A DNA stretch of 64,000 nt from the sequence record OL631257.1; one strand, written 5' to 3'. This document shows positions 1 through 64,000 of the stretch, one piece after another (position 1 is the first letter of the stretch; each line of letters opens with the position of its first letter). The position numbers were made by a program, and so were the translations under genes. This stretch comes from Escherichia phage ECCR664. Below the pieces are notes generated by a model that did not search any database, was not told where the DNA came from, and saw only the letters and a program-made list of their open reading frames with translations.

Positions 1-127
1 ATCTATCGAGGATGTAAACTGTTTTATGAAAATATTTTTGATTTGAGAGGGGCACAAGGAGATAGTGAAGTGAAGATTCTAATGGATTATATTAGAAATA
101 GGATAAAGAAGACCAGGCGGCACCTGG

Positions 128-445
128 TCAATCTTCTATGATATCAGAGTCGTATCCTAATGAAATCAAGGACTTTTTAAACTCTGCAATATTCTTTTGT
201 TTCTTATCATTTAAAAATATGACAGGATAACGAATATTAAGTGAAGTGAATCCTGCACGTTTAGCAAGAGATACGATTAAAGGACGGTCATATTCAATCT
301 TACCATTATTAGTGAGGACTTTATAAAATGTATAAGGAGCATTGAGCTCCTTTAAAAGTTTTGTAACAGTATAACATCCTGGACAACGTCCAACTTCTTC
401 AGGGATGCCATAGATTTCAATCTTGTTCTTTAAGTTCGAGTTTTG
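128..445 (-). CDS. nrdH: NrdH-like glutaredoxin/redoxin (CPGC motif); start codon uncertain, possible frameshift-fusion with upstream ORF
   Basis: ORF 128..580 C-terminal ~100 aa 'KIEIYGIPEEVGRCPGCY...' is redoxin-like and sits where T4 has nrdH, downstream of nrdG; no in-frame ATG at the expected start. Confidence 0.5.
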   Translation of the reverse strand, partial: QNSNLKNKIEIYGIPEEVGRCPGCYTVTKLLKELNAPYTFYKVLTNNGKIEYDRPLIVSLAKRAGFTSLNIRYPVIFLNDKKQKNIAEFKKSLISLGYDSDIIED

Positions 446-752
446 TTCCACGAGAAATAATTCCTTGGTAAGCCCAATAAGGAGGATTAACAGAATCCTC
501 ACCAGAGTTTTCTTCAGGAAAATAAACCTGGATAACAAATCCAGATGCATCAAATGTAAAATAAACTGTAGGCAGTTCACCTAACAATTCGGCACGAGCA
601 TTAATTTCTTCAAGATCTCGTTCACGTCCAGCCCAAAAACTAGGATTTAGACTACATTCATAGAAATAATAGTCATTACCGAACATATCAAAACCCTTCC
701 AACTCTCTACCACGTACCGCTCAAAACTAATCATAATTAAGCCTTTTATCAA
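417..752 (-). CDS. hypothetical protein (overlaps nrdH-like ORF in another frame)
   Basis: 111-aa ORF, minus strand, in the early-gene block. Confidence 0.4.
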   Translation of the reverse strand: MIKGLIMISFERYVVESWKGFDMFGNDYYFYECSLNPSFWAGRERDLEEINARAELLGELPTVYFTFDASGFVIQVYFPEENSGEDSVNPPYWAYQGIISRGTKLELKEQD

Positions 753-958
753 GAACAGAATTCAGTTTGTTAGTAATTTTATCCAGACGCTCATTGAACT
801 CACTAGAAGATAAGCCCTTTTCTGGAGAAATTAAACTAATCACGAAAAATACACCAGTAAAAGGAATAAGAAAAATAGCTCCAACTGCCATAAACAAAAG
901 AACGTTACAGTTGTAAGAAAATCAGCTAAACCTTTACGAAATTTATACATATTTACCC

Positions 959-1530
959 TTAATTAATTAACCAAGCATTGATAAGCAAACCATATTGCGA
1001 ATAAAATTCTGGACCAAAACGAAAAATCATATCATTTATAGTATCCATAATGTAGTTCAATTTAATCATGTTTCCACACCCCATCGGTATTTGACCAAAG
1101 TCGCTGATTATCTGATCCTCGCCACAGCTTTTTGGTCGGAAGATTTTCTCATACTTCCCATCAATAATAACATCAACATATTTAAGCATTTCTAGTTGTT
1201 TAATATCTTCAAACTTGTATCCTGTCCACAACCAAATGCTTTTATTGGGATAAAGATTTTTGCTGTTTGAACAATGCAATGAATAACATCTCGGTTGTCA
1301 GGATAGAGAGGGTCTCCTCCGGTTATAGTCAATCCTTCTATATAATCATTATTCAAGCATTCAATTAATTGTTCTAGTGTTTCACCGGTGAATGGAATAC
1401 CATTTCTAGCGTTCCATGTTGATTTATTATAACACCCTTCGCATTTATGCAAACAACCTGTAACGAAAAGAACGACCCTGCAACCAGGGCCATTCACAAA
1501 ATCGCAAGGATAAAATCTATCATAATTCAT
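959..1530 (-). CDS. nrdG: anaerobic ribonucleotide reductase activating protein NrdG (radical SAM), frameshifted
   Basis: N-terminus 'MNYDRFYPCDFVNGPGCRVVLFVTGCLHKCEGC' has the radical-SAM CxxxCxxC motif; C-terminal 'WLWTGYKFEDIKQLEMLKYVDVIIDGKYEK' continues in another frame (ORFs 1192..1530 and 959..1279). Confidence 0.85.
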
Positions 1531-3343
1531 TGGTGTTTAACCCTATGCATGATTTCTTTATTTTTACCGAGATTAAATCCGCGTTCGTTCGGATTTCCAA
1601 GATAACCGCATGTTCTTCTTATAGTGTTCATCTTTTTAGGATCAGTTTCTCCACAAACTGAACAAACAAATCCGTTTTCAGTAGGAGTCATTTCATGAGT
1701 ACTTCCGCATGTAAAACATTTATCCACTGGCATATTAACACCAAAATAATCTAAATGTTGTGCAGCATAATCCCAGACAGCCTCAAGACCCTTTAAGTTA
1801 TTTTTCATATCAGGAAGTTCAACATAAGAAATGTGACCACCTGTCGCAATGAAATGATATGGCGCTTCACGAGAAATCTTTTCAAACGGAGTAATATTTT
1901 CTTCTACTGAAACGTGGAAACTATTAGTGTACCAGCCTTTATCGGTAACATCTTTTACGCTTCCATATTTTTCTGTATCAAGTTTACAGAAGCGATAACA
2001 AAGGTTTTCAGCAGGAGTAGAATATAAACTAAAAGCAAATCCAGTTCTTTCAGTCCACTGTTTAAGATGAGCATTCATTTTAGTTAAAATTTCTTGCCCA
2101 ATATCACGACCAACAAGAATATTCAATTCATGAATACCAATGTATCCTAAAGACACTGAACTTCTACCGTTTTTAAATAACTCAATTATATCGTCGTCAG
2201 GTTTAAGACGAACCCCGAATGCACCTTCTTGGTAAAGAATAGGAGCAACAGTCGCTTTAACTCCTTTTAAGGAACTAATTCTACACATCAAAGCTTCAAA
2301 ACATAAATCCATTCGTTCATTGAACAATTCGATAAATTTCTGTTCATTGAATTGTGTTCCAATATAAGAATCTAATGCGATACGAGGAAGATTCAGTGTT
2401 ACAACACCGAGATTATTACGTCCATCAAGAATTTCATTACCGGTTGAATCTTTCCATACGCTCAAGAAACTACGACAACCCATTGGAGAAACAGGAATAG
2501 ATGAGCCAGTGATAGCTTTATTGTTCTTAGCTGAAATAATATCAGGATACATTCTTTTGCTTGCACACTCTAGAGCGAGTTGCTTAATATCATAGTTCGG
2601 ATCATCTTTATAAAGATTAACACCTTCTTCAACAAACATAACAAGTTTAGGAAAAATAGGAGTTATCCCATCACGTCCAAGACCTTTAATGCGGTTTTTA
2701 AGAATTGCCTTCTGAATCATTCGTTCAGTCCAATCAGTTCCTGTTCCAAATGTTATAGTAACAAAAGGAGTTTGTCCGTTTGAACTAAAAAGAGTATTTA
2801 CTTCATATTCATAAGCTTGGAATGCATCGTATACGTCTTTTTCTGTTTTAGATTGAGCATAATTCAACGCATCAGCGATTTGCCATTTTCTGCATCTTCA
2901 ACATGTTTAGCGTATGTACGTTTAACATAAGGAGAAAGAACTTTATCGACATTTGCAAATGTAGTTCCGCCATACTGATGTGAAGCAACTTGTGCAGTAA
3001 TTTGTGCCATAATTGCAGTAGCAACACCAATCGATTTAGGCGTTTCGATTTGAGCATTGCCTAATTTAAATCCATTCTCAAGCATCCCCTTTAAATCGAC
3101 TAAACAGCAATTAGTAAACGGAAGAGCAGGAGAATAATCAATATCATGCATGTGGATAATTCCACTTTCATGCGCATTCATAATAAAAGACGGGACCATA
3201 TTTTTGGCAATGTGCTTAGACACAATACCAGCCATAAGGTCCCGTTGAGTTGGAAAAACACGAGAATCTTTATTAGCATTCTCGTTCAAAAGATCTTTAT
3301 TAGTTTTATAAATTAATCCTTCAATTTCTTTTTCAATTTTCAT
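1527..3343 (-). CDS. nrdD: anaerobic ribonucleoside-triphosphate reductase NrdD (glycyl radical enzyme), intron-less, one frameshift near 2864-2890
   Basis: ORFs 2864..3343 and 1527..2867 together match T4 NrdD end to end; glycyl-radical motif 'RRTCGYLG' and C-terminal Zn ribbon present; the break falls at a T4 run around 2886-2889. Confidence 0.95.
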
Positions 3344-3344
3344 T

Positions 3345-3812
3345 TTAAACTCTTTCTAAGCTGCTTTTGAATGAAGCTATTAATTGTGTTTTAGTATCAG
3401 ATTCATTATATTCAAATCCTCTTTGAAGCATCTCAGTCATCATTTCCTCTTTACCTAGTCTTGAGAACTCTTTAGTTTTGTCTGGAACAAAATTAGGATG
3501 GATATTATTATCAGAATAATCTTGTTTCAAATAAGCAAGAAGAGCTTCAAGCCATTCGAGGTAATCAACGTTTTGACCTTTAAGACCAGAACGGTTGAAC
3601 TTATGCTTCATTTGACCTTCTGCTGCATTGCACAGGTTACATAGTAAACCACGAACCTTACCAGCTTTTGGCCCGTTTAATTCATGGTCGTGGTCAAGAT
3701 GGTTACCTTGAACATCAGGGTCTAATTCACGGTGGCAAATAGGACACTTACCGTTCTGTGCATCATAAAATTTTTGTTTTTCTTCTTTATATTTTGCGCC
3801 TGATAATAACAT
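3345..3812 (-). CDS. 49: endonuclease VII (Holliday junction resolvase) gp49
   Basis: 155 aa 'MLLSGAKYKEEKQKFYDAQNGKC...HLDHDHELNGPKAGKVRGLLCNLCN' is near-identical to T4 gp49. Confidence 0.95.
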   Translation of the reverse strand: MLLSGAKYKEEKQKFYDAQNGKCPICHRELDPDVQGNHLDHDHELNGPKAGKVRGLLCNLCNAAEGQMKHKFNRSGLKGQNVDYLEWLEALLAYLKQDYSDNNIHPNFVPDKTKEFSRLGKEEMMTEMLQRGFEYNESDTKTQLIASFKSSLERV

Positions 3813-3841
3813 GATAAACCCTTACCTTAAATAGATAAGGG

Positions 3842-3849
3842 TATTTATA
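3842..3849 (-). promoter_or_regulatory. T4-type late promoter (TATAAATA on minus strand) upstream of gene 49
   Basis: Plus strand 'tatttata' is the reverse complement of TATAAATA, about 30 nt upstream of the gene 49 start. Confidence 0.4.
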
Positions 3850-3851
3850 AT

Positions 3852-3944
3852 TTAGTAAACGTTATAAAAGTCACGATGAAAACGTTTATATTGACGAATC
3901 ATTTTCTTAGTAGGACGTGTTACTGAAATAATTGAAGTCCTCAT
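3852..3944 (-). CDS. small basic protein (30 aa), copy 1 of a duplicated ORF
   Basis: 'MRTSIISVTRPTKKMIRQYKRFHRDFYNVY'; paralogous to the peptide encoded at 4455..4590 ('...TVRPTKRQLRKAKRSHRNFYREY'). Confidence 0.3.
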   Translation of the reverse strand: MRTSIISVTRPTKKMIRQYKRFHRDFYNVY

Positions 3945-4039
3945 ATTTGGATTGTTTGGGGCCCCAATCATAATAAATTTCCAGGATTTTTGCCCATTTT
4001 TCTTTCACCATAAAATAATTCAGTTTTCATAATAAACCT

Positions 4040-4453
4040 TTAACTTAAACGTCTTTCTAAATATTCAATGTATTCCGCTGCGGCTTGCATCAGATTACCT
4101 TCATAACCGTCATTATTTTCTTGGGCGGCTAATTTAGCTAAAGCATAAGAAATACGTTCACCTTCGAATTTGCCAAGTTCACTGTCACAAACTACTTGGT
4201 CAATTTCTTCGAGTTCATCTATTGAATGGGATTCCCAGAAGCACCAAAGACAAGTATCACGGTCATAGATGCAAAGTTTCTCACCTGTGTTCAACATCAC
4301 TTCGATAATGCCATGGTCGCCATAACCATCTTCGGTAGTAGTACCAATTACCTTGATGATTGTTCCTTTCTTTAATTCAGGAAACTTGACTTGTAGTTCT
4401 TCATCTTCTTTAACAATCTTGAACCATTTACCGCGAGTTTCAGAAATATTCAT
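4040..4453 (-). CDS. hypothetical protein (about 138 aa, start at 'MNISETRGKWFK')
   Basis: ORF 4040..4570; internal ATG at 4451-4453 is the likely start; sits in the T4 '49/pin' neighbourhood. Confidence 0.5.
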   Translation of the reverse strand: MNISETRGKWFKIVKEDEELQVKFPELKKGTIIKVIGTTTEDGYGDHGIIEVMLNTGEKLCIYDRDTCLWCFWESHSIDELEEIDQVVCDSELGKFEGERISYALAKLAAQENNDGYEGNLMQAAAEYIEYLERRLS

Positions 4454-4454
4454 A

Positions 4455-4590
4455 TCAATATTCTCTATAAAAGTTACGATGAGAACGTTTAGCTTTGCGA
4501 AGCTGACGTTTAGTAGGACGAACTGTAAATGGTTGCCCAGAGAAAAATTCGGATCGGTTTTAATAAGCAAATACCAATCGTGCTTGCCAT
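4455..4590 (-). CDS. small basic protein, copy 2 of duplicated ORF (frameshift suspected)
   Basis: Frame encodes '...GQPFTVRPTKRQLRKAKRSHRNFYREY*'; upstream ATG 'MASTIGICLLKPIRIF' is in another frame across a T-run. Confidence 0.25.
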
Positions 4591-4611
4591 TTTTAATAAA
4601 CGGTACAATAA

Positions 4612-5108
4612 TTTAACTTGCATAATAATCTCTTCCCATCTCCATATCAATTAATTCATTTATTGAAGGTTCATCATAACATGTTTCTTCGTCGTTGTAA
4701 ACTGTTTCGACGTCTGGCTCGACAGTCTCCCATCGAGCAGAATACCACGGTTTAACCCCGGAGTTTATTGAGCTCTTCATAATCAATCCAGGATTCTAGC
4801 CCTGACGGCAGGTCACATTCAATGTTCCACAGAAGCTCTTCAATGGCTTGCAGGCGATTATATTCTTCAACGGTAATGGTAACCATTGGTGCAACCGGTT
4901 CTGCCTTTTTAACCATCATATCGTTCATCAGGACGTAAAGGTCATCACGAACGACAGTGTCGTTCCAACCCCATGATTTGGCTTCGTAAGCTAATGATGA
5001 AGGGAGCACATTTAAAACTTCAATAATAGTTGGAGCATCAGGACCAAGTTCATTGGCACAAACTTCGTATACATCTTGGAAATCTTTAAGATTTAATGAA
5101 TATGTCAT
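4612..5108 (-). CDS. hypothetical protein (possible 3' frameshift; ORF 4752..5108 plus continuation)
   Basis: 118-aa ORF 4752..5108; a further coding frame continues to about 4612. Confidence 0.45.
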
Positions 5109-5367
5109 TTAAAATATTCTCGTAGTTGGTCAAAGCCACCGATCGAAGTTCCATCAGGAGCAAACACTTGAGGCATAGTCAATCCGACTTGTGATTCACG
5201 TCCAAGCTTAACAAGAAGCTCAGCAATTTTCTCATCATCGAACACACCTTTTCTGGCATAACATTAATGAATTCAAATGGCTGTTTCTTAACAGTCAGCA
5301 GTCGTTTCGCATTGTCGCAATAAATGCATTTATGAATAGTAGAGTCGTACCCGTACACTTTAAACAT
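5105..5367 (-). CDS. nrdC: thioredoxin/glutaredoxin NrdC, frameshifted
   Basis: 'MFKVYGYDSTIHKCIYCDNAKRLLTVKKQPFEFINVMPEK' matches T4 NrdC; the C-terminal 'GVFDDEKIAELL...GGFDQLREYFK' is in the -1 frame after a T4 run at 5249-5252. Confidence 0.9.
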
Positions 5368-5773
5368 TATTTTTCCTTTCATCGATTAAATATGCAACGC
5401 CAAATACAATACATGTAATAAAACCTGTGATACAGATAGAAACCAACAACACTGTACCAAAGAACCAAATCAAGTTATCTTTAGTAGTTTGTTTGATATC
5501 CATCTCACGAATTTCTATAGCTATCGTATCACCTTTATTCAGAAGCGTATAAAACGACGGTGATACATGCCTGTCAAAAACTCGACCTTGTTCATCTTTA
5601 TAGACTGCAATAAATTCTAATTTAGAATATTTTCCTGTAGATTGACCTGAAATTAATTCCACTACCTCCACAGGAATTACTTTAGTTTCCATGTAAGTAT
5701 TCTGGCTGTTCCAAATGAACGGAATAATGGCAAAAACTAAAGCTGCGATAAAACAACGAAGGCTATATCTCAT
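5360..5773 (-). CDS. predicted membrane protein (2 TM)
   Basis: 137-aa ORF with hydrophobic segments 'CFIAALVFAIIPFIW' and 'IWFFGTVLLVSICITGFITCIVFGVAYLI'. Confidence 0.5.
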   Translation of the reverse strand: MRYSLRCFIAALVFAIIPFIWNSQNTYMETKVIPVEVVELISGQSTGKYSKLEFIAVYKDEQGRVFDRHVSPSFYTLLNKGDTIAIEIREMDIKQTTKDNLIWFFGTVLLVSICITGFITCIVFGVAYLIDERKNNV

Positions 5774-6078
5774 TATAATGTTCTCTCAAATTTGTGGAAG
5801 CATTTACGGCATTTCAATTTCAAGTTATCAGTGGTCCAGTTAACCAGTTGGACTTGGATAGTTCCACATTCTGGACATGGATGTTTTGCTGCCGATTTGG
5901 CAGCATTTTCACGTCGTTCAACCATTTTCATTATTTCGTTCCATGCCGGAGGAACGAACTCTTCTTCACCGTGGATTTTATCTCGCTGAACAAATTCAAT
6001 CTTTGAACTATCGTCAATAAACTTAACCAAGCCATGATTAGTGCTCATATCAATATCCTCTAGAAGACGTAGTTTCAT
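5773..6078 (-). CDS. zinc-ribbon protein
   Basis: 101 aa with 'CPECG...CRKC' Cys4 pattern. Confidence 0.5.
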   Translation of the reverse strand: MKLRLLEDIDMSTNHGLVKFIDDSSKIEFVQRDKIHGEEEFVPPAWNEIMKMVERRENAAKSAAKHPCPECGTIQVQLVNWTTDNLKLKCRKCFHKFERTL

Positions 6079-7027
6079 TATAACACCTCAATGGCATTTC
6101 GTAAACCATCCGCTTTCGCATTCAGAACTTTTAACGATTTAGTTTGTTCTGCAATCTGGGCTTCGACTTCTTTCAGACGAGATTTGAGGTACTCACGTTC
6201 TTCTCTTAAATTATCAACTTTTTCTACTTTAGGTTCTTTAATAGGCTTAAGTTTATACATATTAGGGTTCTTCAGTTTAATTTGAATTCGAGAACTGAAT
6301 AACATTGAACCGTTATCTTCAGTTTCGCTGAACATTTCAACAACATCCATAGTCTGTAACATCATACGAAGTTTATAAGACAGCGAACGAACGGTTTTGT
6401 TGTGCTTATTAATTTCTTCAGCTTTCATGGTACCGAGATTACGTGAGTAGTAATAAGGAACCTGGATATCAATTGATAATGATGCGTTACCATTACCGGT
6501 TGGTTTGAATACTGCAGTAACCCAATCTTTAACATGAACTTTATTTGTACGACCATCACCGCCAGTGAATAATTTACGAGAATGTTTAAAAAGCATATTC
6601 ACTTGGTTATTGAATTCACAAGCAAATTTATCAGCAAATTTAGTTTCAGGAATTGTAGATAACCAATCAGCTAAATGAGTCTTTTAACATCGTTAATAAT
6701 AGTAAATTCAACCAAATCGGTTTTAGATGTCACAGATTTAATAAAGCTCGGTTTCATAAAGTTTTTAATGTTATCGCGAGCTACAGTAGAAGATAATAAA
6801 CGAGAACGTTTGAACCATTGAAGCAGCGTCCCTAATGAATGAGAATATGCATTTTGAGTATCTTTACAGATATGATTTTCTTGGCCGGTATATGTACCAA
6901 AATCGCGAAGAATACCACTTACTACATCTCGGTGTGGAACATCAAATCCTAATGAACCAGAAGCACGTTGGGCATGAACATTAGCGATAAGACCTGCAAA
7001 ATAATCAATGTAATGTGAACGTGTCAT
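6078..7027 (-). CDS. hypothetical protein (about 316 aa, frameshift about 6600-6690), coiled-coil C-terminus
   Basis: ORFs 6671..7027 and 6078..6602 are adjacent on the minus strand with coding continuity across frames. Confidence 0.45.
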
Positions 7028-7055
7028 AATATTTTCCTCTCGTTAAGATAGATTC

Positions 7056-7085
7056 ATTATACTCTAACCATCCTTGGTTGTAAAC
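7056..7085 (-). promoter_or_regulatory. T4-type early promoter
   Basis: Minus strand GTTTAC, 18 nt, TATAAT immediately upstream of 6078..7027. Confidence 0.55.
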
Positions 7086-7089
7086 TGAT

Positions 7090-8047
7090 TTATGATTTTA
7101 ATGCATTCATTGCGTTAAAAAGTTTAGAGTACTGCAACTGGAGATTGGTAACTACTTGTTGAGCATCACGAAGCTTAGCTTGTGCTTTGTCAAGTTCAAC
7201 AGACAGTTGGTCCATAGTGGCCTTGATTTGATTGTAATGGTAATCTTCGGCCGGAAGAAGGTCATTAGAAACATTTAGTTTTACTGCAGACAGTTTGCAC
7301 ACATTTGGCAAACCTTTAAACATTGATTTACCCGAAGTAGAATAAGCACTTAAGACTTCGGCCTGTTCAATTGGGGTCCCAGTAAGCGATGCTTCAAACA
7401 ATGCATTTTCCTTTTAAGATTTTGATAGTATTCAGAGTCTTTGTGCCACCATGGCGCAGGAACCTTTTACCAATAGATACACGAGCCTGGATAGCGATAT
7501 GGCCCTTATTCTTAATAGGGTTGATAATATTAAGCTCACGAGAATAAATCGCTTTAATCTGGTGGATATTATCACCTAAAACTTCCAACGCTTGGTGGAA
7601 TACACGAGCAACGTTATCATTCTTAGGTTTATACGTAAGAGTGAACTCATTCTCACTGATAACCATGATTTCTAACTTATCGTAAGTATATTTCAAATGT
7701 TTCATGTTAATTGCTTGAGGACGAATACGAGAAGCAATGGCCATCAGATTGTTAAGGTTATTTCGGAACTGTTTAGCGAAATATTGTCCTTCACCGCCGA
7801 TACAAAAATTACGAAGTTTCTGTTTGGCTAATAAACGGCTGAACTCACCATTTTTAATGAACTCTTTAACGGGTGTGTTAGTAACGCATTCAAATTGAGT
7901 AAACTTACGAGAAGTAATCCCATAATATGAACAGATTTCCTCAATCTCTTCAGGAGTCTTTACAGGCATACGGATAGGATTAGGTCCTGGAGTATATGCG
8001 TTCGAGGTAAATTCTTTGATAAGTTCTCTACGTGTAATAAAAGCCAT
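7090..8047 (-). CDS. hypothetical protein (about 319 aa, frameshift about 7394-7401)
   Basis: ORFs 7394..8047 and 7090..7401 overlap by 8 nt in different frames. Confidence 0.45.
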
Positions 8048-8073
8048 TTTATATTCCTCATGTTGAAAAATTT

Positions 8074-8102
8074 ATTATACTCCAACCATCCTTGGTTGTA
8101 CA
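8074..8102 (-). promoter_or_regulatory. T4-type early promoter
   Basis: Minus strand TGTACA, 17 nt, TATAAT upstream of 7090..8047. Confidence 0.5.
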
Positions 8103-9098
8103 TCATTCCTTAAGAAGTTTTACTACTTGAATAAGATTAGCTCGTTCTGTTTTATTTTTACCATTTAAGCCTGCTAATCGTGAGATTTCATCGTCAGTCT
8201 GTTGAATAGTTACATTAAGTTCGTTAATCAAAGCTTCAAAGTATTTGATTTGCTCAGCATGTTTTGATTCAAATTTCTGAACCGGAATAACGTCTTGGTT
8301 TAGTTCGTCAATAAGGTCTTTAAGAGCATCTTCTTGGTTGATATCGTATTCAACTTCTTTTATTTCTTCAACTAGCTCGTCTTTATATCTAACGTCTTTT
8401 AGTCCTGGTGCTGGTCCTGAAATCTCTTCTTTAAGAGTACAAACATACCCAATACGGTATCCAGTGTCGTCTCGCTTGATATCAACTTCGTCGATAAATC
8501 CACAATGTTTGAGACCAGAGCCGATTAGGTCAAAATATCCTTGACGACGTCCTTCAAACGTTACACGAACTACTAAGACAGTTTTGCCTGCAATCTTTTG
8601 AAGCTCACATTTATAAAAGTCAGTTGAACCTGAATAACGTGGATGAGTTTTAAAGTTCATCTGTCGATCTAGGCCCATTTGTAAACGTGCTGTTACGGCC
8701 ATAAAACGTGTTTGGTTCTCGTTAAGATGAGCAACAATCCATTTCAAAGGCATTTTACACTGTTCACGACCGAACAAATCAGTACGTCCTAGATTACGCA
8801 GGATGTTGTTAGAGTTAATCATCGACAGAACGTTAAGTTTATTCAGCGCGCTGAAGATTCCATCAGCCATTGATTTTCCGTAGCCTTTACACGCTTTAAT
8901 AAGCGCTCGCGGTAGATTAGTATAGATTTCAGACGGCATATGAAAATCAAATTTACTAACCAGTAATTGATGAACTTGGATAGCAATTCGTTCATAATTA
9001 AGCGCTCTGCGATCATTATGGTCTTTAAACCACACTTTAATCTGTGAAGCACATAAACCGTTAATTTCATGTTTTATCGCATCAGATGTAATGCTCAT
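8103..9098 (-). CDS. hypothetical protein (331 aa), C-terminal coiled coil
   Basis: Intact 331-aa ORF; no recognisable catalytic motif. Confidence 0.55.
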   Translation of the reverse strand: MSITSDAIKHEINGLCASQIKVWFKDHNDRRALNYERIAIQVHQLLVSKFDFHMPSEIYTNLPRALIKACKGYGKSMADGIFSALNKLNVLSMINSNNILRNLGRTDLFGREQCKMPLKWIVAHLNENQTRFMAVTARLQMGLDRQMNFKTHPRYSGSTDFYKCELQKIAGKTVLVVRVTFEGRRQGYFDLIGSGLKHCGFIDEVDIKRDDTGYRIGYVCTLKEEISGPAPGLKDVRYKDELVEEIKEVEYDINQEDALKDLIDELNQDVIPVQKFESKHAEQIKYFEALINELNVTIQQTDDEISRLAGLNGKNKTERANLIQVVKLLKE

Positions 9099-9160
9099 AA
9101 CTATTTCCTCAGATTGAATTGGAACTCAAAACCATTATAACCCGTCCTTGGGTAAAGCGT

Positions 9161-9373
9161 TTATGCGTGAACCGTCTTTAAACGTTCTTCAAATTTCCGA
9201 AGAGTACTAATACGTTCTGCTTTCTGTTTTGTATAGTTTGCAATACGTTCTGAAGTGAGAGCGTATCGTTCGTTTACTGTTTCTTTCATGAAGTCAGGGA
9301 TTTCACGAGAAGCTTTAATTTCATCAAACTTATCGAGTACTGCCTGGTCTTCAGCGATTAAATTTTCGTACAT
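9161..9373 (-). CDS. hypothetical protein (70 aa)
   Basis: ORF in early block. Confidence 0.4.
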   Translation of the reverse strand: MYENLIAEDQAVLDKFDEIKASREIPDFMKETVNERYALTSERIANYTKQKAERISTLRKFEERLKTVHA

Positions 9374-9434
9374 CTCGATATCTTTCTTAATGAAGTCGAT
9401 ATCTTCCTGTGTTACTTTGGATAAACGAGATGCT

Positions 9435-9686
9435 TTATCCTTTTGTACTGCTCGTTAGTTTCACGAGACCAGAATAATGTACGTTTTTGTTAGTGTTTTT
9501 GTAGACTTCCACAATTCCAACTGAATCGATGATAACAATCCAATTCCAGCGAGATTTGAAAATCTGACCTCCATCCACGGTAATCTCATTACCATAAGCA
9601 ACGTCATTAAAGAACTTGCTTTGTGCTTCAGATTTAAATTTACCGTCGTTATAATTTACCAGGTTGAAAATATCTTTAGCGTTCAT
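9435..9686 (-). CDS. hypothetical protein (83 aa)
   Basis: ORF with RBS and early promoter upstream. Confidence 0.4.
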   Translation of the reverse strand: MNAKDIFNLVNYNDGKFKSEAQSKFFNDVAYGNEITVDGGQIFKSRWNWIVIIDSVGIVEVYKNTNKNVHYSGLVKLTSSTKG

Positions 9687-9713
9687 GTTTTACCTCCAGT
9701 AGTTGATAGGTCT

Positions 9714-9742
9714 ATAATAACATAATCATAGACCTTGTAAAC
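9714..9742 (-). promoter_or_regulatory. T4-type early promoter
   Basis: Minus strand GTTTAC, 17 nt, TATTAT. Confidence 0.5.
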
Positions 9743-9744
9743 AA

Positions 9745-10056
9745 CTAAAAGAAACTTTTTCGGTATTTTTCCACTGAACCAAACCGACTTCGGGATTTTT
9801 GTAATTTTTCAGATTTAAGTTTCTCTTCCTGTTCTTTCTTATATACACCCTTGTCGTACTGGAGCATCTCTATGGCATTCTTTTGCAAACGATCTAAGGT
9901 AATTAAGGCTTTAGTTTTTCCTTTCAAGGAAGAGTCCTGGCGAACCTCCTCGCTATATTGCATTGTAGAACTAACCATACGATGAGCATAGAGTTCGACT
10001 GCTGCTTTGATTTTTGCATAAAATCCATAACATATCCTCTTTGATTTGTACATCAT
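9745..10056 (-). CDS. hypothetical protein (103 aa, Lys-rich C-terminus)
   Basis: ORF. Confidence 0.4.
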   Translation of the reverse strand: MMYKSKRICYGFYAKIKAAVELYAHRMVSSTMQYSEEVRQDSSLKGKTKALITLDRLQKNAIEMLQYDKGVYKKEQEEKLKSEKLQKSRSRFGSVEKYRKSFF

Positions 10057-10166
10057 TATTTTTAAATATTTCTATGCCCTCAGTAGGTTCCTGGTGTCCT
10101 TCTTTGAGGTAAGCCATATGATTATTCATCTTTATGGCTTTTGTTACCTCAGAACTTCCTATAAGC

Positions 10167-11153
10167 TTATTTCAGTAAAGTTACTTCGGAGATTTCCTCC
10201 CAACCATCTTTATCAGTTGAAATAAAATCTGCTACATAAAGAGCCGTACGTAATGATACATTGCGAAGACGAGATACGTTAGCCTTCATCCAGGACAATG
10301 CTTTGTACGTTTCAGCATCAGTCAGACCACGTTTCTGCATCATGTCAGTAGATAATATTACATCTTCAACTCGAACCATAATCTCTTCATTAGAGTGTAC
10401 TCCAAGGTCGAGATACACTGAACGAGATACTAAAGCTTGAAGGTGTGGAGCAAGTTTCGAACCACGTTCTAACTCTTTATCGATATCAACGTTTGTAATG
10501 AAAACGATAGTACCTTCAAACTCAAATTCTTTATCAATACCCTTATCATCAAGATAAGATGACGCAGTGCTCCAACAAACTTTGCGTTTATCTCCGGTAT
10601 CTAATGCTGCTTTAAGAAGGTTCAAGATATCCATATCAGAGAATACATCAACATCGTCGATTAAGAGAACGCTGTCTGCATCACGGTTGAGCCAAAGTTG
10701 TTCGTAAAGGCCAATACCAGAGATTTTACCATTAATGCTTTTGTATTTGATGAAGCCATTATCATTAGCACTATTAAGTGCTTTATCCAGAGAATACGTC
10801 TTACCAATACCGGCTGCACCTGAAATAATGAGTGAACGAATTTTGCCATCGATAATGCCATTCGTCATCATGTTCATTACTTTAAAGCGTTTGTTGATGC
10901 GAGTTTTCATATCTTCAGTGCTTTCAACAACTGCAACTGGTGATGTCTCAACTCCTTCCATTACGATGTCTGATTTGAAGACCCATACTCCACGTTCAGA
11001 ACCATCAATCATAACGAAAATTTTACCATCACCTAAGTGGGAACATTCAGGATTAAGCTTTGCTGGGAACCAGGTCTTTGTGGCGACATAAGAACCAGAG
11101 ATTTCGTTATTACGATAGATACCTTTTGATTTGAACGTTGAACATTTTATTCT
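10167..11153 (-). CDS. P-loop NTPase (Walker A 'GAAGIGKT', Walker B 'LLIDDVD'), N-terminal frameshift near 11010-11040
   Basis: ORF 10167..11012 plus an upstream coding frame that starts 'MFNVQIK' at about 11153. Confidence 0.55.
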   Translation of the reverse strand, partial: RIKCSTFKSKGIYRNNEISGSYVATKTWFPAKLNPECSHLGDGKIFVMIDGSERGVWVFKSDIVMEGVETSPVAVVESTEDMKTRINKRFKVMNMMTNGIIDGKIRSLIISGAAGIGKTYSLDKALNSANDNGFIKYKSINGKISGIGLYEQLWLNRDADSVLLIDDVDVFSDMDILNLLKAALDTGDKRKVCWSTASSYLDDKGIDKEFEFEGTIVFITNVDIDKELERGSKLAPHLQALVSRSVYLDLGVHSNEEIMVRVEDVILSTDMMQKRGLTDAETYKALSWMKANVSRLRNVSLRTALYVADFISTDKDGWEEISEVTLLK

Positions 11154-11183
11154 CCAATTTACTCATTTCGTTTCGATAGGTCT

Positions 11184-11212
11184 ATAATAACATATCCTAA
11201 AAGCATGTACAC
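11184..11212 (-). promoter_or_regulatory. T4-type early promoter
   Basis: Minus strand GTGTAC, 17 nt, TATTAT upstream of the P-loop gene. Confidence 0.5.
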
Positions 11213-11223
11213 TACTTTTTAAA

Positions 11224-11247
11224 AATATTTTAACCCCTAAAGGGACC
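11224..11247 (-). terminator. hairpin terminator (UUCG tetraloop), family A copy 1
   Basis: 'gggacc cgaa ggtccc' stem-loop just downstream of 11263..11544; near-identical copy at 29648..29672. Confidence 0.45.
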
Positions 11248-11262
11248 CGAAGGTCCCCACAT

Positions 11263-11544
11263 TTACTTATCGCACTTAGCAACATAATTAGGCATATCAC
11301 AGAATACGGAGCGAGTAACTACTCGACCCTTTGACCATGCTTCAGTTGCTTGTCCGGCAGTGCTATTAATATAGCTTGATTTGATATTCTCAATACCCTG
11401 AGAATGTGATGCATTTACCGAACCGTTGGAAGGCCCAGAAGACTGGTTACCACCAGCTCCTGCACTACCGCTGGCTGCACCCGTGGTAGCACCAACAGAG
11501 AACGCCATCATTACTGCGAATAAACCAATTACTAATTTTTTCAT
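11263..11544 (-). CDS. secreted Gly/Ser-rich protein with N-terminal signal peptide
   Basis: 'MKKLVIGLFAVMMAFSVGA' signal-like N-terminus, then a low-complexity G/S/A region; 93 aa. Confidence 0.55.
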   Translation of the reverse strand: MKKLVIGLFAVMMAFSVGATTGAASGSAGAGGNQSSGPSNGSVNASHSQGIENIKSSYINSTAGQATEAWSKGRVVTRSVFCDMPNYVAKCDK

Positions 11545-11639
11545 ATTTACCTCAAGTGAATGGTTATTTATCTATTTATAGTAAGAATTATGATTTTCGA
11601 GATAGACTTGCTCAAGGAAATCATCCCAGAAACTCATAT

Positions 11640-12560
11640 CTACTTTTGTTGCATACCGTTCTTAGCGGCTTGTTCTGATGCTTGTTCAACTTGGTCAACG
11701 ATATCTTCTAGGAATTCTTGTACAGTTTTAAACGTATGTTTACCAAGCTTAACATCAAGAATAAATGGAGCATCCTGAAGCGGGTAAACCAGGTCACCGG
11801 TTTTGTAAATTTCCAATAATTGAAGTCCACCACGACATGCATGACTCAATGCTTTCCAGTCAATACCTTCGTTGGCTTCCGCCTTACGAGCACGTTCACC
11901 ATAGTTCTCTTCCAGTTTAACCAGGATGGCATTGAACTCTTTATTGGTTAACGTGTCTTGGAATTTACGGTCTAATAGATTATAGAATGTTTGCTTACCT
12001 GTTTTCTCGTTTTCGGTTTCAACCCATGAAGCAAATTCACCTACAGGCAGAACATTCTTCATATGTGATAAACGAATTACCGCACCATTATCAAAGTATT
12101 GTCCCCATTCATTAGAACGTTTAAGGGCTTGACGAAGAACAGCCAGTCGAGAACCCTTGACACCATATTTAGAAGCTTGCTTACGGACATACCCTAAATA
12201 AGATTTCATGTTAGTGGTATAGAAACGAGACCTGTTATCTTGAATATACTTCCATACATCAGGCAAATCAGATTTAACTACTAGACTTGGTGGGGTGTGA
12301 AGCATATCTAATGCGACGGTTTCACCATCTGCAGCTAGTTTAAAGAAATATTTGAGACTATACAACTCGTGGTCCACGTCGTCTTTTGTGTTCTTAGAAG
12401 CAGTGTTGTTAGTGTTCTTGCTCATGTGTTCTTTAACGTTACCGGTCAAGATATCACGAGCATGAGGGACATAAATTTCTTTAAAATCGACGTCAGATTC
12501 AGGAGTAGACGTTCCATAAAGGTGGCTACCAAAGTAGCCTTTCATAATTGTTTTCATCAT
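11640..12560 (-). CDS. Pol-beta-superfamily nucleotidyltransferase-fold protein
   Basis: 'FGSHLYGTSTPESDVDF' fits the hG[GS]x9-13 DxD NTase signature; a third acidic strand 'ETVALDMLH' follows; 306 aa. Confidence 0.5.
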   Translation of the reverse strand: MMKTIMKGYFGSHLYGTSTPESDVDFKEIYVPHARDILTGNVKEHMSKNTNNTASKNTKDDVDHELYSLKYFFKLAADGETVALDMLHTPPSLVVKSDLPDVWKYIQDNRSRFYTTNMKSYLGYVRKQASKYGVKGSRLAVLRQALKRSNEWGQYFDNGAVIRLSHMKNVLPVGEFASWVETENEKTGKQTFYNLLDRKFQDTLTNKEFNAILVKLEENYGERARKAEANEGIDWKALSHACRGGLQLLEIYKTGDLVYPLQDAPFILDVKLGKHTFKTVQEFLEDIVDQVEQASEQAAKNGMQQK

Positions 12561-13030
12561 TTAGCCTTATATTCAAGAGTAGGACAGACTTTTTCTTTAC
12601 GAGCTTTAAGGTATTCACCTATTAATGATTTCTTACGTTCAATAGGCTCAAGTCCATTTTTAATTCGTTCTTGGTTTTGTGCAATGAGCTCAATTTCTTT
12701 ATAATATTTTCTGTCGTTATATTTGTCTAATAACCAAGATGGACCAATTACCGCCCCGACAGCAATAAGAACCATTACTGATATTGTTAAAATGCCTATA
12801 CCAATTGAAGCAGGAACTAATGTCCATAAACTACTAAAGACAAAGAATTTAGTTAAAATTTCTTGGCCAATGATTGCGGCACCTGCTAAAGTTGCAAATC
12901 CAACAATTGAAACAGCCAATACCGGAATAAACGTTTTCCAAAAATAAGCACATAATGTTTTCGGACGATTCCACGTACTATTGAACGTGGCATAAATTTT
13001 AAAGTGCCAAGAGTTTTCATTGATAATCAT
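12557..13030 (-). CDS. membrane protein (2-3 TM) with basic cytoplasmic tail; translationally coupled to the downstream NTase gene
   Basis: Hydrophobic segments 'FIPVLAVSIVGFATLAGAAIIG' and 'LVPASIGIGILTISVMVLIAVGAVIG'; stop overlaps the NTase start (ATGA). Confidence 0.5.
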   Translation of the reverse strand: MIINENSWHFKIYATFNSTWNRPKTLCAYFWKTFIPVLAVSIVGFATLAGAAIIGQEILTKFFVFSSLWTLVPASIGIGILTISVMVLIAVGAVIGPSWLLDKYNDRKYYKEIELIAQNQERIKNGLEPIERKKSLIGEYLKARKEKVCPTLEYKAK

Positions 13031-13049
13031 AATAATTCCTTATTTCAAA

Positions 13050-13581
13050 GTCGGGATAATAGAATCGAGATAAGCTTTAAGAGCAACTGCTTCATCTTTG
13101 TCTAATGTAATGATATGTTGACGAAGGTCATCAATTTGGCGAATAACTACAACATCACCGTCTTCATAAGAAGGATTAACGCTCAGGACTGTTGTATAGT
13201 CAGGGTTGTCCTGATTTGTAATAAAAGCATTACGACATTTAGCCCATTGAAGTTTGGCCTTTTGGCTGTTTCAGATTCCATGAATTCTTTCACTTTAGCG
13301 ACGAATGTTTTCCAATTATTAATAGAAAAACATTCGTCTTCTGTTTCGATATTAACCCCACTATAAAGTCCGTGATAAAAACGAACTTGAAGGTCTTCAT
13401 CAATGTTAATTACAGATGCATGGCCTGGTGGATTGAGTTTCAAAATCTTGTCCAGTTCCATAGGAAGAATAGTAACAGCATCATCTTCTTGCGTCAGAAC
13501 GTAAGCATAACCGCGTTTTTCAATACATAAATCACCGAACAACTCTGTTGTTTCAATTACAGTTTTCATATTATTCACCAA
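13050..13581 (-). CDS. hypothetical protein (frameshift about 13260)
   Basis: ORF 13183..13581 plus a continuing frame to about 13050. Confidence 0.4.
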
Positions 13582-13756
13582 TTAAAGTTTCAACAAAATT
13601 CACCAAAGCATTCTGGCAAGCGTCAACCTGATTTTCATAAAAGTCTACGTTATCATTTACCGCATGATAAGCTACATCATTCAAATCTGAATCGGCTTCA
13701 CGTAAGTCATGGATAAGGTCCATCAATTTATTAGCTTGTTCACGGGTCATTTTACC
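13577..13756 (-). CDS. small hypothetical protein (59 aa, acidic)
   Basis: 'MTREQANKLMDLIHDLREADSDLNDVAYHAVNDNVDFYENQVDACQNALVNFVETLIGE'. Confidence 0.35.
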
Positions 13757-13885
13757 ATACTCGTTTCAATAAGATTCACTATGCCGTTTACCATGTTATA
13801 AGTAAACATCGGATAATTGTATTGTACTACAACATAAGCGATAAGCAAAAGTTTCATTTTGTTCTCCGTTCGTTTTGATAGGACT

Positions 13886-13915
13886 ACTATAACATAGTCC
13901 TATCAAGTTGTAAAC
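13886..13915 (-). promoter_or_regulatory. T4-type early promoter
   Basis: Minus strand GTTTAC, 17-18 nt, TATAGT inside the conserved 'gataggactactataacatagtcctatc' element. Confidence 0.5.
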
Positions 13916-14151
13916 TACCGATTGTGTTTTAAATGTTGATAAAGTTCTTCAACTTGTTTAGGGTCCAAAACAATTAAGTCATTTTCTTGACGAAGATAAA
14001 TCCATCCCTTATCCCCAGGGCCATTTTTACAAAACATCACCGTCGTCATATCGTCATCTTCAGCGCTTTCAGGTAAAAGTTCAAGTACACCGTCTTCAGA
14101 TTTTCCAGTATAATCGTAAAGCATAATATCCTCACATAATCTCGTTAACAT
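13915..14151 (-). CDS. hypothetical protein (78 aa)
   Basis: ORF. Confidence 0.4.
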   Translation of the reverse strand: MLTRLCEDIMLYDYTGKSEDGVLELLPESAEDDDMTTVMFCKNGPGDKGWIYLRQENDLIVLDPKQVEELYQHLKHNR

Positions 14152-14389
14152 ACATTTGCAATTCGGTGTGCGTATCAGCCATCTTTTTCATAGCTCTGTT
14201 AATGTCGATGTCTCCATCTTCGCAACCATGAGCATTTTCCCAATCAGATACCGCATTAGCGTACTCTTCAATCAAAAACATTAACTTAGAAATTTTTTCT
14301 TTACGTGTCATAATGTTCTCCTCTAGTAAGTAAAGACTACTATAACACAACCTGAGGAAAAGTAAACTGCTAAATGCCAAAAGCCCCAA
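14132..14389 (-). CDS. hypothetical protein (85 aa; true start possibly internal)
   Basis: ORF. Confidence 0.4.
   Translation of the reverse strand: MGLLAFSSLLFLRLCYSSLYLLEENIMTRKEKISKLMFLIEEYANAVSDWENAHGCEDGDIDINRAMKKMADTHTELQMYVNEIM
14339..14367 (-). promoter_or_regulatory. T4-type early promoter
   Basis: Minus strand GTTTAC, 17 nt, TATAGT. Confidence 0.5.
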
Positions 14390-14405
14390 CCTTTCGGAAG
14401 GGGCT
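14376..14405 (-). terminator. rho-independent terminator, family B copy 1
   Basis: 'agcccc aacctttcggaa ggggct' hairpin followed by a U-run on the minus strand, downstream of rI; identical copy at 30340..30366. Confidence 0.55.
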
Positions 14406-14411
14406 ATTAAA

Positions 14412-14713
14412 TTAGATAGATGTAGGCTCTAATTTTATTTTCATGAACTCAGCAAATTGTCTGGCGGTTTTTATGCCTTGTTCATGACATTCAAATGCAT
14501 CATCACAGGGACTATTTTTGTAATGCTTTGCCATATACTTATAGAATTTTTCAGAATTCTCGACATTTTGAATTTCAAACAAAGTATATACGTTTTTAAT
14601 CCCTGATTCCATAAAGTTATCAAAATATGGGTCGATATGTGCAGTACCAACGATAGGAGTTGTTGCTGCAAAAACCCCAGCATCGCTATGACAGCTATCG
14701 CTCTTAAGGCCAT
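14412..14713 (-). CDS. rI: lysis inhibition regulator RI (membrane/periplasmic antiholin-type), frameshifted
   Basis: 'MALRAIAVIAMLGF' then frame change into 'AATTPIVGTAHIDPYFDNFMESGIKNVYTLFEIQN...KIKLEPTSI'; matches T4 RI. Confidence 0.85.
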
Positions 14714-14725
14714 ATAGGCCTCCTG

Positions 14726-14938
14726 TTAATTTTGGCCAGTATTTATTTTTCGCCTTTGGACGGCCTTAACATCTGTGAGGTATTTTTCCAGCTTGCGCTT
14801 GCGTGTATAATCAGCTTTAGAACCAGTTTGACGGATATCCTCATTTAAATGAGAAATAGAATGTCCTAATTCTCTTCGGATTTCATCCAATTGGGTTACA
14901 GTAAGATTACGAAGTTGTCTTTCGTTTAATTGCTGCAT
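14726..14938 (-). CDS. hypothetical protein (70 aa), rI.1 position
   Basis: ORF between rI and tk. Confidence 0.45.
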
Positions 14939-14965
14939 ATATACCTCTTGGTTAGATATTAGTAT

Positions 14966-15545
14966 TTATAACAACCCTGTCAAATCATTCCAATGCTTCC
15001 GGCATAATGACACGTATCTATCAGTATCACCAATTTCAATTTGACTGCCATCTGTAATTGGAAGTCCGTCTTCCGTGACTCTAGCTACCATTGTGGCCTT
15101 TTACCACAATGACAGACACCTTTAAGTTCAACAAGCTTATCGGCAATAGCCATTAATGCTTGAGAACCTTCAAATAGATTACCTTTAAAATCTGTTCGTA
15201 GTCCATATGCCATTACTGGCACATTGTATACGTCAACAATACGACTAAGTTGATACACCTTTTCAGTAGTTAAGAACTGAGCTTCGTCAACAAATACACA
15301 ATGAATATCCTTTGTGCTGCAGCCCATTTATAGAATTCAAAGATGTCCATGTCTTTTGTAATTATATTGGCATCCTGACGAATACCAATACGAGAGACTA
15401 TTTCACCTTTTGAATCACGAGTATCAATAGCCGGTTTAAGAACTAATACACCCATGCCACGTTCTTTATAGTTATGTGCGGCAGTAAGTAATGAAGCAGA
15501 CTTACCAGCATTCATAGCGGCATATGTAAAAATTAAACTAGCCAT
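14966..15545 (-). CDS. tk: thymidine kinase, frameshifted (at least 2 indels)
   Basis: P-loop '[22 protein letters not shown]', 'VFVDEAQFL', C-terminal 'CHCGKK..' Zn motif across ORFs 15270..15545 and 15085..15327 and a third frame. Confidence 0.9.
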
Positions 15546-15554
15546 AAGAGTCCC

Positions 15555-15737
15555 TTATAGTGAATTCACGTAGTCAATGAGTTCTTGTTCTTTCCTGTCA
15601 AATGATTCCATCAATGCGTGATATTCTTCGTCCGTCAAAGGAGCATATTCATCGTACGCATTGGTGGCTGCTTGTTCATCCAATAGGTCATGGATAAGTT
15701 CGAACAGTTTAGCTTTCTCTTCTTTAGTCAATTTCAT
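15555..15737 (-). CDS. hypothetical protein (60 aa)
   Basis: ORF. Confidence 0.4.
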   Translation of the reverse strand: MKLTKEEKAKLFELIHDLLDEQAATNAYDEYAPLTDEEYHALMESFDRKEQELIDYVNSL

Positions 15738-15946
15738 TTAGGTTCACCTTCTTTAACGAAATCTGGGTAAGGGTAAAATCCTGAGTAAAACCCTTCACCT
15801 TTATGATTACTACAACCTTTGTTCGAACAGTAACACCAATAATCAAAATCACAAGCCATTTCGTCATTGCATAAAGCAAAAACTACAGGCCATTCGCATT
15901 TTTCGCATTTAGCGCCTGTAAGAATTTTTGTTTGGCTCATAACCAT
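15734..15946 (-). CDS. small Cys-rich protein (70 aa, 8 Cys)
   Basis: 'CEKCEW...CNDEMACDFDYWCYCSNKGC'. Confidence 0.4.
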   Translation of the reverse strand: MVMSQTKILTGAKCEKCEWPVVFALCNDEMACDFDYWCYCSNKGCSNHKGEGFYSGFYPYPDFVKEGEPK

Positions 15947-16164
15947 GTCACCTTTAAGCAGTATTCTTCTACATGCTGTTTACGACCTTTCTTATCAATA
16001 AAGGTATATTCAACGAATGTTCCAATGTAGTCTTTATCTACATCATGTGGACTATTAATTGGACATTTAGTACGACAAATGCGTTCCCATTGACGAATAA
16101 TTACTGCCTTATTCTTTGGGTCGTATGGATGTGGATAATGTATATTCATAATAATGGTTCCCAA
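15937..16164 (-). CDS. hypothetical protein (75 aa)
   Basis: ORF. Confidence 0.4.
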   Translation of the reverse strand: MGTIIMNIHYPHPYDPKNKAVIIRQWERICRTKCPINSPHDVDKDYIGTFVEYTFIDKKGRKQHVEEYCLKVTWL

Positions 16165-16643
16165 TCAACAATCACAATTTCTAGTTTAGTGGAATACGTA
16201 TCTAAAATCTCTTCGATGATATCCCAGTTTCCGCCACCGATACCAGCACCAATTCTTGGCATATAAATTAAAGGCTTTGTTATCTTATTCTTTCCGAATT
16301 TATTTAATTCTATTATACAATTCATTAAAGCAGAGTACTCAAAATTAGGTCCAGGCTCAAACTGTGTATAAAGATTAAAGCAATAAGCTTTATGGGTCTT
16401 AAAATATTTTTCATAAACCGAATAAGTCCCGAGTTTAGATTCGTCTCCGAATTCGGTTTGAAGTTTATCGGCTTCCAGAATTTTTGGATAAGCCTTTGCT
16501 AATTGACCTGCTACACCAGCGCCCATTGTATGAAAACAATTGCACCCATGAGCAATATTATTACCTTTAGAAAACAGGGCGACAATATCGCCCTTGATAT
16601 AGTTTTTAATCACTTGCTGCAAGTCCTCTAGTATAAGAGTCAA
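16146..16643 (-). CDS. macrodomain-like protein (putative ADP-ribose binding/processing)
   Basis: 'IAHGCNCFHTMGAGVAGQLAKAYP' resembles the macro 'NAANxxLxxGGGVxxAI' motif; 'PRIGAGIGGGNWD' resembles the distal GxGxxG phosphate loop; 165 aa. Confidence 0.5.
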   Translation of the reverse strand: MTLILEDLQQVIKNYIKGDIVALFSKGNNIAHGCNCFHTMGAGVAGQLAKAYPKILEADKLQTEFGDESKLGTYSVYEKYFKTHKAYCFNLYTQFEPGPNFEYSALMNCIIELNKFGKNKITKPLIYMPRIGAGIGGGNWDIIEEILDTYSTKLEIVIVDWEPLL

Positions 16644-16953
16644 CTAGACGGTCCACCATAGAATTGCATGCTGCCTTATCTTTAGGTTCCGCCACCGAGC
16701 ATTCTAATATTTGCCATTTTTTATAGTATCTTTTAATTAAGGTAGACGCCTTGAACCTACTAGACGCCCCATCTTTTTCTCCGTCTTTATACGCATATAA
16801 CAATTTTTGTGAAAAATCTACTTTACACTCTTGACTTTTACCACAATAATCAGACGCCGTTCTGTTTGTATACTCCGTTACATCAGTATATGTAGTATTA
16901 GCAAGAGCGTTAAATGAAACCAAGCCAACTATTAAAGCTAACATTTTGGTCAT
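16606..16953 (-). CDS. predicted periplasmic protein with signal peptide (115 aa)
   Basis: 'MTKMLALIVGLVSFNALA' signal-like N-terminus. Confidence 0.45.
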   Translation of the reverse strand: MTKMLALIVGLVSFNALANTTYTDVTEYTNRTASDYCGKSQECKVDFSQKLLYAYKDGEKDGASSRFKASTLIKRYYKKWQILECSVAEPKDKAACNSMVDRLVDSYTRGLAASD

Positions 16954-17492
16954 TCTTTTATTTCCAGTAGTTTATTTGATTTAAGGTAATTAGCCTTTTC
17001 TAGGACTTCAGAAGCATATTTACTTCCAGCACTTGTCTTCCATCCCGCATTATATGAGGATATAGCTTTTCTTATATCCCCGTTATGTATATTTAACCAA
17101 TAAGAAAATTCGATATAAGCCCATCTGGCTGAATTAGACCGCTTAGATAGCATTTTCTTAATTTGGGCATCAGTCATATTATAACCAAGCTGGTTAATTC
17201 TTGCCCTCATTGTTGGTAGATAGTTTTGGAACATTCCATACGCATGGTGACCTTTCTTATCTTTAAGATTAATACCTGCGGATGATTCTTGCCATAGTAT
17301 TGCGGCCATTATGTATCCAAGTCCTTTCTTATGCATATTTTCATGCGTTTTAAATTTTCCGTCCTTAGAAAACTGTTCCCCAAACTGATAAGCATAATTC
17401 AAGTTATCGAGTTGGACATTACTAAAAGTATGCTCGGAGCTATGTGCTGATAACGAAAGAGCAAATAGACCAGCGAGTAGTGCTTTTCTCAT
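16950..17492 (-). CDS. secreted lytic transglycosylase-like protein (SLT-like)
   Basis: Signal peptide 'MRKALLAGLFALSLSA'; 'WQESSAG...YGMFQ' resembles the SLT catalytic 'ES...GLMQ' motif. Confidence 0.45.
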   Translation of the reverse strand: MRKALLAGLFALSLSAHSSEHTFSNVQLDNLNYAYQFGEQFSKDGKFKTHENMHKKGLGYIMAAILWQESSAGINLKDKKGHHAYGMFQNYLPTMRARINQLGYNMTDAQIKKMLSKRSNSARWAYIEFSYWLNIHNGDIRKAISSYNAGWKTSAGSKYASEVLEKANYLKSNKLLEIKE

Positions 17493-17500
17493 GTTTACCT

Positions 17501-17957
17501 CTAGATTTTAATCACTGCTTTAGAAGCTTTTCCTGGTAGTCGTTTACTGTTAATAATAGCCATTCTGCATTGAAGAGTCTTCATTTTGAATGCTGGATTT
17601 TCGCGACAGACTGTAAGTCCTAACCAAAGATTTCCGTCAGTTATTTCTAAACGGCCTGGGCGATATTCGACACCTTCGACAAAATCTTCATCAACATCTG
17701 GACGTGCCGGCATTGATAAAAATTCTGCAACTTCTTTAACATGATTTTTACTTTATGAAATAATTCAAAACGTAATTCTCATCTATTTCTCTCTGGATGG
17801 CACGATCTAAGAGATGTTGAGAATACTTGATATGAAAGCCTGGTAGTCCAAGAGACTTTGCAGCATCTTTTATACCGGCATTTATTTTGCGGAACTCCGT
17901 TTCAAAGATTCGACGGAGTTTATTACGGCGGATAAAAACGTCAGAATTGATAGTCAT
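17501..17957 (-). CDS. regB: endoribonuclease RegB, frameshifted
   Basis: ORFs 17748..17957 ('MTINSDVFIRRNKLRR...HLLDRAIQREIDE') and 17501..17713 ('...GVEYRPGRLEITDGNLW...CRMAIINSKRLPGKASKAVIK') match T4 RegB. Confidence 0.85.
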
Positions 17958-17986
17958 TTTTGATTTCTCCTCTAGTTGACAGGTCT

Positions 17987-18015
17987 ATAGTAACACATCT
18001 AGAGGAGAAGTAAAC
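17987..18015 (-). promoter_or_regulatory. T4-type early promoter
   Basis: Minus strand GTTTAC, 17 nt, TACTAT upstream of regB. Confidence 0.5.
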
Positions 18016-18019
18016 TACT

Positions 18020-18235
18020 TTATTGATAAAATGGAGTTAAAGCCCAAGATTCTTTAGATACCATATTGGCGAAATGCCTCATCTCTTCGATTTGGCGACG
18101 ACGCTGGTCAGCATAGTCTTCTTCACCTTCTTCCTTACAATCTTCAAGGTCTTCTTCAAGATACTTTAAGTATTCACTACAAATTTTGTTGACCTTTTCT
18201 TGAAAGTCCAATAACCCGGTAATAGTAGAAGCCAT
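18020..18235 (-). CDS. hypothetical protein (71 aa, acidic)
   Basis: ORF. Confidence 0.4.
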   Translation of the reverse strand: MASTITGLLDFQEKVNKICSEYLKYLEEDLEDCKEEGEEDYADQRRRQIEEMRHFANMVSKESWALTPFYQ

Positions 18236-18501
18236 TAGTATTTTTCCTCAGGTCGAAATACTGCACGACATGCCCACATACTGGCTTCTTTTAGATGTTG
18301 CTTAGCATACTTAAGAGCCTGCACTGCATCCATATCTTCTTTGGTTTGTTGCTCTGATTCATTTTCTTTCAAGATATATGCTTCTTCAATCAGAGCATCA
18401 AACATCAATCCAAGACGGACTTCGGCGTCTTTAATAGCGTTCACTTTACTGATTTTATCATCGGTATGCGGCTTGTAGCCTTTGATGTCTTCAATCGACA
18501 T
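18235..18501 (-). CDS. hypothetical protein (about 88 aa; start at 'MSIEDIKG')
   Basis: ORF 18235..18669, probable internal start overlapping the upstream stop. Confidence 0.4.
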   Translation of the reverse strand: MSIEDIKGYKPHTDDKISKVNAIKDAEVRLGLMFDALIEEAYILKENESEQQTKEDMDAVQALKYAKQHLKEASMWACRAVFRPEEKY

Positions 18502-18715
18502 AAGGAATTTCCTCATCGGTGGCAAGGTCATATTCGACCAATTGGATAGGCTCATTAATACCATATCCACGTACAGTGATATCGGTTGACGGATATTTTC
18601 CAGTAATATCACCCGTTCTAAATGCTTCAATGAATGATTGCTCGCCTGAGCAACTAAACCAGGCGGCAAAACATTTTAAAACATCTTCAGACCCTTCTAT
18701 AATCAATTTAGCCAT
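18491..18715 (-). CDS. hypothetical protein (74 aa)
   Basis: ORF. Confidence 0.4.
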   Translation of the reverse strand: MAKLIIEGSEDVLKCFAAWFSCSGEQSFIEAFRTGDITGKYPSTDITVRGYGINEPIQLVEYDLATDEEIPYVD

Positions 18716-19077
18716 TATAAACTCTCAGTAAAGGTACGAGCGATAACGTCGCGCTGCTGTTCCGGAGTCAGAGAGTTAAAGCGAACTGCATAACCGGATA
18801 CACGAATGGTCAGCTGTGGATATTTTTCCGGATGCTTAACTGCATCTTCCAGAGTTTCACGACGCAGAACGTTAACGTTCAGGTGCTGACCACCTTCAAT
18901 TTTAACTTTAGGTTGATGTTCAATTTCAATTTCACGAGCATTCAAACCGTAGAAAATTTCTGGGTCTACAATAGCGTCTTCTTTAAAAGTCTTAGAGACA
19001 ATAATCCGGGCTTGAGTACCGTCTTCAAAATAAATAGTGCCTTTATGTTCACCTTCAAGAATTTGATATGCTTTCAT
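18715..19077 (-). CDS. grcA: autonomous glycyl radical cofactor GrcA/YfiD-like protein
   Basis: C-terminus '[55 protein letters not shown]' carries the glycyl-radical motif RVSGY and closely resembles E. coli GrcA. Confidence 0.85.
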
Positions 19078-19100
19078 ATAACCTCAATTAGAAAATAAAT

Positions 19101-19391
19101 TTATCCAAGATTTTCTTTAATCAAAAATGGGTCGGAATTAAACGCCATTAAACTTTGAGTGATTAATCCCTTAAATGGCCCATCAATAAATTCCATTTTG
19201 AAATGCGGAATACTAGTCATCAACCGTGCATTAGGAGCAGTACAAAGAACCTGCTGACCTGCGAACGGACCTTTAGTCAAACGATATCGTTTAGGTTTAA
19301 AATGGTAGATCTCGTAATTTTCTACAAGAGCCCTTTTATTGCATACTGGACTGTTATAACAATACTCAAAAACTTCAATAGTGGTCATCAT
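19101..19391 (-). CDS. hypothetical protein (96 aa)
   Basis: ORF. Confidence 0.45.
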   Translation of the reverse strand: MMTTIEVFEYCYNSPVCNKRALVENYEIYHFKPKRYRLTKGPFAGQQVLCTAPNARLMTSIPHFKMEFIDGPFKGLITQSLMAFNSDPFLIKENLG

Positions 19392-19401
19392 TGCATTCCA
19401 A

Positions 19402-19925
19402 TCACAAAAATTGAGGACGAGCAGTACCGCCTATGCAATATTTGCTTTTGCAGCAGTGCTGTACTGATTTAATATGGACATTGTAAATCTTATCCATATC
19501 AGGAGCTTTAATAGGCTCGTCAATTATGTATAGAATACGAGAAAGCGTTAATCCACGGAATTTAGAACCTTCATTGCCAATAAAACTACGGACAGAATCA
19601 GTAAATAAACGGAATCGAATATCATCGCTAGAATAACGAGAAAATTCTTTTTAATGTTGCCAGCAGAAATTTTAGCATAAGCTGAAGTATTAGAAAGAAC
19701 AATAACTGTTCCATCGTCGTGCAGCCAATTAGCAGCAAAATTAGTTACTGCAGTGGATTTACCTGATTGTCTGCCACCGTCTAAACGAAGTGTACAGTAC
19801 TGCTTGAGTATGTCTTCAAATGGTGGGACATAACCATTCTTACAAATTTCTTCTACTCTAGCATCAGAATGGTGTGTAAAAGCATTCATCAGGGATAGAT
19901 AAGGTCCAGTTAAAAATGTTTTCAT
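19402..19925 (-). CDS. P-loop NTPase-like protein (Walker A 'GGRQSGKST'), frameshifted
   Basis: ORF 19548..19973 plus a continuing frame ending at 19402. Confidence 0.4.
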
Positions 19926-20162
19926 TTTGTTCTCTCTAAGTTTGGGCCATTCCATGGCACATGAATTGTCCATTTCTGTATTTACCCATTACCGCACTTG
20001 GGCTCGACCTTATTACAGGTTGGCGGGAATCCCTCATAGAATCATGAGGTCCAGCTTGTTCCCATGTTATTTGAATGTAAATATTTTTGCCTTAATACTT
20101 ATACCAGTGTGGCTTCATTAAAATTTTTTCATCGAGTCATTTTACCTCTCCAAGTAATTATG

Positions 20163-20195
20163 ATTATACTATCACAATTCTAGGAGAAAGTAAAC
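20163..20195 (-). promoter_or_regulatory. T4-type early promoter
   Basis: Minus strand GTTTAC followed by a TATAAT-like box. Confidence 0.4.
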
Positions 20196-20197
20196 TG

Positions 20198-20500
20198 TTA
20201 TTTACCTTTAATTACTTTAGCTGCTTCGATAGCCGCTTGCTGAAGGTCATCCATAGACATACCGAATTTAGAAGCAAAGTTATCAATTTTCTTTTCAACA
20301 GCATTCAAAGGCTTGGCCTGTTTACCTTCATTAGCGCCAGGAAGAGCGAGAATACGCTCTTTGTCAATATAAAGGCTTACAAGTTTCTTACGGTCTTTAT
20401 CGGACAAATCGTGAAATGAATGGGCCTTTTTATTTATAGCGGCTTCTAATTTACCTGCACTCACTCGCGCTTCAGTAATAAATTCTTGATATGTTTTCAT
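20198..20500 (-). CDS. ipII: internal protein II (capsid-packaged, N-terminal capsid targeting sequence)
   Basis: 'MKTYQEFITEARV...' N-terminal targeting sequence; 100 aa; matches T4 IPII. Confidence 0.85.
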   Translation of the reverse strand: MKTYQEFITEARVSAGKLEAAINKKAHSFHDLSDKDRKKLVSLYIDKERILALPGANEGKQAKPLNAVEKKIDNFASKFGMSMDDLQQAAIEAAKVIKGK

Positions 20501-20530
20501 TTTTGTTTCCTTGTTTGTTTTGATAGAGTA

Positions 20531-20560
20531 ATTATACCATATTAATACTTAAGCGTAAAC
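20531..20560 (-). promoter_or_regulatory. T4-type early promoter
   Basis: Minus strand GTTTAC, 18 nt, TATAAT upstream of ipII. Confidence 0.55.
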
Positions 20561-20581
20561 TGTTTAAGCTTTACCATCGCA

Positions 20582-21004
20582 ACCTTTTTCCTTAGTAAAT
20601 TGATTTACCATAGTATTTGTACCAAGTAGGACGTTGAGCAATTTTTTCATCTAAACGAGCTTGACTTATCGCAATGGACGCTTCGGTCGGGACATAATTA
20701 TTACGAAATTCGGCAGGGATGTCGGAAATATCTTGGACAGTCGTGTCCTTGATTTTGAAACCACGTTTCAAGCATTCAGCGATTAGCTCGATTTGACGTA
20801 AACGTAAAAATTCGAGTTTGTCGTAAAGAATGTTACATGACCTGTGCCTAAGATAAATGTCGGGGAGATTTTAAAATCCTTTACACGTTTACCGTTTTGA
20901 ACATGTTTACGGACTGCACCAAATATGCGTGGTAATTCACGATACTCAGCCATAAGATGTTGGTCGGTCAGTTCAGAAACAAGTGTTAAATTGATACGAG
21001 TCAT
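20582..21004 (-). CDS. denV: endonuclease V (pyrimidine dimer DNA glycosylase), frameshifted
   Basis: '[60 protein letters not shown]' then C-terminus '...[10 protein letters not shown]' in another frame. Confidence 0.9.
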
Positions 21005-21031
21005 AATTTCCTCCAAGTAGTTGATGAATGT

Positions 21032-21061
21032 ATAGTATCAAAACCCTTGGAGGAAGTAAAC
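21032..21061 (-). promoter_or_regulatory. T4-type early promoter
   Basis: Minus strand GTTTAC, 17-18 nt, TACTAT upstream of denV. Confidence 0.45.
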
Positions 21062-21062
21062 A

Positions 21063-21344
21063 CTATTTTTCTGAAGCGCCTGAAATATATTTTTCAAGAC
21101 GTTGTTTCATCAGCGAGCCGTTCTTAGCGATTTCTTCCGGTTTATCACACATACGCAACAAGGCTTCAAGCTTAACGATATCACTGGTGCGCTCAAATTT
21201 GCGAGTATCTATCTTACTAGCAAGTTCAGAAATACGTGCTAATAGACTTTCAGCTTCAACCAAAGCTGCACCTAGCTTAGTTGCAAATGTGTCAGTAGCT
21301 TCGTTAAGAATAGATTCTGATAAAAATTCACTATATGTTTTCAT
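21063..21344 (-). CDS. internal-protein-like protein with capsid targeting sequence (IPIII-like)
   Basis: Starts '[10 protein letters not shown]'; start overlaps the stop of e (ATGA). Confidence 0.55.
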
Positions 21345-21829
21345 ATATACGCTTTCCAAGTTCCTGTTTTAAATGTTGAGATTACGCGTTTCGCGCGATT
21401 AGGTGTCTGACGATACCATTTAGATTGGGCTAGATTTACTGCCGCTTCATCCCAACGTTTCTGTTGAAGCATACGAAGAGAATTAGTAAAACCGGCGACG
21501 CCTGCTACTCCCATTTGGAAGACCATATTGACCAATGCACATCGACGAACCGCGTCTAAAGAATCATACACCGGTTTAAGTTTAGCATTACCCAAGATTC
21601 CGCGAACGGCTTTATCAACATCTTCATTAAATAGCTTTTCAGCCTCATCAAGGGTAATTGTACCGTTACATTTACGGCCGACCATTCTGTCAAGTTCAGC
21701 TTTAGCTACGGCTAAAGACGGGTTCTTTGTTACCAAATGGCCTATGCCAATAGTCCAAAAGCCTTCGGTGTCTTTGTATAAAGACAGTCTAAGACCTTCG
21801 TCATTACGAAGCATTTCAAATATATTCAT
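21341..21829 (-). CDS. e: endolysin (T4 lysozyme, gene e)
   Basis: '[32 protein letters not shown]' matches T4 lysozyme including catalytic Glu11, Asp20 and Thr26; GGAGG ribosome-binding site upstream. Confidence 0.95.
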
Positions 21830-21863
21830 AATACCTCCCACGTTTATAGGAGGTATTTATTAC

Positions 21864-22322
21864 TTATAGGAGGGTAGTGAGCACCTTATATAATGATTTG
21901 CCCATTACATATTCCCATTGAGAAGGTTTAATTAAAGCGAATGCATCAAATTCAGGAATCTGACGTCCGTCTGGGAATGTATGATAGGAATTACAAACAC
22001 TGTTTCTGAATTGCTCGTGCTCTACAGGGATGGTATATAGGAACAGATGAATATTCTTATTGTCTGAGTAATGATGTTCACCTAGGTCTTTCAGGAAGGC
22101 AGGGTCATATTGTGTAAACCCAGTTTCTTCTTCGCATTCACGAATAGCGGCTTCAATAGGAGATTCGCCAGGTTCGACACGGCCTTTAGGAATATCCCAC
22201 CGATGAGCTAAAGAACCTTTAGGACGAGAACCAGTTACACGTCCCATGAATAATTCTTTATCTTTTGTCATGAAGATAATACCGGCTGATAGTTCTTTCA
22301 CTTTATTTTTCTTACTCATCAT
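21864..22322 (-). CDS. nudE: Nudix hydrolase NudE
   Basis: Nudix box 'GRVEPGESPIEAAIRECEEETG'. Confidence 0.9.
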   Translation of the reverse strand: MMSKKNKVKELSAGIIFMTKDKELFMGRVTGSRPKGSLAHRWDIPKGRVEPGESPIEAAIRECEEETGFTQYDPAFLKDLGEHHYSDNKNIHLFLYTIPVEHEQFRNSVCNSYHTFPDGRQIPEFDAFALIKPSQWEYVMGKSLYKVLTTLL

Positions 22323-22324
22323 CT

Positions 22325-22562
22325 CGGTCCCATGATTTGGCCATTAATTCGGACATAAATTCTTCAATACGCGTTTCTTTAGATGGACTTTCACTATTAG
22401 AGACCGCGAGTTTGTAATCTGCAATAGGACGGAACAAATCAAGGTCCATATTAAGATCGTCTTTGATTTTTCTTCTGACACATCTTTATCATATGTGTAC
22501 AGATAACTATCACACGATTCTGATTTAATGTAAATTGCTATACTCATCTCAAATTCCTGCAT
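22325..22562 (-). CDS. small acidic hypothetical protein (frameshift suspected)
   Basis: ORF 22344..22562 plus an alternative frame. Confidence 0.3.
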
Positions 22563-23035
22563 TCAGTTATAAAACGTTCAACTTCATTATTCTTGGCCTT
22601 TATCTTGTCTTTACGTTCCTGTAAACTACTTTTAACAAGATTAATAATGATGGCGGCGGTACCGCCGCCAATGATGCCACCAACAACACTTATGATACTA
22701 GATGCTAATAAGATAGCAATAATATCAACAAAACCGAAAGAACTAACCTTAGTACTAAAAAACCATACCGACGGTACAAATATAATCCATCCTGTTATCC
22801 ATTGGCACTTATTGAAAAACTTTTCAAGCTCAGCTTGAGTTGTTCGTATTACTTCATCGATAGGTTGATATCCATTAATGTATCTGTTCACGATAATACC
22901 TGCTGGCTGGTCGATTTTAAATTCTTGACAAATACGTTTCACTAAGTAGGATGGACATCCTGTCCAATCCACTGAATAGTACGAAATACCTTCATTGTCA
23001 TCGTCAATATTAGACCAATATGTTTTGTTAATCAT
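22544..23035 (-). CDS. membrane protein (Gly-zipper TM segment)
   Basis: 'ILLASSIISVVGGIIGGGTAAIIINLV' hydrophobic segment. Confidence 0.45.
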   Translation of the reverse strand: MINKTYWSNIDDDNEGISYYSVDWTGCPSYLVKRICQEFKIDQPAGIIVNRYINGYQPIDEVIRTTQAELEKFFNKCQWITGWIIFVPSVWFFSTKVSSFGFVDIIAILLASSIISVVGGIIGGGTAAIIINLVKSSLQERKDKIKAKNNEVERFITECRNLR

Positions 23036-23720
23036 TACCAGCCTTCCATAGGGAATTCCAGATAAACTTGGGCATTGACACGAATTTCATTGGTAATCTT
23101 TTTAACTCGGTCTGTATTACGAGATACACGTCCGAACCAACGCCATCCATTACTAATTGCACGAGAACCAGTGTGCCATGTTTGCCAATCGAACTGAAGA
23201 AGAGTACGGTCTGGAGCTTCCCATTTCTCTAGTTCACCTTTTTCAATTTTTCGAGGACTTCTTTGTGCCATTGGCGATAGATAAGTTCGCCATCAGGAAT
23301 CTGGCTGAACTCTGCAGTTCCTGTTGCAAAATGAGTAGGACACACATCAGCGTTAACAAGGCCAAGAATATGTTCAGACAAATAGCGAGGATTGTCATAG
23401 TCGGGTTGTCCTGCAGTAATAAAGTGTTGACCAACCGGAATATCCGGGCGTGGTACATCGTCATGGTGATAACCTGGGATAGCAGGGTACCAACCAGGCA
23501 TCAGCATGTGGACTCGTGAATCAAATACAACCTGGTCGGTGTTCCAATCATCTGGCAAGTTCATAATGAAGCTGCGAGTAATAGGACCGCCGTTATTATA
23601 AGCAAATTCTAAACTACAGTTGAAGAACATAGGCTCGTTCTTGATTTTATCATTAGAAATACCGCCGGCAAAACCACCTACTGCACGAGCTTGACTATTA
23701 AACACTTTAGAACTATTCAT
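23035..23720 (-). CDS. 2OG-Fe(II) oxygenase-like protein, frameshifted about 23229-23271
   Basis: 'YHHDD' (HxD) and a distal 'WHTG...RWFGRVS' (His ... RxS) pattern typical of 2-oxoglutarate oxygenases, across ORFs 23229..23720 and 23035..23271. Confidence 0.4.
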
Positions 23721-23767
23721 ATTATTTTCCTCGACATTCTTTAATGAAATTTTCTAGATTGGTAGAT

Positions 23768-24027
23768 TCAATAGCTTTTTACGAGCTTCTGAGTGTTCTT
23801 CTTCTGACAATTTACGTTTATAATTGACCCAGACATTATGGTCGAAACCAGTCGTGGCATATAATAACAATGCTCCAACGAATAGCAAAAACGGCGATAA
23901 GAATACAAAACCAGGAACACCATCCATATCGTAAGCCTTTTGTAATACTGCAACAGAAAGAGTTACGTAAAAGGTGATGCAAGTATTGTTAAAAGACCAA
24001 TTCGGTTGGTTTCTGTTAATTTCATAA
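23768..24027 (-). CDS. small membrane protein (frameshift suspected)
   Basis: ORF 23768..23953 with a hydrophobic N-terminus. Confidence 0.3.
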
Positions 24028-24052
24028 TATTCTCCTCATGTTTTAATAGGAC

Positions 24053-24083
24053 TACTATAATATAGCCCTATCAGTTTGTACAC
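24053..24083 (-). promoter_or_regulatory. T4-type early promoter
   Basis: Minus strand GTGTAC, 17 nt, TATAGT in the 'aataggactactataatatagccctatc' element. Confidence 0.45.
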
Positions 24084-24302
24084 TTATTTTGACATTTCTT
24101 CGATGTCACGACGATACCCATCACGAACTTCACGAAGAGCTTCAAGGCCACACATAGGCTCGATACCAGTAATGTGAACTTGATTAATCTGATACTCTAC
24201 ATCTTCTAACTGAGCGAAAACATAACGACGTTCTGCTGCACAACCAGGTTTAGCTTTACCGAAACGTTTATTCAAAGTAGTCATTTTTATATCTCCATTC
24301 AC
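24084..24302 (-). CDS. hypothetical protein (72 aa)
   Basis: ORF. Confidence 0.4.
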   Translation of the reverse strand: MNGDIKMTTLNKRFGKAKPGCAAERRYVFAQLEDVEYQINQVHITGIEPMCGLEALREVRDGYRRDIEEMSK

Positions 24303-24318
24303 TCATTTGTTTTGATAG

Positions 24319-24352
24319 GTCTATAGTATCAACAACTACAGACCTTGTAAAC
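24319..24352 (-). promoter_or_regulatory. T4-type early promoter
   Basis: Minus strand GTTTAC, 17 nt, ATACTA/TACTAT. Confidence 0.45.
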
Positions 24353-24364
24353 AGTTTTGTGAAA

Positions 24365-24901
24365 TTATTTGAAAGGTTTTACCATATGGAAATTTTGTTT
24401 GAAACGTTTTACGTAATCGTCATGTCCTAAGCTTTGGTACATACTTACTACTTTGCTGTAGTTTTCCCAGGCGTATTCACGGAACCAACCGGAGGTGATG
24501 CTTGTGCAGACTTTTTCTAATGCCATCATGAAACTGGCTTCAGGGTTAATTTCAAAGTTATTAGGAATCTGAGAACGTTCTAATGCTAGTACACATGATT
24601 CTTCGTATACACCGGCCAATTTGACCATTTCTGGTAATGATTCGAACTTCTCGCGTGAGGTCATGACTTCAGAACCATCTTTCATGTAAAACGTATAAGC
24701 AGGGCGGTCTGTTAGTGCAATGGCTTCGTGAATAGTATCATGGTCATATGTATAGATGTCATCTTTAAAGAATGCGCTTTTAGAAGTGTCAAGAACCGGG
24801 TGAGCATAGTTCAAGGTTTCTTTCTGGCGTTTCAGCATAATTTCAGTAAGTTCATCGTTCAGTGTAACACCTTTACCACGAAGATACTGAATATGGTTCA
24901 T
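24365..24901 (-). CDS. hypothetical protein (178 aa)
   Basis: ORF; 5 nt downstream of 24907..25320 on the same strand. Confidence 0.45.
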   Translation of the reverse strand: MNHIQYLRGKGVTLNDELTEIMLKRQKETLNYAHPVLDTSKSAFFKDDIYTYDHDTIHEAIALTDRPAYTFYMKDGSEVMTSREKFESLPEMVKLAGVYEESCVLALERSQIPNNFEINPEASFMMALEKVCTSITSGWFREYAWENYSKVVSMYQSLGHDDYVKRFKQNFHMVKPFK

Positions 24902-24906
24902 AGTCT

Positions 24907-25320
24907 TTAAAAGAATGGATTATTTTTCTTGAAACGATGGGACATCTTAATTGCAAGACACATCTCAGGAGTTGCCCAGTAAAACCCGTTCAAACGGTCT
25001 TTAGTCAAATTTTTCTTGGCATATTTTAAAAGGTCATAAGAAGACGTGAAATCTTCAGGAGTGAGTTCACCGACTAATTCACGGACATTAGTGATTGCCG
25101 GAACAATATATGCTTCAAAATGAGTTTCGCGTCCATTATGGAAGCATTTGAAAACTTGGACATCAGGGTTATCTTGGTGGACATATACACCCATCATTTG
25201 ATTTTTGAATGCATTCCAAGAACCTTGGTCTGCAATAAAGTCCCAGTCACTATTTTTGATAGCGTTAGAATCAATAAGTCCGTGATAGTGAAGTGCACGA
25301 GAACCAATAACTAACATCAT
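24907..25320 (-). CDS. hypothetical protein (137 aa) with weak NTase-like N-terminus 'VIGSRALHYHG...SDWDF'
   Basis: ORF; the motif match is weak. Confidence 0.4.
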   Translation of the reverse strand: MMLVIGSRALHYHGLIDSNAIKNSDWDFIADQGSWNAFKNQMMGVYVHQDNPDVQVFKCFHNGRETHFEAYIVPAITNVRELVGELTPEDFTSSYDLLKYAKKNLTKDRLNGFYWATPEMCLAIKMSHRFKKNNPFF

Positions 25321-25343
25321 AATATTTTCCTCGGATTAATTAA

Positions 25344-25605
25344 CTTAAATTTCGCGACATGCGATATTATATTCATCCCAGAGGTCGTCATGTGAAGCCT
25401 CTACCAATGGAACGATTGTACCGTTTATGTCTTCATTATAAGGACAAATTGTACAGTGCGCATCTTCGAATCGGATGCCTTTGTGTTCAGATTTTTATAA
25501 CGCATATCGAATATCTTTGCAAACTTTTCACGAGTAATGGTTTTAGCAACCACTTTAGTTCCGATACTTTCGTAATAAATCATTGTGGACTCCATTTAAT
25601 TTGAT
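25344..25605 (-). CDS. small Cys-containing hypothetical protein, frameshifted
   Basis: 'MESTMIYYESIGTKVVAKTITREKFAKIFDMRYKNLNTK' then '...FEDAHCTICPYNEDINGTIVPLVEASHDDLWDEYNIACREI' in another frame. Confidence 0.35.
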
Positions 25606-25611
25606 AGGACT

Positions 25612-25641
25612 ACTATAACATAGCCCTATCTTGTTGTAAAC
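25612..25641 (-). promoter_or_regulatory. T4-type early promoter
   Basis: Minus strand GTTTAC, 17-18 nt, TATAGT. Confidence 0.5.
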
Positions 25642-25645
25642 TGTT

Positions 25646-25843
25646 TTAGCAAGAATAACTAGATGATACCCAGCCTTGAACAGTAATACTATTATTTGAT
25701 ACCGAGATTGCGTTCTGGAGATTCAGACCTGCGTTATCTTCAATCCATAATGTAACTTCTTCGCGTTCTTCTGTTGCAATTTGGAACAGGTTTTCCAGGG
25801 CAGCTACTGCCGTACGTACAGCACAATCTAATTCACGAGACAT
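25646..25843 (-). CDS. small protein, tandem paralog family member 3 (C-terminal 'GWVSSSYSC')
   Basis: 65 aa; shares its C-terminal motif with 25853..26124 and 26134..26439. Confidence 0.5.
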   Translation of the reverse strand: MSRELDCAVRTAVAALENLFQIATEEREEVTLWIEDNAGLNLQNAISVSNNSITVQGWVSSSYSC

Positions 25844-25852
25844 ATGATTTCC

Positions 25853-26124
25853 TTAGCAAGTGTGAGAAGATGCAACCCAACCACCAGTTTCGAGGCTCAG
25901 GTTATAGTCGTATTGGTAAACGTCGGCCCATTCAGCATAGCCGTTTTTGTACAACGTTCAAGATCGGCTTTAAGATGTCCTGGCGAATGATAGGTTCCAC
26001 CCATACCATAAGCTGGATACAAGTCGAATGTTGTGTTTTGTTTATCAGCAATTTCTTTGGCAGCCTCAATAGCTGCATAGATTTTTGCTACGGCTTCAGC
26101 CAGTTCGGTTTGTTCTTTAGACAT
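25853..26124 (-). CDS. small protein, tandem paralog family member 2 (C-terminal 'GGWVASSHTC'), frameshifted
   Basis: ORF 25897..26124 'MSKEQTELAEAVAKIYAAIEAAKEIADKQ...GGTYHSPG' plus a shifted C-terminus. Confidence 0.45.
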
Positions 26125-26133
26125 AATGATTCC

Positions 26134-26439
26134 TTAGCACAACGCAGAAGACGAAACCCAAGCACCTTCAGTAATAACGTAACCATTACCTTCACGCTTA
26201 ACATCGCCACCATTATTTTCAATTTCATTTTTCATCCATTGGGATACGATTTCACCCTTAGGATAATAAGTACGACCGCTACCATAATCACCTACAGAAA
26301 ATGATACGGCATATTGGTCTGCGATCTTTGTTGCTTCTTCTTCGATACGTTCAGCTTGATTCAGAAGTTTATAAATTGCATCTGAAGCGGATTTGGCATC
26401 ATTAAACTCTGGTACTTTAATTTCAATAATCTTACTCAT
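26134..26439 (-). CDS. small protein, tandem paralog family member 1 (C-terminal 'GAWVSSSALC')
   Basis: 101 aa 'MSKIIEIKVPEFNDAKSASDAIYKLLNQAERIEEEATKIADQ...GRTYYPKG'. Confidence 0.5.
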   Translation of the reverse strand: MSKIIEIKVPEFNDAKSASDAIYKLLNQAERIEEEATKIADQYAVSFSVGDYGSGRTYYPKGEIVSQWMKNEIENNGGDVKREGNGYVITEGAWVSSSALC

Positions 26440-26795
26440 TTTCTACATTCCTTAATAAAGTTTTCTATTGTTTCATTTTCACGTCTAGCTAGGAGTTCAT
26501 TATAACTAATCATTTGAGAAGCGTAAACCTTTTTATTTTTCTTGTTATGGTTTATAAAATCGTAGTAAAAATAGACTACAGTACAAAAGGATGCGATGGA
26601 TGCAAAGGCTTGGGTGTACCGTAAGTCCTGCCATTGGTCTGTGAATCCACCGGTGTTCCCTATAAATCCTAACACAACCCCGTCAATAAGAAATCCAACT
26701 AATCCAAAGGCAAATCCCATGCCAATACTCATAATAAAAATTAGAATGTTCTCACCAAGAGACGGCCATACGGTTAAGAGTTGAGGCTTTTGCAT
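26436..26795 (-). CDS. membrane protein
   Basis: 'ILIFIMSIGMGFAFGLVGFLIDGVVLGFIG' hydrophobic segment. Confidence 0.5.
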   Translation of the reverse strand: MQKPQLLTVWPSLGENILIFIMSIGMGFAFGLVGFLIDGVVLGFIGNTGGFTDQWQDLRYTQAFASIASFCTVVYFYYDFINHNKKNKKVYASQMISYNELLARRENETIENFIKECRK

Positions 26796-27199
26796 CTTAT
26801 TTCCTTAACGAATTCCATAGCTTCTTCATATTCATACTTTTTAACAGCTTCGTCATACTGAGCTTGGGCTTTTGCGCACTGAACTTTCCACTCACGAACT
26901 CGAGCTCTGTGATGACGTCCTTGGTACCAATATCCCACCCAGTTAATAGGCATTAATAAAAACGGTACAATAAGTGGTGCGACGAACATTAATGAAAATG
27001 CTGCATCAGACGATATAACTTCACTAGAATCTAAAACAGCTCCTATAATCATAAAGATTAAAAATGCTAAAGCCAAAATAGGGCCAAATAGTACTTCGTT
27101 TGGGATTAATTTACGTTTGTATTCGTATGCCCAGGGCTTACTCGGCATGTATAGGGTTGGCTTTGACATATTCTCTACATTCCATAATAAATTGCTCAA
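26774..27199 (-). CDS. membrane protein (2 TM)
   Basis: 'LFGPILALAFLIFMIIGAVL' and 'FSLMFVAPLIVPFLLMPINWVGYW'. Confidence 0.5.
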   Translation of the reverse strand: MSNLLWNVENMSKPTLYMPSKPWAYEYKRKLIPNEVLFGPILALAFLIFMIIGAVLDSSEVISSDAAFSLMFVAPLIVPFLLMPINWVGYWYQGRHHRARVREWKVQCAKAQAQYDEAVKKYEYEEAMEFVKEIRCKSLNS

Positions 27200-27322
27200 G
27201 GATTAAATTGTTAGTGAAATTAGGACTAACAACCATAGTTTCATAAAGCGCATCAATAGCACTTAAAGCATCAACTCTTTTAAGCAAAGGCTTGCCTTCA
27301 TACATAGTTTCAGAATCGACGA

Positions 27323-27760
27323 TTAACGTAAAGTAATATTTTTATTATCGACTAGAACTTCTGTGTCAATATAAAACATATTAGACCTCAGAAGCTTATC
27401 TCTAAAACCGTAATAATCTTCTGAACGTTCACTGATATATTCCCATTCAGTGTTTAAACAACAAACAGACCACGTAGGAGCAACGAAATCAGTGAATCTA
27501 ATATCATGGTCTGCAACTAGTTTAGCAATAGCTCCGATATCATGAATCATAATACCTGGGGCTAATAAAGATTTTCTGCTATGGCTAGCCGTTTTCTCGG
27601 TGGTCTCATAAGAAGACGACCAGTACCATTTACGTCCAGTTGCAACATATCGTAATGAATCAACTAAAGACGTAGGTGGATTTACCTTATCTCGGAACTC
27701 TTCGAACATTGAGTCAATATCATTATTTTGGTTTCGCATGTTAACTCCTTTATTATCCAA
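27323..27760 (-). CDS. hypothetical protein (145 aa)
   Basis: ORF. Confidence 0.45.
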   Translation of the reverse strand: MDNKGVNMRNQNNDIDSMFEEFRDKVNPPTSLVDSLRYVATGRKWYWSSSYETTEKTASHSRKSLLAPGIMIHDIGAIAKLVADHDIRFTDFVAPTWSVCCLNTEWEYISERSEDYYGFRDKLLRSNMFYIDTEVLVDNKNITLR

Positions 27761-27788
27761 AAGGAGGACCGGAGTCCTCCGTATTATT

Positions 27789-28382
27789 TTATTTCAAAGA
27801 GTTAATATATTCTTGTACATCGGCAGAAGTGGTTTCGACACCGGCTGGAGTACCATTGAACGTTTCAACACGAGTCAGAGTGTCTTCGATATCAACCTTA
27901 GTCAGTGCAGCAATTTCAATCACATCATCAGCCGTAGAGATACCAAGGGCATTGGCTGCTCGAGTTTCACGAATGTATTCGAGTTTGATTGCCAGATTCT
28001 GACGAGCATCATCAAGTTCAACCACCTTACGAGCAATTTCAATTCGCATAGCGGCATACCCGTCAGCTTTTGTATTAAGTTGTTCGGCAGTTCGACGATA
28101 CAAAAGACCAAGCTTAGCATGCATGGTAACATCTTGTCCTTCAGCCAGGAGCTTACGAATTTCACGTTCCTTAGAAGCGGCTTGCTTATTCTTTTCAATA
28201 ACAAGTTCGCGAATACGTTTTTCTTCATTAATAGATTTAACAGAAGCCGTTTTTAGTTCTTTGATTTGGGTAATCAACTTATCTGCAGCTGCGTTATACT
28301 GTTCTTCGACAGTCAGATTTTTAGCCATAGCAGTACCCAGTTTAGTGCGGATGAATTCAACAAGTTTCTTCAGTGTGTTCAT
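27789..28382 (-). CDS. PspA/IM30-like coiled-coil protein (putative membrane-stress protein)
   Basis: About 197 aa, strongly helical and charged, with PspA-like size and heptad organisation; assignment is by pattern only. Confidence 0.4.
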
Positions 28383-28423
28383 ATTATTACCTTTCAATTG
28401 GTGGTTTATTATCCAACGAGAGT

Positions 28424-28452
28424 ATTATACTCTGCTCTAAAGAGTTTGTACA
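28424..28452 (-). promoter_or_regulatory. T4-type early promoter
   Basis: Minus strand GTGTAC, 17 nt, TATAAT upstream of the PspA-like gene. Confidence 0.5.
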
Positions 28453-28453
28453 C

Positions 28454-28701
28454 TTATTTGTACGAATTAATAATCTCTTCCATTTTATCCAGAACATGGA
28501 TATCGATTATACGAGGAAGTGCCGAAAGATTAGAACCGTCGAAAGATTTAAGGTCTTCCAAAATAATATTTTCAATGGCCTTTAAAGCTTCCGCAGATTC
28601 TGACGCAGAATTAAATTCAGGAATTTCTCCAAAAGACGTAAGAATGAACCAAAGTATTCTGCGGCGATTTCTTTAGCTTGTTCGATATCAGACTTAAACA
28701 T
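28454..28701 (-). CDS. hypothetical protein (about 82 aa, frameshifted)
   Basis: 'MFKSDIEQAKEIAAEYFGSF' then a shifted frame '...IENIILEDLKSFDGSNLSALPRIIDIHVLDKMEEIINSYK'. Confidence 0.35.
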
Positions 28702-28730
28702 TTTGTTTTCCTCATTTGTTGGTGGAGTAA

Positions 28731-28985
28731 TCATATCACCATCCTTGGCGTTTGTACATTATTTTTAATCAAGTTGACATAAAATTCTGCATCTTCAGGG
28801 TGCATGCCTTCACAGTATTCTTCAACCATGAACTTCTTAACAGCTTCATAAGGACCACTCAGATTAAGCTCAGTTGTCCAGAACTTGGAATCTTGGACCG
28901 AATCGATACGAACGTCAGGGTGACGGTTGCGAATAACTTCTTCGGTGTATTCATAATCAACGACATCAATACTAACTGTAGCCAT
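28731..28985 (-). CDS. hypothetical protein (84 aa)
   Basis: ORF. Confidence 0.45.
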   Translation of the reverse strand: MATVSIDVVDYEYTEEVIRNRHPDVRIDSVQDSKFWTTELNLSGPYEAVKKFMVEEYCEGMHPEDAEFYVNLIKNNVQTPRMVI

Positions 28986-29031
28986 TTTGTTTTCCTCTTG
29001 ATTTGATGTGATTACTATAACATAAACTTAC

Positions 29032-29196
29032 TTAGATGTAAATTATTTCAACGTCACCTTTAGCGGCTTTATAACCTTCAGCCCAAGATACAACAGAGTT
29101 TTTATCTGAGGATTCAAATTCAGGCATTGGACTTTCACCAATATTCACACAGTATGTTTCTTCATTTTCATCGAACCAAATAATTAAAGTAGTCAT
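29032..29196 (-). CDS. small hypothetical protein (about 54 aa)
   Basis: 'MTTLIIWFDENEETYCVNIGESPMPEFESSDKNSVVSWAEGYKAAKGDVEIIYI'. Confidence 0.3.
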   Translation of the reverse strand: MTTLIIWFDENEETYCVNIGESPMPEFESSDKNSVVSWAEGYKAAKGDVEIIYI

Positions 29197-29277
29197 TTTG
29201 TTTACTCCTTTGTAGTTGATAAGTCTATAGTATCACCATCCTTGGTGCTTGTACATCATTATTTTAATTTTTCCAAC

Positions 29278-29505
29278 TTAACAACTTGTAGTATCCTTCA
29301 TTCGTACGTGGTTTATCCCAAAAATACTAATATATGATTCGCTGTCAATAGAAGTCGCCGGGTTTTTCTCTACCGTAAGACCTTCACTTTCCAGCCATTC
29401 AATAGTATTTGCGCATAAATCAGAAGAACACCTCATCGGGAACCGGCAAGATTTTTCACCTTTAGCTGCAGTGTTATACATCTTTTCTAAAATACGCTTT
29501 TGCAC
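29278..29505 (-). CDS. hypothetical protein (75 aa)
   Basis: ORF. Confidence 0.4.
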   Translation of the reverse strand: MQKRILEKMYNTAAKGEKSCRFPMRCSSDLCANTIEWLESEGLTVEKNPATSIDSESYISIFGINHVRMKDTTSC

Positions 29506-29595
29506 GTTTTTAAAAATAGTTTCAGCAGATTCTTCAGATTTTTATTCAGTTCAGTGTAAAGACTCATACTATTCTCCTCATGTTTTAATAGGACT

Positions 29596-29624
29596 ATAGT
29601 AACACATCCAGGGAAGAAGTAAAC
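29596..29624 (-). promoter_or_regulatory. T4-type early promoter
   Basis: Minus strand GTTTAC, 17 nt, TACTAT. Confidence 0.5.
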
Positions 29625-29647
29625 AACTTTTTCAGTAAGTTATAGAC

Positions 29648-29672
29648 CCCTAAAGGGGCCCGAAGGTCCCCA
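29648..29672 (-). terminator. hairpin terminator (UUCG tetraloop), family A copy 2
   Basis: 'ggggcc cgaa ggtcccc' downstream of 29677..30295. Confidence 0.45.
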
Positions 29673-29676
29673 TTCT

Positions 29677-30295
29677 TTACTTACGAGTTTTTGCATACTG
29701 AGCAGCGTCAGCAGCCAAACGACCTGCCTGACGAAGTTTTTCTTTAATCGCATCGTGAAGTGGTTGAGTATACTTCAAACCTTCGATAGTCAAATAAAGA
29801 CGATAAAGGTCTGGGGTATCAAGGTTGTTGATATGTTGGCCATTACGAAGACTGTTGAATTCACGAACGAGTGAAGATGTATCGGATTCAATATCACGAA
29901 CAAGCGAAGATAGTTGTTTATATTTTTTTCCAGGCTAGAAGTATCAAACTTAAGAGCAGGAGCTTTAGGAGTTGCTTTTACTTCCGGCTTAGGCTCAGGT
30001 TTTGCTTTAGGGGCCGCAGGTTTAGGAACGGTAGGAGCAGGTTTTACTTTAGGCGAACCCGATTTAGCAGAAACACCACCACTAACAATATCTTTGAATG
30101 CTTTAGAAGCTCTGTAATATTCTTTTGGGTGGAAGTGTCGATACCGTACATGGCTTGAACGTTTTTGAAAAACTCTGTACTAGTTTTTGTACCAGAAATA
30201 GCATCGTAAGCAGCTTGCCATTTCTCTTTTGTCATACGTACACCGGCTTCGGTGATTACTTCCGTTTCGGCTAAAAATTCATTAAAAGTATACAT
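29677..30295 (-). CDS. internal-protein-like protein with capsid targeting sequence and Pro/Ala/Lys-rich linker, frameshifted
   Basis: Starts 'MYTFNEFLAETEV' (compare IPI/IPII 'MKTY(K/Q)EFI..E'); a 'PKPAAPKAKPEPKPEVK' segment follows; ends '...AAQYAKTRK'. Minus-strand TATAAATA at 30331..30338. Confidence 0.45.
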
Positions 30296-30330
30296 TGATG
30301 GTCCTTAGAAAGTGGGTTTATTGTTTACTA

Positions 30331-30338
30331 TATTTATA
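30331..30338 (-). promoter_or_regulatory. T4-type late promoter (TATAAATA, minus strand)
   Basis: Plus strand 'tatttata', 36 nt upstream of the 30295 start. Confidence 0.4.
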
Positions 30339-30339
30339 C

Positions 30340-30366
30340 AAAAAGCCCCAACCTTTCGGAAGGGGC
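30340..30366 (-). terminator. rho-independent terminator, family B copy 2
   Basis: Hairpin identical to 14376..14405 ('gcccc aacctttcggaa ggggc') plus a U5 run; lies 3' of the tRNA/stable-RNA cluster. Confidence 0.55.
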
Positions 30367-30409
30367 TATATACCTTGTCGGGGTTTCCACCTACTAAGGC
30401 AAGTGTTTG

Positions 30410-30566
30410 TACGAAACGCCGGGATTCGAACCCGGTTATTAAGCAGTTGACGCTACTCAATATTTTTAAAGGCCATATCTCGACCATATCCGAACGTTCC
30501 GTCAAAAACGCTACTCGGCTTACGGCAAAGATATTTCCTCGAATCGATAATTCTGTGCGCCGTTTC
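30410..30566 (-). ncRNA. tRNA-like small stable RNA (candidate T4 species 1/2-type RNA) or degenerate tRNA
   Basis: Canonical T-arm 'CCGGGTTCGAATCCCGG' and acceptor-like 3' end, but about 155 nt long with no clean cloverleaf. Confidence 0.3.
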
Positions 30567-30669
30567 TGCTGTGATGTAAGGGGATATTAACGAATCATAA
30601 AGATTTATTAAGACCAGTCCTTACTCAGGGAACATCAGTCCGACGACTTGCCGGTAGCGACCCGGCTTC

Positions 30670-31014
30670 TTATTTTGACATATCATCAATTTGTTCTCTA
30701 CGTCTACGCCATAGATTAATTACTTCATCAACACATTCGGCGTTTGATATATGACGGCAATAATATAATGATTCGCGTTTCTGGAACCGATGTTGCAATG
30801 GGATTTCGTTTAAAAGGTCTTTACGGTCAAAGTATTCAAAACTAGTTAACCCAGAACGGTTTTTAAGGAACTTCCAATGACCAAATTCATTTTGAACATA
30901 GACGTAATCGGCATGCTGATACAGCGAATTAATTAACCTATCGGAAATAACTGTTTCACGTTCGTTAAAATAAAACGTTAAATCATGAACTACCAGATAA
31001 ACATTGCCTTTCAT
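30670..31014 (-). CDS. hypothetical protein (about 114 aa)
   Basis: ORF 30670..31062 with probable start at 'MKGNVYLVVHDL'. Confidence 0.4.
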   Translation of the reverse strand: MKGNVYLVVHDLTFYFNERETVISDRLINSLYQHADYVYVQNEFGHWKFLKNRSGLTSFEYFDRKDLLNEIPLQHRFQKRESLYYCRHISNAECVDEVINLWRRRREQIDDMSK

Positions 31015-31032
31015 ATTTTCCTCACTTAAAGT

Positions 31033-31110
<78 letters not shown>

Positions 31111-31116
31111 ATATAT

Positions 31117-31189
31117 GACCCAGACCAGATTCGAACTGGTAACCTTTCCCTTATGAGGGGACTGCTGCTAACCATTGAGCTACAGGGCC
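31117..31189 (-). tRNA. tRNA-Ile (anticodon CAU; Met-type anticodon as in T4 tRNA-Ile)
   Basis: Cloverleaf with acceptor GGCCCTG, D-arm GCTCAATGGTTAG, anticodon loop CTCATAA, T-arm CCAGTTCGAATCTGG. Confidence 0.8.
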
Positions 31190-31267
31190 TAAATAACTTT
31201 CTATTATGAAAGGCACTTTAGAGCACCTTTGGTAATAGAGGATATGAATTAATAATAACACATAATT

Positions 31268-31783
31268 CTTAAAGCAAATCAACCATTTTAACGGTCGGCA
31301 AAACGATTTCTTCTTCAATATAAGCAAATTCGACACGTTCAACTACACGCAAGAAATCGTAATCGTAGTATTCAGAAGCGTAGCCAAGAATATCAATAAG
31401 ACCTTGAGATATCTCATCGCCTTTCACAAAGAACAGGTCGAATACACGTGATTCATCTTCTTCAGATTTATTACCGAGGTCGACTTCGATACCAAAGACC
31501 TTTTAATGAATTCCGGATAAAGCTGGTCTGAGAACAGTCCTTCAACCAAGTATTCATAGATTAAAAGCGAGCAATCACTGAATGGTGTATTACCACAATA
31601 ACGTTCGGCTTTGGTGCTAGAATGACGGCTCTTAAATTTCTTCAAGAGATATTTAAACTGTTGGAGCTCATGCTCTTCCACTTCAAACAATGTTTTGGTT
31701 TTATAGTTGTCACCATCATTTTCATAGGTAGTGACATCAATTACGTAACCCTTAGGAATTGTACTGCCTAAACAAATATTCAT
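31268..31783 (-). CDS. hypothetical protein (frameshift about 31500)
   Basis: ORF 31424..31783 plus a shifted continuation ending '...LPTVKMVDLL'. Confidence 0.4.
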
Positions 31784-31787
31784 TTAC

Positions 31788-32078
31788 TCACCGTACCATA
31801 TTAATGTAATTATATTCAATGCAACGTAATTTCAAAGGATTCTTGAAAATATCATATTCAAGAGGACCTTTTTCTGTTTCAATAAAGAAATCAAAGTTCA
31901 CACTATTAAATTTGCGGTCTTCCCAAAGTAATTTAACCTGTGAAGATGAACGGTCGATGTAAACCTTTTCAACTTCAAAGTGGGTCAAAATACCATAGTA
32001 ATCGACTAGTGCTTTAGCTGCAGCTCGGTCGCTTTCATATCCATTCTCAACGGATTTTACCTTAGCATAAAGAATCAT
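31788..32078 (-). CDS. hypothetical protein (96 aa)
   Basis: ORF. Confidence 0.45.
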   Translation of the reverse strand: MILYAKVKSVENGYESDRAAAKALVDYYGILTHFEVEKVYIDRSSSQVKLLWEDRKFNSVNFDFFIETEKGPLEYDIFKNPLKLRCIEYNYINMVR

Positions 32079-32437
32079 GAATGTTCCACCATTTCAAAGG
32101 TATGAGCATCAACAATATGATACCAGTCAAAATTTTCTTCTGCGTTTTTATAAATTTCGCGAAGAGCCTCAACAGTTTTTCCTGTAGCAACAAGGTCGTC
32201 AATACCACCAAGAGGATAACAGTCATAACCAGCAAACAGAAGGAAATTAATAGTTTCTGTAGGTTCTGGATGCAGAACTCCGTTATCGTCTACCACTTCA
32301 AAGAAAGTGTAAGAAGGAGTACAAGTTTTAATCCAGGCCCATGCTTGAGCTGCTGAATCAAACGGATTACGGAATAAACGACAATCCGGGTCTTTAGAAG
32401 GATTTGCTTCAAAATCAGCATATACATGATATTTCAT
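32075..32437 (-). CDS. hypothetical protein (about 120 aa)
   Basis: ORF 32075..32455, start likely at 'MKYHVYADF'. Confidence 0.45.
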   Translation of the reverse strand: MKYHVYADFEANPSKDPDCRLFRNPFDSAAQAWAWIKTCTPSYTFFEVVDDNGVLHPEPTETINFLLFAGYDCYPLGGIDDLVATGKTVEALREIYKNAEENFDWYHIVDAHTFEMVEHS

Positions 32438-32438
32438 T

Positions 32439-32645
32439 TTACTCACCTTTTGCAATTTTATCCATAACGATAGCGATTAAGCCGATTAGAAATGCTACTA
32501 CCAATGAGATAGAATTTTCTGTTGTTGTCAGTAGTCCACAAATGAATCCTACAAACATCGAAAAACTAAAAGCCATTGAAGCAATTACTACAGCAACATT
32601 ACGAATCAGTTCAGCGCGTTTCATTTTATTTCTCCATTTACTCAT
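32439..32645 (-). CDS. small membrane protein (68 aa)
   Basis: 'LIRNVAVVIASMAFSFSMFVGFICGLL' hydrophobic segment. Confidence 0.45.
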   Translation of the reverse strand: MSKWRNKMKRAELIRNVAVVIASMAFSFSMFVGFICGLLTTTENSISLVVAFLIGLIAIVMDKIAKGE

Positions 32646-32661
32646 TTGATTTGATAGGACT

Positions 32662-32691
32662 ACTATAACATAGTCCTATCAGCATGTAAAC
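32662..32691 (-). promoter_or_regulatory. T4-type early promoter
   Basis: Minus strand GTTTAC, 18 nt, TATAGT in the 'gataggactactataacatagtcctatc' element. Confidence 0.5.
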
Positions 32692-32694
32692 TAC

Positions 32695-32982
32695 TTATAG
32701 AAGAGTTTTTGCAATAATTTTAAGCTGAGCTACAGAAATATGCTTAGCTTTAAACAGTGCAGTCTCTTCAGCCGGAGAGATAACAATAGTAGCGCCATCT
32801 TTCTTAGCAGACCATCCATCCCCTAAGTAAACAGTACCTTTTACTTCTTCACCATCAACCAGACTAATCATTGGTTTACCCTCACGTCCTTTATTTGTTT
32901 TAATAACTTCAGAAGTAAGGGATGCTTCGGTCAGAGTAGAAACGTTAGCAACAGGTGATATAAATTCTTTATAGGTTTTCAT
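32695..32982 (-). CDS. ipI: internal protein I (capsid-packaged; IPI* is an anti-GmrSD restriction factor in T4)
   Basis: 'MKTYKEFISPVANVSTLTEASLT...GREGKPMISLVDGEEVKGTVYLGDGWSAKKDGATIVISPAEETALFKAKHI' closely matches T4 IPI. Confidence 0.9.
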   Translation of the reverse strand: MKTYKEFISPVANVSTLTEASLTSEVIKTNKGREGKPMISLVDGEEVKGTVYLGDGWSAKKDGATIVISPAEETALFKAKHISVAQLKIIAKTLL

Positions 32983-33016
32983 TTTATTTCCTTGAGGCTG
33001 TTTATTTGATAGGATG

Positions 33017-33046
33017 ATAGTAACACACCATCATCCTTATGTAAAC
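33017..33046 (-). promoter_or_regulatory. T4-type early promoter
   Basis: Minus strand GTTTAC, 18 nt, TACTAT upstream of ipI. Confidence 0.5.
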
Positions 33047-33059
33047 TGTTTTGTGAAAA

Positions 33060-33745
<686 letters not shown>

Positions 33746-33749
33746 TTTA

Positions 33750-34481
33750 TTACCTTAAGATTGTTTCAATTTTAGAATAAAGCTCTTCTAAAGAGCCGTC
33801 GTTTGTAATAACTAAATCGCCTTCTTCAATAGGCAACCCAGCTTCTGTAATATGTTTATCGGTGGATTCCGTACCAGAGCGAACCACATGAATAACTGTA
33901 GCACCCATCGCTCTAGCGGTTTCCATTTCATGGACTTGACGTGTATCGGTTACGACATAGTAATCGAAATCACTTCCAATATAATCCATATAGTTTAATG
34001 CAAAAGTTTAACCCAATACATACGGTCAAATAAATTAACGACAACATCCGTACCGAGGGCTTGCATAAGACGGCGGATTGACCATGTGTCGTTGATATTA
34101 TTTATAGCTTCACGCAGGGCTTCATATAGTTTAATATCTAGATACGAATATCCACCTTCTAACGATGATAATACTTTAACATTATTAATTGGTAAATATT
34201 GACTTTGCAAATAAATTAGCGCTTCTTCCAATAATTCAATAACATCCAACTTATTGAGATTTAATGGTGTTTCACGGTCGTATCCAATGCCTTCAAAGTA
34301 TTCGTATTTCAACTCTGTGAATACATCAGGATTTTCAGCATGTCTACGTCCCCAGGCTATTGCTAGAGCGTCTTTAATCGGATATGCCAATTGGTATTTT
34401 ACGGATTTAAAGTTTGAATTGATGTAATCAGCGGTGGTGTCTTTACCACTACGTTTGATGCCGCTTAAAGATTAGCTCCAT
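33750..34481 (-). CDS. 1: deoxynucleoside monophosphate kinase gp1, frameshifted (at least 2 indels)
   Basis: 'MELIF' start then a shifted P-loop region; ORFs 33995..34390 and 33750..33989 match T4 gp1 ('...DTRQVHEMETARAMGATVIHVVR...'). Confidence 0.9.
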
Positions 34482-34534
34482 AAGTTTTCCTCATATAATT
34501 TATGAGTGATTATAACATATGGAGCTAGAAGCGA

Positions 34535-35124
34535 TTAACGCAAGGAAGGGTGTCTAGAAATGGATTTAGATTCGACGGCTTGACGTGGTTGTTGAGATAC
34601 AATGACTTCGCCATCTTTTTCTATCGTCATATACGCGTAGTGAATAGTTGCTACGCACGTAACGGCAGGGTCAGAGTCTTCAGTGTAACTAAATTCAATT
34701 TCACTCAAATCAGAAATCCATGGTTTATAGAAATTTGCTGTCAAAACTACTTCTGTCTTATTGTTGTTTAAAATGTGCAAAGTAACAAACTCAGGACCAT
34801 CGGCATGGGCTGTATTATGACCTGTTATATAGTTATTAGTGCTGAGCATCCATTTATACATGTTCATCCAGGACGTCATGTCTTCATCAACTATAAATCG
34901 TACAATAAAGGGTCATATTCAAATGTAGTGCCTGCGCGCATTGCACGTCCTAACCCCATTGTGCCTGTCACAGTTTCAACAACAGGAATTCTCACACCTG
35001 GCAGTGGTGCCGTTTGGGCATTGAGCACAAAACCTGAAGTTCGTGCACTATCCGGGATATCCACAACAAAGTTTGTTATATTTGTTTGGTTAAAAATCTG
35101 TCTCGCTGGACGAGTCATAAGCAC
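34535..35124 (-). CDS. 3: tail completion/sheath stabilizer gp3, frameshifted
   Basis: ORFs 34891..35124 and 34535..34879 at the T4 gene 3 position, upstream of 1 and downstream of 2. Confidence 0.75.
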
Positions 35125-35220
35125 CTCAAAAACGCTTTAATAAAAATGCAGTATAATGGTTTTAGGTCTCTTCCATTAATCCGGTTCAACAGAATATCAG
35201 AAGAACGGAAGAGAATAGAA

Positions 35221-36042
35221 TTAAGATTTCCAAACAGTATTCGCAGAGAAACGTTTTCCTTTTGACATAAATTGCTGAGTAGGTAACATGATTATGTTAG
35301 CCCAGTCTTTAGGAGCTATTTCTGTTATTGTTCCTCTAATGTGGCCTGGCAGGTATGCTTTAATCATTTTGTCAGCACCTTGAAATCCTTTCACCTTGCT
35401 CCAGTCTATCTTCAACTTTGTGTTATTAGTAATAGTAGTTGTGCTAGCATATTGCTTCAGCAATTCTTCAAGAAACTGTTGACGTGCTTTAGGTGGGATA
35501 TAGTGCAAGTTTAACCCATACATCAAATTATGTTTACCTAATCCTAAATAAATAATCAAAGGATATCTGTCCCAGTATGGCAGAGTATCTTTATGTTTAG
35601 CATCATACACGTAAGTATAAATTTTGCCTGGCGTAGGCTTGACTACTTTATGACCTTTTACACTTTTCTTAATTGTTTCAACAAACCACTTAGATGATTT
35701 ATTGTTTACTGCTGCGCCTTCATTTCTAATCTTTTCTCGTATTGAACTGCGAAACGAGTTTATCATCAGAAGTTGACGTTCTTGCTTATTAAGTTTATTT
35801 TTAGGTTTAGATTCAAGCGTTTCAATTTTCTGTGCAGTCTTAATAGATGATGCATATCTAGACATTGCAGATGTAAACGACGAGTATTTTATTCCTTTTG
35901 ATTCTGCAAATGCTTTTGCAGTGATTCCTTTCTCTTTAGCTTTCTTGTATTCTAATCCTATCTCAATCCATTTTCTTTCATTCATAGACTGAGCAATCTT
36001 AGGGGCTTGTACGCCTTCAGATATAATTTGGAATATGCTCAT
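35221..36042 (-). CDS. 2: DNA end protector protein gp2
   Basis: 273 aa at the gene 2 position; size and context match T4 gp2. Confidence 0.85.
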
Positions 36043-36044
36043 AA

Positions 36045-36472
36045 TTACCCCTTGTATCCGAGTTTCCTAAGTCCGTCTTCGGTTAGAACTCGAAATTTTA
36101 TATTTCTCTTTTCAGCAACAGCTGAGGCAGCTTTCCATTTGTCACAGTTCACAGACCAGGTGTATATTTCATTCATATAACGTTTCTTTGCCGCGGTCGT
36201 AAGATTTGCAGGCTTAATAGGTGGTTGAGTTTCTTTCTTTGGTTTTATTTCTACAAAAACTCTTGACCTGATGCATCTTTCATCCATATGTCCATATAGT
36301 ATCGACGTTTCTTACCTTCTGCGTTACAGAAATATGGAATTACTGCTGTTTCACTACCCCATGCAATAATTTCTGGATTTTTATCTAACCATTCGAAAAG
36401 AATTTTTCCCAGTTTGAACGATACGTTATTTTGGTATGGTCTCCACGGTATTTTTAAATTTTCGGGACCCAT
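36045..36472 (-). CDS. 4: head completion protein gp4, frameshifted
   Basis: ORFs 36251..36472 and 36045..36287 overlap in different frames; T4 gene 4 position. Confidence 0.8.
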
Positions 36473-36500
36473 TTACCAGAGTAGGCCATGTTGTCCTCCT

Positions 36501-36508
36501 TATAAATA
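36501..36508 (+). promoter_or_regulatory. T4 late promoter (TATAAATA) for gene 53
   Basis: Exact TATAAATA about 43 nt upstream of the gp53 start. Confidence 0.6.
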
Positions 36509-36515
36509 GTATTAT

Positions 36516-36523
36516 TATTTATA
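36516..36523 (-). promoter_or_regulatory. T4 late promoter (TATAAATA, minus strand) for genes 4-2
   Basis: Plus strand 'tatttata'; divergent from the gene 53 promoter. Confidence 0.55.
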
Positions 36524-36550
36524 CCAATTTCATATTGGAAGGAGACTATC

Positions 36551-37126
36551 TTGTTATTTACATTCTTCGACCCAATAGGATATAGTGCTAAAACAGTTGA
36601 TAAGAATGCACCTACTATTCCTATGACAGACATATTTCGTAACTATAAAGAGTACTTTAAGCGTGTGGCTGCCAATTATAGATTACGTTCTTATTACATT
36701 AAAGGCTCTCCACGTCCTGAAGAACTAGCAAACATAATTTATGGCAACCCGCAATTATACTGGGTTCTTTTGATGTGCAACGATAACTACGACCCGTATT
36801 ATGGTTGGATTACATCTCAGGAAGCAGCGTATCAAGCGTCTATTCAGAAATATGCAAATGCTGGTGGAGACCAAATTCTTTACCATATTAACGAGAACCG
36901 TGAGAAATTTTACAATTTAGTTTCATATCCGGATGAGCCTTTAGTGTGGTATGATAAAGGTGATGAAGCTCGTAAGTATCCACAATATAAAGGACCTTTA
37001 GCTGCAGTAGATACTTATGAAGCGGCAGTATTAGATAATGAAAAACTTCGTAAAATAAAAATTGTTGCAAAAGAAGATATAAACTCGTTTATTACTGATT
37101 TGATTCGTGAGATGGAGATTGCATAA
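36551..37126 (+). CDS. 53: baseplate wedge subunit gp53
   Basis: 'MLFTFFDPIGYSAKTVDKNAPTIPMTDIFRNY' matches T4 gp53 (TTG start as drawn by the ORF track). Confidence 0.9.
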   Translation: MLFTFFDPIGYSAKTVDKNAPTIPMTDIFRNYKEYFKRVAANYRLRSYYIKGSPRPEELANIIYGNPQLYWVLLMCNDNYDPYYGWITSQEAAYQASIQKYANAGGDQILYHINENREKFYNLVSYPDEPLVWYDKGDEARKYPQYKGPLAAVDTYEAAVLDNEKLRKIKIVAKEDINSFITDLIREMEIA

Positions 37127-38857
37127 TGGAAATGATTAGCAGTAGCCTTAATTGGTTCGTGGGTGTTGTCGAGGACAGAATGGACCCATTAAAACAAGGA
37201 CGAGTTCGAGTTCGAGTCGTTGGTCTTCATCCGGCACAGAGAGCACAAGGTGATGTACAAGGTATTCCTACAGAAAAACTTCCATGGATGACTGTTATTC
37301 AACCTATTACGTCTGCGTCAATGTCAGGTATTGGTGGTTCTGTTACAGGTCCTGTTGAAGGAACTCGAGTATATGGTCATTTCTTAGACAAATGGAAAAC
37401 AAACGGGATTGTACTTGGTACATACGGCGGGATTGTACGTGAAAAGCCTAATAGACTTGAAGGTTTTTCTGACCCTACAGGTCAATATCCACGACGTTTA
37501 GGTAATGATACGAACGTATTAAACCAAGGTGGTGAAGCTGGTTATTATTCAAACTCTAACGTAATTCAAGATAACAACTTGGATTATGGTATAAACCCAG
37601 ATGATACAGATTTAGCAAATATTCCAGAAGATGACGACCCTAATTTTACAATAACAGAAATGTTACGTCGTGACGAAGGTCTTCGTGATAAAGTGTATTG
37701 GGACCATCTCGGGTATCCTACAGTAGGTATTGGACACCTTATCATAATGGAAAAGACCCGAGATATGTCTCGAATTAATAAATTGTTATCCGATCAAGTA
37801 GGGCGTGAAGTAACAGGAAATCCAGGGACTATTACATTAGAAGAAGCAACAGCGTTATTTGAGAAAGACCTTGCTAAGATGCAGAAAGACATTCGTTCTA
37901 ATTCTAAAGTAGGTCCTGTTTATGCTAAAATGAACAGGTCTCGCCAAATGGCATTAGAAAACATGTGTTTCCAAATGGGCGTTGGTGGTGTAGCAAAATT
38001 CAATACTATGCTTAAAGCAATGGCCACAGGTGATTGGAAAACAGCATACAAATCTGGGCGTGATTCATTATGGTTCCAACAGACTAAAGGTCGTGCTTCA
38101 CGCGTAACAACAATTATTTTAACTGGTAACATGGAATCGTACGGTGTTCCTGTTAAAACACCACCTTCACCAGGAGTCGGTGCCGATTTAGTTACTAGAA
38201 ATACCGATTCAGAAGACCCGGCCGGTCCTCCTGTTCCATTAGATTCACGTATCCTTTTAAAGAACCGGAATCAAGTTATCGCGGTGAGTATCCATACGTT
38301 CATGCTATGGAAACAGAAAGTGGTCATATCCAAGAATTTGACGATACTCCAGGTAATGAACGTTATCGATTAGTTCATCCAACAGGGACATATGAGGAAG
38401 TTTCTCCGTCTGGGCGTCGTACTCGTAAAACTGTAGAAGACCTTTTGACATCACTAATGGTGATGGGAACTTCTTGATTTCTGGCGATAAGCTTGTTAAC
38501 GTTGGTGCTAATGAAATATATTATAACATGGCAGACCGCCTCCATCAAATAGACGGCAATGACACAATCTTTATTCGTGGTAACCAAACTAAAACTGTTG
38601 AAGGCGATGGAACTCTTTACGTTAAGGGTAATATCAAAATAGTTGTTGACGGAAATGCAGATATTCTTGTTAAAGGTGATGCTAAAACTCAAGTCGAAGG
38701 GAATCATGATTACACCGTCAACGGAAACGTTAAATGGACTGTTAATGGTAATGTTGATATGACTGTTGCCGGGGATTGGGCAGAAACAATGTCTACAATG
38801 AGCTCAGTAGCTTCAGGGCAATACACTGTTGACGGATCTCGTATTGATATTGGGTAA
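37126..38857 (+). CDS. 5: baseplate hub subunit and tail lysozyme gp5 (cell-puncturing device), frameshifted (about 2 indels)
   Basis: N-terminal OB domain, lysozyme domain 'LRRDEGLRDKVYWDHLGYPTVGIGHL', C-terminal beta-helix repeats 'VKGNIKIVVDGN..' in ORF 38474..38857. Confidence 0.95.
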
Positions 38858-38860
38858 TAT

Positions 38861-39315
38861 ATGGCACAAATACTTCCTTTAAATACCGACTTAGGAGAAG
38901 ACATGGAAGGGGCGTCTATTGACGTCCTTTTACTCCGCAGTTAGAAACAACCGAAACTTTAGTGTCAATAAATATAACAGATTATGAACCGACACAAGGC
39001 ATTACGGTAGATGGTAATCGTTTATATGGAACATATGAAAGTGTGTTTAGCTTTTCTTCGGACGCATTGAAATACCGATTAAATGATGATTTTGAAACCG
39101 CATCTTCATGGGATGATTTACCAAAAGATGAGTCCACACAGTTATATTTGTGGAGAGCTCCTCAGAATCTTCGTAAAGTGTTTAGTTATACGGTTGAAAT
39201 GATTTATAACTACCAAGAAGAAAGTTCATCAGGCGGCACAGGAAGTGACTCTGGTACAGAACCTCCACCGGCTCCAGTACAAAAACTCTTACTAAGGTTT
39301 ATACAAAAACTATAG
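38861..39315 (+). CDS. 5.1: gp5.1-like hypothetical protein, frameshifted
   Basis: ATG at 38861 then a frame change into ORF 38962..39315. Confidence 0.55.
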
Positions 39316-39376
39316 TAGGAAATTGGAGCAAATGGGCACAACAATTACGAAACTATGTTTATATGAGGCCATAAAA

Positions 39377-39669
39377 ATGTCTGGCTTAAGTTACGACAAG
39401 TGCGTTACAACAGGTCATGAAGCATGGCCTCCTACTGTAATAAATGCGTCCCAATCTAAAGTGTTCACCGGCGGTATTCCTGTTCTTGTAGCAGGAGACC
39501 AAATAACACCTCATACAGAAATTAAAAAACCATACGAGACTCATGGAGGTGTTACTGAACCTCGTACATCTAAAGTATACGTCACCGGTAAAAGGCCGTT
39601 CAAATGGCTGACCCAATTTCATGCGGGGATACTGTTTCTCAGGCCTCGTCAAAAGTCTTTATAAAATAG
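39377..39669 (+). CDS. 5.4: PAAR-repeat spike tip protein gp5.4, frameshifted at an A-run 39590-39593
   Basis: '[72 protein letters not shown]' matches T4 gp5.4; C-terminus is restored in the +1 frame. Confidence 0.85.
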
Positions 39670-39677
39670 GAATTAAA

Positions 39678-41651
39678 ATGGCAAACACTCCTGTAAATTA
39701 TCAATTAACCCGAACAGCGAATGCTATTCCCGAGATTTTTATCGGGGGCACATTTGCCGAAATCAAACAAAACATTATCGAATGGCTCCACGGGCAGAAT
39801 GAATTTCTTGATTATGATTTTGAAGGTTCACGCTTAAACGTATTGTGCGACCTTTTAGCATATAACACTCTTTACATCCAACAGTTCAGTAATAGTGCAG
39901 TGTATGAAAGTTTTATGCGTACTGCAAACTTGCGTAGTTCTGTTGTACAAGCGGCTCAAGATAACGGATATCTGCCTTCATCTAAATCAGCAGCACAAAC
40001 AGAAATTATGCTCACATGTACGGATGCGTTAAATAGAAACTATATCACCATTCCACGTGGCACTCGTTTCTTAGCATATGCTAAAGATACTTCTGTTAAC
40101 CCATATAACTTTGTTTCTACTGAAGATGTCATTGTAGTTAAAGACAAAAATAACCAATATTTCCCACGTCTTAGATTAGCTCAGGGACGTATTGTTCGTA
40201 CTGAATTAACATTTGATAAATTAAAACCTATCATTATTCGTGATAAGAACATTGACCGTAATTTAGTTAAGTTGTACGTTGATGGAGCAGAATGGATTAA
40301 CTGGACTCGTAAGTCGATGGTTCACGCTGGTTCTACGTCAACAATCTATTATATGCGTGAAACAGTTGATGGGAACACCGAATTTTATTTTGGTGAAGGC
40401 GAAATCTCTATTAACACATCAGAAGGCGCGTTAACATCCAACTATATTGGTGGCCTTAAACCTGTTCAGGGTTCTAAAATCGTAATTGAGTATATTTCTA
40501 CTAATGGCGCAGATGCTAACGGTGCTGTAGGATTTTCTTATGCAGATACATTAGCTAATATCACGGTAATCGATATTAACGAGAACCCTAGCAATAACCC
40601 AGACTTTGTCGGGGCCGACGGTGGTGGTGACCCTGAAGATATTGAACGTATCCGCGAATTAGGCACAATTAAACGCGAAACTCAACAACGTTGTGTAACC
40701 GCTTCCGACTATGACACATTCGTCTCTGAGCGGTTTGGTTCTATTATTCAAGCTGTTCAAACATTCACAGATTCATCTAAACCAGGGTACGCATATATTG
40801 CTGCTAAGCCTAAATCTGGATTGTATTTGACTTCTGTCCAACGTGATGATATCAAAAATTATTTGAATGATTATAACTTAGGGACTATTACACCTGTTGT
40901 TATTTCGCCTGATTATTTGTTTATCAAAATGAATATCAAAGTTACATACGCGTTGAATAAACTCCAAGAATCAGAACAATATCTTGAAGGGCAAATTATT
41001 AATAAAATTGACCGATATTATATTGAAGATGTAGAAATTTTTAACTCATCGTTTGCAAAATCTAAAATGCTAACTTATGTCGATGATGCAGATATTTCTA
41101 TTATTGGTTCTTCAGCTACTATTCAAATGGTTCGCGAAGTACAGAACTTTTATAAAACGCCTGAGGCCGGTATTAAATACAATAATCAGATTAAAGATAG
41201 ATCGATGGAATCTAATATATTCTCGTTTGATTCGCACAGACCTAATCCAGAAAATGCAAACGAAACTATTAAATACGGTGTTCGCATAGTATCTTCTGAC
41301 CGTAATGACCGTGGCATAGGTCAAGTTATTATCGGTCCATTTGCCGACGGTGATGTTGTTGAAAACGAAAATATACAACCTTATACAGGTAATGATTTTA
41401 ATAAACTTGCTGTTACTGACGGACGAAACAAATACTATTCAATTGGTGAAGTGAATTATCCTGCCGATTCGATTTATTGGAACATTGCTAAAATTGACCT
41501 CACTTCAGACCGTTTTGAAGTTCAAACAATTGAACTTTATTCCGACCCTGCAGATGATATTATTTTTACAAAGGATGGTTCTTTAATCGTATTCGAAAAT
41601 GACTTACGTCCTCAGTACTTAACTATAGATTTGGAGCCTATTTCACAATGA
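39678..41651 (+). CDS. 6: baseplate wedge subunit gp6
   Basis: 'MANTPVNYQLTRTANAIPEIFIGG...' about 657 aa; T4 gp6 is about 660 aa. Confidence 0.9.
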   Translation: MANTPVNYQLTRTANAIPEIFIGGTFAEIKQNIIEWLHGQNEFLDYDFEGSRLNVLCDLLAYNTLYIQQFSNSAVYESFMRTANLRSSVVQAAQDNGYLPSSKSAAQTEIMLTCTDALNRNYITIPRGTRFLAYAKDTSVNPYNFVSTEDVIVVKDKNNQYFPRLRLAQGRIVRTELTFDKLKPIIIRDKNIDRNLVKLYVDGAEWINWTRKSMVHAGSTSTIYYMRETVDGNTEFYFGEGEISINTSEGALTSNYIGGLKPVQGSKIVIEYISTNGADANGAVGFSYADTLANITVIDINENPSNNPDFVGADGGGDPEDIERIRELGTIKRETQQRCVTASDYDTFVSERFGSIIQAVQTFTDSSKPGYAYIAAKPKSGLYLTSVQRDDIKNYLNDYNLGTITPVVISPDYLFIKMNIKVTYALNKLQESEQYLEGQIINKIDRYYIEDVEIFNSSFAKSKMLTYVDDADISIIGSSATIQMVREVQNFYKTPEAGIKYNNQIKDRSMESNIFSFDSHRPNPENANETIKYGVRIVSSDRNDRGIGQVIIGPFADGDVVENENIQPYTGNDFNKLAVTDGRNKYYSIGEVNYPADSIYWNIAKIDLTSDRFEVQTIELYSDPADDIIFTKDGSLIVFENDLRPQYLTIDLEPISQ

Positions 41652-44600
41652 CAGTAAAAGCGCCAGCAGTCACAAGTCTCAGAATATCCAAGTTGTCCGC
41701 TAACCAAGTTCAAATACGCTGGGATGACGTTGGTGCTAATTTCTACTATTTCGTAGAAATCGCTGAGACTAAAACGGCAGACGGGGAAATAATTCCTCCT
41801 GCCAGCTACAGATGGATAAATTTAGGATATACTCCTAATAGCAACTGGTTCGAAAGTAGCTTAGACCCATTAACTTCTTATATTATTCGTGTATCAACTG
41901 CCGCTGAAGGCTTCGAGAGATCTGATTGGGTATACACCGAAATATTTGAATCATTTCAGACTAACGCGTATACATTTCAACATATGATTGAAATGCAATT
42001 GGCTAACACTTTTATTAGAGAAAAATTTACAAATAACAACATGGCTTATGTCGATTTTAATAACGACACTATAATGGCAGCTCTAATGAATGAATCGTTC
42101 CAATTTAGCCCTGCTTATGCGGATATTTCATCTATTAAAAATTTCATTATTGGCGAAAATGAGTATCATGAAATTCAAGGTTCGATTCAACAGGTGTGTC
42201 ATGATATAAACCGTGTTTATTTGATGGAATCTGAAGGAATTCTTTATTTGTTTGAACGGTATCAGCCTGTGGTTAAAGTCTCTAATGATAAGGGACAAAC
42301 CTGGAAATCGGTTAAATTGTTTAATGACCGTGTAGGGTACCCTGTATCAAGAACAGTGTATTACCAGACAGGTTATACCACGTATGTTCTTGGGTATGAT
42401 AAATTATTTTACGGCCGTAAATCAACTGACGTTCGTTGGTCTGCTGATGATGTGAGATTTAGTTCTCAAGATATAACATTTGCTAAAATTGGTGACCAGT
42501 TAAATTTAGGATTTGATGTAGAAATATTTGGTAACTACGCATCATTACCTGCTAACGTATCACGTATTGCAGAAGCTATCGTTTGCAACGACGATTATGT
42601 ATACGTTGCTGCTCGAGATAAAGTTCGTTTTATTAAAACTAGTAATGCCCCTATTGATTCAGACCCGTTATCTCCGACATATTCCGAACGTTTGTTTGAA
42701 CAAGAAACATTTAACATCACAGGTAACCCTAAGGCAGTTTGCTATAAAATGGATTCTGTTGGCGGTAAAATATTTGCACTGATTATCGGCGAAGTTGTTA
42801 ATCTTAATGACGACCCGAGGACCACTCCTATTGTTGATTCTGCTGATAAGGGCGTTTACGTTCTAGACCATGATGCTGGCACATTTAAACGTGTGTTTGG
42901 TAATACTGAAGAAGAACGCCGTCGTATTGAACCTGGGTACACCAGTATGTCTACTGATGGTGTTGAGTTATCTATTTCATCTAGTAATTTTAAATTTCTA
43001 GAATCGGATATTGTTGATGACCCAAAAACACAAATCAAGTACGGTTTAATCGGTGCTGTTAAATATGAGTATCCTCGCGAATGGTTGGCTGATAAACATT
43101 ATCATATGATGGCATTTATTTCAACTGAAGACTCTCAATGGGAATCGTTCACTCCTCAACCGATGGAATACTATGCTGAGCCATTCTTTAGTTATTCTAG
43201 AAAGTCTGGTACTCGTTGTTGGATTAATAACTCAGACAAGGCCGTTGTAATTTATTCTGATTTACTTTACACTAAGGTTATTGAGAATCATCCACTTAGT
43301 TCTTCAGACCGTGAAGTTCATGAATATTGGAAGGACGGTGACTGTACAATAGTGATGCCTAACGTAGATTTCACCGGATTTAAAAATATGCATCCGGCAT
43401 GATTTTCTATAAATCATCAGGTGAGATTATTTCTTATTATGATTTTAGTTATCGTGTTAGAGATAATGTTTCTATAATTTGGAAGCCTACTAATATATTC
43501 TTAACAGCATCGTTACAAAACCAAGAAAAAGATACCACATGGACTCCTGTAGAAGAGAACGGCATTGCGGACCCAGATTTACGACCATTGCTCACTACAA
43601 TGATGCCGGAGTCTTATCTTTTAGATAATACAAACTTCGAAGCATTCTGCGAGGCTTATATTCAGTATCTTTCTGACGGTTATGGGACCCATTATAACAA
43701 CCTTTTGAATCTTATTAAAAATCAATATCCGCGAGAAGAACATGCGTGGGAATATTTATGGTCTGAGATTTATAAACGAAACATTTACTTAAACGCCGAA
43801 AAACGCGATTTAGTGTCTCGTTTCTTTGAATCAAGAAGTTATGACTTCTATTCAACTAAAGGAACTGAAGCGTCATATAAATTCTTGTTTAAAGTGCTTT
43901 ATAACGAAGATGTTGAAATTGAAATTGAATCTAGTTCCGGGACCGAATATGATATCATCATTGAATCTGATTCGTTGACAGAAGATTTGGTCGGACAAAC
44001 CATATACACCGCTACAGGACGTTGTAATGTGACGTATATCGAGAGAAGTTACTCTAAAGGTAAATTACAATGGACTGTAACAATTCACAACCTCTTAGGT
44101 CGTTTAATCCAAGGACAGGAAGTTAAAGCTGAAAGACTCCCGGGTTTTGAAGGTGAAATTGTTCGTGGTATTAAAGGTAAAGAGCTTTCTCAGAACAACA
44201 TCGATTACATAAATCGTGGTAGAGCATACTACGTAATGAAGATTAAATCTAAACTTCCATCATCTCGTTGGAAATCAGACGTATTACGTTTTGTTCATCC
44301 GGTTGGATTTGGATTTATCGCAATTACCCTTCTCACAATGTTTATTAACACCGGATTAACACTTAAACATGTTGAAACCATTATTAATAAATACAAAAAC
44401 TATAAGTGGGATTCTGGATTACCGACTAAATATGCAGACCGAGTGGCTAAATTAGACCCACAAGGAAATGTTGAGTTTGACCCTATTACAGGTAAAGCGA
44501 TATATGAAATAGGCCCTATGGCTGGTCAAGATTATCCATTGCCTGAAGATTATAACGCTGAAAACAATAACTCCATATTTCAAGGTCAACTTCCATCGGA

Positions 44601-44745
44601 ACGACGTAAACTGATGAGCCCATTATTTGATGCGTCCGGAACAACATTCTCTAGATTTAGAGATTTGGTTGAACAACGGTTAATCGATAATGTAGGAAAT
44701 CCAAGAGACCCCGTGAATCCACCACAGGTTAAATTAGATGAATGA
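41648..44745 (+). CDS. 7: baseplate wedge initiator gp7, frameshifted near 43390-43405
   Basis: ORFs of 584 and 448 aa sum to 1032 aa, the T4 gp7 length. Confidence 0.9.
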
Positions 44746-45742
44746 TTCAAGTGTTATCTATCGTGCAATAGTTACATCAAAATTTAGAACAGAGAAAATG
44801 CTGAATTTTTATAATTCAGTTGGGGATGGAGATGATAAGAACTCCATTTATATTACGTTTGGACGTTCAGAGCCTTGGGCGTCAAATGAAAATGAGGTGG
44901 GCTTCGCCCCACCTTATCCTACAGATTCTGTTCTTGGTGTTACTGATATGTGGACCCATATGATGGGTACCGTTAAAGTTTTACCTTCAATGTTAGATTC
45001 TGTTATTCCTAGACGTGATTGGGGAGATGTGCGATATCCAGACCCTTACACGTTTAGAATTAACGATATAGTCGCATGTAATACTGCTCCGTACAACGCG
45101 ACAGAAGTTGGAGCCGGTTGGTTAATTTACCGTTGTTTAGATGTCCCTGACGTAGGGCTCTGTTCAATAGAATCTTTAGATAATAAAGATGAATGTCTTA
45201 AATTGGGTGGTAAATGGACCCCGTCTGTTCGTTCTATGTCTCCTCCTGAAGGTAGAGGCGATGCTAATGGGGTTATCGAAACCGGTGATGGATACATTTG
45301 GGAATATCTTTATGAGATTCCTGCCGATGTGTCAATTAACCGTTGCACTAATGAATATCTTGTAGTTCCATGGCCGGAAGAAATTAAAGAAGACCCCACC
45401 CGTTGGGGATATGAAAATAACTTAACTTGGCAACAAGATGACTACGGTTTGATTTACCGTGTTAAAGCCAATACGATGCGGTTTAAAGCATATTTTGATT
45501 CTGTTTATTTCCCTGAGGCAGCTTTGCCTGGTAACAAGGGTTTTAGACAGATATCAATTATCGCAAACCCATTAGAAGCTAAGAAAAATCCAAATGACCC
45601 TAATGTTAAAGCAGAAAAGGATTATTACGACCCTAGAGACCTGCAACGTCATTCAGGTGAAATGATTTATATGGAAAACCGACCACCTGTTATTATGGCA
45701 ATGGACCAAACAGAAGAAATTAACATTTTGTTTATGTTTTAA
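44738..45742 (+). CDS. 8: baseplate wedge subunit gp8
   Basis: 334 aa, same as T4 gp8. Confidence 0.9.
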   Translation: MNDSSVIYRAIVTSKFRTEKMLNFYNSVGDGDDKNSIYITFGRSEPWASNENEVGFAPPYPTDSVLGVTDMWTHMMGTVKVLPSMLDSVIPRRDWGDVRYPDPYTFRINDIVACNTAPYNATEVGAGWLIYRCLDVPDVGLCSIESLDNKDECLKLGGKWTPSVRSMSPPEGRGDANGVIETGDGYIWEYLYEIPADVSINRCTNEYLVVPWPEEIKEDPTRWGYENNLTWQQDDYGLIYRVKANTMRFKAYFDSVYFPEAALPGNKGFRQISIIANPLEAKKNPNDPNVKAEKDYYDPRDLQRHSGEMIYMENRPPVIMAMDQTEEINILFMF

Positions 45743-45760
45743 TTAGGGAGCCTTCGGGCT
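45736..45760 (+). terminator. rho-independent terminator after gene 8
   Basis: 'gggagcc ttcg ggctccc' followed by 'atttttg'. Confidence 0.6.
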
Positions 45761-45764
45761 CCCA

Positions 45765-45772
45765 TTTTTGTA
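45765..45772 (+). promoter_or_regulatory. T4 late promoter (TATAAATA) for gene 9
   Basis: Exact TATAAATA 43 nt upstream of the gp9 ATG. Confidence 0.6.
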
Positions 45773-45814
45773 TCTATAAATAGAATATAATATCGGACAA
45801 CAAAAGGCAGAATT

Positions 45815-46684
45815 ATGGCATTTTTAAGCAAACTCCTAAACAATTAATCGATACCGGCGAAATTGGTAATGCCTCAACAGGTGATATCTTATTCGACGGT
45901 GGTAATAAAATAAATGACGATATCAACGCTATTTACAATGCATTTGGCGATCAACGTAAAATGGCCGTAGCAGATGGAACCGGACCTACAGGTCAAACTA
46001 TTCATGCCACAGGTTATTATCAAAAGGAAAGGCGGCCGATTATCAAACTCCTATTAAACCAGGCACTATGCATGATATTGATGCTTCTGATGGTGGTGTG
46101 ATTGTTATTATTGACCGTCCTGAATTAGGTGACTCTGTAGAATTCATAAATTCTAATGGGTCTATTTCTGTTAACAATCCTTTAAGTATCCAAGTAACCG
46201 ATGGTTCGATTAAAGGTGTTCTTAATAATCTTGTTATTTCCACCCCTTATACCCATGTTGTTCTTCGTTGTGTTGAACTTAATGGGCCAACTTCAGTATG
46301 GAATTATTCTACTGATAGCATGTTTGGGCAGAAAGAATCTCCTGTCGATGGGACTTGAGTCTTACAGGAAACACAGTTTCTATTCCTCTGTTTTATCGCA
46401 CCGATTATAATATGGCTAAATTGCTTGTTACATGCCAATCCGCAGACGGTAGAAAAATAAAAACATGCGAAATAAATATTCTAATAGATACAATTAACTC
46501 AGAAGTTCTTTCTACTGAATTTGCAGTAATGCGAGTTGGTAATGTAGATGAAACTGACGAGATTGCTAATATTAGCTTTAGTATTATTAACAACTTTGCT
46601 ACTATGACGATTACATCCGATATTATTGGATTGCGTTCAGCAGTTAAAATTATCTCAACACAGAAAATTGGGGTCGCTCAATAA
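45815..46684 (+). CDS. 9: baseplate wedge/long tail fiber socket gp9, frameshifted (at least 3 indels)
   Basis: Pieces in three frames match T4 gp9 ('KLIDTGEIGNASTGDILFDGGNKIN', 'NMAKLLVTCQSADGRKIKTCEINILIDT', '...ISTQKIGVAQ'). Confidence 0.9.
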
Positions 46685-48487
46685 TGAAACAAAATATTAA
46701 AATTGGTAACGTCGTTGATGACGGACAAGGCGATTACCTTCGTCGAGGTGGTGAAAAATAAATGAGAACTTTGACGAAATCTATTATGAATTAGGTGATG
46801 GTGAAGTTCCTTATGCCGCTGGCGCATGGAAGACTTATGATGCGGCTGATGGTCTTAATCTTAATGCTGCTTGGGGTAAATCTTATGCAATTAATACTAC
46901 TTCTGGACGAGTTTCAGTAAATCTTCCTAAAGGGACAATTGCAGACTATAATAAAGTTATTCGTGCTCGTGACGTATTTGCAACTTGGAACATTAACCCT
47001 GTTACTTTAATTCCGGCAAACGGAGACACGATTAAAGGTTCTTCATCTCCGGTAGAAATTAACGTCCAGTTCTCTGATTTAGAATTAGTTTATTGTGCTC
47101 CTGGACGTTGGGAATACATCAAGAACAAACAAATTGATAAAATAGTTAGCTCTGACATTAGTAATGTTGCTCGTAGAGAATATCTGGTTGAAACCCAAGG
47201 TCAGACCGATTTCATGGATGTTTTTAACGGGACATCTTATAACGTTAACAACATTCGCGTAAAACATCGTGGCAACGAATTGTATTATGGCGATGTATTC
47301 AGTGATAATAGTGATTTTGGTTCACCAGGCGATAATCCTGGTGAACTGGTTGCACTTGATGGATTTAATATTAGATTACGCCAACCATGTAACGTTGGGG
47401 ATACTGTACAAATTGAGACATTCCTAGATGGTGTTTCTCAGTGGCGTAGTTCATATACTCGTCGCCAAGTTCGCATTTTAGATAGTAAATTGACCGCTAA
47501 AAGTCTATTGACGGAAGTATTTACGTCACTGATTTGAGTACGTTCAGGTCTATTCCATTTACAGCATTTGGTATTAACCCTACAGAACCACCTAACCCGA
47601 ATTCATTAGAAGTTCGCTTCAATGGTATTCTCCAAGAATTAGCTGGTACTGTTGGAACTCCTATTTTCCGTTGTGAAGGTGTGGATGCTGATTCTGAAGA
47701 GTCATGCACTAATCTCGGTGGGACGTGGACTCAATCGTATACAGATTATGCGATTGAATATACTGATAATATCCCTAGCGCAATTCTATTTGACCGTCAA
47801 TTTGAAGACCAAGACATTATTACCATCACATGGTTTAATAACGATTTAGGAACTCTTCTTGAAATGGAAGAAATCCTTGATGTCGCTGATGAGAAATATG
47901 TTTCTCAAGGGTCTAACATTGAAATTACTGGTGACGTTGCATTAACTGATTTCGATAAAATTGGATGGCCTAATGTAGAACCTGTTCCTAAGTATGAACG
48001 TGAATTCTCGACTATCTCAGCAATATTTGATACAATTTATCCTGTCGGGACTATTTACGAAAATGCGGTTAACCCTAATAATCCGGCCACTTATTTAGGT
48101 TTTGGTTCGTGGAAAATTTGGGGACAAGGCAAAGTATTAGCCGGTTGGAATGATGACGCATCGGATCCTAATTTTGCATTAAATAATAATGACCTTGACA
48201 TCAATGGTAACCCTACTCATACCGCAGGTGGTACCGTTGGTGTAACAACTATCACATTAGAAAATGCTGATTTACCAGCTACACAAACCGATGAAAAGGT
48301 TCTTATTTCTGATGATAATGGTACAGTAATTATAGGCGGTTGTCAATATGACCCAGATGCAGAAGGTCCTATTTACACTAAATATCGTGAAGACCATGCA
48401 AAGACTAATGGATCTCATGTTCCAGCACGTTCTATAACTAATATTCAGCCATCTATAACTGTATACCGTTGGGTAAGGATTGCATAA
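46684..48487 (+). CDS. 10: baseplate wedge/short tail fiber attachment gp10, frameshifted (at least 3 indels)
   Basis: '[23 protein letters not shown]' start; ORFs 47214..47537 and 47534..48487; total length fits T4 gp10 (602 aa). Confidence 0.9.
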
Positions 48488-49143
48488 TGACTGTACTTAA
48501 TACAAAGGCGGGAGTTATTTCCCGTCATGCTGATTTTGAATTACAGAAAAATCCAGCTCAAATCGATGTTTTAAACAACCAAGCTGTAGGTTCCGTGACT
48601 ATTTCTCAGTTAGCTCGCGGTTTTTATGATGCTAACGTAGAATCTGCAATAAATGATGTCCATAATATGGCACGAGCTGATATTGGTACTGTTGTCACAA
48701 ACACTTCAGGCGTATCGCCTGAAGGTGCAGCACAAGTTGATTATTGGACTTTTTCCGGTGATGTTCTCGACGATACTTTGGACACTGGAACGCCAGTCGT
48801 TATTAACGTATTTGGACTTGCCGTTAAAGCAACAATCGGTATGACTGATAACGAATTAACGGCACAAGTTCGTATAGCTTTACAAGAGGCCATTGCTAAT
48901 CAAATCGCTATTTCTTCTTATAAAGACCATCCAACTGAAGGTAATAAACTTCAGGTGACATATTTAGATAACCAACGTCATGTGTTGCCAACATATGCTT
49001 CGTTTGGTGTAACAATTTCGCAAGAAATTTTGTCTGAAGCAAAATCCGGATACGGAACATGGAATTTATTGGGTGCCCAAACGGTTACTCTTGATAACCA
49101 TGATACTCCTACCGTTTTCTACCACTTTGTGAGAGCCTCATGA
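48487..49143 (+). CDS. 11: baseplate wedge subunit gp11
   Basis: '[13 protein letters not shown]...[27 protein letters not shown]' matches T4 gp11; 218 aa. Confidence 0.9.
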
Positions 49144-50723
49144 GTAATAACAATACATACCAACACGTTTCAAACGAATCCATTTACGTTGAATTCGACC
49201 CTACGGGGACGAATTTTCCAGATACAGTCACTAATGTCCAAGCCGCATTAGCTGCTATTTCTCCTTCAGGTGTTAATGGTGTACCGGAAGCAACAACTAC
49301 TACACCAGGAATTATTCAAATAGCTACTCCACAAGAAGTTATTGATGGATTAGATAATAATAAAGCTGTTACTCCAGCATCACTGAATGCTCGTCTACAA
49401 TATCCTAATGCAACCGAAACTCAATATGGCTTAACTCGTTATGCTACTGAAGATGAAGCAGTAACCGGAACTATTGACGATGCATCAATTACTCCGCTTA
49501 AATTGAATCAAAAAATAGACAATGTATTTCAGACAAAAGTGTCAACAGAAGCAACAAATGGTGTAATTAAAATTTCAACTTCTGCTGCCGCATTAGCTGG
49601 TTCTGATGATACAACGGCAATGACTCCGTTAAAAACGCAACAATTAGCAATTAAACTTATTTCACAAATTGCTCCAAATAATAGTGACGCCACCGAATCT
49701 ATTACAGGTGTTGTTCGTTTGGCTACAGTTGCTCAAGCACAACAAGGCACCCTGCGTGAAGGCTATGCAATTTCGCCTTATACCTTTATGAATTCAGTAG
49801 CATCAGAAACTAATAAAGGCGTCGTTAAACTAGGGACACAGACTGAAGTAAATAGTAACAACTCTTCAGTTGTAGTGACCGGCGCAACATTAAACGGGCG
49901 TGGGGCTACAACTTCTTTACGTGGAGTTGTTCGTTTAACTACACAAGCGGGTAGCCAATCAGGTGGTGATGGTTCTTCTGCTCTTGCTTGGAATGCTGAT
50001 GTTATCCACCAACGAGGCGGACAAACTATTAATGGCACACTTCGCATTAATAATACGTTGACGGTTGGTTCTGGCGGCGCTAATATAACTGGTAATGTCA
50101 ATATGACAGGTGGTTATATTCAAGGCAATCGTATTGTGACTCAAAATGAATTAGACCGAATTCTTCCAGTTGGCGCTATTACAATGTGGGCTGCAGATAG
50201 TTTACCGAGTTCCGACTGGCGCTTCTGTCACGGTGGGACTGTTTCTGCTTCAGAATGTCCAGTATATGCTTCCAGAATTGGGACACGATATGGTGGTAGT
50301 TCTTCTAACCCAGGCTTGCCTGATATGCGTGGATTATTTGTTCGTGGCTCAGGTCGTGGCTCTCACTTAACAAATCCAAATGTTAATGGTAATGACCAGT
50401 TTGGTAAGCCTAGATTAGGTGTAGGTTGTACTGGTGGATATGTTGGTGAAGTACAGAAACAACAGATGTCTTATCATAAACACGCTGGCGGATTTGGTGA
50501 GCATGATGATTCTGGAGCATTCGGTAATACCCGTAGATCAAATTTTGTTGGTACACGTAAAGGACTTGACTGGGATAACCGTTCATACTTCACCAATGAC
50601 GGATATGAAATTGACCCGGCATCACAACGAAATTCCAAATATACATTAAATCGTCCTGAATTAATTGGAAATGAAACACGCCCATGGAACATTTCTTTAA
50701 ACTATATCATTAAGGTAAAATAA
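49140..50723 (+). CDS. 12: short tail fiber gp12
   Basis: 527 aa, identical in length to T4 gp12; repetitive fibrous N-terminal half. Confidence 0.9.
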
Positions 50724-52171
50724 TGGCTGATATATCTCTGGTAGATTTACCATATGTTGACGGCCCGCCAGACGCGGGTCAGAGTCGTATTGAATGGATT
50801 AAAAACGATGAAGAAATAACAGGTGCCGACACAAAATACGGTTCTGAAGGTGTAATGAACCGTCCTATTGTTGAAGTTCAACGTAACGTAGAAGCGTTAG
50901 ATGTTAATATTAAAACTATAGCATCTTCTTTGAATACGGCCAATGAAGATATCAAAGTTATTCAAGGTATTTTAGATGTTTCTGGGGATGTTGATGCTCT
51001 TGCACAGATAGGCCAGAACACCCAAGATATCGATGTCATTAAAGTCACAGTTCAAACTCATGCCAGTGAATTGAATGATTTGAATGAACATATTGATGCG
51101 AATACTGATGATATTGGTGTTTATAATCAGGAAACAGATTCAGTTTATAGAACGGTTCGTAATGACCTGCTTTGGATTAAAAATGAATTAGGACAATATA
51201 CTGGTCAAGATATTAATGGGGTTCCTACTCCAGGAAATGATAGCACTGGTATGAAACGCCGTATTATGACTAATAGCTCCGTAATTGTTGACCACGGCGT
51301 TCGATTAACTGATTTAGAAACTAAATTTGCTGATTCTGACGTCGGCTCTTTAACTATTGAAGTCGAACGCTTACGCGAAGAAATGGGACCTCGTACTTCT
51401 TTCACTACTCCAGTGTTTAGTCGTCTTTCCGGTATTGATTTAACCTTGTCGCGTCAAAATGCTGACTTGGACGGCATTAAACAGTCTATTGGATATCCTA
51501 ATACGACTTCTATTATTACTACCACTAATGCAAATAGTTCAGCAATAAATGACATTAATCTTGAGCTCAATCAATCAGGTGGTATTAAACCTCGTTTGAC
51601 TACAGTAGAAACTGCCATTGGCGCTGATGATTTGCCTACTACAATCCAAGGTCGTATTAAACTCAATACTGATGCTATCGGAGCATTGAACACTGTTGTC
51701 GGCTCTGATTCTTCGTCAGGATTGCGTTTTAATGTGTCATGGTTAAATAACGTAGTTGGTGTTGACGCTTCAGGTGGGAAACCGGAACCAGCCGACTCTT
51801 TGCTTTATCGTACTCGAGAGCTTGAAGGAACTATCAGTGGGATGAGTAATGACATTCAGAACATTCAAACTGATGTTGGGACTACTACCACAGGAATTAA
51901 GGGTTCTGTAAACACATTAAATACTCTTATAAATGGCACCAACCCAAATGGTTCGACTGTTGAAGAACGCGGTATATTGCCTACAGTTAAAAGTCATGAT
52001 ACGACAATTAATAGTTTAACTTCTAGAATTGCTACTCTTGAAACTGATTTGGCCGCTGCAGAAGCTGAAATCCAAACTCTTAAGGAAGCTGGATATATTG
52101 AAGATGCTCCTTCAGACGGTAAATTCTATGTTCGCAAAGATGGTGCATGGGTTGAACTTCCTACAGCTTAA
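50723..52171 (+). CDS. wac: fibritin (whisker antigen control, wac)
   Basis: 482 aa coiled-coil protein ending with a foldon-like 'GYIEDAPSDGKFYVRKDGAWVELPTA'. Confidence 0.9.
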   Translation: MADISLVDLPYVDGPPDAGQSRIEWIKNDEEITGADTKYGSEGVMNRPIVEVQRNVEALDVNIKTIASSLNTANEDIKVIQGILDVSGDVDALAQIGQNTQDIDVIKVTVQTHASELNDLNEHIDANTDDIGVYNQETDSVYRTVRNDLLWIKNELGQYTGQDINGVPTPGNDSTGMKRRIMTNSSVIVDHGVRLTDLETKFADSDVGSLTIEVERLREEMGPRTSFTTPVFSRLSGIDLTLSRQNADLDGIKQSIGYPNTTSIITTTNANSSAINDINLELNQSGGIKPRLTTVETAIGADDLPTTIQGRIKLNTDAIGALNTVVGSDSSSGLRFNVSWLNNVVGVDASGGKPEPADSLLYRTRELEGTISGMSNDIQNIQTDVGTTTTGIKGSVNTLNTLINGTNPNGSTVEERGILPTVKSHDTTINSLTSRIATLETDLAAAEAEIQTLKEAGYIEDAPSDGKFYVRKDGAWVELPTA

Positions 52172-52177
52172 TGAAAA

Positions 52178-52191
52178 GGGCCTTCGGGCCC
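52178..52191 (+). terminator. hairpin after wac (UUCG loop), weak terminator
   Basis: 'gggcc ttcg ggccc'. Confidence 0.4.
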
Positions 52192-52194
52192 TAA

Positions 52195-53129
<935 letters not shown>

Positions 53130-53130
53130 T

Positions 53131-53895
53131 ATGGCAACTTATGATAAAAATCTTTTCGCCAAACTAGAAAATCGTGGTGGGTATTCTCAGACAAATGAAA
53201 CCGAAATCCTCAACCCATTTGTCAATTTTAATAACTATGAGAATAGTCAGACATTAGCTGATGTTCTAGTGGCAGAAAGCATACAGATGCGCGGTATTGA
53301 ATGTTTTTATGTTCCACGTGAATATGTCGCCGTGGACCTTATCTTTGGTGAGGACCTTAAAAATAAATTTACTAAAGCATGGAAATTTGCTGCATATCTG
53401 AACTCTTTTGAAGGTTATGAAGGAGCGAAATCCTTCTTCAGCAACTTCGGAATGCAAGTTCAAGACGAAGTTACATTATCTATTAACCCGGGTCTTTTCA
53501 AACACCAGGTCAACAATCAGGAGCCCAAGGAAGGTGATTTAATATACTTCCCAATGGATAACAGTTTGTTTGAGATTAACTGGGTTGAACCATATGACCC
53601 ATTCTATCAAGTAGGTAAAAATGCGATTCGTAAAATTACTGCAGGCAAGTTTATTTACTCAGGTGAAGAAATCAATCCGGTGCTTCAGAAAAATGAAGGT
53701 ATCAATATACCTGAATTTAGTGACTTGGAACTTAACCCTGTTAGAAATCTTGACGGTATCCATGACATTAATATCGATGAATATTCTGAAGTTGAGCAAA
53801 TCAATTCAGAGGCAAGTGAATACGTTGAACCATACGTAGTAGTTAACAACCGTGGTAGACAAAATTCACCATTTGACGATGGGTTTATGAATTAA
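53131..53895 (+). CDS. 14: neck protein gp14
   Basis: 254 aa at the gene 14 position. Confidence 0.85.
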
Positions 53896-53944
53896 TAAAT
53901 AGATAAGATAAAGCAAACACCGGTCGAAAGGCCGGTTAGGAGAA

Positions 53945-54769
53945 ATGATGTTTGGCTATTTTTACAACTCGTCGTTCAGGCGATATATCACAATGATGGG
54001 CGATTTGTTTTCAAATATCCAAGTTAACCGTCAATTGTCTACAGGCAATAAATTAATTAGAGTTCCTATTACGTATGCATCTAAAGAGCACTTTATGATG
54101 AAACTTAATAAATGGACCTCTATAAACTCACAAGAAGATGTGGCTAAAGTCGAAACTATTCTACCACGTATAAATCTCCAAATGGTAGATTTCGTTTATA
54201 ACCCAACGTTTAAAACGAATATATTGAATAACTCTCTTTTGAGTAAATCGACTAAGGATATTGTAGACCAATACAACCCATCACCAATTAAAATGATTTT
54301 TGAACTGAGCATCTTTACTCGTTATGAAGATGATATGTTCCAAATCGTTGAGCAAATTATTCCATATTTTCAGCCGCATTTTAATACGACTATGATTGAG
54401 CAATATGGACAGGATATTCCATTTGAAAGGGATATTAAAGTCGTATGGATGGCAGCAGCAATGGATGAACAAATAGACGGTGATAATTTATCCCGTCGAC
54501 GTTTAGAGTGGTCATTAACATTTGAAGTAAATGGATGGATGTATCCTCCGGTAGGCGCAGCTGAAGGCCTTATTAAAACAACTTATCTTGATTTTCATGC
54601 TAATGAACGAGACCTTCAAACAGCCGCCAGTGTTTTTGAATCAGTTGATACAGAAATTAAACCGAGAGACGTTGAAGCACAAGATTGGAATGGCGAAGTT
54701 GAACAAACTTATACTCATGATATTCCAATCCCGACTCCACCAACCCCTCCTGGTCCTAGAAAACAATAA
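53945..54769 (+). CDS. 15: tail sheath stabilizer/tail completion gp15
   Basis: 274 aa at the gene 15 position. Confidence 0.85.
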   Translation: MMFGYFYNSSFRRYITMMGDLFSNIQVNRQLSTGNKLIRVPITYASKEHFMMKLNKWTSINSQEDVAKVETILPRINLQMVDFVYNPTFKTNILNNSLLSKSTKDIVDQYNPSPIKMIFELSIFTRYEDDMFQIVEQIIPYFQPHFNTTMIEQYGQDIPFERDIKVVWMAAAMDEQIDGDNLSRRRLEWSLTFEVNGWMYPPVGAAEGLIKTTYLDFHANERDLQTAASVFESVDTEIKPRDVEAQDWNGEVEQTYTHDIPIPTPPTPPGPRKQ

Positions 54770-57093
<2,324 letters not shown>

Positions 57094-57120
57094 AAATAAA
57101 GCAAATTAAGAGGAATTAAA

Positions 57121-59102
57121 ATGGCACTTCTCTCTCCGGGCGTTGAGCTCAAAGAAACTACCGTACAGAGTACTGTAGTTAATAACTCCACTGGTACTGC
57201 TGCCCTGGCTGGAAAATTCCAATGGGGACCTGCATTCCAGATTAAACAAATCACTGATGAAGTTGCATTAGTTGATATGTTTGGTACTCCTAATACGGAT
57301 ACAGCAGATTATTTCATGTCTGCTATGAACTTCCTTCAATACGGTAATGACCTTCGTGTTGTACGCGCAGTTGATCGTGATACTGCTAAGAACTCATCTC
57401 CTGTAGCAGGCAATATTGAATTCACAATCTCTGCCGCTGGTAGTAACTATGCGGTTGGTGATAAAATTATCGTTAAGTATTTGACCGAAACTGTTGAAGC
57501 AGATGGTTATGTCACTTCAGTTGATGTCGATGGTAAAATTCTTAACATTTATATCCCAACCGGTAAAATTATTGCTCGTGCAAAAGAAATTAATGAATAT
57601 CCGGCATTGGGTTCTAACTGGACCGCCGAAGTTGCCAGTTCTTCTTCTGGACTCTCTGGCGTTATTACAATTGGTTCTATCGTAACCGATTCAGGTATTC
57701 TGTTGACTGAAGTTGAAACTTCAGAAGAAGCTATTACTTCTCTAACTTTCCAAGAATCTATTAAAAATATGGTGTCCCAGGCGTAGTTGCTCTTTATCCT
57801 GGTGAACTTGGCGACCAGCTCGAAATTGAAATCGTATCTAAAGCAGACTATGACAAAGGTGCTTCAGCCCAGTTAAAAATTTATCCTGATGGCGGTACTC
57901 GTGCATCTACTGCTAAAGCAATCTTTGGATATGGCCCACAAACTGATGACCAATATGCAATTATCGTTCGTCGTAACGATGCTGTAGTCCAGAGCGTAGT
58001 TCTTTCTACTAAACGTGGTGAACGAGATATTTATGGTAGTAATATCTTTATTGATGATTTCTTTGCTAAAGGCGCAAGCAATTATATTTTCGCTACTGCA
58101 CAAGGTTGGCCAAAAGGTTTCTCTGGCGTAATCAAACTGAGTGGTGGCTTATCATCTAATGAAACGGTCGACGCTGGTGATTTAATGGAAGCTTGGGATT
58201 TGTTTGCTGACCGCGAATCTGTTAATGCGCAGTTGTTTATTGCCGGTTCTTGTGCAGGTGAATCTTTAGAAGTTGCTTCTACAGTTCAGAAACATGTTGT
58301 AGCAATTGGTGATTCTCGCCAAGATTGCTTGGTTCTTTGCTCACCACCACGTTCAACTATAGTCGGTATTCCTGTTAATCGTGCAGTTGATAATCTTGTT
58401 GATTGGCGTACTGCATCAGGAACTTACACTGATAATAACTTTAATGTAAGTTCTACTTATGCTGCTATTGACGGTAACTATAAATATCAATATGACAAAT
58501 ATAATGATGTGAATCGTTGGGTTCCATTAGCTGCTGATATCGCTGGTCTTTGTGCTCGTACAGACAATATTTCTCAGCCTTGGATGTCTCCGGCTGGTTA
58601 TAACCGTGGACAAATTCTTAACGTTATTAAGCTTGCAATTGAAACTCGTCAACCACAACGTGATCGTTTGTATCAGGAAGCTATTAACCCTGTTACTGGT
58701 ACCGGTGGTGATGGATATGTTCTGTATGGTGATAAAACTGCCACTTCTGTTCCTTCACCATTTGACCGTATTAACGTTCGTCGTTTGTTCAATATGGTTA
58801 AAACGAACATTGGTTCAGCATCTAAATATCGCCTGTTTGAATTGAACAACGCATTTACCCGTTCTTCTTTCCGTACAGAGACTTCTCAATATCTACAGGG
58901 TATTAAAGCTCTCGGTGGTGTATATAACTTTAAAGTTGTTTGTGATACTACCAATAACACCCCAGCAGTTATCGACCGTAATGAATTTGTAGCTACTTTC
59001 TACTTACAACCTGCCCGCTCGATAAATTATATTACGTTGAACTTTGTAGCAACAGCAACTGGTGCCGATTTCGACGAACTGATTGGTGCTGTAGGTGGTT
59101 AA
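57121..59102 (+). CDS. 18: tail sheath protein gp18, frameshifted (about 2 indels)
   Basis: 'MALLSPGVELKETTVQSTVVNNSTGTAALAGKFQWGPAFQI' start; the span equals 659 codons as in T4 gp18. Confidence 0.9.
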
Positions 59103-59115
59103 TAAGACGCCTGAT

Positions 59116-59133
59116 GGGCTATTTCGGTAGCCC
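59116..59133 (+). terminator. hairpin after gene 18
   Basis: 'gggctatttcggtagccc'. Confidence 0.45.
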
Positions 59134-59134
59134 A

Positions 59135-59142
59135 TATAAATA
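59135..59142 (+). promoter_or_regulatory. T4 late promoter (TATAAATA) for gene 19
   Basis: Exact TATAAATA. Confidence 0.6.
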
Positions 59143-59214
59143 TACTATATCGTTTAAAAATTAATTCTATGGGCATCCGGTTAATCCTAAGCCCATATTA
59201 CTACAGAGGCTAAT

Positions 59215-59706
59215 ATGTTTGTAGATGACGTAACTCGTGCCTTCGAATCTGGTGATTTCGCTCGCCCTAACCTGTTCGAAGTAGAAATCTCTTATCTTGG
59301 GCAAAACTTTAGCTTCCAGTGTCGTGCTACGGCTCTTCCTGCTGCGATCGTTGAAAAGGTTCCTGTTTCTTATATGAACCGTAAAATTAACGTGGCAGGT
59401 GACCGTACATTTGACGATTGGACTATTACAGTAATGAATGACGATGCTCATAGTATTCGTCAGAAATTTGTTGATTGGCAAGGTATTGCAGCAGGACAAG
59501 GTAATGAAATTACCGGTGGTAAACCTGCTGAATATAAAAGACTGCTATCGTTCGTCAATTTGCTCGTGATGCTAAAACGGTCACTAAAGAAGTTGAAATT
59601 GTTGGCTTGTGGCCTACTAACGTCGGCGAAGTATCTCTTGACTGGGATTCGAATAACGAGATTGAAACGTTCGAAGTAACTCTTGCTCTTGATTGGTGGG
59701 AATAAT
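59215..59706 (+). CDS. 19: tail tube protein gp19, frameshifted about 59540
   Basis: 'MFVDDVTRAFESGDFARPNLFEVEISYLGQNF'; C-terminal '...TFEVTLALDWWE' in a shifted frame. Confidence 0.9.
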
Positions 59707-59753
59707 CTGGTTGGGGAGAAATCCCCAGCTTCCCGTGATGACGGAGAAGTCCA

Positions 59754-59761
59754 TATAAATA
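59754..59761 (+). promoter_or_regulatory. T4 late promoter (TATAAATA) for gene 20
   Basis: Exact TATAAATA 29 nt upstream of the ATG. Confidence 0.6.
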
Positions 59762-59789
59762 TAACTATAATTCCCATTCGGAGAATACA

Positions 59790-61383
59790 ATGAAATTTAA
59801 TATCTTAAGTTTGTTTGCTCCATGGGCAAAAATGGACGAACGTGATTACAAAGACCAAGAAAAGAAAATTTAGAATCGATCACCACACCAAAATTAGACG
59901 ACGGCGCTAAAGAATACGAAGTATCTGAAAATGAAGCACAGCAAACATATAATGCTATGTTTCAGAGAATGTTCGGTAGCCAAGAACCAGGGCTCAAATC
60001 AACGCGTGAATTAATCGATACGTATCGAAATTTGATGACGAACTATGAAGTGGATAATGCAGTCTCTGAAATAGTTTCCGATGCTATCGTATATGAAGAT
60101 GATACAGAAGTCGTTTCTATAAATTTAGACAACACAAAATTTAGTCCAAATATCAAATCAATGATGTTGGATGAATTTAACGAAGTGTTAAATCATTTAT
60201 CTTTCCAACGTAAAGGTTCAGACCATTTTAGACGTTGGTACGTAGATTCTCGAATTTTCTTCCATAAAATTATTGACCCTAAACGCCCTAAAGAAGGTAT
60301 TAAAGAGCTTCGTCGTTTAGACCCACGTCAAGTTCAATATGTCCGTGAAGTTATTACAACCACTGAAGCTGGTGTTAAAATAGTCAAGGGTTATAAAGAA
60401 TATTTCATTTATGACACATCACACGAATCTTATGCTTGTGATGGTCGCATATATGAAGCTGGCACAAAAATAAAAATCCCTAAAGCCGCGATTGTTTATG
60501 CCCATTCTGGTTTAGTTGATTGTTGTGGTAAAAATATCATTGGTTATTTGCATCGGGCTATTAAGCCGGCGAACCAATTAAAACTTCTTGAAGATGCCGT
60601 CGTAATTTATCGTATTACTCGTGCTCCAGATCGTCGTGTATGGTACGTTGATACAGGTAATATGCCTTCAAGAAAAGCAGCAGAACATATGCAACATGTT
60701 ATGAATACGATGAAAAACCGTATTGCATATGATGCCACTACAGGCAAGATTAAAACCAACAGCATATTATGTCGATGACCGAAGATTATTGGTTACAACG
60801 ACGTGATGGTAAAGCAGTAACAGAAGTTGATACATTACCGGGTGCAGATAATACTGGAAATATGGAAGATGTACGTTGGTTCCGTAATGCGCTTTATATG
60901 GCTTTACGTATTCCTATTACCCGTATTCCAAGCGACCAAGGTGGTATACAGTTTGATGCTGGTACTTCTATTACACGAGATGAATTGTCATTTGGTAAAT
61001 TTATTCGTGAGCTGCAACATAAATTTGAAGAGATATTCCTAGACCCGCTTAAAACTAATTTAATTCTTAAAGGAATTATTACAGAAGATGAGTGGAATGA
61101 TGAAATAAATAATATTAAGATAAAATTTCATCGGGATAGTTATTTCTCGGAATTAAAGGATGCTGAGATTCTGGAGCGTCGCATTAATATGCTTCAGATG
61201 GCCGAACCATTTATTGGTAAATATATTTCTCACAGAACAGCTATGAAAGATATTCTTCAGATGTCTGACGAGGAAATTGAACAAGAGGCTAAGCAAATTG
61301 AAGAAGAGTCGAAAGAGGCTCGTTTCAAGACCCCGACCAAGAACAAGAGGATTTTTAATGGACGATTTAATTCAAGCTATTAA
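59790..61383 (+). CDS. 20: portal vertex protein gp20, frameshifted (at least 2 indels); 3' end uncertain (61357 or 61383)
   Basis: '[26 protein letters not shown]' start then ORFs 59957..60778 and 60769..61383. Confidence 0.9.
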
Positions 61384-61593
61384 ATCAAACGACCTCGTTG
61401 CTACTCGAAAGTTTTTGAAAGTGCAATGGCAGAAAAAACGGTTCGTTTGATTGAAGCACGCAAAGCAGAAATCGCTTCTCAATTTTTGATTGAAGGCGAA
61501 GAACCTGAAGAAGAAAAGAAAGCTAAAGCTTCGGAAGACGACGCTGATGAAGGCGATGACGACGAAGACGAAGATGATGAGGACGATGAATAA
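61358..61593 (+). CDS. 67: prohead core protein gp67, frameshifted at a T-run 61412-61416
   Basis: '[18 protein letters not shown]' start; acidic C-terminus '[11 protein letters not shown]'. Confidence 0.75.
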
Positions 61594-62016
61594 TGTATCT
61601 TATCCCTGAATCTTATGAATTGGTACTCGAAAATGTCGAAGCACTTATTCCTGAAGCACAGGGCCGAATCGATGCATTGTCTTCTGCTCTCGATATTGAC
61701 GATATAAATACTATTATCGAGAACATGCTTGAAACTGAAACGGATTTAGCTGTTGCAATGGCTTCCATTATTAATGAAGAACAGTTAAATGAGTTTATCG
61801 TTAAACATGTTTCTTCTCGTGGTGAAGTCACCCGCACTAAAGACCGTAAAACTCGTGAACGTAACGCGTTCCAAACAACCGGTCTTTCTAAAGCAAAACG
61901 TAGACAAATCGCTCGTAAGGTCGTTAAAGCTAAAAAGCTAACCCTTCAGGCCAAGTTAAAGGCATGCGTAAGCGTAAAAAGCTCTTAAACGTCGTAAAGC
62001 ATTAGGATTAAGCTAA
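61593..62016 (+). CDS. 68: prohead core protein gp68 (3' frameshift)
   Basis: ORF 61593..61988 plus a basic C-terminal tail in a shifted frame. Confidence 0.7.
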
Positions 62017-62657
62017 TGAATAAACCCGAGTTACTTATTGAAACTTGGGGTCAACCCGGTGAGATTATTGATGGCGTTCCAATGTTGGAATCTCATGATG
62101 GAAAAGATTCTGGCTTAAAACCAGGGCTTTATATAGAAGGTATTTTTCTTCAGGCAGAGGTTGTTAACCGAAATAAACGTTTATATCCTAAACGCGTTTT
62201 GGAAAAAGCAGTAAGTGACTATATTAAAGAACAAGTCGCAACCAAACAAGCCCTTGGAGAATTAAACCATCCACCTCGCGCAAATGTTGACCCTATGCAA
62301 GCCGCTATCATTATTGAAGATATGTGGTGGAAAGGAAACGATGTATATGGACGCGCTAGAATTATTGAAGGTGACCATGGTCCCGGTGATAAATTAGCTG
62401 CTAATATACGAGCTGGTTGGATTCCAGGTGTTTCCTCTCGTGGTCTTGGTTCTTTAACCGACACCAATAAAGGGTACCGTATCGTGAACGAAGGATTTAA
62501 ATTAACCGTCGGTGTAGATGCCGTATGGGGACCTTCTGCTCCAGATGCTTGGGTTACTCCTAAACAAATATCAGAATCAGAAAATTCGGTGGAAATCACC
62601 AAAAACAGTGCTGATGAAGCATTTAAAGCTCTCGCAGAGAGTTTAAAAGCATTATAA
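62016..62657 (+). CDS. 21: prohead core scaffold protein and protease gp21
   Basis: 213 aa (T4 gp21 is 212 aa) at the gene 21 position. Confidence 0.9.
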   Translation: MNKPELLIETWGQPGEIIDGVPMLESHDGKDSGLKPGLYIEGIFLQAEVVNRNKRLYPKRVLEKAVSDYIKEQVATKQALGELNHPPRANVDPMQAAIIIEDMWWKGNDVYGRARIIEGDHGPGDKLAANIRAGWIPGVSSRGLGSLTDTNKGYRIVNEGFKLTVGVDAVWGPSAPDAWVTPKQISESENSVEITKNSADEAFKALAESLKAL

Positions 62658-62660
62658 ATA
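62653..62660 (+). promoter_or_regulatory. T4 late promoter (TATAAATA) for gene 22
   Basis: Exact TATAAATA overlapping the gene 21 stop. Confidence 0.55.
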
Positions 62661-62690
62661 ATAATGTAATCTAAACCACAGGACACTAAA

Positions 62691-63502
62691 ATGATCAAAG
62701 AACAACTTTTGAAAGAAGCTCAGAACATCGAGACTTCAGTTGCTCTTAATAGTGTTTTCGAATCAGTAGAACTGTCTCCGGACGTTAAAGCTAATTTCAG
62801 CACTGTATTCGAAGCCACCGTTAAGCAGGAAGCAGTCAAACTGGCTGAATCTCATATCAAAGCCATCGCCGAAAAGGCTGAAGAAGAAGTTGAAAAGGCC
62901 AAAGAAGATGCTGAAGAGAAAGCTGATAAAAATTGGCTGAACAAGCTTCTAAATTCCTAGACCATCTTGCAAAAGAATGGCTCACAGAAAACCAAATCGC
63001 AGTTGATAAAGGCATTAAAGCTGATTTGTTTGAATCCATGCTTGGTGGTCTGAAAGAACTGTTTGTTGAACATAACGTTGTTGTTCCAGAAGAATCTGTA
63101 GATGTTGTAGCAGAAATGGAAGAAGAGCTGGCCGAACATAAAGAAGAAACCGCTCGTTTGTTCGAAGAAGTTACCAAACGTGATGCATATATCAATTACG
63201 TTCAGCGTGAAACCGCTATTAATGAAAGCGTAAAAGACCTGACTGAATCTCAGAAAGAAAAAGTTATTGGCCTGGTTGAAGGTATGGATTATTCTGACGC
63301 ATTTGGTACTAAGTTAACTGCTATTGTAGAAATGGTTAAAGGTTCTACTAAAGAAGAAGCCGCTATTACCGAAAGTATAAATACAGTTGACAATGACGCT
63401 GCCGGTCTTAATTTTGTTGCCGAAGCAGTTGACACTACCACAACTCAGGTAGAACAGAATTCTAATGTAAGTTTATATGCGAAAGTCGCATCTCGTTTCT
63501 AA
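62691..63502 (+). CDS. 22: prohead core scaffold protein gp22, frameshifted about 62940
   Basis: ORFs 62691..62960 and 62933..63502; the span equals 269 codons as in T4 gp22. Confidence 0.9.
63376..63383 (+). promoter_or_regulatory. candidate late promoter (TATAAATA) for gene 23 inside the 3' end of gene 22
   Basis: Exact TATAAATA 137 nt upstream of the gp23 ATG. Confidence 0.4.
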
Positions 63503-63519
63503 TTTAAAGGTTAACACAA

Positions 63520-64000
63520 ATGACTACTATCAAAACTAAAGCTCAGCTCGTAGACAAATGGAAAGAACTGCTGGAAGGTGAAGGCCTGCCGGAAATCGCT
63601 AATAGCAAGCAGGCTATTATCGCTAAAATCTTCGAAAACCAGGAAAAAGATTTCGAAGTATCCCCTGAATATAAAGACGAGAAAATCGCTCAGGCATTTG
63701 GTTCTTTCTTGACCGAAGCTGAAATTGGTGGTGACCACGGTTATAATGCTCAGAACATCGCAGCAGGTCAAACCTCTGGTGCAGTAACCCAAATTGGGCC
63801 GGCAGTTATGGGTATGGTTCGTCGTGCTATTCCTAATCTGATCGCTTTTGATATTTGTGGTGTTCAGCCTATGAACAGCCCGACCGGTCAGGTATTTGCT
63901 CTCCGTGCAGTATATGGTAAAGACCCTATCGCTGCTGGCGCTAAAGAAGCTTTCCATCCGATGTATGCCCCAGACGCGATGTTCTCTGGTCAGGGTGCTG
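63520..64000 (+). CDS. 23: major capsid protein gp23 precursor (5' part; truncated by the window end)
   Basis: 'MTTIKTKAQLVDKWKELLEGEGLPEIANSKQAIIAKIFENQEKDFEVSPEYKDEKIAQAFGSFLTEAEIGGDHGYNAQNIAAGQTSGAVTQIGP' matches T4 gp23. Confidence 0.95.
   Translation, partial: MTTIKTKAQLVDKWKELLEGEGLPEIANSKQAIIAKIFENQEKDFEVSPEYKDEKIAQAFGSFLTEAEIGGDHGYNAQNIAAGQTSGAVTQIGPAVMGMVRRAIPNLIAFDICGVQPMNSPTGQVFALRAVYGKDPIAAGAKEAFHPMYAPDAMFSGQGA

Follow-up and report, generated by a model that had tools for sequence, protein, structure and literature searches.

Homopolymer under-calling as the probable source of split genes in the genome of Escherichia phage ECCR664

Background

Homopolymer indels in long-read consensus sequences, and the frameshifted gene calls that they produce, are well documented in bacterial genomes (PMC9262707). 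They have also been described for phage genomes (PMC10438801). Homopolymer under-calling as such is already a known phenomenon and is not novel.

Here we analysed a stretch of 64,000 nucleotides (hereafter the window) from Escherichia phage ECCR664 (OL631257.1). It was compared with the finished phage genomes JS09 (NC_024124.2), JN02 (MT782071.1), and Mizar (PV714129.1). The window is a segment of a Mosigvirus genome, that is, of an RB69/JS09-like T-even phage. It is collinear with the three references and with more than 100 other Mosigvirus records at 96-98.5% nucleotide identity, and all but 52 bases aligned to at least one of the three. The original prediction had taken T4 as its comparator; the Mosigvirus JS09/RB69 group (96-98% identity) is the closer match.

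Results

Deletions in the window

Relative to the three references, the window displayed 84 isolated deletions of one or two bases at positions 744 to 62932, spread evenly along its length (chi-square p = 0.49). The range of 1527-61593 proposed originally was too narrow, as the first site lies at 744-747 in gene 55.8 and the last at 62928-62932 in gp22. Against JS09, single bases were deleted at 90 sites and inserted at 18, the insertions falling mostly in divergent patches. Among runs of at least 4 bases, those of the window were shorter at 71-75 sites and longer at 1-2 relative to each reference (the run-length-rate tally had 0 lengthened), whereas finished genomes compared pairwise at the same divergence displayed 6-8 one-base differences in such runs, even in both directions. 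Of the sites on which all three references agree, 67 had a shorter run in the window and 1 had a longer one (binomial p = 5e-19). It contained 11 runs of 6 bases versus 48-50 in each reference. The few IMG/VR contigs that matched the two tested sites all had the longer run (T5 in one contig at the nrdD site, A6 in two contigs at the gp18 site). The short alleles are private to the window among the three finished relatives and these few contigs.

Loss depended steeply on the length of the reference run: 0/2411 runs of 3 bases, 6/600 of 4 (1%), 36/215 of 5 (17%), 31/41 of 6 (76%), and 2/2 of 7-8 (100%). Rates were equal for A5 (15/94) and T5 (18/117), also when runs were read on the sense strand (22/136 A5, 10/59 T5), and equal for coding (63/236) and intergenic runs (6/22; Fisher p = 1). 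Context had a strong effect. A5 followed by G (AAAAAG, or CTTTTT on the opposite strand) was shortened in 28/54 cases (52%), versus 5/157 (3%) in other contexts (p = 3.5e-15). This effect was present on both strands of the window (13/20 and 15/34), and with the A run (19/39) as well as the U run (9/13) in the mRNA. Runs of 5 displayed a weak codon-phase skew (p = 0.02), for which we hold the AAAAAG context (AAA-AAG, Lys-Lys) responsible rather than translation.

A few changes lay outside runs of at least 4 bases: three were 2→1, and in four a lone base with runs on both sides was lost. A simple run-length model explains these only indirectly. At such sites a real substitution likely made a 6-base run first, a route illustrated by the Mizar allele at 36255 and the JN02 allele at 61976.

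Affected genes

One or more of these deletions lay in 49 genes, and 48 of the 101 comparable genes failed the intact-ORF test, among them those for the terminase, the portal, the sheath, the tube, and the baseplate. The original prediction was right that genes are split, but its figure of about 30 was too low. All 22 genes that it named (nrdD, nrdG, nrdC, rI, tk, regB, denV, and genes 1, 3, 4, 5, 5.4, 7, 9, 10, 13, 17, 18, 19, 20, 22, and 67) depart from the reading frame of their annotated counterparts in JS09. Four of its five example break sites were exact (nrdD at 2886-2889, nrdC at 5249-5252, gp5.4 at 39590-39593, and gp67 at 61412-61416). The fifth, tk at 15089-15092, reads CATT; the actual break lies at 15099-15102, with a second at 15311-15313. 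The products gp5, 7, 9, 10, 13, 17, 18, 19, 20, and 22, all of them indispensable for the assembly of T4-type virions, are all encoded by genes that are broken in the window.

Below, changes are given as reference run length → window run length, at window positions. The following genes lie on the minus strand. Gene 55.8 (737..950) displayed T5→T4 at 744-747 and A5→A4 at 896-899, and nrdG (1062..1530) T5→T4 at 1144-1147 and T6→T5 at 1257-1261. The T5→T4 change at 2886-2889 splits nrdD (1527..3343) into ORFs 1527-2867 and 2864-3343. Also affected were gp49 endonuclease VII (3340..3812; T5→T4 at 3365-3368) and the homologues of RB69ORF087c (3852..4030; TTTGTT in JS09→T5 at 3997-4001) and RB69ORF089c (4455..4623; A6→A5 at 4543-4547, T6→T5 at 4590-4594). 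T5→T4 changes occurred in nrdC (5105..5367; 5249-5252), nrdC.3 (6078..7027; 6682-6685), and nrdC.5 (7090..8047; 7412-7415 and 7465-7468), the last of which is also naturally divergent at 7150-7354. They were followed by nrdC.8 (9161..9686; T5→T4 at 9441-9444, T6→T5 at 9484-9488), nrdC.9 (9745..10028; T6→T5 at 9756-9760, 9766-9770, 9796-9800, and 10011-10015), nrdC.10 (10167..11145; T6→T4 at 11124-11127), the nucleotidyltransferase nrdC.11 (11573..12557; T5→T4 at 11644-11647), and mobD.1 (13040..13569; T5→T4 at 13260-13263).

Between rI and denV, changes were found in rI (14412..14689; A6→A5 at 14670-14674), tk (14966..15545; T5→T4 and T4→T3 at its two sites), regB (17501..17959; T6→T5 at 17745-17749, A5→A4 at 17767-17770), vs.7 (19084..19391; T6 in JS09 or T5 in Mizar→T4 at 19111-19114), vs.8 (19388..19925; A6→A5 at 19406-19410, and a C lost after the T5 run 19648-19652), and denV (20592..21004; A4→A3 at 20825-20827). 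Homologues of RB69 genes with T6→T5 changes were RB69ORF130c (22312..22547; 22467-22471), RB69ORF132c (23035..23720; 23247-23251), RB69ORF133c (23722..24025; 23776-23780, plus A5→A4 at 23969-23972), RB69ORF135c (25345..25583; 25492-25496), and RB69ORF137c (25853..26124; 25944-25948), while the RB69ORF134c homologue (24365..25320) displayed A5→A4 at 24909-24912. In e.5 (27138..27739) T6→T5 fell at 27339-27343. The same change at 28762-28766 in frd.3 (28759..28985) lies 4 bases before the native stop and extends the ORF to 28731. The remaining minus-strand genes were the homologues of RB69ORF146c (29264..29567; AAGAAA in JS09→A5 at 29320-29324, T6→T5 at 29539-29543) and RB69ORF151c (31269..31783; T5→T4 at 31501-31504), a JS98 gp135-like gene (29677..30295; T8→T7 at 29923-29929, T5→T4 at 30123-30126), gp1 dNMP kinase (33750..34481; A5→A4 at 34002-34005, A5→A3 at 34467-34469), gp3 (34535..35118; A4→A3 at 34907-34909), and gp4 (36045..36489; A6, the Mizar allele,→A5 at 36255-36259, A5→A4 at 36396-36399, T7→T5 at 36451-36455, and T5, the Mizar allele,→T4 at 36459-36462).

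On the plus strand were the baseplate hub/lysozyme gp5 (37180..38857; T5→T4 at 38255-38258 and 38443-38446), gp5.1 (38903..39374; T5→T4 at 38928-38931, A6→A5 at 39281-39285), and the PAAR spike tip gp5.4 (39377..39669; A5→A4). The gene for gp7 (41648..44745; A6→A5 at 43382-43386) is split into ORFs 41648-43402 and 43399-44745. Further sites lay in gp9 (45815..46684; T6→T5 at 45821-45825, A5→A4 at 46022-46025, GG→G at 46357) and gp10 (46684..48487; A6→A5 at 46754-46758, A5→A4 at 47499-47502). In gp11 (48487..49143), T6→T4 at 48534-48537 and A6→A5 at 48547-48551 garble a short stretch, and the ORF stays open because the net change is -3. The list continues with gp13 (52204..53129; T6→T5 at 52381-52385), the large terminase gp17 (55257..57090; A5→A4 at 56418-56421 and 56778-56781), the tail sheath gp18 (57121..59102; A6→A5 at 57763-57767), the tail tube gp19 (59215..59705; A5→A4 at 59536-59539), and the portal gp20 (59790..61358; A5→A4 at 59860-59863 and 60752-60755, CC→C at 61326). 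It ends with gp67 (61358..61593; T6→T5), gp68 (61593..62016; A6→A5 at 61932-61936 and, from a JN02-like A6, at 61976-61980, seen as GG→G versus JS09), and the scaffold gp22 (62691..63502; A6→A5).

Intergenic losses comprised C5→C4 at 11234..11237 (C5 in all three references), A5 (Mizar) or A6 (JS09)→A4 at 14379..14382, A6 (JS09 and Mizar) or A8 (JN02)→A5 at 30340..30344, and A4→A3 at 30468..30470. The last lies within an ARAGORN tRNA-Stop(tta) call at 30409-30502, which is spurious and disappears after the deletions are repaired; the earlier caution that novel features here might be spurious was thus well placed. The intergenic T5 at 11216..11220 (T6 in JS09) is shared with JN02 and Mizar and therefore probably reflects real polymorphism, not an error. 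Two other intergenic runs, T4 at 29262..29265 (T5 in JS09) and T3 at 32645..32647 (T4 in JS09), have the length found in JN02, and thus are possibly real polymorphisms as well.

Selection and repair

In the ancestral frame, dN/dS was 0.046 downstream of the shifts, 0.053 upstream, and 0.080 in unbroken genes. Substitutions private to the window downstream of the shifts were 110 synonymous and 20 non-synonymous (85% synonymous), and no private stop codons were found there in the ancestral frame. Downstream of the shifts, strong purifying selection continues to act on the ancestral frame. When only the one- and two-base deletions were put back, the intact genes increased from 53/101 to 95/101 and matched the JS09 length exactly. 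The other 6/101 are open when compensating alignment gaps are left untouched, and all comparable genes then reach their native stops, as had been predicted for the downstream frames.

Discussion

We infer a technical cause for the deletions. The deposited consensus very probably suffers from systematic homopolymer under-calling, while the genome itself would be normal and functional, and the phage almost certainly encodes the frameshifted genes intact. One base (rarely two) would have been dropped from some 80 runs during sequencing or consensus building, mostly from A or T runs that are 5-6 bases long in the real genome, and above all in the duplex context AAAAAG/CTTTTT. Each lost base would shift the apparent frame, so that 48 of the 101 genes look split. 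The false splitting of about half of the genes in the window would then be an artefact and not biology. The data probably come from a long-read platform of the nanopore type or from a flow-based one (454/Ion Torrent), used without short-read polishing. The original prediction had favoured systematic sequencing or assembly indels over pseudogenisation or programmed frameshifting, and the tests of length, context, strand, selection, and repair all favour an artefact.

It is very unlikely that the deletions are real and mark a degraded or defective phage, whether as a remnant in decay or through a mutator polymerase prone to frameshifts, with half of its genes as pseudogenes. The 48 broken genes would be in line with such a genome, and homopolymer runs are true hot spots of frameshift by replication slippage in T4, as in rII. 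However, slippage yields changes in both directions, whereas contractions outnumbered expansions 67 to 1. Genes of a degraded genome would hardly keep a dN/dS as low downstream of the shifts as elsewhere, with largely synonymous private substitutions and no private stop codons there. No other type of lesion was found, and all genes are full length once the small deletions are reinserted. The equal rates in coding and intergenic runs would imply a complete lack of selection, essential genes included. The window also contains no host flank, and its gene order is fully collinear with that of lytic phages.

That real deletions are rescued during expression, by genome-wide transcriptional slippage or ribosomal frameshifting at A/T runs, is barely conceivable: AAAAAG does resemble the slippery A-AAA-AAG found in E. 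coli dnaX and in IS elements, the affected runs are mostly A runs on the sense strand, and poly(A) frameshifts are rescued by transcriptional slippage in insect endosymbionts, but the loss rate is the same for sense U runs in the CT5 context, A runs, and intergenic DNA, so that it makes no difference how a run is oriented relative to expression; sense-strand A runs predominate only because there are more of them (136 A5 versus 59 T5); the remaining runs of 3-5 bases fall far short of the roughly 9 or more at which polymerase slippage becomes efficient; the same genes are in frame at these sites in three finished relatives, and hence no conserved recoding site exists; and a +1 or -2 shift would be needed at about 75 sites, several per gene.

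The likeness to dnaX-type programmed frameshifting or long poly(A) slippage is thus superficial, and consists of frame changes at A/T runs and the enrichment of AAAAAG in the reference at affected sites. Unlike in those systems, the effect in the window is strand-symmetric, extends to U runs and intergenic DNA, and involves runs that are too short, multiple breaks per gene, and sites that are in frame in the three finished relatives. Meanwhile, gene content and order from nrdH to gp23 are those of the Mosigvirus JS09/JN02/Mizar/RB69 group. Once repaired, each of the 101 comparable genes has an open frame, in most cases of precisely the JS09 length. Substitutions (about 2.6-3%) are for the most part synonymous, and the mosaic differences are of the usual kind (the gp12 C-terminus, the internal-protein cluster, small accessory ORFs, and a homing endonuclease that is present or absent). 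What sets the window apart is its 84 small deletions, which the references lack. Under-calling would liken it to unpolished nanopore R9-type or 454/Ion Torrent assemblies. Peculiar to the window are the onset at 5-6-base runs and the strong AAAAAG/CTTTTT bias, and nothing essential differs: as in such assemblies, indels occur only in homopolymers and are mainly deletions, their rate climbs steeply with run length and depends on context, and gene calls are fragmented and frameshifted in an otherwise accurate sequence.

Identity and gene content of the window

The window was searched by megablast, third by third, against a set of 50,697 phage records, and over 100 T-even phages matched at identities of 95-99%. 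The top matches were the Mosigvirus phages JS09, HX01, mar005P1, JN02, Mizar, and ATK47, with identities of about 96-98.5% and query coverages of 97-100%. The window and JS09 (NC_024124.2) are collinear from nrdH to the start of gp23, and 52 of the 64,000 window bases are left without alignment to any of three finished Mosigvirus genomes, namely JS09, JN02 (MT782071.1), and Mizar (PV714129.1). Together, identity and collinearity indicate that the window belongs to the genus Mosigvirus (Straboviridae, Tevenvirinae). Its gene content is wholly conventional, and every gene could be identified from the nucleotide alignment to annotated genomes. Since the window matches and is collinear with Mosigvirus, the proper comparison is with the RB69/JS09 group instead of with T4.

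Extent of gene breakage

The gapped alignment between JS09 and the window contained 149 gap openings, including 90 single-base deletions in the window and 18 single-base insertions. Most of these insertions lie in short patches divergent from JS09, within which they are compensated. To check reading frames, 108 annotated JS09 genes were projected onto the window. We identified 84 isolated deletions of one or two bases, spanning positions 744-62932, of which 77 are coding and 7 intergenic. Homopolymer runs of at least four bases in JS09 hold 77 of the 84 deletions, while the other seven comprise three reductions from two bases to one and four cases in which a base lying between two runs is lost. 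For those deletions outside runs of at least four on which a further reference sheds light, the window allele appears to create a six-base run, which would later have been under-called. Alleles making such six-base runs are found in Mizar at 36255-36259 and in JN02 at 61976-61980.

The original prediction had described about 30 split genes, which is too low: deletions fall in 49 genes, and of the 101 comparable genes 48 failed the intact-ORF test. All 22 of the genes that it named as split are out of frame in the projection of JS09 genes. Four of its five example sites were placed exactly (nrdD at 2886-2889, nrdC at 5249-5252, gp5.4 at 39590-39593, and gp67 at 61412-61416), whereas the tk site was placed 10 bases off; the breaks in tk are at the run at 15099-15102 and, a second one, at 15311-15313.

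The broken genes include gp5, 7, 9, 10, 13, 17, 18, 19, 20, and 22, each of which is individually essential according to established T4 genetics. A phage having the literal sequence of the window could not have been propagated. Were the short runs real, genome-wide recoding or complementation of some kind would have to let a T-even phage that still replicates, or a defective but dominant population, tolerate some 75 frameshifts in coding sequence; otherwise an extreme mutator causing contractions only would have to be behind the sequence. We consider such a reading exceedingly improbable. Comparison of the sequences instead points, almost certainly, to systematic under-calling of homopolymers, that is, to a sequencing or consensus artefact, as the explanation for the deletions. 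This was also the interpretation first proposed for the split genes, and the tests of run length, direction, context, selection, and repair all agree in supporting it. The split genes are not a real biological feature, and they represent no new biology.

Direction and run-length dependence of the deletions

Where the three references JS09, JN02, and Mizar agree, the window was shorter at 67 sites and longer at a single one (binomial p = 5e-19). Compared with each of the three references, it displayed 71-75 one-base shortenings and 1-2 one-base lengthenings in runs of at least four. Pairs of finished Mosigvirus genomes matched on substitution divergence (about 2.5-3%) served as controls, and displayed only 6-8 one-base indels in such runs, distributed symmetrically in both directions. 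Runs of six bases number 11 in the window versus 48-50 in each reference. At two tested sites, those IMG/VR contigs that matched also carried the longer run. An exact 60-mer spanning the break in nrdD had no match in IMG/VR, GTDB genome contigs, or JGI metagenome contigs, and an 8-kb megablast query found none among complete E. coli genomes or PLSDB plasmids. The deletions therefore follow a strong directional bias, unlike the natural variation among finished genomes.

The rate of shortening depended on the length of the reference run. None of the 2411 runs of three bases was shortened, followed by 6 of 600 runs of four (1%), 36 of 215 runs of five (17%), 31 of 41 runs of six (76%), and both of the two runs of seven or eight. 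When lengths were counted run by run, no lengthening was detected among reference runs of at least four. Runs of at least five were shortened alike in coding (63/236) and intergenic DNA (6/22; Fisher p = 1). Shortened five-base runs were also similarly frequent by base (A5 15/94, T5 18/117) and when read on the sense strand (A5 22/136, T5 10/59), and the sites displayed no spatial clustering along the window (chi-square p = 0.49). The error is thus blind to biology, affecting coding and non-coding DNA, both strands, and essential and accessory genes equally.

Selection and repair

To calculate dN/dS and count substitutions, the window was read in the JS09 frame. Segments downstream of shifts, which are nominally out of frame, had a dN/dS of 0.046, close to that of the in-frame parts of the same genes (0.053) and of unbroken genes (0.080). 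Substitutions private to the window were defined at sites where all three references agree, and their synonymous to non-synonymous counts were 110:20 in out-of-frame segments, 113:13 in in-frame segments, and 108:26 in intact genes. Random change is roughly three-quarters non-synonymous. The ratio in the out-of-frame segments is indistinguishable from those of the in-frame segments and intact genes, and not one private new stop codon was found in the out-of-frame segments.

Before repair, 53 of the 101 comparable genes were intact; reinsertion of the missing bases alone brought this to 95, all of exactly the JS09 length and ending at the native stop. The remaining six stayed broken when every gap was repaired, because one side of compensating +1/-1 gap pairs was then filled as well; limiting repair to the isolated deletions, so that the compensating gaps in divergent patches stay unfilled, left these six open too. 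With 101 of 101 comparable genes restored, no further lesions were left after indel repair. The original frame is still the selected one, and correction of the indels alone restores all genes.

These results contradict the possibility that the deletions are real and derive from a pseudogenised, decaying genome or from a mutator. The broken genes themselves are what such an origin would account for, but dN/dS is about 0.05 and not relaxed toward 1, private stop codons are absent, and no second type of lesion, such as larger deletions or stops, is seen once the indels are repaired. The 67:1 bias toward shorter runs and the equal rates at which essential genes and intergenic DNA are hit also argue against it.

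Sequence context of the shortened runs

Under-calling of five-base runs is nearly confined, across the window, to the duplex context AAAAAG/CTTTTT, as seen at 2886-2889, 39590-39593, and 56418-56421. With five-base runs oriented as A5, 28 of 54 were shortened when the next base was G (CTTTTT on the opposite strand), versus 5 of 157 otherwise (p = 3.5e-15). Either window strand shows the effect (13/20 and 15/34), and it holds regardless of whether the transcript carries an A run (19/39) or a U run (9/13). A process that is strand-symmetric, k-mer-specific, contraction-only, length-dependent, and blind to frame has the look of a base-calling or consensus error. The k-mer-specific signature might point to the base-caller or platform.

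Genome-wide recoding, through programmed ribosomal frameshifting or transcriptional slippage, is suggested superficially by the resemblance of the AAAAAG motif to the dnaX slippery sequence, but antisense (U-run) and intergenic sites show an identical effect, which contradicts it. Moreover, the runs left in the window are of 3-5 bases, with one of 7, which is also the longest run in the window, while polymerase slippage needs an A/T tract of about 9 or more, and JS09, JN02, and Mizar are in frame at every site without a conserved recoding site. A codon-phase test displayed a weak skew for five-base runs (p = 0.02) and none for six-base runs. We rejected this skew as a sign of translation-linked events, since AAA-AAG codon pairs form much of the AAAAAG context, which explains the skew and acts equally in antisense.

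A spurious tRNA and natural variation along the window

In the raw window, ARAGORN called a 94-base tRNA-Stop(tta) at 30409-30502 on the minus strand, resembling an ochre suppressor and spanning a deletion at 30468-30470 that shortens a run of four A to three. ARAGORN made no such call in the repaired window, nor at the corresponding position of JS09, JN02, or Mizar, and the raw call is spurious. Its disappearance after repair bears out the earlier advice to distrust apparent novelties in this window. The adjacent tRNA-Arg(tct) and tRNA-Met(cat) genes at 31033-31189 are arranged likewise in JS09 and JN02. Between these two genes, Mizar (L005, 31507-32460) has an extra tRNA-Asn and a homing-endonuclease-like ORF with NUMOD3 and DUF559 Pfam matches according to its annotation note. 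This insert is a presence/absence polymorphism of a mobile element.

Other differences from JS09 represent natural variation. Near its C-terminus, the short tail fibre gene gp12 (49140-50723) lacks 90 bases relative to JS09 and is divergent at 50571-50637. It is an intact ORF of 527 amino acids (1584 bases), equal in length to those of JN02 and Mizar, and the difference is natural allelic variation at the receptor-binding end. The cluster of internal-protein genes and a denV fragment at 20067-20590 is unlike JS09: Ip10 and ORF125c are missing, and none of the three references aligns with the stretches at 20092-20134 and 20576-20584. T-even phages typically differ in this way in their hypervariable Ip region. 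About 290 bases at 28460-28750, between e.6 and frd.3, occur in JN02 and are missing from JS09; they include a putative ORF of 50 amino acids at 28582-28734 on the minus strand.

At 13956-14029, about 70 window bases replace about 340 bases of small ORFs in JS09 (113287-113627 of its record), which comprise VR7ORF105c and parts of the SP18gp102 and JS98gp095 homologues. This is the usual mosaicism of accessory genes. Short patches highly divergent from JS09 were also found at 7150-7354 (nrdC.5) and 11463-11482 (a VR7ORF099c homologue), with net length changes that are in-frame. Both are probably mosaics produced by recombination and have no connection with the homopolymer errors. The differences in gp12, the denV fragment, the nrdC.5 patch, and an e.5 patch were considered as frameshifts and rejected, as these are divergent or replaced segments whose net change is in-frame.

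Implications for annotation and comparison with known artefacts

The value of these findings is that of a quality flag only: half of the gene calls in the window are unreliable, and anything in it that looks new is suspect, be it a short ORF, a fused gene, a truncated protein, or an unusual RNA gene. Gene calls need to be derived again once homopolymer lengths have been corrected from reads or close relatives. The error profile itself provides a recipe for targeted correction, with runs of at least six almost always one base short and AAAAAG/CTTTTT short in about half of the cases.

The combination of clean substitutions, deletions only, errors that set in at 5-6 bases, and dependence on the k-mer fits data of the nanopore R9 type and flow-based chemistries alike. 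In consensus sequences of the nanopore R9 type, homopolymer indels leading to frameshifted and fragmented gene calls are well documented (PMC9262707). The same has been described in phage assemblies, where a DNA polymerase gene was annotated as three pieces owing to two homopolymer errors (PMC10438801).

Follow-up and report, generated by a model that had tools for sequence, protein, structure and literature searches.

Repeats on either side of pin in Escherichia phage ECCR664 very probably represent two paralogous genes of the DUF7279 family

The genes most closely related to those described here are known from two other Escherichia phages. RB69 (AY303349) carries two small genes, RB69ORF087c and RB69ORF089c, around the gene pin, and phage p000y carries the same genes (AYN56522 and AYN56520) at the same positions. 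Their products belong to a family that is catalogued in Pfam as DUF7279 (PF23945) and in PHROG as group 3272. With respect to genome organization, the nearest described systems are the PeSL cassettes, promoter-early stem-loop repeats that are said to mediate modular shuffling in T4-type genomes. We analyzed a stretch of 64,000 nt of Escherichia phage ECCR664 (OL631257.1), in the following called the window, which is T-even-type, RB69-like DNA of the genus Mosigvirus and contains two similar DNA segments flanking pin. With high confidence, we interpret these repeats as the coding sequences of two paralogous accessory genes of the DUF7279/PHROG 3272 family that bracket pin, which is the best explanation for the locus as a whole. 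Both genes are already annotated in RB69 and the family is catalogued, and the locus does not represent a new kind of element.

Positions 3300-5200 of the window are 98.4% identical to p000y and 97.3% identical to RB69. Every gene in this region is located on the minus strand, and the order in the direction of transcription is nrdC, several small ORFs, 49.1, copy 2, pin, copy 1, 49, and nrdD (Table 1). Since transcription proceeds along the minus strand, pin is located upstream of gene 49 and not downstream of it, as had been stated in a preliminary description of this DNA. The start codon (ATG) of copy 2 overlaps the 3' end of 49.1, the TGA of copy 2 lies 1 nt ahead of the ATG of pin, and copy 1 starts 9 nt past the pin stop codon with an AAGG motif in front. 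This tight packing of 49.1, copy 2, pin, and copy 1 is consistent with translation of the small genes, and from their position in the gene run between nrdC and 49 we assume that they are expressed early. Alignments showed that the junction of late-promoter consensus and hairpin in front of gene 49 is kept in T4, Aplg8, phiE142, and ST0. The hairpin is labelled as putative terminator in other records, and in line with the T4 literature both elements presumably have a part in the regulation of gene 49.

Table 1. Features of the pin region of phage ECCR664. Positions refer to the window.
Feature	Position	Strand	Basis or remark
Gene 49 (endonuclease VII)	3345..3812	-	3' end frameshifted by homopolymer deletion near 3369
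T4 late-promoter consensus match TATAAATA (3849-3842), then hairpin	3818..3849	-	Between copy 1 stop codon and gene 49 ATG
Copy 1, orthologue of RB69ORF087c, DUF7279/PHROG 3272	3852..4030	-	Alignment to p000y and RB69, annotated CDS in both, HMM
Repeat D1, copy-1 arm, 55 nt	3863..3917		Encodes conserved C-terminal RPTK...KR.HR.FY; holds 26-nt core 3863-3888
Nine bases common to both copies, ACTTTTATA on minus strand	3863..3871 (other arm 4466-4474)		Crossover of the natural pin deletion
Repeat D2, copy-1 arm, 42 nt	3994..4035		Encodes N-terminal M..L.Y...KNG
Frame break in copy 1	3997..4001		Run of 5 bases, 6 in p000y and RB69
pin (PinA, inhibitor of host Lon protease), 137 aa, net charge -14	4040..4453	-	Pfam Inhibitor_I24 E 4.7e-49, RB69 annotation
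Copy 2, orthologue of RB69ORF089c, DUF7279/PHROG 3272	4455..4623	-	Alignment to p000y and RB69, HMM
Repeat D1, copy-2 arm	4466..4520		76% identity to copy-1 arm, 603 bp apart; holds 26-nt core 4466-4491
First frame break in copy 2	4543..4547		Run of 5 bases, 6 in p000y and RB69
Repeat D2, copy-2 arm	4587..4628		74% identity to copy-1 arm
Second frame break in copy 2	4590..4594		Run of 5 bases, 6 in p000y, 7 in RB69
Gene 49.1, upstream neighbour of copy 2	4613..4780	-	

The two segments share a 26-nt core, TATAAAAGTYACGATGARAACGTTTA, which has two matches in the window when up to three mismatches are allowed and did not occur in any of 100 dinucleotide-preserving shuffles. Together with a second motif, TTAGTAGGACG (3907-3917 and 4510-4520), the core is part of the repeat D1. 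The preliminary description had recognized the duplicated core and the second motif, both of which are real, and had given the sequences of the two minus-strand peptides exactly. Its core positions, 3871 and 4462, deviate by 8 nt (copy 1) and 4 nt (copy 2) from the true starts, 3863 and 4466, and it had missed the upstream repeat D2. D1 and D2 are the best-conserved C-terminal and N-terminal parts, respectively, of two full-length paralogues. Between the two copies the core is identical at 24 of 26 positions, compared to 76% identity for the wider repeat, and in the codons shared by both copies in ECCR664 every synonymous position is identical. The synonymous divergence was 0.67 between copy 1 and copy 2 of p000y and 1.36 between copy 1 of p000y and copy 2 of G2469, a genome lacking copy 1, each value being based on about 35 synonymous sites. 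The near-identical core is compatible with a shared codon preference or with some gene conversion between the copies, a point that we do not press.

In the window, copy 1 is split over two reading frames and copy 2 over three, and the intact p000y orthologues (the pair AYN56522 / AYN56520) were therefore used as queries. The intact form of copy 1 is a protein of 59 amino acids (MKTELFYGERKNGQKSWKFIMIGAPNNPNMRTSIISVTRPTKKMIRQYKRFHRDFYNVY) and that of copy 2 a protein of 56 amino acids (MQVKLLYRLLKNGKHDWYLLIKTDPNFFSGQPFTVRPTKRQLRKAKRSHRNFYREY); the two are 37% identical from end to end (BLASTP E = 8e-12). With these queries, Pfam DUF7279 was matched over profile positions 1-53 of 53 with 53.7 bits (copy 1) and 54.5 bits (copy 2) at a gathering threshold of 24.5 bits. 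PHROG 3272 gave E-values of 3.9e-30 for residues 1-59 of 59 of copy 1 and 5.8e-27 for residues 1-56 of copy 2. A family HMM applied to the whole window, translated in all six frames, detected these two loci and no others. Copy 1 appeared in two pieces in different frames (4039-3971 and 4004-3855; E 5e-33 and 7e-4), and copy 2 in three (4650-4513, 4612-4043, and 4559-4458), two of which were clear (E 1e-15 and 4e-4), while the third, covering HMM positions 1-11, was not significant by itself (E 4.8). In tblastn searches of phage records, a match in one piece, spanning 80% or more of the query, was obtained for nearly all records with a match (407 of 409 and 372 of 372).

Members of the family are restricted to T-even-type phages infecting enterobacteria. 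When 1.84 billion cluster representatives were searched exhaustively with a profile, nine matches resulted, of which about five clusters are true members; word-indexed protein searches gave seven and two matches, and IMG/VR three loci. No fusions of DUF7279 to other domains were found in these wider family searches. Pfam and PHROG label the family as of unknown function, the NCBIfam search gave no match, and the PHROG neighbours 2375, 12748, 8921, and 15176 all carry the same label of unknown function. A sequence profile search of the PDB returned spurious beta-hairpin matches to designed propeller proteins alone. The literature search yielded no paper mentioning DUF7279, RB69ORF087c, or RB69ORF089c, and that for PinA and Lon contained nothing on the small genes.

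Comparison of orthologues by the Nei-Gojobori method gave dN/dS ratios of 0.07-0.31 for both copies. For example, dS was 0.63 and dN 0.063 between copy 2 of p000y and that of G2469, and dS was 1.07 and dN 0.139 between copy 1 of Aplg8 and JS98. The codons for K-R-x-H-R-x-F-Y, which lie in the core, differ synonymously in Aplg8, JS98, ESCO10, and G2469, with CGT, CGA, CGC, or CGG for arginine, AAA or AAG for lysine, and CAT/CAC, TTT/TTC, and TAT/TAC at the remaining residues. Because of these low ratios and the synonymous changes inside the core, the comparisons indicate that both genes are under purifying selection, which acts on the protein and not on the DNA core. The view of the preliminary description that conservation is at the protein level, and that the repeat belongs to two paralogous small basic proteins, is thus borne out, the core showing synonymous changes in other genera with its amino acids unchanged and both proteins matching the family profiles.

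The two small proteins have net charges of +10 (pI 10.6) and +11 (pI 10.8). AlphaFold2 predicted for the copy-1 type, with a mean pLDDT of 86.6, strands at residues 2-9, 15-24, and 27-36 and a helix at residues 42-58; the copy-2 type was predicted with the same strand-strand-strand-helix topology (pLDDT 77.4). Both proteins are thus predicted to form a three-stranded antiparallel sheet followed by a C-terminal helix. In an alignment of eight sequences, Met1, Gly13, and Trp17 were invariant, and all other invariant residues are located in the RPTK loop or in the C-terminal helix (R39, P40, T41, K42, R46, K49, R50, H52, R53, F55, and Y56). When the helix is drawn as a wheel, K42, R46, K49, R50, and R53 occupy the sector from 340 to 80 degrees, so that most of the conserved basic side chains point to one side of the helix. 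A protein of this small size with a net charge of +10 or more and a conserved basic helix surface would most plausibly bind a polyanion as part of host takeover, and we infer that RNA or DNA is a more likely target than an acidic protein such as Pin. Binding of nucleic acid by the small DUF7279 proteins, which the preliminary description had suggested along with ribosome binding, is accordingly proposed tentatively, at somewhat less than an even chance.

Being direct repeats 603 bp apart, the two genes also act as recombination substrates, a conclusion that is well supported. Recombination between the copies, with a crossover in ACTTTTATA, leaves one hybrid gene and removes pin from the locus. 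Several natural Mosigviruses have exactly this hybrid, pin-less arrangement. In phiE142 and in ST0, the latter a complete phage genome of 170 kb, a single hybrid gene is present and there is no pin between 49.1 and 49. The hybrid gene consists of the copy-2 body up to ...CATCGTAACTTTTATA and the copy-1 tail ACGTTTACTAA, followed by the late-promoter consensus and hairpin of gene 49. Its junction sequence is CATCGTAACTTTTATAACGTTTAC, the crossover lies within the nine shared nucleotides, and exactly the repeat spacing has been removed. This exact junction was found in 17 phage records representing about 15 distinct phages, and it may have arisen once in a common ancestor and not by repeated recombination. 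The reciprocal junction, a copy-1 body with a copy-2 tail that would accompany a duplication of pin, had no match in the phage collection. A pattern-based scan of IMG/VR for Pin recovered six other contigs and not that of phiE142.

Other arrangements show that the DUF7279 family is dispensable and that its copy number varies. Among the Mosigviruses, G2469 has copy 2 and pin without copy 1, and G2285 has pin and copy 1 without copy 2. At an identity of at least 80%, 145 records contained a copy-2-type gene and 55 a copy-1-type gene. The Tequatrovirus Aplg8 and the Dhakaviruses JS98 and ESCO10 have one copy, located between pin and 49. Taken by genus, many members of Tequatrovirus and Dhakavirus have one copy and members of Mosigvirus either one, in either position, or two, and T4 has none. 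Relative to Aplg8, T4 has a deletion of 137 bp, as a result of which the pin reading frame continues into the final 15 codons of the small gene, and T4 PinA accordingly ends with ...SFSDRMIQQYKRLHQMFYNT. The Tequatrovirus contig L007 contains the T4-type fused tail, a duplicated pin 3' end, and then a complete small gene, a layout from which the T4 or the Aplg8 arrangement could arise.

An alternative to the accessory-gene interpretation is that the two small basic proteins cooperate functionally with the bracketed gene, whether by binding to the acidic Pin, by acting on Lon, or by being protected from Lon. The charges are strongly complementary (+10 and +11 against -14), the genes lie close together with what seems to be translational coupling, and in Mosigvirus, Tequatrovirus, and Dhakavirus the family is always found in the neighbourhood of 49.1, pin, and 49. 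T4 PinA is naturally fused to the C-terminal 15 residues of the small protein, and Salmonella phage S16, which belongs to another genus (Gelderlandvirus), likewise carries a pair of DUF7279 genes, gp48.1 and gp48.2, around a single gene, gp48.3. However, T4 has pin without a small gene, ST0 and phiE142 have the hybrid without pin at the locus, and the T4 fusion, in which just a portion of the helix is left, is accounted for equally simply by a deletion that kept the frame by chance. Moreover, the middle gene of S16 has no detectable similarity to Pin: gp48.3 gave BLASTP E-values of 10 against Pin and 0.34 against an N-terminal-like ORF of JS98. We consider it unlikely that the small DUF7279 proteins bind an acidic protein such as Pin or act on the Lon axis.

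The S16 locus also raises the question of whether a basic DUF7279 protein, an acidic middle protein, and a second basic DUF7279 protein might constitute a functional three-gene module instead of a simple duplication, with pin in the middle in Mosigvirus and an unrelated-looking gene in S16. We regard such a module as improbable. If it existed, the small proteins would modulate the Pin/Lon axis or be protected by it, and the repeats would represent a built-in recombination switch for the loss of pin and possibly for its regain by exchange with relatives.

Returning to the two genes as intact accessory genes, the interruptions of their reading frames in the window need to be explained. They might be taken as evidence that both are true pseudogenes in ECCR664 that have decayed by frameshifts, the repeat being a relic. 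Both ORFs are indeed frame-broken in the window, RB69 differs at one of the affected runs as well, and the family is dispensable, having been lost in T4 and in some Mosigviruses. Against decay stands the nature of the breaks, each of which consists in the loss of one base from a six-base run (Table 1). Over 49 kb, comparison of the window with p000y revealed 66 homopolymer deletions and four insertions, nearly all in runs of at least five bases, and runs of six bases number seven in the window and 38 in p000y. The genes nrdD, 49, and nrdC are split likewise, and coordinate mapping placed further deletions in the baseplate genes gp5, gp7, gp9, and gp10, which are essential in T4; a viable phage with all of these deletions would be impossible. 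Outside homopolymers, both small genes are 98-100% identical to their intact orthologues. Because the deletion bias runs through the whole window, including essential baseplate genes, the frame breaks are best interpreted, by strong statistical inference, as assembly artefacts caused by systematic under-calling of homopolymers, and true pseudogenes are very unlikely.

The same base losses explain why the preliminary description had estimated the proteins at 30-45 amino acids: homopolymer deletions break both genes, and the C-terminal frame pieces alone were visible. The gene models are therefore corrected to 59 and 56 amino acids. The preliminary description had also named frame-disrupting indels in the repeat of related genomes as an argument for a non-coding element; the breaks that do occur fall outside the repeat core and are artefactual. 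In a similar way, the annotation of RB69ORF089c with 38 amino acids only is explained by the run of seven bases in the RB69 record at a position where p000y has six. Any ORF of this window that seems broken or short should be compared with relatives before it is interpreted.

The preliminary description had also considered that the repeat might be a shared regulatory RNA or DNA element. According to this explanation, a promoter, a terminator, a protein-binding site, or a small RNA is used twice and the peptides are accidental. The high identity of the core relative to the wider repeat and the identical synonymous positions mentioned above would fit such an element, and copy 1 ends directly upstream of the late-promoter consensus and hairpin of gene 49. 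However, the core lies entirely within the codons of the most conserved residues, KR.HR.FY, which in the other genomes are encoded by different codons for the same amino acids under the low dN/dS ratios given above, and the similarity covers the whole ORFs including their N-terminal part. A scan for promoters and terminators gave no match to a sigma-70-type promoter or a terminator in 3863-3917 or 4466-4520. When RNA folding was compared with that of shuffled sequences, z was 0.01 for both 81-nt segments, and over both segments and both cores the values were 0.01 to 0.13 and -0.20, equal to those of shuffles. Rfam produced three matches at chance level (E 0.14-0.86, far below gathering), none of which was located on the repeats. 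On the basis of the scan, the folding, and the Rfam results this explanation was rejected; it is largely refuted and retains a very small probability. Programmed ribosomal frameshifting or transcriptional slippage regulating the small proteins could draw on the slippery A or T runs at the breaks and on their lengths of 5, 6, and 7 in the window, p000y, and RB69, but more than 400 related genomes have a single uninterrupted frame, one shift would be required in copy 1 and two in copy 2, and runs are shortened window-wide in unrelated genes as well, and we rejected this possibility as practically negligible.

With the repeats understood as two coding paralogues, the direct importance of the locus is small, as both hypothetical genes are annotated and their family is catalogued. 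Its wider meaning is that it documents how short coding repeats drive the gain and loss of the anti-host gene pin in T-even phages. In addition, the C-terminal 15 residues of T4 PinA are the remnant of a deleted neighbour gene, which bears on studies of PinA and Lon that used the T4 protein.

When the locus is compared with known systems, the predicted fold is reminiscent of small nucleic-acid binders built of a sheet and a helix, such as the dsRBD and the PUR repeat. The DUF7279 proteins lack the first helix of the dsRBD and the fourth strand of the PUR repeat, no match to either type was significant and no sequence similarity was found, and membership cannot be claimed. The PeSL cassettes resemble the locus in two respects: an accessory gene in a variable part of a T4-type genome is enclosed by direct repeats, and this gene is lost when the repeats recombine. 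Unlike these cassettes, the ECCR664 repeats are protein-coding paralogues, and the PeSL hallmark of an early sigma-70-type promoter plus a stem-loop in each repeat is absent from both arms. T4 PinA shares its last 15 residues with the DUF7279 tail by homology, whereas the body of T4 PinA has no similarity to the small DUF7279 proteins and T4 has no free-standing DUF7279 gene. The closest relatives are the RB69 and p000y orthologues, whose DNA is 97-98% identical to that of ECCR664. The ECCR664 copies differ from them in that both are frame-broken by homopolymer under-calls, and once the homopolymer lengths are restored the proteins are identical or nearly so. Both proteins are full-length members of Pfam DUF7279 and PHROG 3272, with scores well above threshold.

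A free-standing DUF7279 gene is absent from T4 (NC_000866). Comparison with Aplg8, a Tequatrovirus carrying a single copy of this small gene between pin and gene 49, revealed that T4 carries a 137-bp deletion, by which pin has become fused, with its reading frame preserved, to what is left of the small gene, its final 15 codons. Because of this fusion, the classical T4 PinA protein ends in ...RMIQQYKRLHQMFYNT, a remnant of the neighboring DUF7279 gene. In an IMG/VR contig (L007), pin is of the T4 type, fused tail included, and is followed by a duplicate of roughly 25 nt of the pin 3' end and then by a complete small gene. Recombination could turn this duplicated layout into the T4 or the Aplg8 arrangement.

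On the minus strand, gene 49 and copy 1, the adjacent DUF7279 gene of ECCR664, have translation-initiation regions that are identical at 19 of 22 positions (TTTAAGGTAAGGGTTTATCATG and TTTAAGTTAAAGGTTTATTATG, respectively). The probability of such a match arising by chance in this 1.1-kb region was roughly estimated to be about 0.04. The likeness may be a footprint of the insertion of the small gene or may result from convergence of ribosome-binding sites. The junction of copy 1 and gene 49, which includes the late-promoter consensus TATAAATA and a hairpin, is kept in T4, Aplg8, phiE142, and ST0, and in other records the hairpin before gene 49 is annotated as a putative terminator. In several Mosigviruses, among them phiC120, ATK47, LF82-41, and JK45, the region around pin (3300-5200 of the window) was matched in two pieces with a span about 318 bp larger than in the window; phiC120 has an additional ORF close upstream of nrdC.

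Homopolymers in the window are systematically biased toward shorter lengths in comparison to p000y, with 66 one- or two-base deletions versus four insertions and only seven six-base runs versus 38. As a consequence of this under-calling, nrdD, the 3' end of gene 49, and nrdC are split, as are, according to coordinate mapping, the baseplate genes for gp5, gp7, gp9, and gp10. ORFs that appear short or broken in the window should first be compared with those of relatives. One run in RB69ORF089c, the orthologue of copy 2, comprises seven bases in the RB69 reference, six in p000y, and five in the window. Due to the seven-base run, RB69ORF089c is annotated with only 38 aa and a TTG start. Either sequencing errors recur at this variable run, or it is a site of genuine mutation.

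Coordinates of features in the window and in related phages
Feature	Genome	Position	Size	Remark
Gene 49 initiation region	window	3810-3831	22 nt	
Copy 1 initiation region	window	4028-4049	22 nt	
Late-promoter consensus and hairpin	window	3818-3849		directly between copy 1 stop codon and gene 49 ATG
nrdD	window	1527-3343		
nrdC	window	5105-5382		
Homopolymer deletions (examples)	window	748, 2890, 3369, 5253, 38259, 43387, 47503		versus p000y
pin with fused tail	T4 (L003)	4898-5383		minus strand
pin and small gene	Aplg8 (L004)	1055-1677		
Duplicated layout	IMGVR_UViG_2974787500 (L007; 167,948 bp)	2054-2770		
RB69ORF089c locus with seven-base run	RB69 (L001)	2658-2830		
Additional ORF	phiC120 (L021)	1932-2228	297 nt	close upstream of nrdC
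gp48.1, gp48.2	S16 (L014)	1489-2197 (whole layout)		PHROG 3272, PHROG 15176
gp48.3	S16 (L014)		116 aa	PHROG 13441
orf78	JS98 (L009)	1023-1504 (with orf77)	59 aa	precedes orf77
orf77	JS98 (L009)		100 aa	after orf78

An arrangement of two small genes around a middle gene was also found in a second genus, in Salmonella phage S16, where the DUF7279 genes gp48.1 and gp48.2 lie on either side of gp48.3. Similarity of gp48.3 to Pin was not detectable; its N-terminal part showed a sub-threshold FeoA-like match. In the Dhakavirus JS98, the Pin-like sequence is split between two ORFs, and the order of its parts is permuted: similarity to the helical C-terminal part of Pin (…AAADYIHWLEAQLRFSDEAF) is seen in orf78, and orf77 has the FWCFW motif of the N-terminal part of Pin.

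What the first reader, a model, noticed from the sequence alone, without database searches (positions are those of the whole stretch)
11640..13030. Nucleotidyltransferase-fold protein translationally coupled to a small membrane protein
The 306-aa ORF 11640..12560 carries a textbook Pol-beta NTase signature ('GSHLYGTSTPESDVDF', i.e. G-S-x10-D-x-D, plus a later acidic strand 'ALDMLH'). Its start overlaps the stop of an upstream 157-aa 2-3 TM protein (12557..13030), and a secreted Gly/Ser-rich protein lies immediately downstream. I do not recognise this as a T4 core gene. An NTase beside a membrane protein resembles minimal signalling-nucleotide modules (cyclase plus membrane effector), but could equally be a tRNA/RNA-modifying or host-takeover nucleotidyltransferase.
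Basis: partly seen in the sequence, partly recalled or inferred. Interest (0 to 1): 0.65.

Follow-up and report, generated by a model that had tools for sequence, protein, structure and literature searches.

The report
T4 NrdC.11-type RNA-repair nucleotidyltransferase
This is the already catalogued phage T4 gene nrdC.11, an enzyme family shown to add one or two nucleotides to broken RNA ends. The small membrane gene beside it is a separate conserved phage gene, not a demonstrable partner, so the finding is ordinary.

Summary
Both ORFs are real and overlap by 4 nt (ATGA). The GS…DxD motif is genuine.

**Identity.** The NTase is the ortholog of T4 NrdC.11 (79% identity). It passes the Pfam RlaP (PF10127) threshold. 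It occurs in about 1,540 phage records.

**ORF end.** The 306-aa length is an artefact. A one-base loss in an A5 run, one of about 20 homopolymer under-calls in 12.6 kb, removes a conserved 22-residue C-terminal segment. All relatives are 303–358 aa.

**Function.** RlaP enzymes add 1–2 NMPs to RNA 3'-OH ends (2025 preprint, which names T4 NrdC.11 but did not assay it). Bacterial homologs lie next to RtcB, PNKP ligase or RtcA in 13 of 69 loci. tRNA repair together with the phage's Pnk and Rnl1 is therefore the likeliest role.

**Signalling module not supported.**
- No CD-NTase, OAS or CCA match by HMM or by fold.
- The membrane protein (PHROG 944) is absent from T4, from 34 of 79 viral NTase loci and from all bacterial loci.
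- It also occurs without any RlaP in Pakpunavirus and ICP1.

Verdict: already known, low interest.

The parts
11640..12560 (-). NTase ORF as it reads in the window (306 aa). Ortholog of T4 NrdC.11; Pfam PF10127 RlaP; PHROG 388.
11572..11643 (-). Displaced C-terminal tail (VDMSFWDDFLEQVYLENHNSYYK plus stop). It is intact in the other frame and belongs to the gene once the A-run is restored.
11644..11647 (-). A4 run where all relatives have A5. This one-base homopolymer under-call creates the premature TAG at 11640..11642.
12483..12530 (-). G11-S12...D23-x-D25 Pol-beta NTase signature (GSHLYGTSTPESDVDF). G11, S12, D23 and D25 are invariant in 61 homologs.
12372..12374 (-). D63 (in VDHELY, predicted beta strand 62-68). 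Probable third catalytic carboxylate; it aligns with the invariant Asp of canonical RlaP.
   Evidence: inference
12306..12308 (-). D85 (ALDMLH). Conserved in at least 90% of homologs but modelled in helix 81-87; it aligns with a conserved Glu of canonical RlaP.
12557..12560 (-). ATGA stop/start overlap between the membrane ORF and the NTase ORF.
12557..13030 (-). 157-aa membrane protein of PHROG 944; no Pfam family. Conserved N-terminal SWH...LCxYFW and C-terminal KAxKxKxCPxIEF motifs. H9, C27, Y29 and C149 are invariant in the 37-sequence alignment.
11263..11544 (-). 93-aa signal-peptide Gly/Ser-rich ORF (PHROG 2243). A sporadic insert found in only 2 of 80 related loci and absent from T4.
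10167..11012 (-). Homolog of T4 NrdC.10 (P-loop ATPase, PHROG 1250). Its N-terminus is lost in the window through a 2-nt homopolymer deletion at about 11124.
13183..13581 (-). Homolog of T4 y05I/mobD.1 (Pfam T4_y05I_N). It is the conserved upstream neighbour of the membrane gene.

Best explanation
The ORF encodes the Mosigvirus ortholog of T4 NrdC.11. It is a Pol-beta-fold nucleotidyltransferase of the RlaP family (PF10127). The true product is about 328 aa; the 306-aa reading is a homopolymer sequencing error.

Most likely mechanism: it binds an RNA 3'-OH end and an NTP in the cleft between the NTase domain and a helical domain. Using D23/D25 and probably D63 with Mn2+ or Mg2+, it adds one or two nucleotides without a template. 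In infection this would restore a nucleotide that a host anticodon nuclease of the RloC type has excised from a cleaved tRNA. The phage's own polynucleotide kinase and RNA ligase 1, encoded elsewhere in the genome, could then reseal a functional tRNA.

The upstream 157-aa membrane protein (PHROG 944) is an independent, widely distributed phage early gene of unknown function. It is packed against the NTase gene by ordinary T4-type gene compaction. It is not a demonstrable effector or partner.

Shown here: orthology, family membership, conservation of the catalytic residues, the RNA-repair neighbourhood of bacterial relatives, and the separability of the two genes.
Inferred: the RNA 3'-tailing activity of this subfamily, its tRNA target, and its cooperation with Pnk and Rnl1.
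For: - Pfam RlaP 47.3 bits against a cutoff of 23. PHROG 388 'nucleotidyltransferase' E=6.8e-115.
- 79% identity to T4 NrdC.11 and 99% to the Mosigvirus O157tp3 protein.
- PMC12776372: two Pseudomonas RlaP enzymes add 1-2 NMP to RNA 3'-OH ends, prefer Mn2+, prefer the 5' half of a cleaved tRNA, and do not act on DNA or protein. The paper places T4 NrdC.11 in the family.
- PMC7824862: the distribution of RlaP in jumbo phages mirrors that of RNA ligases.
- Bacterial homologs at 34-54% identity: 13 of 69 loci have RtcB, PNKP ligase or RtcA within 6 kb, and 12 of 69 have a canonical RlaP, directly downstream in 10.
- The profile-profile match to canonical RlaP covers the catalytic core (prob 94.5%, E=7e-8).
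- AF2 model with pLDDT 93 shows an NTase domain plus a helical domain.
- The closest annotated relative encodes Rnl1, Pnk and Rnl2.
- Independence of the membrane gene.
Against: - No enzyme of the NrdC.11 subfamily (SSN cluster 5 in the preprint) has been assayed.
- Similarity to the characterised RlaPs is detectable only over about 80 core residues. The C-terminal two thirds, including a beta-sheet insert, is subfamily-specific.
- In phages the gene is not adjacent to pseT or rnlA.
- The only biochemical source is a preprint, whose authors note unresolved problems, including the compatibility of the product end with RtcB.
- T4 nrdC.11 is dispensable in the laboratory (PMC9825161), so no phenotype is known.
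- Membrane-gene/NTase proximity persists in very divergent T4-like phages. This is compatible with, though does not require, a functional link.
Confidence: 0.6

Rival explanations
1. General RNA tailing for host takeover. The NTase adds short untemplated tails to host or phage RNAs (mRNA, tRNA 3' ends, sRNAs) to alter their stability or function, rather than repairing nuclease-damaged tRNA.
For: - The characterised RlaPs label rRNA-, tRNA- and fragment-sized RNAs and use all four NTPs with little specificity.
- The phage gene is not linked to ligase or kinase genes.
- It lies in an early region full of host-takeover genes.
Against: - Bacterial relatives are enriched next to RtcB, PNKP or RtcA.
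- RlaP prefers the nuclease-generated end over the acceptor end.
- No tailing phenotype is known in T4.
Confidence: 0.15
2. Hailong-like or anti-Hailong function. The NTase synthesises an oligonucleotide, as HalB makes oligo-dA. This either gates the adjacent membrane protein as a channel or acts as a decoy that keeps host HalA closed.
For: - Hailong is a two-gene operon of a membrane protein (HalA) and an NTase (HalB), and the window has a membrane gene directly upstream of an NTase gene.
- The membrane protein is modelled with two long helices, one continuing well past the hydrophobic stretch, plus a Lys-rich conserved C-terminus.
Against: - No sequence similarity to HalB, even with profiles.
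- The terminal Tyr is not conserved. The only semi-conserved Tyr sits inside the VDxxFWxxFxxxVY motif and is replaced by H, M, L or W in many members.
- No HalA among the Foldseek hits for the membrane model.
- The membrane gene occurs without any RlaP in at least 120 Pakpunavirus genomes and in ICP1. The NTase occurs without it in T4 and in all bacterial loci.
- PfRlaP did not use DNA or protein as acceptor.
Confidence: 0.05
3. CBASS-like minimal signalling module. The NTase is a cyclase that makes a cyclic (oligo)nucleotide sensed by the membrane protein.
For: Only the gene arrangement: an NTase translationally overlapping a small membrane protein.
Against: - No PADLOC hit for either protein.
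- Pfam gives only RlaP.
- The membrane protein has no recognisable nucleotide-sensing domain.
- Co-occurrence is not obligatory.
Confidence: 0.03
4. Protein or small-molecule nucleotidylyltransferase of the ANT or MNT type. For example, it could AMPylate and neutralise a host HEPN RNase toxin, or modify a metabolite.
For: The structural neighbours include ANT(4'), ANT(9)/AadA, LinB, MNT antitoxin and DrrA.
Against: - These are generic Pol-beta-fold matches with low TM-scores (0.2-0.37).
- NCBIfam MntA scores only E=0.071 over 18 residues, against a 60-bit cutoff.
- There is no HEPN neighbour.
- The characterised RlaPs did not label proteins.
Confidence: 0.07

Closest known systems
T4 NrdC.11 (NP_049709, annotated 'nucleotidyltransferase')
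   Same: - 79% identical over the full length.
- Same position between the nrdC.10 and mobD.1/y05I homologs.
- Same motifs, including the C-terminal VDMSFWDDFLE.VYLENH.SYYK tail.
   Different: - T4 has the HNH homing endonuclease mobD upstream instead of the membrane gene.
- T4 has no 93-aa signal-peptide ORF downstream.
- The window copy reads as truncated because of a homopolymer error.
RlaP family, Pfam PF10127 (PfRlaP and PaRlaP characterised in PMC12776372)
   Same: - Passes the Pfam threshold.
- Shares hG[GS], DxD and a further conserved Asp.
- Has an NTase domain followed by a helical domain.
- Bacterial relatives are associated with RNA-repair genes.
   Different: - About 330 aa rather than about 250 aa.
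- Profile similarity is limited to about 80 core residues.
- Has a KNTxDDVD insert and a beta-sheet insert (residues 177-201).
- Belongs to a different SSN cluster (5 versus 1a).
- Its activity is untested.
- In bacteria it often sits immediately upstream of a canonical RlaP, which suggests a non-redundant role.
Hailong HalB/HalA anti-phage system
   Same: - Both are two-gene arrangements of a membrane protein and an NTase.
   Different: - No sequence similarity.
- No conserved priming Tyr.
- The membrane protein shows no HalA match.
- Pairing is not obligatory.
- This locus is in a phage, not a bacterial defence island.
PHROG 944 phage membrane proteins (for the 157-aa ORF)
   Same: E=3.5e-52. 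It shares the SWH/LCxYFW and KxCPxIEF motifs with members in Straboviridae, Pakpunavirus and ICP1.
   Different: Nothing distinguishes it from the family. The family itself has no known function and no Pfam model.

Membership tests
Pfam PF10127 RlaP | Profile HMM score above the curated gathering threshold | tested here: met
   47.3 bits against 23, E=2.8e-12, residues 7-140. Relatives carry a precomputed PF10127 assignment.
Pfam PF10127 RlaP | Pol-beta catalytic signature: hG[GS], [DE]x[DE] and a third carboxylate | tested here: met
   G11, S12, D23 and D25 are invariant; D63 and D85 are conserved in at least 90% of 61 homologs. D63 aligns with the invariant Asp of canonical RlaP.
Pfam PF10127 RlaP | NTase domain plus C-terminal helical domain, with a terminal helix packing back on the NTase domain (PfRlaP crystal structure) | tested here: inconclusive
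   The AF2 model shows an NTase domain plus a helical domain. The PfRlaP structure was not found in the PDB copy. hhalign aligns only the core. The terminal motif is conserved in relatives but frameshifted out in the window.
Pfam PF10127 RlaP | Genomic association with RNA ligases or RNA-repair genes | tested here: met
   Met for bacterial relatives: 13 of 69 loci have RtcB, PNKP ligase or RtcA within 6 kb. Not adjacent in the phage, but the closest annotated relative encodes Rnl1, Pnk and Rnl2.
Pfam PF10127 RlaP | Adds 1-2 NMP to RNA 3'-OH ends | not testable with these tools
   Biochemistry exists only for PfRlaP and PaRlaP (PMC12776372).
CD-NTase / CBASS (cyclase plus membrane effector) | CD-NTase/SMODS sequence profile or cGAS/DncV-like fold | tested here: not met
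   [not shown]
CD-NTase / CBASS (cyclase plus membrane effector) | Effector obligatorily paired with the NTase | tested here: not met
   The membrane gene is absent from T4, from 34 of 79 viral NTase loci and from all 69 bacterial loci. It is present without RlaP in Pakpunavirus and ICP1.
Hailong (HalA/HalB) | HalB-type NTase | tested here: inconclusive
   [not shown]
Hailong (HalA/HalB) | Conserved C-terminal priming tyrosine | tested here: not met
   The tails after the VDxxFW..VY motif vary in length and sequence. The motif Tyr is replaced by H, M, L or W in many members.
Hailong (HalA/HalB) | HalA-like channel-plus-crown membrane effector | tested here: not met
   Foldseek of the membrane model (pLDDT 79) against the PDB gave 41 hits, all with E>=1.9 and none of them HalA. 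This is a weak test for a small helical protein.
MNT / HEPN-MNT antitoxin (MntA) | NCBIfam/Pfam MNT profile and a HEPN partner | tested here: not met
   MntA E=0.071, 13 bits against a 60-bit cutoff. No HEPN neighbour.
CCA-adding enzyme / poly(A) polymerase | PolyA_pol head domain profile | tested here: not met
   No Pfam or NCBIfam hit. Not among the leading structural neighbours.
PHROG 944 (membrane protein) | Profile match and the shared N- and C-terminal motifs | tested here: met
   E=3.5e-52. Motifs conserved in alignments of 21 and 37 sequences.

The most novel reading that the evidence does not exclude
The PHROG 944 membrane protein is a genuine functional partner of phage RNA-end-processing enzymes: RlaP in T4-like phages and an Rnl1-type ligase plus kinase in Pakpunavirus. 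In the extreme form, the pair works like Hailong, with an NTase-made oligonucleotide controlling a small 2-TM channel. The evidence does not exclude this. Proximity of the two genes persists in very divergent T4-like phages, and HalB is the nearest solved structure.
Probability: 0.07. Interest if true: 0.7.

Novelty: already known. Interest (0 to 1): 0.2.

Why it matters
Little changes. The gene is already annotated as nrdC.11 / nucleotidyltransferase / RlaP in hundreds of T4-like genomes, and a 2025 preprint has given the family a biochemical activity.

The useful outputs are corrective:
- The ORF end is a homopolymer sequencing artefact, and the window carries many such errors.
- The probable third catalytic residue is D63, not D85.
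- The cyclase-plus-effector idea can be dropped.

If the RlaP role were confirmed for NrdC.11, it would add a third enzyme to the classic T4 Pnk/Rnl1 tRNA-repair counter-defence. It would also explain how T4-like phages could cope with nucleotide-excising anticodon nucleases such as RloC.

The function of the widespread PHROG 944 membrane protein remains open.

Tried and rejected
- PDB sequence searches with the phage protein, a 61-sequence profile and a canonical RlaP found nothing usable. The PfRlaP crystal structure was not found in the PDB copy searched.
- Foldseek of the NTase model against the PDB gave only weak generic NTase hits.
- The first homologous-protein run returned only near-identical proteins. 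Diversity came from the representatives search.
It was redone with database hits.
- The primary Hailong paper (PMC12360457) is not held, so Hailong features were taken from a review.
- The look-up of encoding contigs for two distant NTase representatives gave only short contigs.
- ORFs lying between the membrane gene and the NTase in other phages have no Pfam family.
- Promoter-like sites are not enriched over shuffles, so no operon boundary could be assigned.
- Rejected: programmed frameshifting at the A-run, because about 20 similar homopolymer deletions lie in the neighbourhood.
- Rejected: T4 NrdC.7 as a homolog of the membrane protein, because the HMM finds no hit.

Full report
**What is there.** The window is part of a T4-like phage. 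Its nrdC–tk region is 96–98% identical to Mosigvirus-type genomes. On the minus strand lie, in order of transcription:
- a homolog of T4 y05I/mobD.1 (13183..13581);
- a 157-aa membrane protein (12557..13030);
- the NTase ORF (11640..12560);
- a 93-aa signal-peptide Gly/Ser-rich ORF (11263..11544);
- a homolog of the NrdC.10 P-loop ATPase (10167..11012).

The membrane ORF stop and the NTase start overlap in ATGA. An AAGG Shine-Dalgarno-like element lies just upstream. The motif GSHLYGTSTPESDVDF is present, and G11, S12, D23 and D25 are invariant in 61 diverse homologs.

**The ORF end is an artefact.**
- T4 NrdC.11 and the O157tp3 ortholog continue for 22 more residues (VDMSFWDDFLE.VYLENH.SYYK).
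- The window has CAACAAAAG where they have CAACAAAAAG. The 22 codons are intact in the other frame.
- All 120 closest database proteins are 324–329 aa.
- All 80 viral homologs (303–358 aa) retain the VDxxFWxxFxxxVY motif.
- A base-by-base comparison of 12.6 kb with O157tp3 shows about 20 single-base deletions, nearly all in T, A or C runs. These also split tk and remove the N-terminus of the NrdC.10 homolog.

This is the signature of homopolymer under-calling. It is not biology and not programmed frameshifting. The real gene most probably spans 11572..12560.

**Identity of the NTase.**
- It is 79% identical to T4 NrdC.11 and lies at the same position.
- It passes the Pfam PF10127 (RlaP) gathering threshold, 47.3 bits against 23.
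- Homologs occur in 1,540 phage records.
- A 2025 preprint (PMC12776372) characterised two Pseudomonas RlaPs. They add one or two NMPs to RNA 3'-OH ends, prefer Mn2+, prefer the nuclease-generated end of a cleaved tRNA, and do not use DNA or protein. They partly restore aminoacylation of a tRNA that has lost one anticodon-loop nucleotide.
- The authors place T4 NrdC.11 in the family (SSN cluster 5) but did not assay it.
- Earlier comparative work predicted the same role and noted that RlaP tracks RNA ligases in jumbo phages (PMC7824862).

- A genome scan found bacterial homologs at 34–54% identity.
- Of 69 loci with a callable ORF, 13 have RtcB, a PNKP-type ligase or RtcA within 6 kb. Pfam confirmed representatives of each.
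- In 12 of 69 loci a canonical 255-aa RlaP is present, directly downstream in 10, so a long and a short form occur in tandem.
- Profile-profile comparison of the NrdC.11-type alignment with these canonical RlaPs gives 94.5% probability (E=7e-8), but only over 81 core columns. The phage-type protein is thus a distinct long subfamily.
- That alignment pairs window D63 (VDHELY) with the invariant Asp of canonical RlaP, and D85 with a conserved Glu.
- In the AF2 model (pLDDT 93), D63 begins strand 62–68 whereas D85 lies in helix 81–87.
- The closest annotated relative encodes Rnl1, polynucleotide kinase and Rnl2 at distant loci, so the partners needed for repair exist.

**Tests of the signalling-module idea.**
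- PADLOC gave no hit for either protein.
- Pfam and NCBIfam gave no CD-NTase, OAS, CCA-adding or credible MNT match.
- The other Hailong features fail. There is no sequence or profile similarity. No C-terminal tyrosine is conserved. The membrane protein model (pLDDT 79; two long helices with paired N- and C-terminal strands) finds no HalA and nothing significant in the PDB.

**Is the membrane gene a partner?**
- It belongs to PHROG 944. Its motifs are conserved: SWH, LCxYFW and KAxKxKxCPxIEF. H9, C27, Y29 and C149 are invariant.
- Among 79 viral loci centred on the NTase, the gene lies upstream on the same strand in 44 and only downstream in one more. No ORF of 50 aa or more intervenes in 20 of these. 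A 4-nt overlap as in the window occurs in 13. One to five unrelated ORFs intervene in 24.
- In 34 of the 79 loci there is no copy within 5 kb.
- T4 has the homing endonuclease mobD in its slot and no copy in the region examined (T4 38–62 kb) (PMC2988022).
- No bacterial NTase locus has it.
- Conversely, PHROG 944 members occur in about 123 Pakpunavirus genomes, and no RlaP of either type was detected in these genomes. In the one examined, MAG1, the gene lies directly upstream of an Rnl1-type RNA ligase and a P-loop kinase.
- In ICP1 the gene sits upstream of a dNMP-kinase-like gene.
- The NrdC.10 ATPase homolog is found near the NTase in 37 of 80 loci, against 47 for the membrane gene.

The pairing is best read as inherited gene order in a compact early region. 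The persistence of proximity in very divergent T4-like contigs and the Pakpunavirus ligase neighbourhood keep a small probability of a real link.

**Verdict.** This is an already known gene of a recently characterised family. The likeliest role is untemplated nucleotide restoration on damaged tRNA ahead of Pnk/Rnl1 ligation. That role is inferred, not shown, for this subfamily. T4 nrdC.11 is dispensable in the laboratory (PMC9825161), which fits a conditional counter-defence function. The cyclase-plus-effector interpretation is not supported.

Noticed in passing
window 5400..18000: About 20 single-base deletions relative to Mosigvirus O157tp3, almost all in homopolymer runs (T5 to T4, A5 to A4, C5 to C4). 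The sequence looks like an unpolished long-read or flow-chemistry assembly, so many ORFs in the window are probably falsely split or truncated.
   Followed up: partly
window 14966..15545 (-): Thymidine kinase is split into three ORFs (41, 80 and 91 aa) by homopolymer deletions at about 15099 and 15311.
   Followed up: partly
L084:1944-8399 (Pseudomonas phage MAG1, Pakpunavirus): The PHROG 944 membrane gene lies in a cluster made up of an HD phosphohydrolase, a Metallophos_2 phosphoesterase, an HTH protein, the membrane protein, an Rnl1-type RNA ligase, an AAA_33 kinase, PRPP-synthetase-like prs and a nicotinamide phosphoribosyltransferase. This is a second, RlaP-free association of the membrane family with RNA-end-processing genes.
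   Followed up: partly
L106:6001-7746, and 10 other bacterial loci (e.g. L109, L094, L131, L138): In bacteria a long NrdC.11-type NTase is followed immediately by a canonical 255-aa RlaP. This tandem of two divergent RlaP paralogs is sometimes accompanied by RtcB, RtcA or a PNKP ligase. It suggests the two forms have non-redundant roles or act as a pair.
   Followed up: partly
T4 record NC_000866 56429..57208 (L003:2430-3209): In T4 the HNH homing endonuclease mobD occupies exactly the slot held by the membrane gene in the window and overlaps the nrdC.11 start. In VR26-type phages mobD is annotated next to the NTase while the membrane gene is retained further upstream.
   Followed up: partly
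window 30409..30502 (-): ARAGORN calls a 94-nt 'tRNA-Stop' with anticodon tta, next to tRNA-Arg(tct) and tRNA-Met(cat). It could be a type II tRNA (such as Leu-taa) mis-registered by a homopolymer error, or a genuine ochre-suppressor-like tRNA.
   Followed up: no
window 11263..11544 (-): The 93-aa signal-peptide Gly/Ser-rich ORF (PHROG 2243) has a weak sub-threshold YbgS-like match. It is a sporadic insert, present in 2 of 80 related loci and absent from T4. Relative to O157tp3 it carries a 15-nt in-frame length difference in the Gly/Ser tract. A terminator-like hairpin follows at 11232..11247.
   Followed up: partly
L049:3712-4592 and L067:3934-6737 (Acinetobacter-type T4-like phages): Two paralogs of the PHROG 944 membrane gene per locus. 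They are in tandem upstream of the NTase in L049 and flank the NTase in L067.
   Followed up: no
window 10167..11160 (-): The NrdC.10 homolog is a P-loop ATPase with weak AAA_22 and AAA_16 matches and a weak C-terminal HTH_37-like match. It is found near the NTase in 37 of 80 loci, against 47 for the membrane gene. Its function is unknown.
   Followed up: no

Follow-up and report, generated by a model that had tools for sequence, protein, structure and literature searches.

The Mosigvirus orthologue of T4 tk.4 encodes a lysine-free macrodomain that probably acts against DarTG2-type defences

What is the protein with two glycine-rich loops that is encoded in the tk-regB stretch of Escherichia phage ECCR664, and on which form of ADP-ribose would it act? 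We analyzed a window of 64,000 nucleotides of this genome (sequence record OL631257.1), in which a first-pass annotation had described a 165-aa ORF (16146..16643, minus strand, read from a TTG codon) as a macrodomain-like protein that could reverse the ADP-ribosylation of DNA or protein, or degrade ADP-ribose-derived defence signals. The ORF is present and carries the two motifs that had been quoted, IAHGCNCFHTMGAGVAGQLAKAYP and PRIGAGIGGGNWD, exactly. The window belongs to the genome of a Mosigvirus (T4-like), whose identity to Escherichia phage vB_EcoM-172859UKE1 reaches 99.2% along 2.1 kb, and the gene order tk.3 - tk.4 - vs - vs.1 - regB is identical in the window, in MZ234025 and in T4. 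Its sequence identifies the gene as the orthologue, in this Mosigvirus, of T4 tk.4, a name that the first-pass annotation did not give it. The gene and its surroundings comprise the following features:

16146..16613, minus strand: tk.4/adfM orthologue, single-domain macrodomain protein of 155 aa, with a GTG start (placed by alignment to the ATG of T4 tk.4) and a TAA stop
16614..16643, minus strand: stretch that the TTG at 16643 adds to the 5' end of the mechanical ORF, probably untranslated, as judged from the aligned DNA of the window, T4 and MZ234025
Within 16614..16643, minus strand: Shine-Dalgarno-like sequence GAGGA, which precedes the GTG at 16613 by 10-11 nt and lies inside the 3' end of vs
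16606..16953, minus strand: vs, the upstream neighbour, valyl-tRNA synthetase modifier of 115 aa
15937..16164, minus strand: tk.3, the downstream neighbour, DUF7202 (Pfam, 2e-38), whose ORF start overlaps the stop of tk.4

Read from the TTG, the ORF shares 38 nt with vs, its upstream neighbor. When the DNA of the window was aligned with that of T4 and MZ234025, the GTG at 16613 fell base for base on the codon annotated as the ATG start of T4 tk.4, and a GAGGA is conserved upstream of it. The tblastn alignments of homologues likewise begin only at residue 11 of the 165-aa ORF. Based on the T4 alignment and on the homologue alignments, we took the GTG at 16613 as the start and dropped the TTG at 16643. 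The ORF and the motifs of the first-pass annotation were thus retained but its start codon was not, and the gene most likely spans 16146..16613 and would encode 155 aa, as does T4 tk.4. In MZ234025.1, the closest relative in GenBank, the macro gene (163276-163656, equivalent to 16146-16526 of the window) is annotated from an internal ATG (Met30), which yields a product of 126 aa. This shorter product would not contain strands 1-2 and the conserved H-G-C-N-C motif, suggesting that the annotated start is probably wrong. We also observed that the stop of vs overlaps the start of tk.4 (GTGATTAA), which suggests that these two genes might be translationally coupled. The vs gene (16606-16953) presented no Pfam match; according to the HIDEN-SEQ preprint, no other T4 gene was depleted as strongly in minimal medium (10.1101/2025.11.20.689424).

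Searches for other elements around the gene returned little. Two antisense ORFs (15973-16266 and 16503-16631) yielded no convincing match to a PHROG family (one at E 0.04), and no Rfam family was matched between 15000 and 18000. A perfect 8-bp GC-rich hairpin, AGGGCGAT-ATT-GTCGCCCT, followed by GTTTTCT, is located within the macro gene, in the 5' part of its coding sequence (16576-16594, minus strand). It may be without meaning, as the number of terminator-like sites in the scanned region is near chance (5 against 3.5 expected). Promoter-like sites numbered 15 against 18 expected in the scan of 14500-19500.

Relative to the 99%-identical MZ234025, the window is missing 13 bases at 10 sites and contains two extra bases between 11234 and 18022, nearly all of them in homopolymer runs (e.g., at 15099, 15311, 17745, 17767, 14379, 14670 and 13260). 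As a result of these indels, tk appears as three ORFs (14966-15545) and regB as two (17501-17957); several neighboring genes are affected as well. The broken tk and regB look like the result of homopolymer sequencing error rather than real pseudogenes. Unlike these two neighbors, the macro gene presents no indel relative to its closest relative.

We then asked whether the product is indeed a macrodomain. The Macro family profile of Pfam (PF01661) matched the protein with 27.9 bits (gathering cut-off of 22; E 2.5e-6) over profile positions 2-117 of 118. The protein also matched PHROG 335 ('phosphatase'; E 4.7e-66) and, among PDB sequences, BT1257 (3e-11, the best match), Poa1p (1e-8), SCO6735, TARG1 and DarG. 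The structure predicted with AlphaFold2 from 61 homologues presents high confidence (pLDDT of 95.6 and pTM of 0.91) and contains six strands and five helices in the order beta-alpha-beta-alpha-alpha-beta-beta-alpha-beta-alpha-beta. In its strands and helices and in its structural matches, the model fits the three-layer alpha/beta/alpha topology of macrodomains with a central mixed sheet. Its nearest solved structures according to Foldseek are TARG1 (E 1e-10; ADP-ribose-bound), Poa1p, BT1257 and the macrodomains of DarG, all with a probability of 1.0, followed by viral macrodomains. A total of 143 PDB structures were matched at E <= 0.001, and the best 50 of these 143 are all macrodomains or OSH55-series designed hydrolases that cluster with them. 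The curated profile and the predicted fold agree that the protein is a genuine macrodomain, as the first-pass annotation had suspected. Neither of the two results that it had named as refuting, the lack of a Macro match and a fold of another topology, was obtained.

The predicted ADP-ribose site consists of three elements:

16521..16550, minus strand: loop 1 of the ADP-ribose site, H22-G-C-N25-C-F-H-T-M-G31 (the first ten residues of H22-G-C-N25-C-F-H-T-M-G31-A-G33)
16362..16376, minus strand: N80-L-Y-T-Q84 motif, placed with MAFFT and with hhalign to DarG, TARG1 and BT1257
16224..16259, minus strand: loop 2 (diphosphate-binding), P119-R-I-G-A-G-I-G-G-G-N-W130

With its two glycine-rich loops and the asparagine of loop 1, whose role has been described in other macrodomains (PMC13309987; PMC9411070), the protein is predicted to bind ADP-ribose. 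This asparagine (N25) corresponds to N22 of DarG, N23 of the AdfM of PhiKZ and N27 of SCO6735. Among 61 homologues from phages and metagenomes, H22, C24, N25 and C26 vary little or not at all. Within loop 2, whose counterpart in BT1257 and SCO6735 is the PRIGCGLAGGxW motif, P119, G122 and G124 do not vary across these 61 homologues and 80 cellular ones, and G128 and W130 hardly do. The patterns H22-G-C-N25-x5-G31-A-G33 and P119-x-I-G-x-G-x-G-G-G-x-W130 are thereby conserved completely or almost completely in both groups; the 80 cellular loci were retrieved with loop-1 and loop-2 patterns, however, and the conservation of H22-C26 and of loop 2 among them is partly by construction. The retrieval patterns did not include the motif of Gln84, and this residue is invariant in 61 of the 61 phage and metagenome homologues and in 80 of the 80 cellular homologues, as is N25.

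Gln84 occupies the site of the catalytic lysine of other macrodomains. Both MAFFT and hhalign placed it opposite K84 of TARG1 (L-I-T-K) and K80 of DarG (F-P-T-K), the sequences of TARG1 and of M. tuberculosis DarG having been checked against their PDB chains before alignment. Human TARG1 (OARD1) is the best Foldseek match and a minimal macrodomain of the same size, and it has been shown to cleave thymidine-linked ADP-ribose as well (PMC9411070). Nevertheless, its catalytic dyad K84/D125 is replaced by Q84/G126 in the window protein, D125 being aligned opposite G126 by both programs. When the family was aligned to BT1257 with hhalign, its NLYTQ landed on NMIGQ. Gln84 is likely equivalent to Q85 of SCO6735, based on this alignment of BT1257 and on the structure-based alignment of PMC9411070, our direct comparison with the SCO6735 chain (5e3b) covering loop 2 only.

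The closest mechanistic parallels appear to be SCO6735 of Streptomyces coelicolor and BT1257, which are 54% identical to each other (PMC9411070). These are free-standing ALC1-like macrodomains that remove thymidine-linked ADP-ribose, although their identity to the window protein is only about 30%. Like the window protein, they consist of a single domain devoid of the catalytic lysine, with a glutamine at the catalytic position supported by the asparagine of loop 1, and they share the loop 2 pattern PRIG-x-G-x-x-GG-x-W. SCO6735 cleaves the thymidine-ADP-ribose made by DarT faster than DarG does and rescues E. coli from DarT; its activity is abolished by Q85A and mostly removed by N27S (PMC9411070). 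The missing lysine is therefore no sign of inactivity, since SCO6735 is active with Gln85 at that position, and we set aside the idea that the window protein is an inactive binder. One feature of these enzymes is not shared: their 'mobile loop' is 5-6 residues longer (a 6-residue insertion in BT1257 by hhalign), whereas the window protein has a short loop after the glutamine, with 9 residues to a conserved Tyr as in DarG and TARG1. In addition, Lys34 of SCO6735 is Ala32 in the window protein.

The most direct indication of function comes from T4. Tk.4 of T4 (AdfM, NP_049723; NC_000866 60922-61389) and the window protein align over 155 of 155 residues without gaps and with 85% identity, and the two genes share the same start and the same flanks, tk.3 and vs. 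The phages belong to different genera (Tequatrovirus and Mosigvirus, respectively) and 24 residues differ, including K127 of loop 2 in T4, which is G127 in the window, but the window protein keeps all the residues that are invariant in the family. The gene is already annotated: T4 tk.4 appears in NC_000866 as 'phosphatase; contains A1pp phosphatase motif', and many related records label the gene 'macro domain protein', 'phosphatase' or 'ADP-ribose binding module'. It has also been recently characterized by genetics in T4, and our finding is in this respect already known.

DarTG2 is a defence system that ADP-ribosylates thymidines in DNA. T4 lacking both adfA and adfN stays resistant to DarTG2 (PMC11825919), which implies a further factor. 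When a T4 transposon library was grown on a host expressing DarTG2 (HIDEN-SEQ), tk.4 was the single significant hit, and a clean tk.4 knock-out sensitized T4 to DarTG2, as reported in a 2025 preprint (10.1101/2025.11.20.689424). The preprint introduces the name adfM (anti-DarT factor Macrodomain) and proposes that the protein removes ADP-ribose from DNA, based on predicted structural similarity to DarG; we found neither a complementation nor an active-site mutant in it. Resistance to DarTG2 was shown for T4 only, by this screen and this knock-out, and we found no enzyme assay of T4 Tk.4 in the literature consulted. The proposal of the first-pass annotation that the protein acts on ADP-ribosylated DNA thus finds direct genetic support in an orthologue that is 85% identical, while nothing in our analysis or in the literature consulted points to a role of the Tk.4 clade in the degradation of ADP-ribose-derived signals. 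As a consistency check, we searched phage T5, which is sensitive to DarTG2 according to the preprint (10.1101/2025.11.20.689424): no Tk.4 homologue was detected by tblastn or with the family HMM in bases 1-86000 of its genome, which extend into the region from the tail-fibre gene (81.9 kb) onward. This is consistent with an anti-DarTG2 role.

Taken with the analogy to T4 and SCO6735, these sequence comparisons suggest that the free-standing macrodomain is probably an orphan antitoxin against DarTG2-type defences. The protein would be made from an early/middle region of the genome, as is probably the case for its T4 counterpart. Host DarT2 would place ADP-ribose on N3 of thymidines in single-stranded phage DNA, which would block replication. 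In the cleft that separates its two glycine-rich loops, the macrodomain would then hold the ADP-ribose and hydrolyse the thymine-ribose bond, releasing free ADP-ribose and restoring the DNA. In the absence of the catalytic lysine, the chemistry would probably be of the SCO6735 type rather than of the DarG/TARG1 type, with Gln84, held by Asn25, positioning the distal ribose for a water-mediated cleavage. Several features count against an antitoxin: the protein has neither the lysine nor the C-terminal DarT-binding domain of DarG, the place of the basic residue in the G-K-G loop is taken by Ala32 (by Ser in T4), and it lacks the long 'mobile loop' that is credited with DNA binding in SCO6735.

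We also considered whether the gene could be a captured or co-opted DarG antitoxin. The DarG proteins of M. tuberculosis and T. aquaticus have the same fold (Foldseek E of 4e-8 to 1e-7; TM of about 0.75) and the same asparagine in loop 1, and the biological task of DarG and of PhiKZ gp104, undoing the modification made by DarT2, would be alike. However, both carry F-P-T-K with the catalytic lysine where the window protein has N-L-Y-T-Q, and DarG proteins are two-domain proteins of about 330-400 aa that include a C-terminal DarT-binding domain, whereas the window protein has a single domain of 155 aa and no adjacent darT. The NCBIfam profile of DarG (NF048014) scored 29.5 bits against a cut-off of 250, and it was matched at positions 4-146 of 338 only. 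Capture of a DarG antitoxin was rejected given the missing lysine and C-terminal domain, this sub-threshold score and the neighbors tk.3 and vs. The cellular homologues agree with this conclusion. These 80 genes, which come from Rhodobacterales, Verrucomicrobia, Hymenobacter, Desulfobacterales and further groups, mostly encode stand-alone proteins (median length of about 154 aa). No DarT2 homologue was detected within up to 4 kb on each side of these 80 genes (tblastn, E <= 1, using a single DarT2 query of moderate sensitivity), and no neighboring gene family is common to more than 12 of the 80 loci. With free-standing cellular homologues, no DarT2 nearby and no widely shared neighbor, the Tk.4 clade does not look like a captured DarG antitoxin.

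PhiKZ gp104 has itself been shown to remove DarT2-made ADP-ribose from an oligonucleotide in vitro (Cell Reports 2026; PMC13309987). The name AdfM was given independently to two macrodomains that are not orthologous: gp104, which is of the DarG type (PMC13309987), and T4 Tk.4, which is of the Gln type (10.1101/2025.11.20.689424). We further observed that PHROG 335 lumps together PhiKZ gp104, T4 Tk.4 and Adpp.

A different substrate would be ADP-ribose-1''-phosphate. The protein could act mainly as a phosphatase on this molecule, as do Poa1p and Adpp, either alone or beside an activity on DNA, and would turn ADPR-1''P, whether it comes from RNA repair or from RES-type NADases (aRES), into ADP-ribose. 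Yeast Poa1p, an ADP-ribose-1''-phosphate phosphatase, is a top fold match (TM 0.80), ranks among the nearest relatives of known function by sequence and shares the H-x-C-N-C motif, but pairwise HMMER alignment places a Ser opposite Gln84. The annotation of T4 tk.4 as a phosphatase points the same way, and so does Adpp of Vibrio phage Gary, a component of the NARP1-AP pathway that aligns with the window protein at 35% identity (E 8e-24), belongs to PHROG 335 and has in common H-x-CNC, D49, KLG, N-x-Y-x-Q and loop 2, with H22, N25 and Q84 all kept. This enzyme dephosphorylates ADPR-1''-phosphate in vitro, after which NARP1 rebuilds NAD+ despite the aRES defence (10.64898/2026.01.28.702374, a 2026 preprint). 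Since Gary Adpp is a proven phosphatase with the same active-site residues, the sequence by itself does not fix the substrate. Relatives of Tk.4 also occur inside Adps-Namat operons of Vibrio and Acinetobacter phages. Against this explanation, Adpp is encoded in an Adps-Adpp-Namat operon and contains an insertion of 7-8 residues after the glutamine that is absent from the window protein, and the macro gene is flanked by tk.3 and vs, with neither Adps nor Namat beside it. With no adjacent NAD+ pathway, the ADP-ribose product would not be rebuilt into NAD+ by neighboring genes, making the benefit doubtful, although this argument concerns the neighborhood only. Moreover, sensitivity to DarTG2 is the only phenotype reported for the T4 orthologue. 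We consider it unlikely that phosphatase activity is the main function. The relatives of Tk.4 in operons with PRPP-synthetase-like and NAMPT-like genes (NARP1) show start/stop overlaps and were observed in two unrelated groups, Thalassavirus of Vibrio and Saclayvirus of Acinetobacter, and an RNA ligase gene lies upstream of the operon in Thalassa and D22. No PRPP-synthetase-like or NAMPT-like gene was found in the tk-regB stretch of the window. The operons are located as follows, in coordinates of the extracted loci:

3129-6188 of locus L086: NARP1 operon of Vibrio phage Thalassa
940-4474 of locus L085: NARP1 operon of Acinetobacter phage D22
[quoted passage not shown]

Two further explanations keep the link to ADP-ribosylation but not the cleavage of thymidine-linked ADP-ribose. 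The protein might neutralize DarT2 without catalysis, by binding the toxin as the C-terminal domain of DarG or AdfB does, or by masking ADP-ribosylated DNA. DarT is inhibited in vitro even by SCO6735 that is devoid of catalytic activity (Q85A; PMC9411070), the phage proteins AdfA and AdfB work by binding DarT, and the catalytic lysine of DarG is missing here. Yet N25, Q84 and both glycine-rich loops are invariant across phage homologues and across cellular homologues that have no DarT nearby, which fits an enzyme rather than a toxin-specific binder, and the protein possesses no DarG-like C-terminal domain; we regard this mode of action as very improbable. Lowest of all in our estimate is the reversal or editing of protein or RNA ADP-ribosylation, whether introduced by the phage enzymes Alt, ModA and ModB or by host toxins, and including uracil-linked ADP-ribose on RNA. 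The T4 transferases (Alt, ModA and ModB) modify arginine, a linkage that TARG1-class enzymes are not known to cleave, and no phenotype or assay supports such a role for Tk.4. TARG1-class enzymes, including SCO6735, do cleave Glu/Asp-linked ADP-ribose from protein and uracil-linked ADP-ribose from RNA (PMC9411070; PMC13036486), but T-even phages are still sensitive to CmdTAC, an mRNA ADP-ribosyltransferase system (PMC11618068).

Although we favor an orphan antitoxin against DarTG2-type defences, a broader activity can be tentatively envisaged. The Tk.4 clade may conceivably, if with rather low probability, consist of dual-purpose lysine-free macrodomains in which a single Asn25/Gln84 site removes ADP-ribose from thymidine and dephosphorylates ADPR-1''-phosphate.

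The first-pass annotation had also connected the gene to the Nudix hydrolase NudE, about 5 kb away. A Nudix gene is indeed present at 21864..22322 (Pfam NUDIX, 4.9e-16), some 5.2 kb from the macro gene. ADP-ribose freed by the macrodomain could in principle serve as a substrate of NudE, which cleaves ADP-ribose in T4. However, only this distance links the two genes and many unrelated ORFs lie between them (17 annotated CDS in the 99%-identical MZ234025), and a functional operon finds no support.

Among 50,697 phage records, about 2,830 contain a relative of the gene, and these are almost exclusively large myoviruses. Many other T4-like phages, isolated on E. coli, Salmonella, Citrobacter and Yersinia (PP01, Kha5h and others), possess a vs-adjacent copy that is just 57-58% identical. 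Compared to the 85% identity between Mosigvirus and T4, this suggests that alleles have been exchanged among T-even phages at the vs-adjacent locus.

Based on these sequence comparisons, we suggest that the gene be labeled tk.4/adfM, macrodomain, probable DNA ADP-ribosylglycohydrolase, with a GTG start. AdfM of the T4 type does not carry the lysine of DarG and resembles both SCO6735 and Adpp, so that the anti-DarTG2 mechanism is best regarded as provisional. If the protein were dual-purpose, it would counter both DarTG2 and RES-type NADases with a substrate loop shorter than those of SCO6735 and Adpp, and it would represent a general 'ADP-ribose eraser' that large phages recruited not from DarG antitoxins but from macrodomains with housekeeping roles in bacteria. 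With a relative present in about 2,800 of the 50,697 phage records, the answer regarding the substrate would be widely applicable.

Follow-up and report, generated by a model that had tools for sequence, protein, structure and literature searches.

The gene at 18715..19077 on the minus strand of the window (by which we mean the whole 64,000-nt stretch of Escherichia phage ECCR664 DNA that was analysed) is, by homology and gene order, the Mosigvirus ortholog of T4 vs.6/Y06I, and lies in a conserved vs.5-vs.6-vs.7 block. We consider it very probable that this ortholog, a probable spare part for pyruvate formate-lyase (PFL), has had its 3' tract overwritten by recurrent gene conversion from host to phage. 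The nucleotide comparisons presented below give good support to an overwriting of the radical-domain segment by host grcA that is specific to the host species and apparently recurrent. Neither the gene nor its likely function is new: both are already known, phage GrcA is routinely annotated, and the gene itself adds nothing to this. What is of value is the mosaic pattern, in which a strictly lytic phage would have copied part of a chromosomal gene from its host by recombination on repeated occasions.

Identification of the window gene as a vs.6 ortholog

The open reading frame runs from an ATG at 19077..19075 to a TAA at 18717..18715 and encodes a stand-alone glycyl-radical domain protein of 120 aa (about 14 kDa); a putative ribosome-binding site, GAGG, can be read 4 nt 5' of the ATG (19082..19085, minus strand). 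The first-pass annotation had called a GrcA (YfiD)-type cofactor gene at this place, a call upheld by the ORF itself, by a Pfam Gly_radical match (PF01228; residues 59-101 on profile positions 64-106 of 106, E = 2e-18) and by BLASTP against E. coli GrcA (E = 9e-53, 74/100 identities). Its claim that the C-terminal 65 aa are nearly identical to GrcA held as well: 62 of the 65 agree, and the last 58 are 100% identical, RVSGY included. When the alignment against the GrcA C-terminus was made, similarity indeed reached far past the RVSGY motif (58/58 aa). This glycyl radical motif, recognised in the translation and aligned with GrcA (PDB 6OWR) and PflB, occupies residues 92-96 (18790..18804, minus strand), and the predicted radical glycine is G95 (18793..18795, minus strand), whose counterpart in PflB lies, by alignment, in the RVSGY around G734.

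On the phage side, PHROG 1209 was matched over its full length (residues 1-120 against profile positions 1-121, E = 5.9e-63), and 112/120 aa are identical to T4 Vs.6. With TIGR04365, the NCBIfam equivalog model for GrcA, the protein scored 159.1 bits, below the 170-bit cut-off and against 233.9 for E. coli GrcA, because its N-terminal half is divergent (the match begins at residue 18). This N-half was not reliably modelled in a single-sequence AlphaFold2 prediction of the protein (mean pLDDT 37.5). At the DNA level, the gene is 97-99% identical to Mosigvirus genes annotated as 'autonomous glycyl radical cofactor', an annotation that vs.6 carries in hundreds of phage genomes; megablast matched it in 788 phage records, and tblastn found a relative in 1588, including several T4-like genera, T5-like phages and Aeromonas phages. 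The source phage is of the Mosigvirus type, T4-like, with region 15000-23000 of the window 97% identical to NHEP29, JS09 and others. Phage GrcA (T4 Y06I/Vs.6) was reportedly characterised in 2001. The gene is also among the ORFs conserved in all T4-like genomes compared by Nolan et al. (2006).

Comparison with the best-known relatives gives a clear picture of what is shared and what is not. T4 Vs.6/Y06I (NP_049730) has the same length, the same vs.5-vs.6-vs.7 context and the same composition of a phage N-half and an E. coli-identical C tract; it differs from the window protein by eight amino acid substitutions, of which seven fall in the N-half, and T4 belongs to Tequatrovirus whereas the window phage falls in the Mosigvirus group (RB69/JS09/PhAPEC2). 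E. coli GrcA (YfiD; PDB 6OWR) shares the architecture and the radical domain, with 168/171 nt identical over codons 61-117, but the window protein is 7 aa shorter and its N-terminal 60 residues are weakly similar. The genomic setting differs too: E. coli grcA sits at the host ung-grcA locus, while vs.6 is expressed from the phage early-region cluster. The two-part protein with a conserved radical domain is found again in the GrcA-like genes of Jiaodavirus, Slopekvirus, Karamvirus and Pseudotevenvirus, as well as in those of T5-like Demerecviridae, jumbo and Aeromonas phages.

Mosaic structure of vs.6

Compared codon by codon with E. coli grcA, the gene shows a sharp switch. Over codons 61-117 (18727..18897, minus strand) the window differs from E. 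coli at 3/171 nt, all of them synonymous, so that this putatively host-derived tract is essentially E. coli grcA DNA, whereas over codons 31-60 the differences amount to 43/90 nt (Fisher p = 2e-20). Codons 1-60 (18898..19077, minus strand) encode a diverged homolog of the GrcA N-terminus and are, judging from their composition and distribution, old phage sequence. Between the N-half and the C-half of vs.6, GC3 rises from 0.20 to 0.40, the E. coli grcA value over the C tract being 0.42, and a 24-letter protein motif in the N-half is common to Tequatro-, Mosig-, Jiaoda-, Karam-, Slopek- and Pseudotevenvirus, at syntenic positions. The last three codons and the stop (18715..18726, minus strand) are again phage-specific when compared with E. 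coli (GAG AGT TTA TAA in the window, GAA AGC CTG TAA in E. coli); each phage group has its own differences at this 3' end, where the stop codon and the start codon of vs.5 overlap (TAATG). No indels separate vs.6 from its relatives.

The distribution of substitutions between genera bears on the age of the tract. Fixed differences between Tequatrovirus and Mosigvirus number 12 in the N-half and 0 in the C tract (p = 4e-4), while the two halves have similar numbers of singleton substitutions (17 in the N-half and 12 in the C tract), so that the tract is younger than the split between the two genera, and not simply slow-evolving.

The first-pass annotation had proposed a recent acquisition of the gene from an enterobacterial host. 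This can be retained for codons 61-117, given their 3/171 nt, but not for the 5' half, which is old phage sequence by its GC3 and part of a gene that is syntenic across T4-like genera. The pattern would be that of recent gene conversion acting on a gene long resident in the phage, and not of the complete gene having been captured recently. The converted tract would begin where strong phage-host similarity starts (EGGQHLNV) and end a few codons before the stop codon that overlaps vs.5. Its junctions are in frame and lie at the same place in all phage genomes carrying the tract.

The tract follows the host species

The 171 nt of E. coli grcA that correspond to the tract differ at 13 positions from Citrobacter amalonaticus, at 21 from K. 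pneumoniae and at 29 from Salmonella. By comparison, T4, PhAPEC2, the window and the genomes L092-L097 all lie within 0-3 nt of E. coli grcA (1 nt for T4), and two of these phages, L093 and L095, are identical to it over the tract. At the sites separating E. coli from K. pneumoniae, the window carries the E. coli state in 19 out of 21 cases. More broadly, the last 186 nt of E. coli grcA find matches of at least 95% identity in 638 phage records.

Jiaodavirus phages of Klebsiella have the phage N-half too, but their 3' tract matches the grcA of K. pneumoniae. As an example, the tract of pKp20 reaches 96% identity with K. pneumoniae over 173 nt, compared to 86.7% with E. coli; 18 of its 21 diagnostic sites are in the K. 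pneumoniae state, and its GC3 of 0.61 is close to that of the host (0.67). A metagenomic phage (L176) does not differ from K. pneumoniae grcA at any of 153 nt, and among Klebsiella-phage records 106 are 95-99% identical to the 3' end of K. pneumoniae grcA, where E. coli phages reach 85-88%. The tract also separates sister phages: L175 and L176, both Jiaodavirus, differ at 3/180 nt in the N-half and at 12/153 nt in the C tract (p = 0.008), with L175 bearing mostly Raoultella-like states in the latter.

As a control, we looked at Pseudotevenvirus-like phages (L103, L105 and L106), in which the tract encodes a protein segment identical to that of E. coli GrcA (57/57 aa) and yet 28/171 nt differ. 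Selection on the protein alone does not, therefore, explain the identity of the DNA. Recent conversion was absent in Slopekvirus, Karamvirus, Pseudotevenvirus, Krischvirus-like, T5-like, jumbo and Aeromonas phages, and when these non-converted lineages were compared with about 150 host grcA sequences, the best identity was 76-86%. Host-identical DNA was found in Tequatrovirus and Mosigvirus (E. coli type) and in Jiaodavirus (Klebsiella/Raoultella type) only. Since Slopekvirus, Karamvirus, Pseudotevenvirus, T5-like and Aeromonas phages lack it, the conversion process is not general.

Some observations at the margin of these comparisons are worth recording. Tequatroviruses from Yersinia (PYps47T, fPS-2, phiD1), Salmonella (SG1, Lv5cm) and Citrobacter (PhiZZ6) have an E. 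coli-type tract (97-98%), which suggests that the recent evolutionary host of these isolates is Escherichia. The private substitutions of E. coli phages share 3 sites (195, 219 and 282) with natural grcA alleles, where about 1.9 would be expected; the overlap is not significant and lends no support to different E. coli alleles as donors. A Yersinia-like tract in L120 (IMGVR_UViG_2706794630_000006) was also discarded: its N-terminus (MITGIQITK...) is that of a bacterial grcA, so this is host sequence. The three private substitutions of the window lie at gene positions 192, 261 and 273, and not all of them may be real, because the assembly contains sequencing errors (see below).

Direction of transfer and alternative explanations

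We propose that vs.6 combines an old 5' half, passed down vertically within the phages, with a 3' segment of approximately 150-170 nt that would have been exchanged time and again, through homologous or homeologous recombination, for the corresponding stretch of grcA from whichever species the phage was infecting. Tequatrovirus and Mosigvirus, the window among them, would have received it from E. coli, and Jiaodavirus from K. pneumoniae or from a Raoultella-like species. Transfer from host to phage appears as the parsimonious direction because the two halves of host grcA diverge roughly in step (31/201 and 21/171 between E. coli and K. pneumoniae, 31/201 and 29/171 between E. coli and Salmonella), because E. 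coli and K. pneumoniae both have grcA adjoining ung, and because the tract has a host-like composition inside an AT-rich phage gene. Among the E. coli phages, either several independent host-to-phage events or a single one followed by spread through phage-to-phage recombination could have taken place, and the latter would also account for the zero fixed differences in the C tract between genera.

Other histories would produce some of these features. A recent capture of the whole gene from an enterobacterial host would fit a C terminus with 58 aa equal to GrcA and a 3' DNA that is 98% identical to grcA, but it is contradicted by the low GC3 of the 5' half and its 43/90 nt differences over codons 31-60. 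This half is, moreover, phage-specific and conserved at a syntenic locus in at least six T4-like genera, and the conservation of vs.6 in all the T4-like genomes compared by Nolan et al. (2006) speaks against it too, so that we regard such a capture as very improbable. The same very low probability applies to a single ancient capture without later exchange, in which the tract would have been preserved by very strong purifying selection, codon choice included. The radical domain protein is indeed nearly invariant across phage lineages; nevertheless, the Pseudotevenvirus-like phages combine full protein identity over the tract with 28 nucleotide differences, synonymous sites contradict this history by following the host (E. 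coli in E. coli phages, K. pneumoniae in Klebsiella phages), and singletons accrue about equally, with 12 in the C tract and 17 in the N-half. An even slimmer chance, close to nil, is left to the tract being an artefact, either of host reads in phage assemblies or of exchange during laboratory propagation. The many homopolymer errors in the assembly of the window could raise this suspicion, but more than 600 independent phage genomes, the T4 reference among them, carry the tract, as do metagenomic contigs of uncultured phages (165-171 kb), with junctions that are in frame and identically placed in all genomes. As for the recurrent host-to-phage conversion that we favour, we found no description of the pattern in the searchable literature, a search outside of which much subscription literature falls; we would give roughly even odds to conversion of the vs.6 3' tract being both real and undescribed.

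A probable spare part for pyruvate formate-lyase

Residues 57-120 of the vs.6 protein align with residues 696-759 of PflB at 49/64 identities, RVSGY loop included, as the alignment to the PflB C-terminus called for by the first-pass annotation confirmed; the same residues also align with the GrcA NMR entry 6OWR. This stretch of PflB is its C-terminal glycyl radical domain (PDB 1H16, 2PFL), the part that the spare part replaces. The two proteins differ in build: PflB is a 760-aa enzyme with the domain at its end, while the vs.6 product stands alone with 120 aa. According to Wagner et al. (2001, BBRC 285:456), as cited in PMC8683613 and PMC13450708, T4 Y06I restores O2-cleaved PFL, and both YfiD and Y06I take the glycyl radical from PFL activase. 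Spare-part rescue has been demonstrated for PFL only, as stated in the 2021 paper (PMC8683613) and the 2026 review (PMC13450708). A spare-part role for pyruvate metabolism, as first suggested for this gene, gains support through the T4 ortholog Y06I as described in these accounts, given the 112/120 aa that the two proteins share, and by this analogy we infer that the vs.6 protein repairs oxygen-damaged host pyruvate formate-lyase.

In the infected cell, the host activase PflA would install the radical on G95, as it does in vitro on the T4 protein, and the C-terminal domain would then dock into a host PFL whose own radical domain has been cut off by oxygen. Docking would restore the conversion of pyruvate to acetyl-CoA and formate. 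T-even phages shut off host gene expression, and for this reason a phage-made copy would presumably keep fermentative energy metabolism going in microaerobic infection. The searchable literature yielded no infection phenotype of vs.6.

The first-pass annotation had also noted NrdD and NrdG at 959..3343, where both are present, each split into two ORFs in the assembly, and had linked vs.6 to the protection of anaerobic nucleotide metabolism. Under this reading, the vs.6 protein would be a spare part for the phage NrdD, activated by NrdG and guarding the nucleotide supply. It has in its favour that the phage encodes both NrdD and NrdG, that NrdD and Vs.6 both match Pfam Gly_radical, and that a role in nucleotide metabolism was speculated upon by Nolan et al. 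(2006). However, BLASTP detected no similarity between the vs.6 protein and the C-terminal part of NrdD from the window (best E = 4.2), in which the loop reads RRTCGY and lies within a different domain; the vs.6 domain copies host GrcA, a mimic of PflB 696-759, and rescue is on record for PFL only (PMC8683613, PMC13450708). A role in rescuing NrdD is thus unsupported by the sequence comparisons, and we consider it quite unlikely.

Implications of the proposed recurrent conversion

If the proposed conversion is true, T-even phages recombine with the host chromosome in nature, though they degrade host DNA and modify their own, and the tract is replaced even between sister phages of one genus. 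There would possibly be selection for a phage spare part that matches the PflB/PflA of the local host exactly. The tract would constitute a built-in record of the species in which a phage lineage has recently replicated and could serve as a short sequence marker of recent host species for T4-like phages, uncultured ones included. Conversion would be datable against the divergence of host species, offering a tractable system for measuring host-to-phage recombination. The analysis also corrects the idea that the vs.6 protein serves the phage NrdD.

Gene neighbourhood and assembly errors

On the minus strand, vs.6 is followed downstream by the ortholog of vs.5 (18491..18715; PHROG 1986, 2.1e-38; syntenic with PhAPEC2 and T4) and preceded upstream by that of vs.7 (19101..19391; PHROG 2049, 2.5e-44), both identified as ORFs; the latter has a distorted 3' end owing to one missing homopolymer base at about 19111. 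In PhAPEC2 and T4, vs.6 occupies the same position, with vs.5 and vs.7 on either side, and the gene order in the regB-denV early block as a whole (vs.5 downstream, vs.7 and vs.8 upstream) is that of both phages. The gene had been described as next to regB, but regB lies about 760 nt downstream, with vs.5, vs.4/acb2 and an RB69ORF117c-like ORF in between. The ortholog of vs.4/acb2 (about 18235..18480, minus strand) matches Pfam Acb2_Tad1_hairpin (3e-17), the hairpin domain of the anti-CBASS and anti-Thoeris proteins Acb2 and Tad1; it bears a 15-nt and a 6-nt insertion relative to PhAPEC2, and the mechanically listed 144-aa ORF with a TTG start that covers it runs too far, into vs.5. The RB69ORF117c-like small ORF is found at 18020..18235, and regB, the endoribonuclease gene, at about 17501..17957 (minus strand), as two ORFs matching positions 1-66 and 81-148 of the Pfam REGB_T4 profile. 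A scan for promoters and terminators over 17300..21000 gave match counts at the level of shuffled sequence.

Ten single-base deletions relative to PhAPEC2 were seen in this part of the window, at 14670, 15099, 15311, 17745, 17767, 19111, 19406, 19653, 20825 and 22467. Nine of them fall within A or T homopolymer runs (for example A5 instead of A6), and at 19653 a C is missing beside a T run. They look like sequencing or assembly errors, giving artefactual frameshifts in several genes. regB is split just where homopolymer bases are missing, at 17745 and 17767, and vs.7 and vs.8 are distorted by such deletions as well. The splits of nrdD (2864..3343, profile positions 1-129, and 1527..2867, positions 127-562; minus strand) and of nrdG (1192..1530 and 959..1279, minus strand) are probably homopolymer frameshift artefacts too.

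Further upstream, the ORF for the N-terminal part of vs.8 (19548..19973, minus strand) is truncated by a homopolymer frameshift. It contains a Walker-A-like GGRQSGKST and has a weak match to Pfam Terminase_6N that did not reach the cut-off (E = 0.003). The 5' end of vs.8 and the sequence just upstream of it form a second island of high identity between T4 and Mosigvirus (about 19840..20040, minus strand; 97-100%, with flanks at 75-88%). This island was rejected as a second host-derived tract, since it had no E. coli match; nor did it match an Rfam family or a tRNA or show unusual folding (z = -0.29). Phage-to-phage exchange is one possible cause of its identity.
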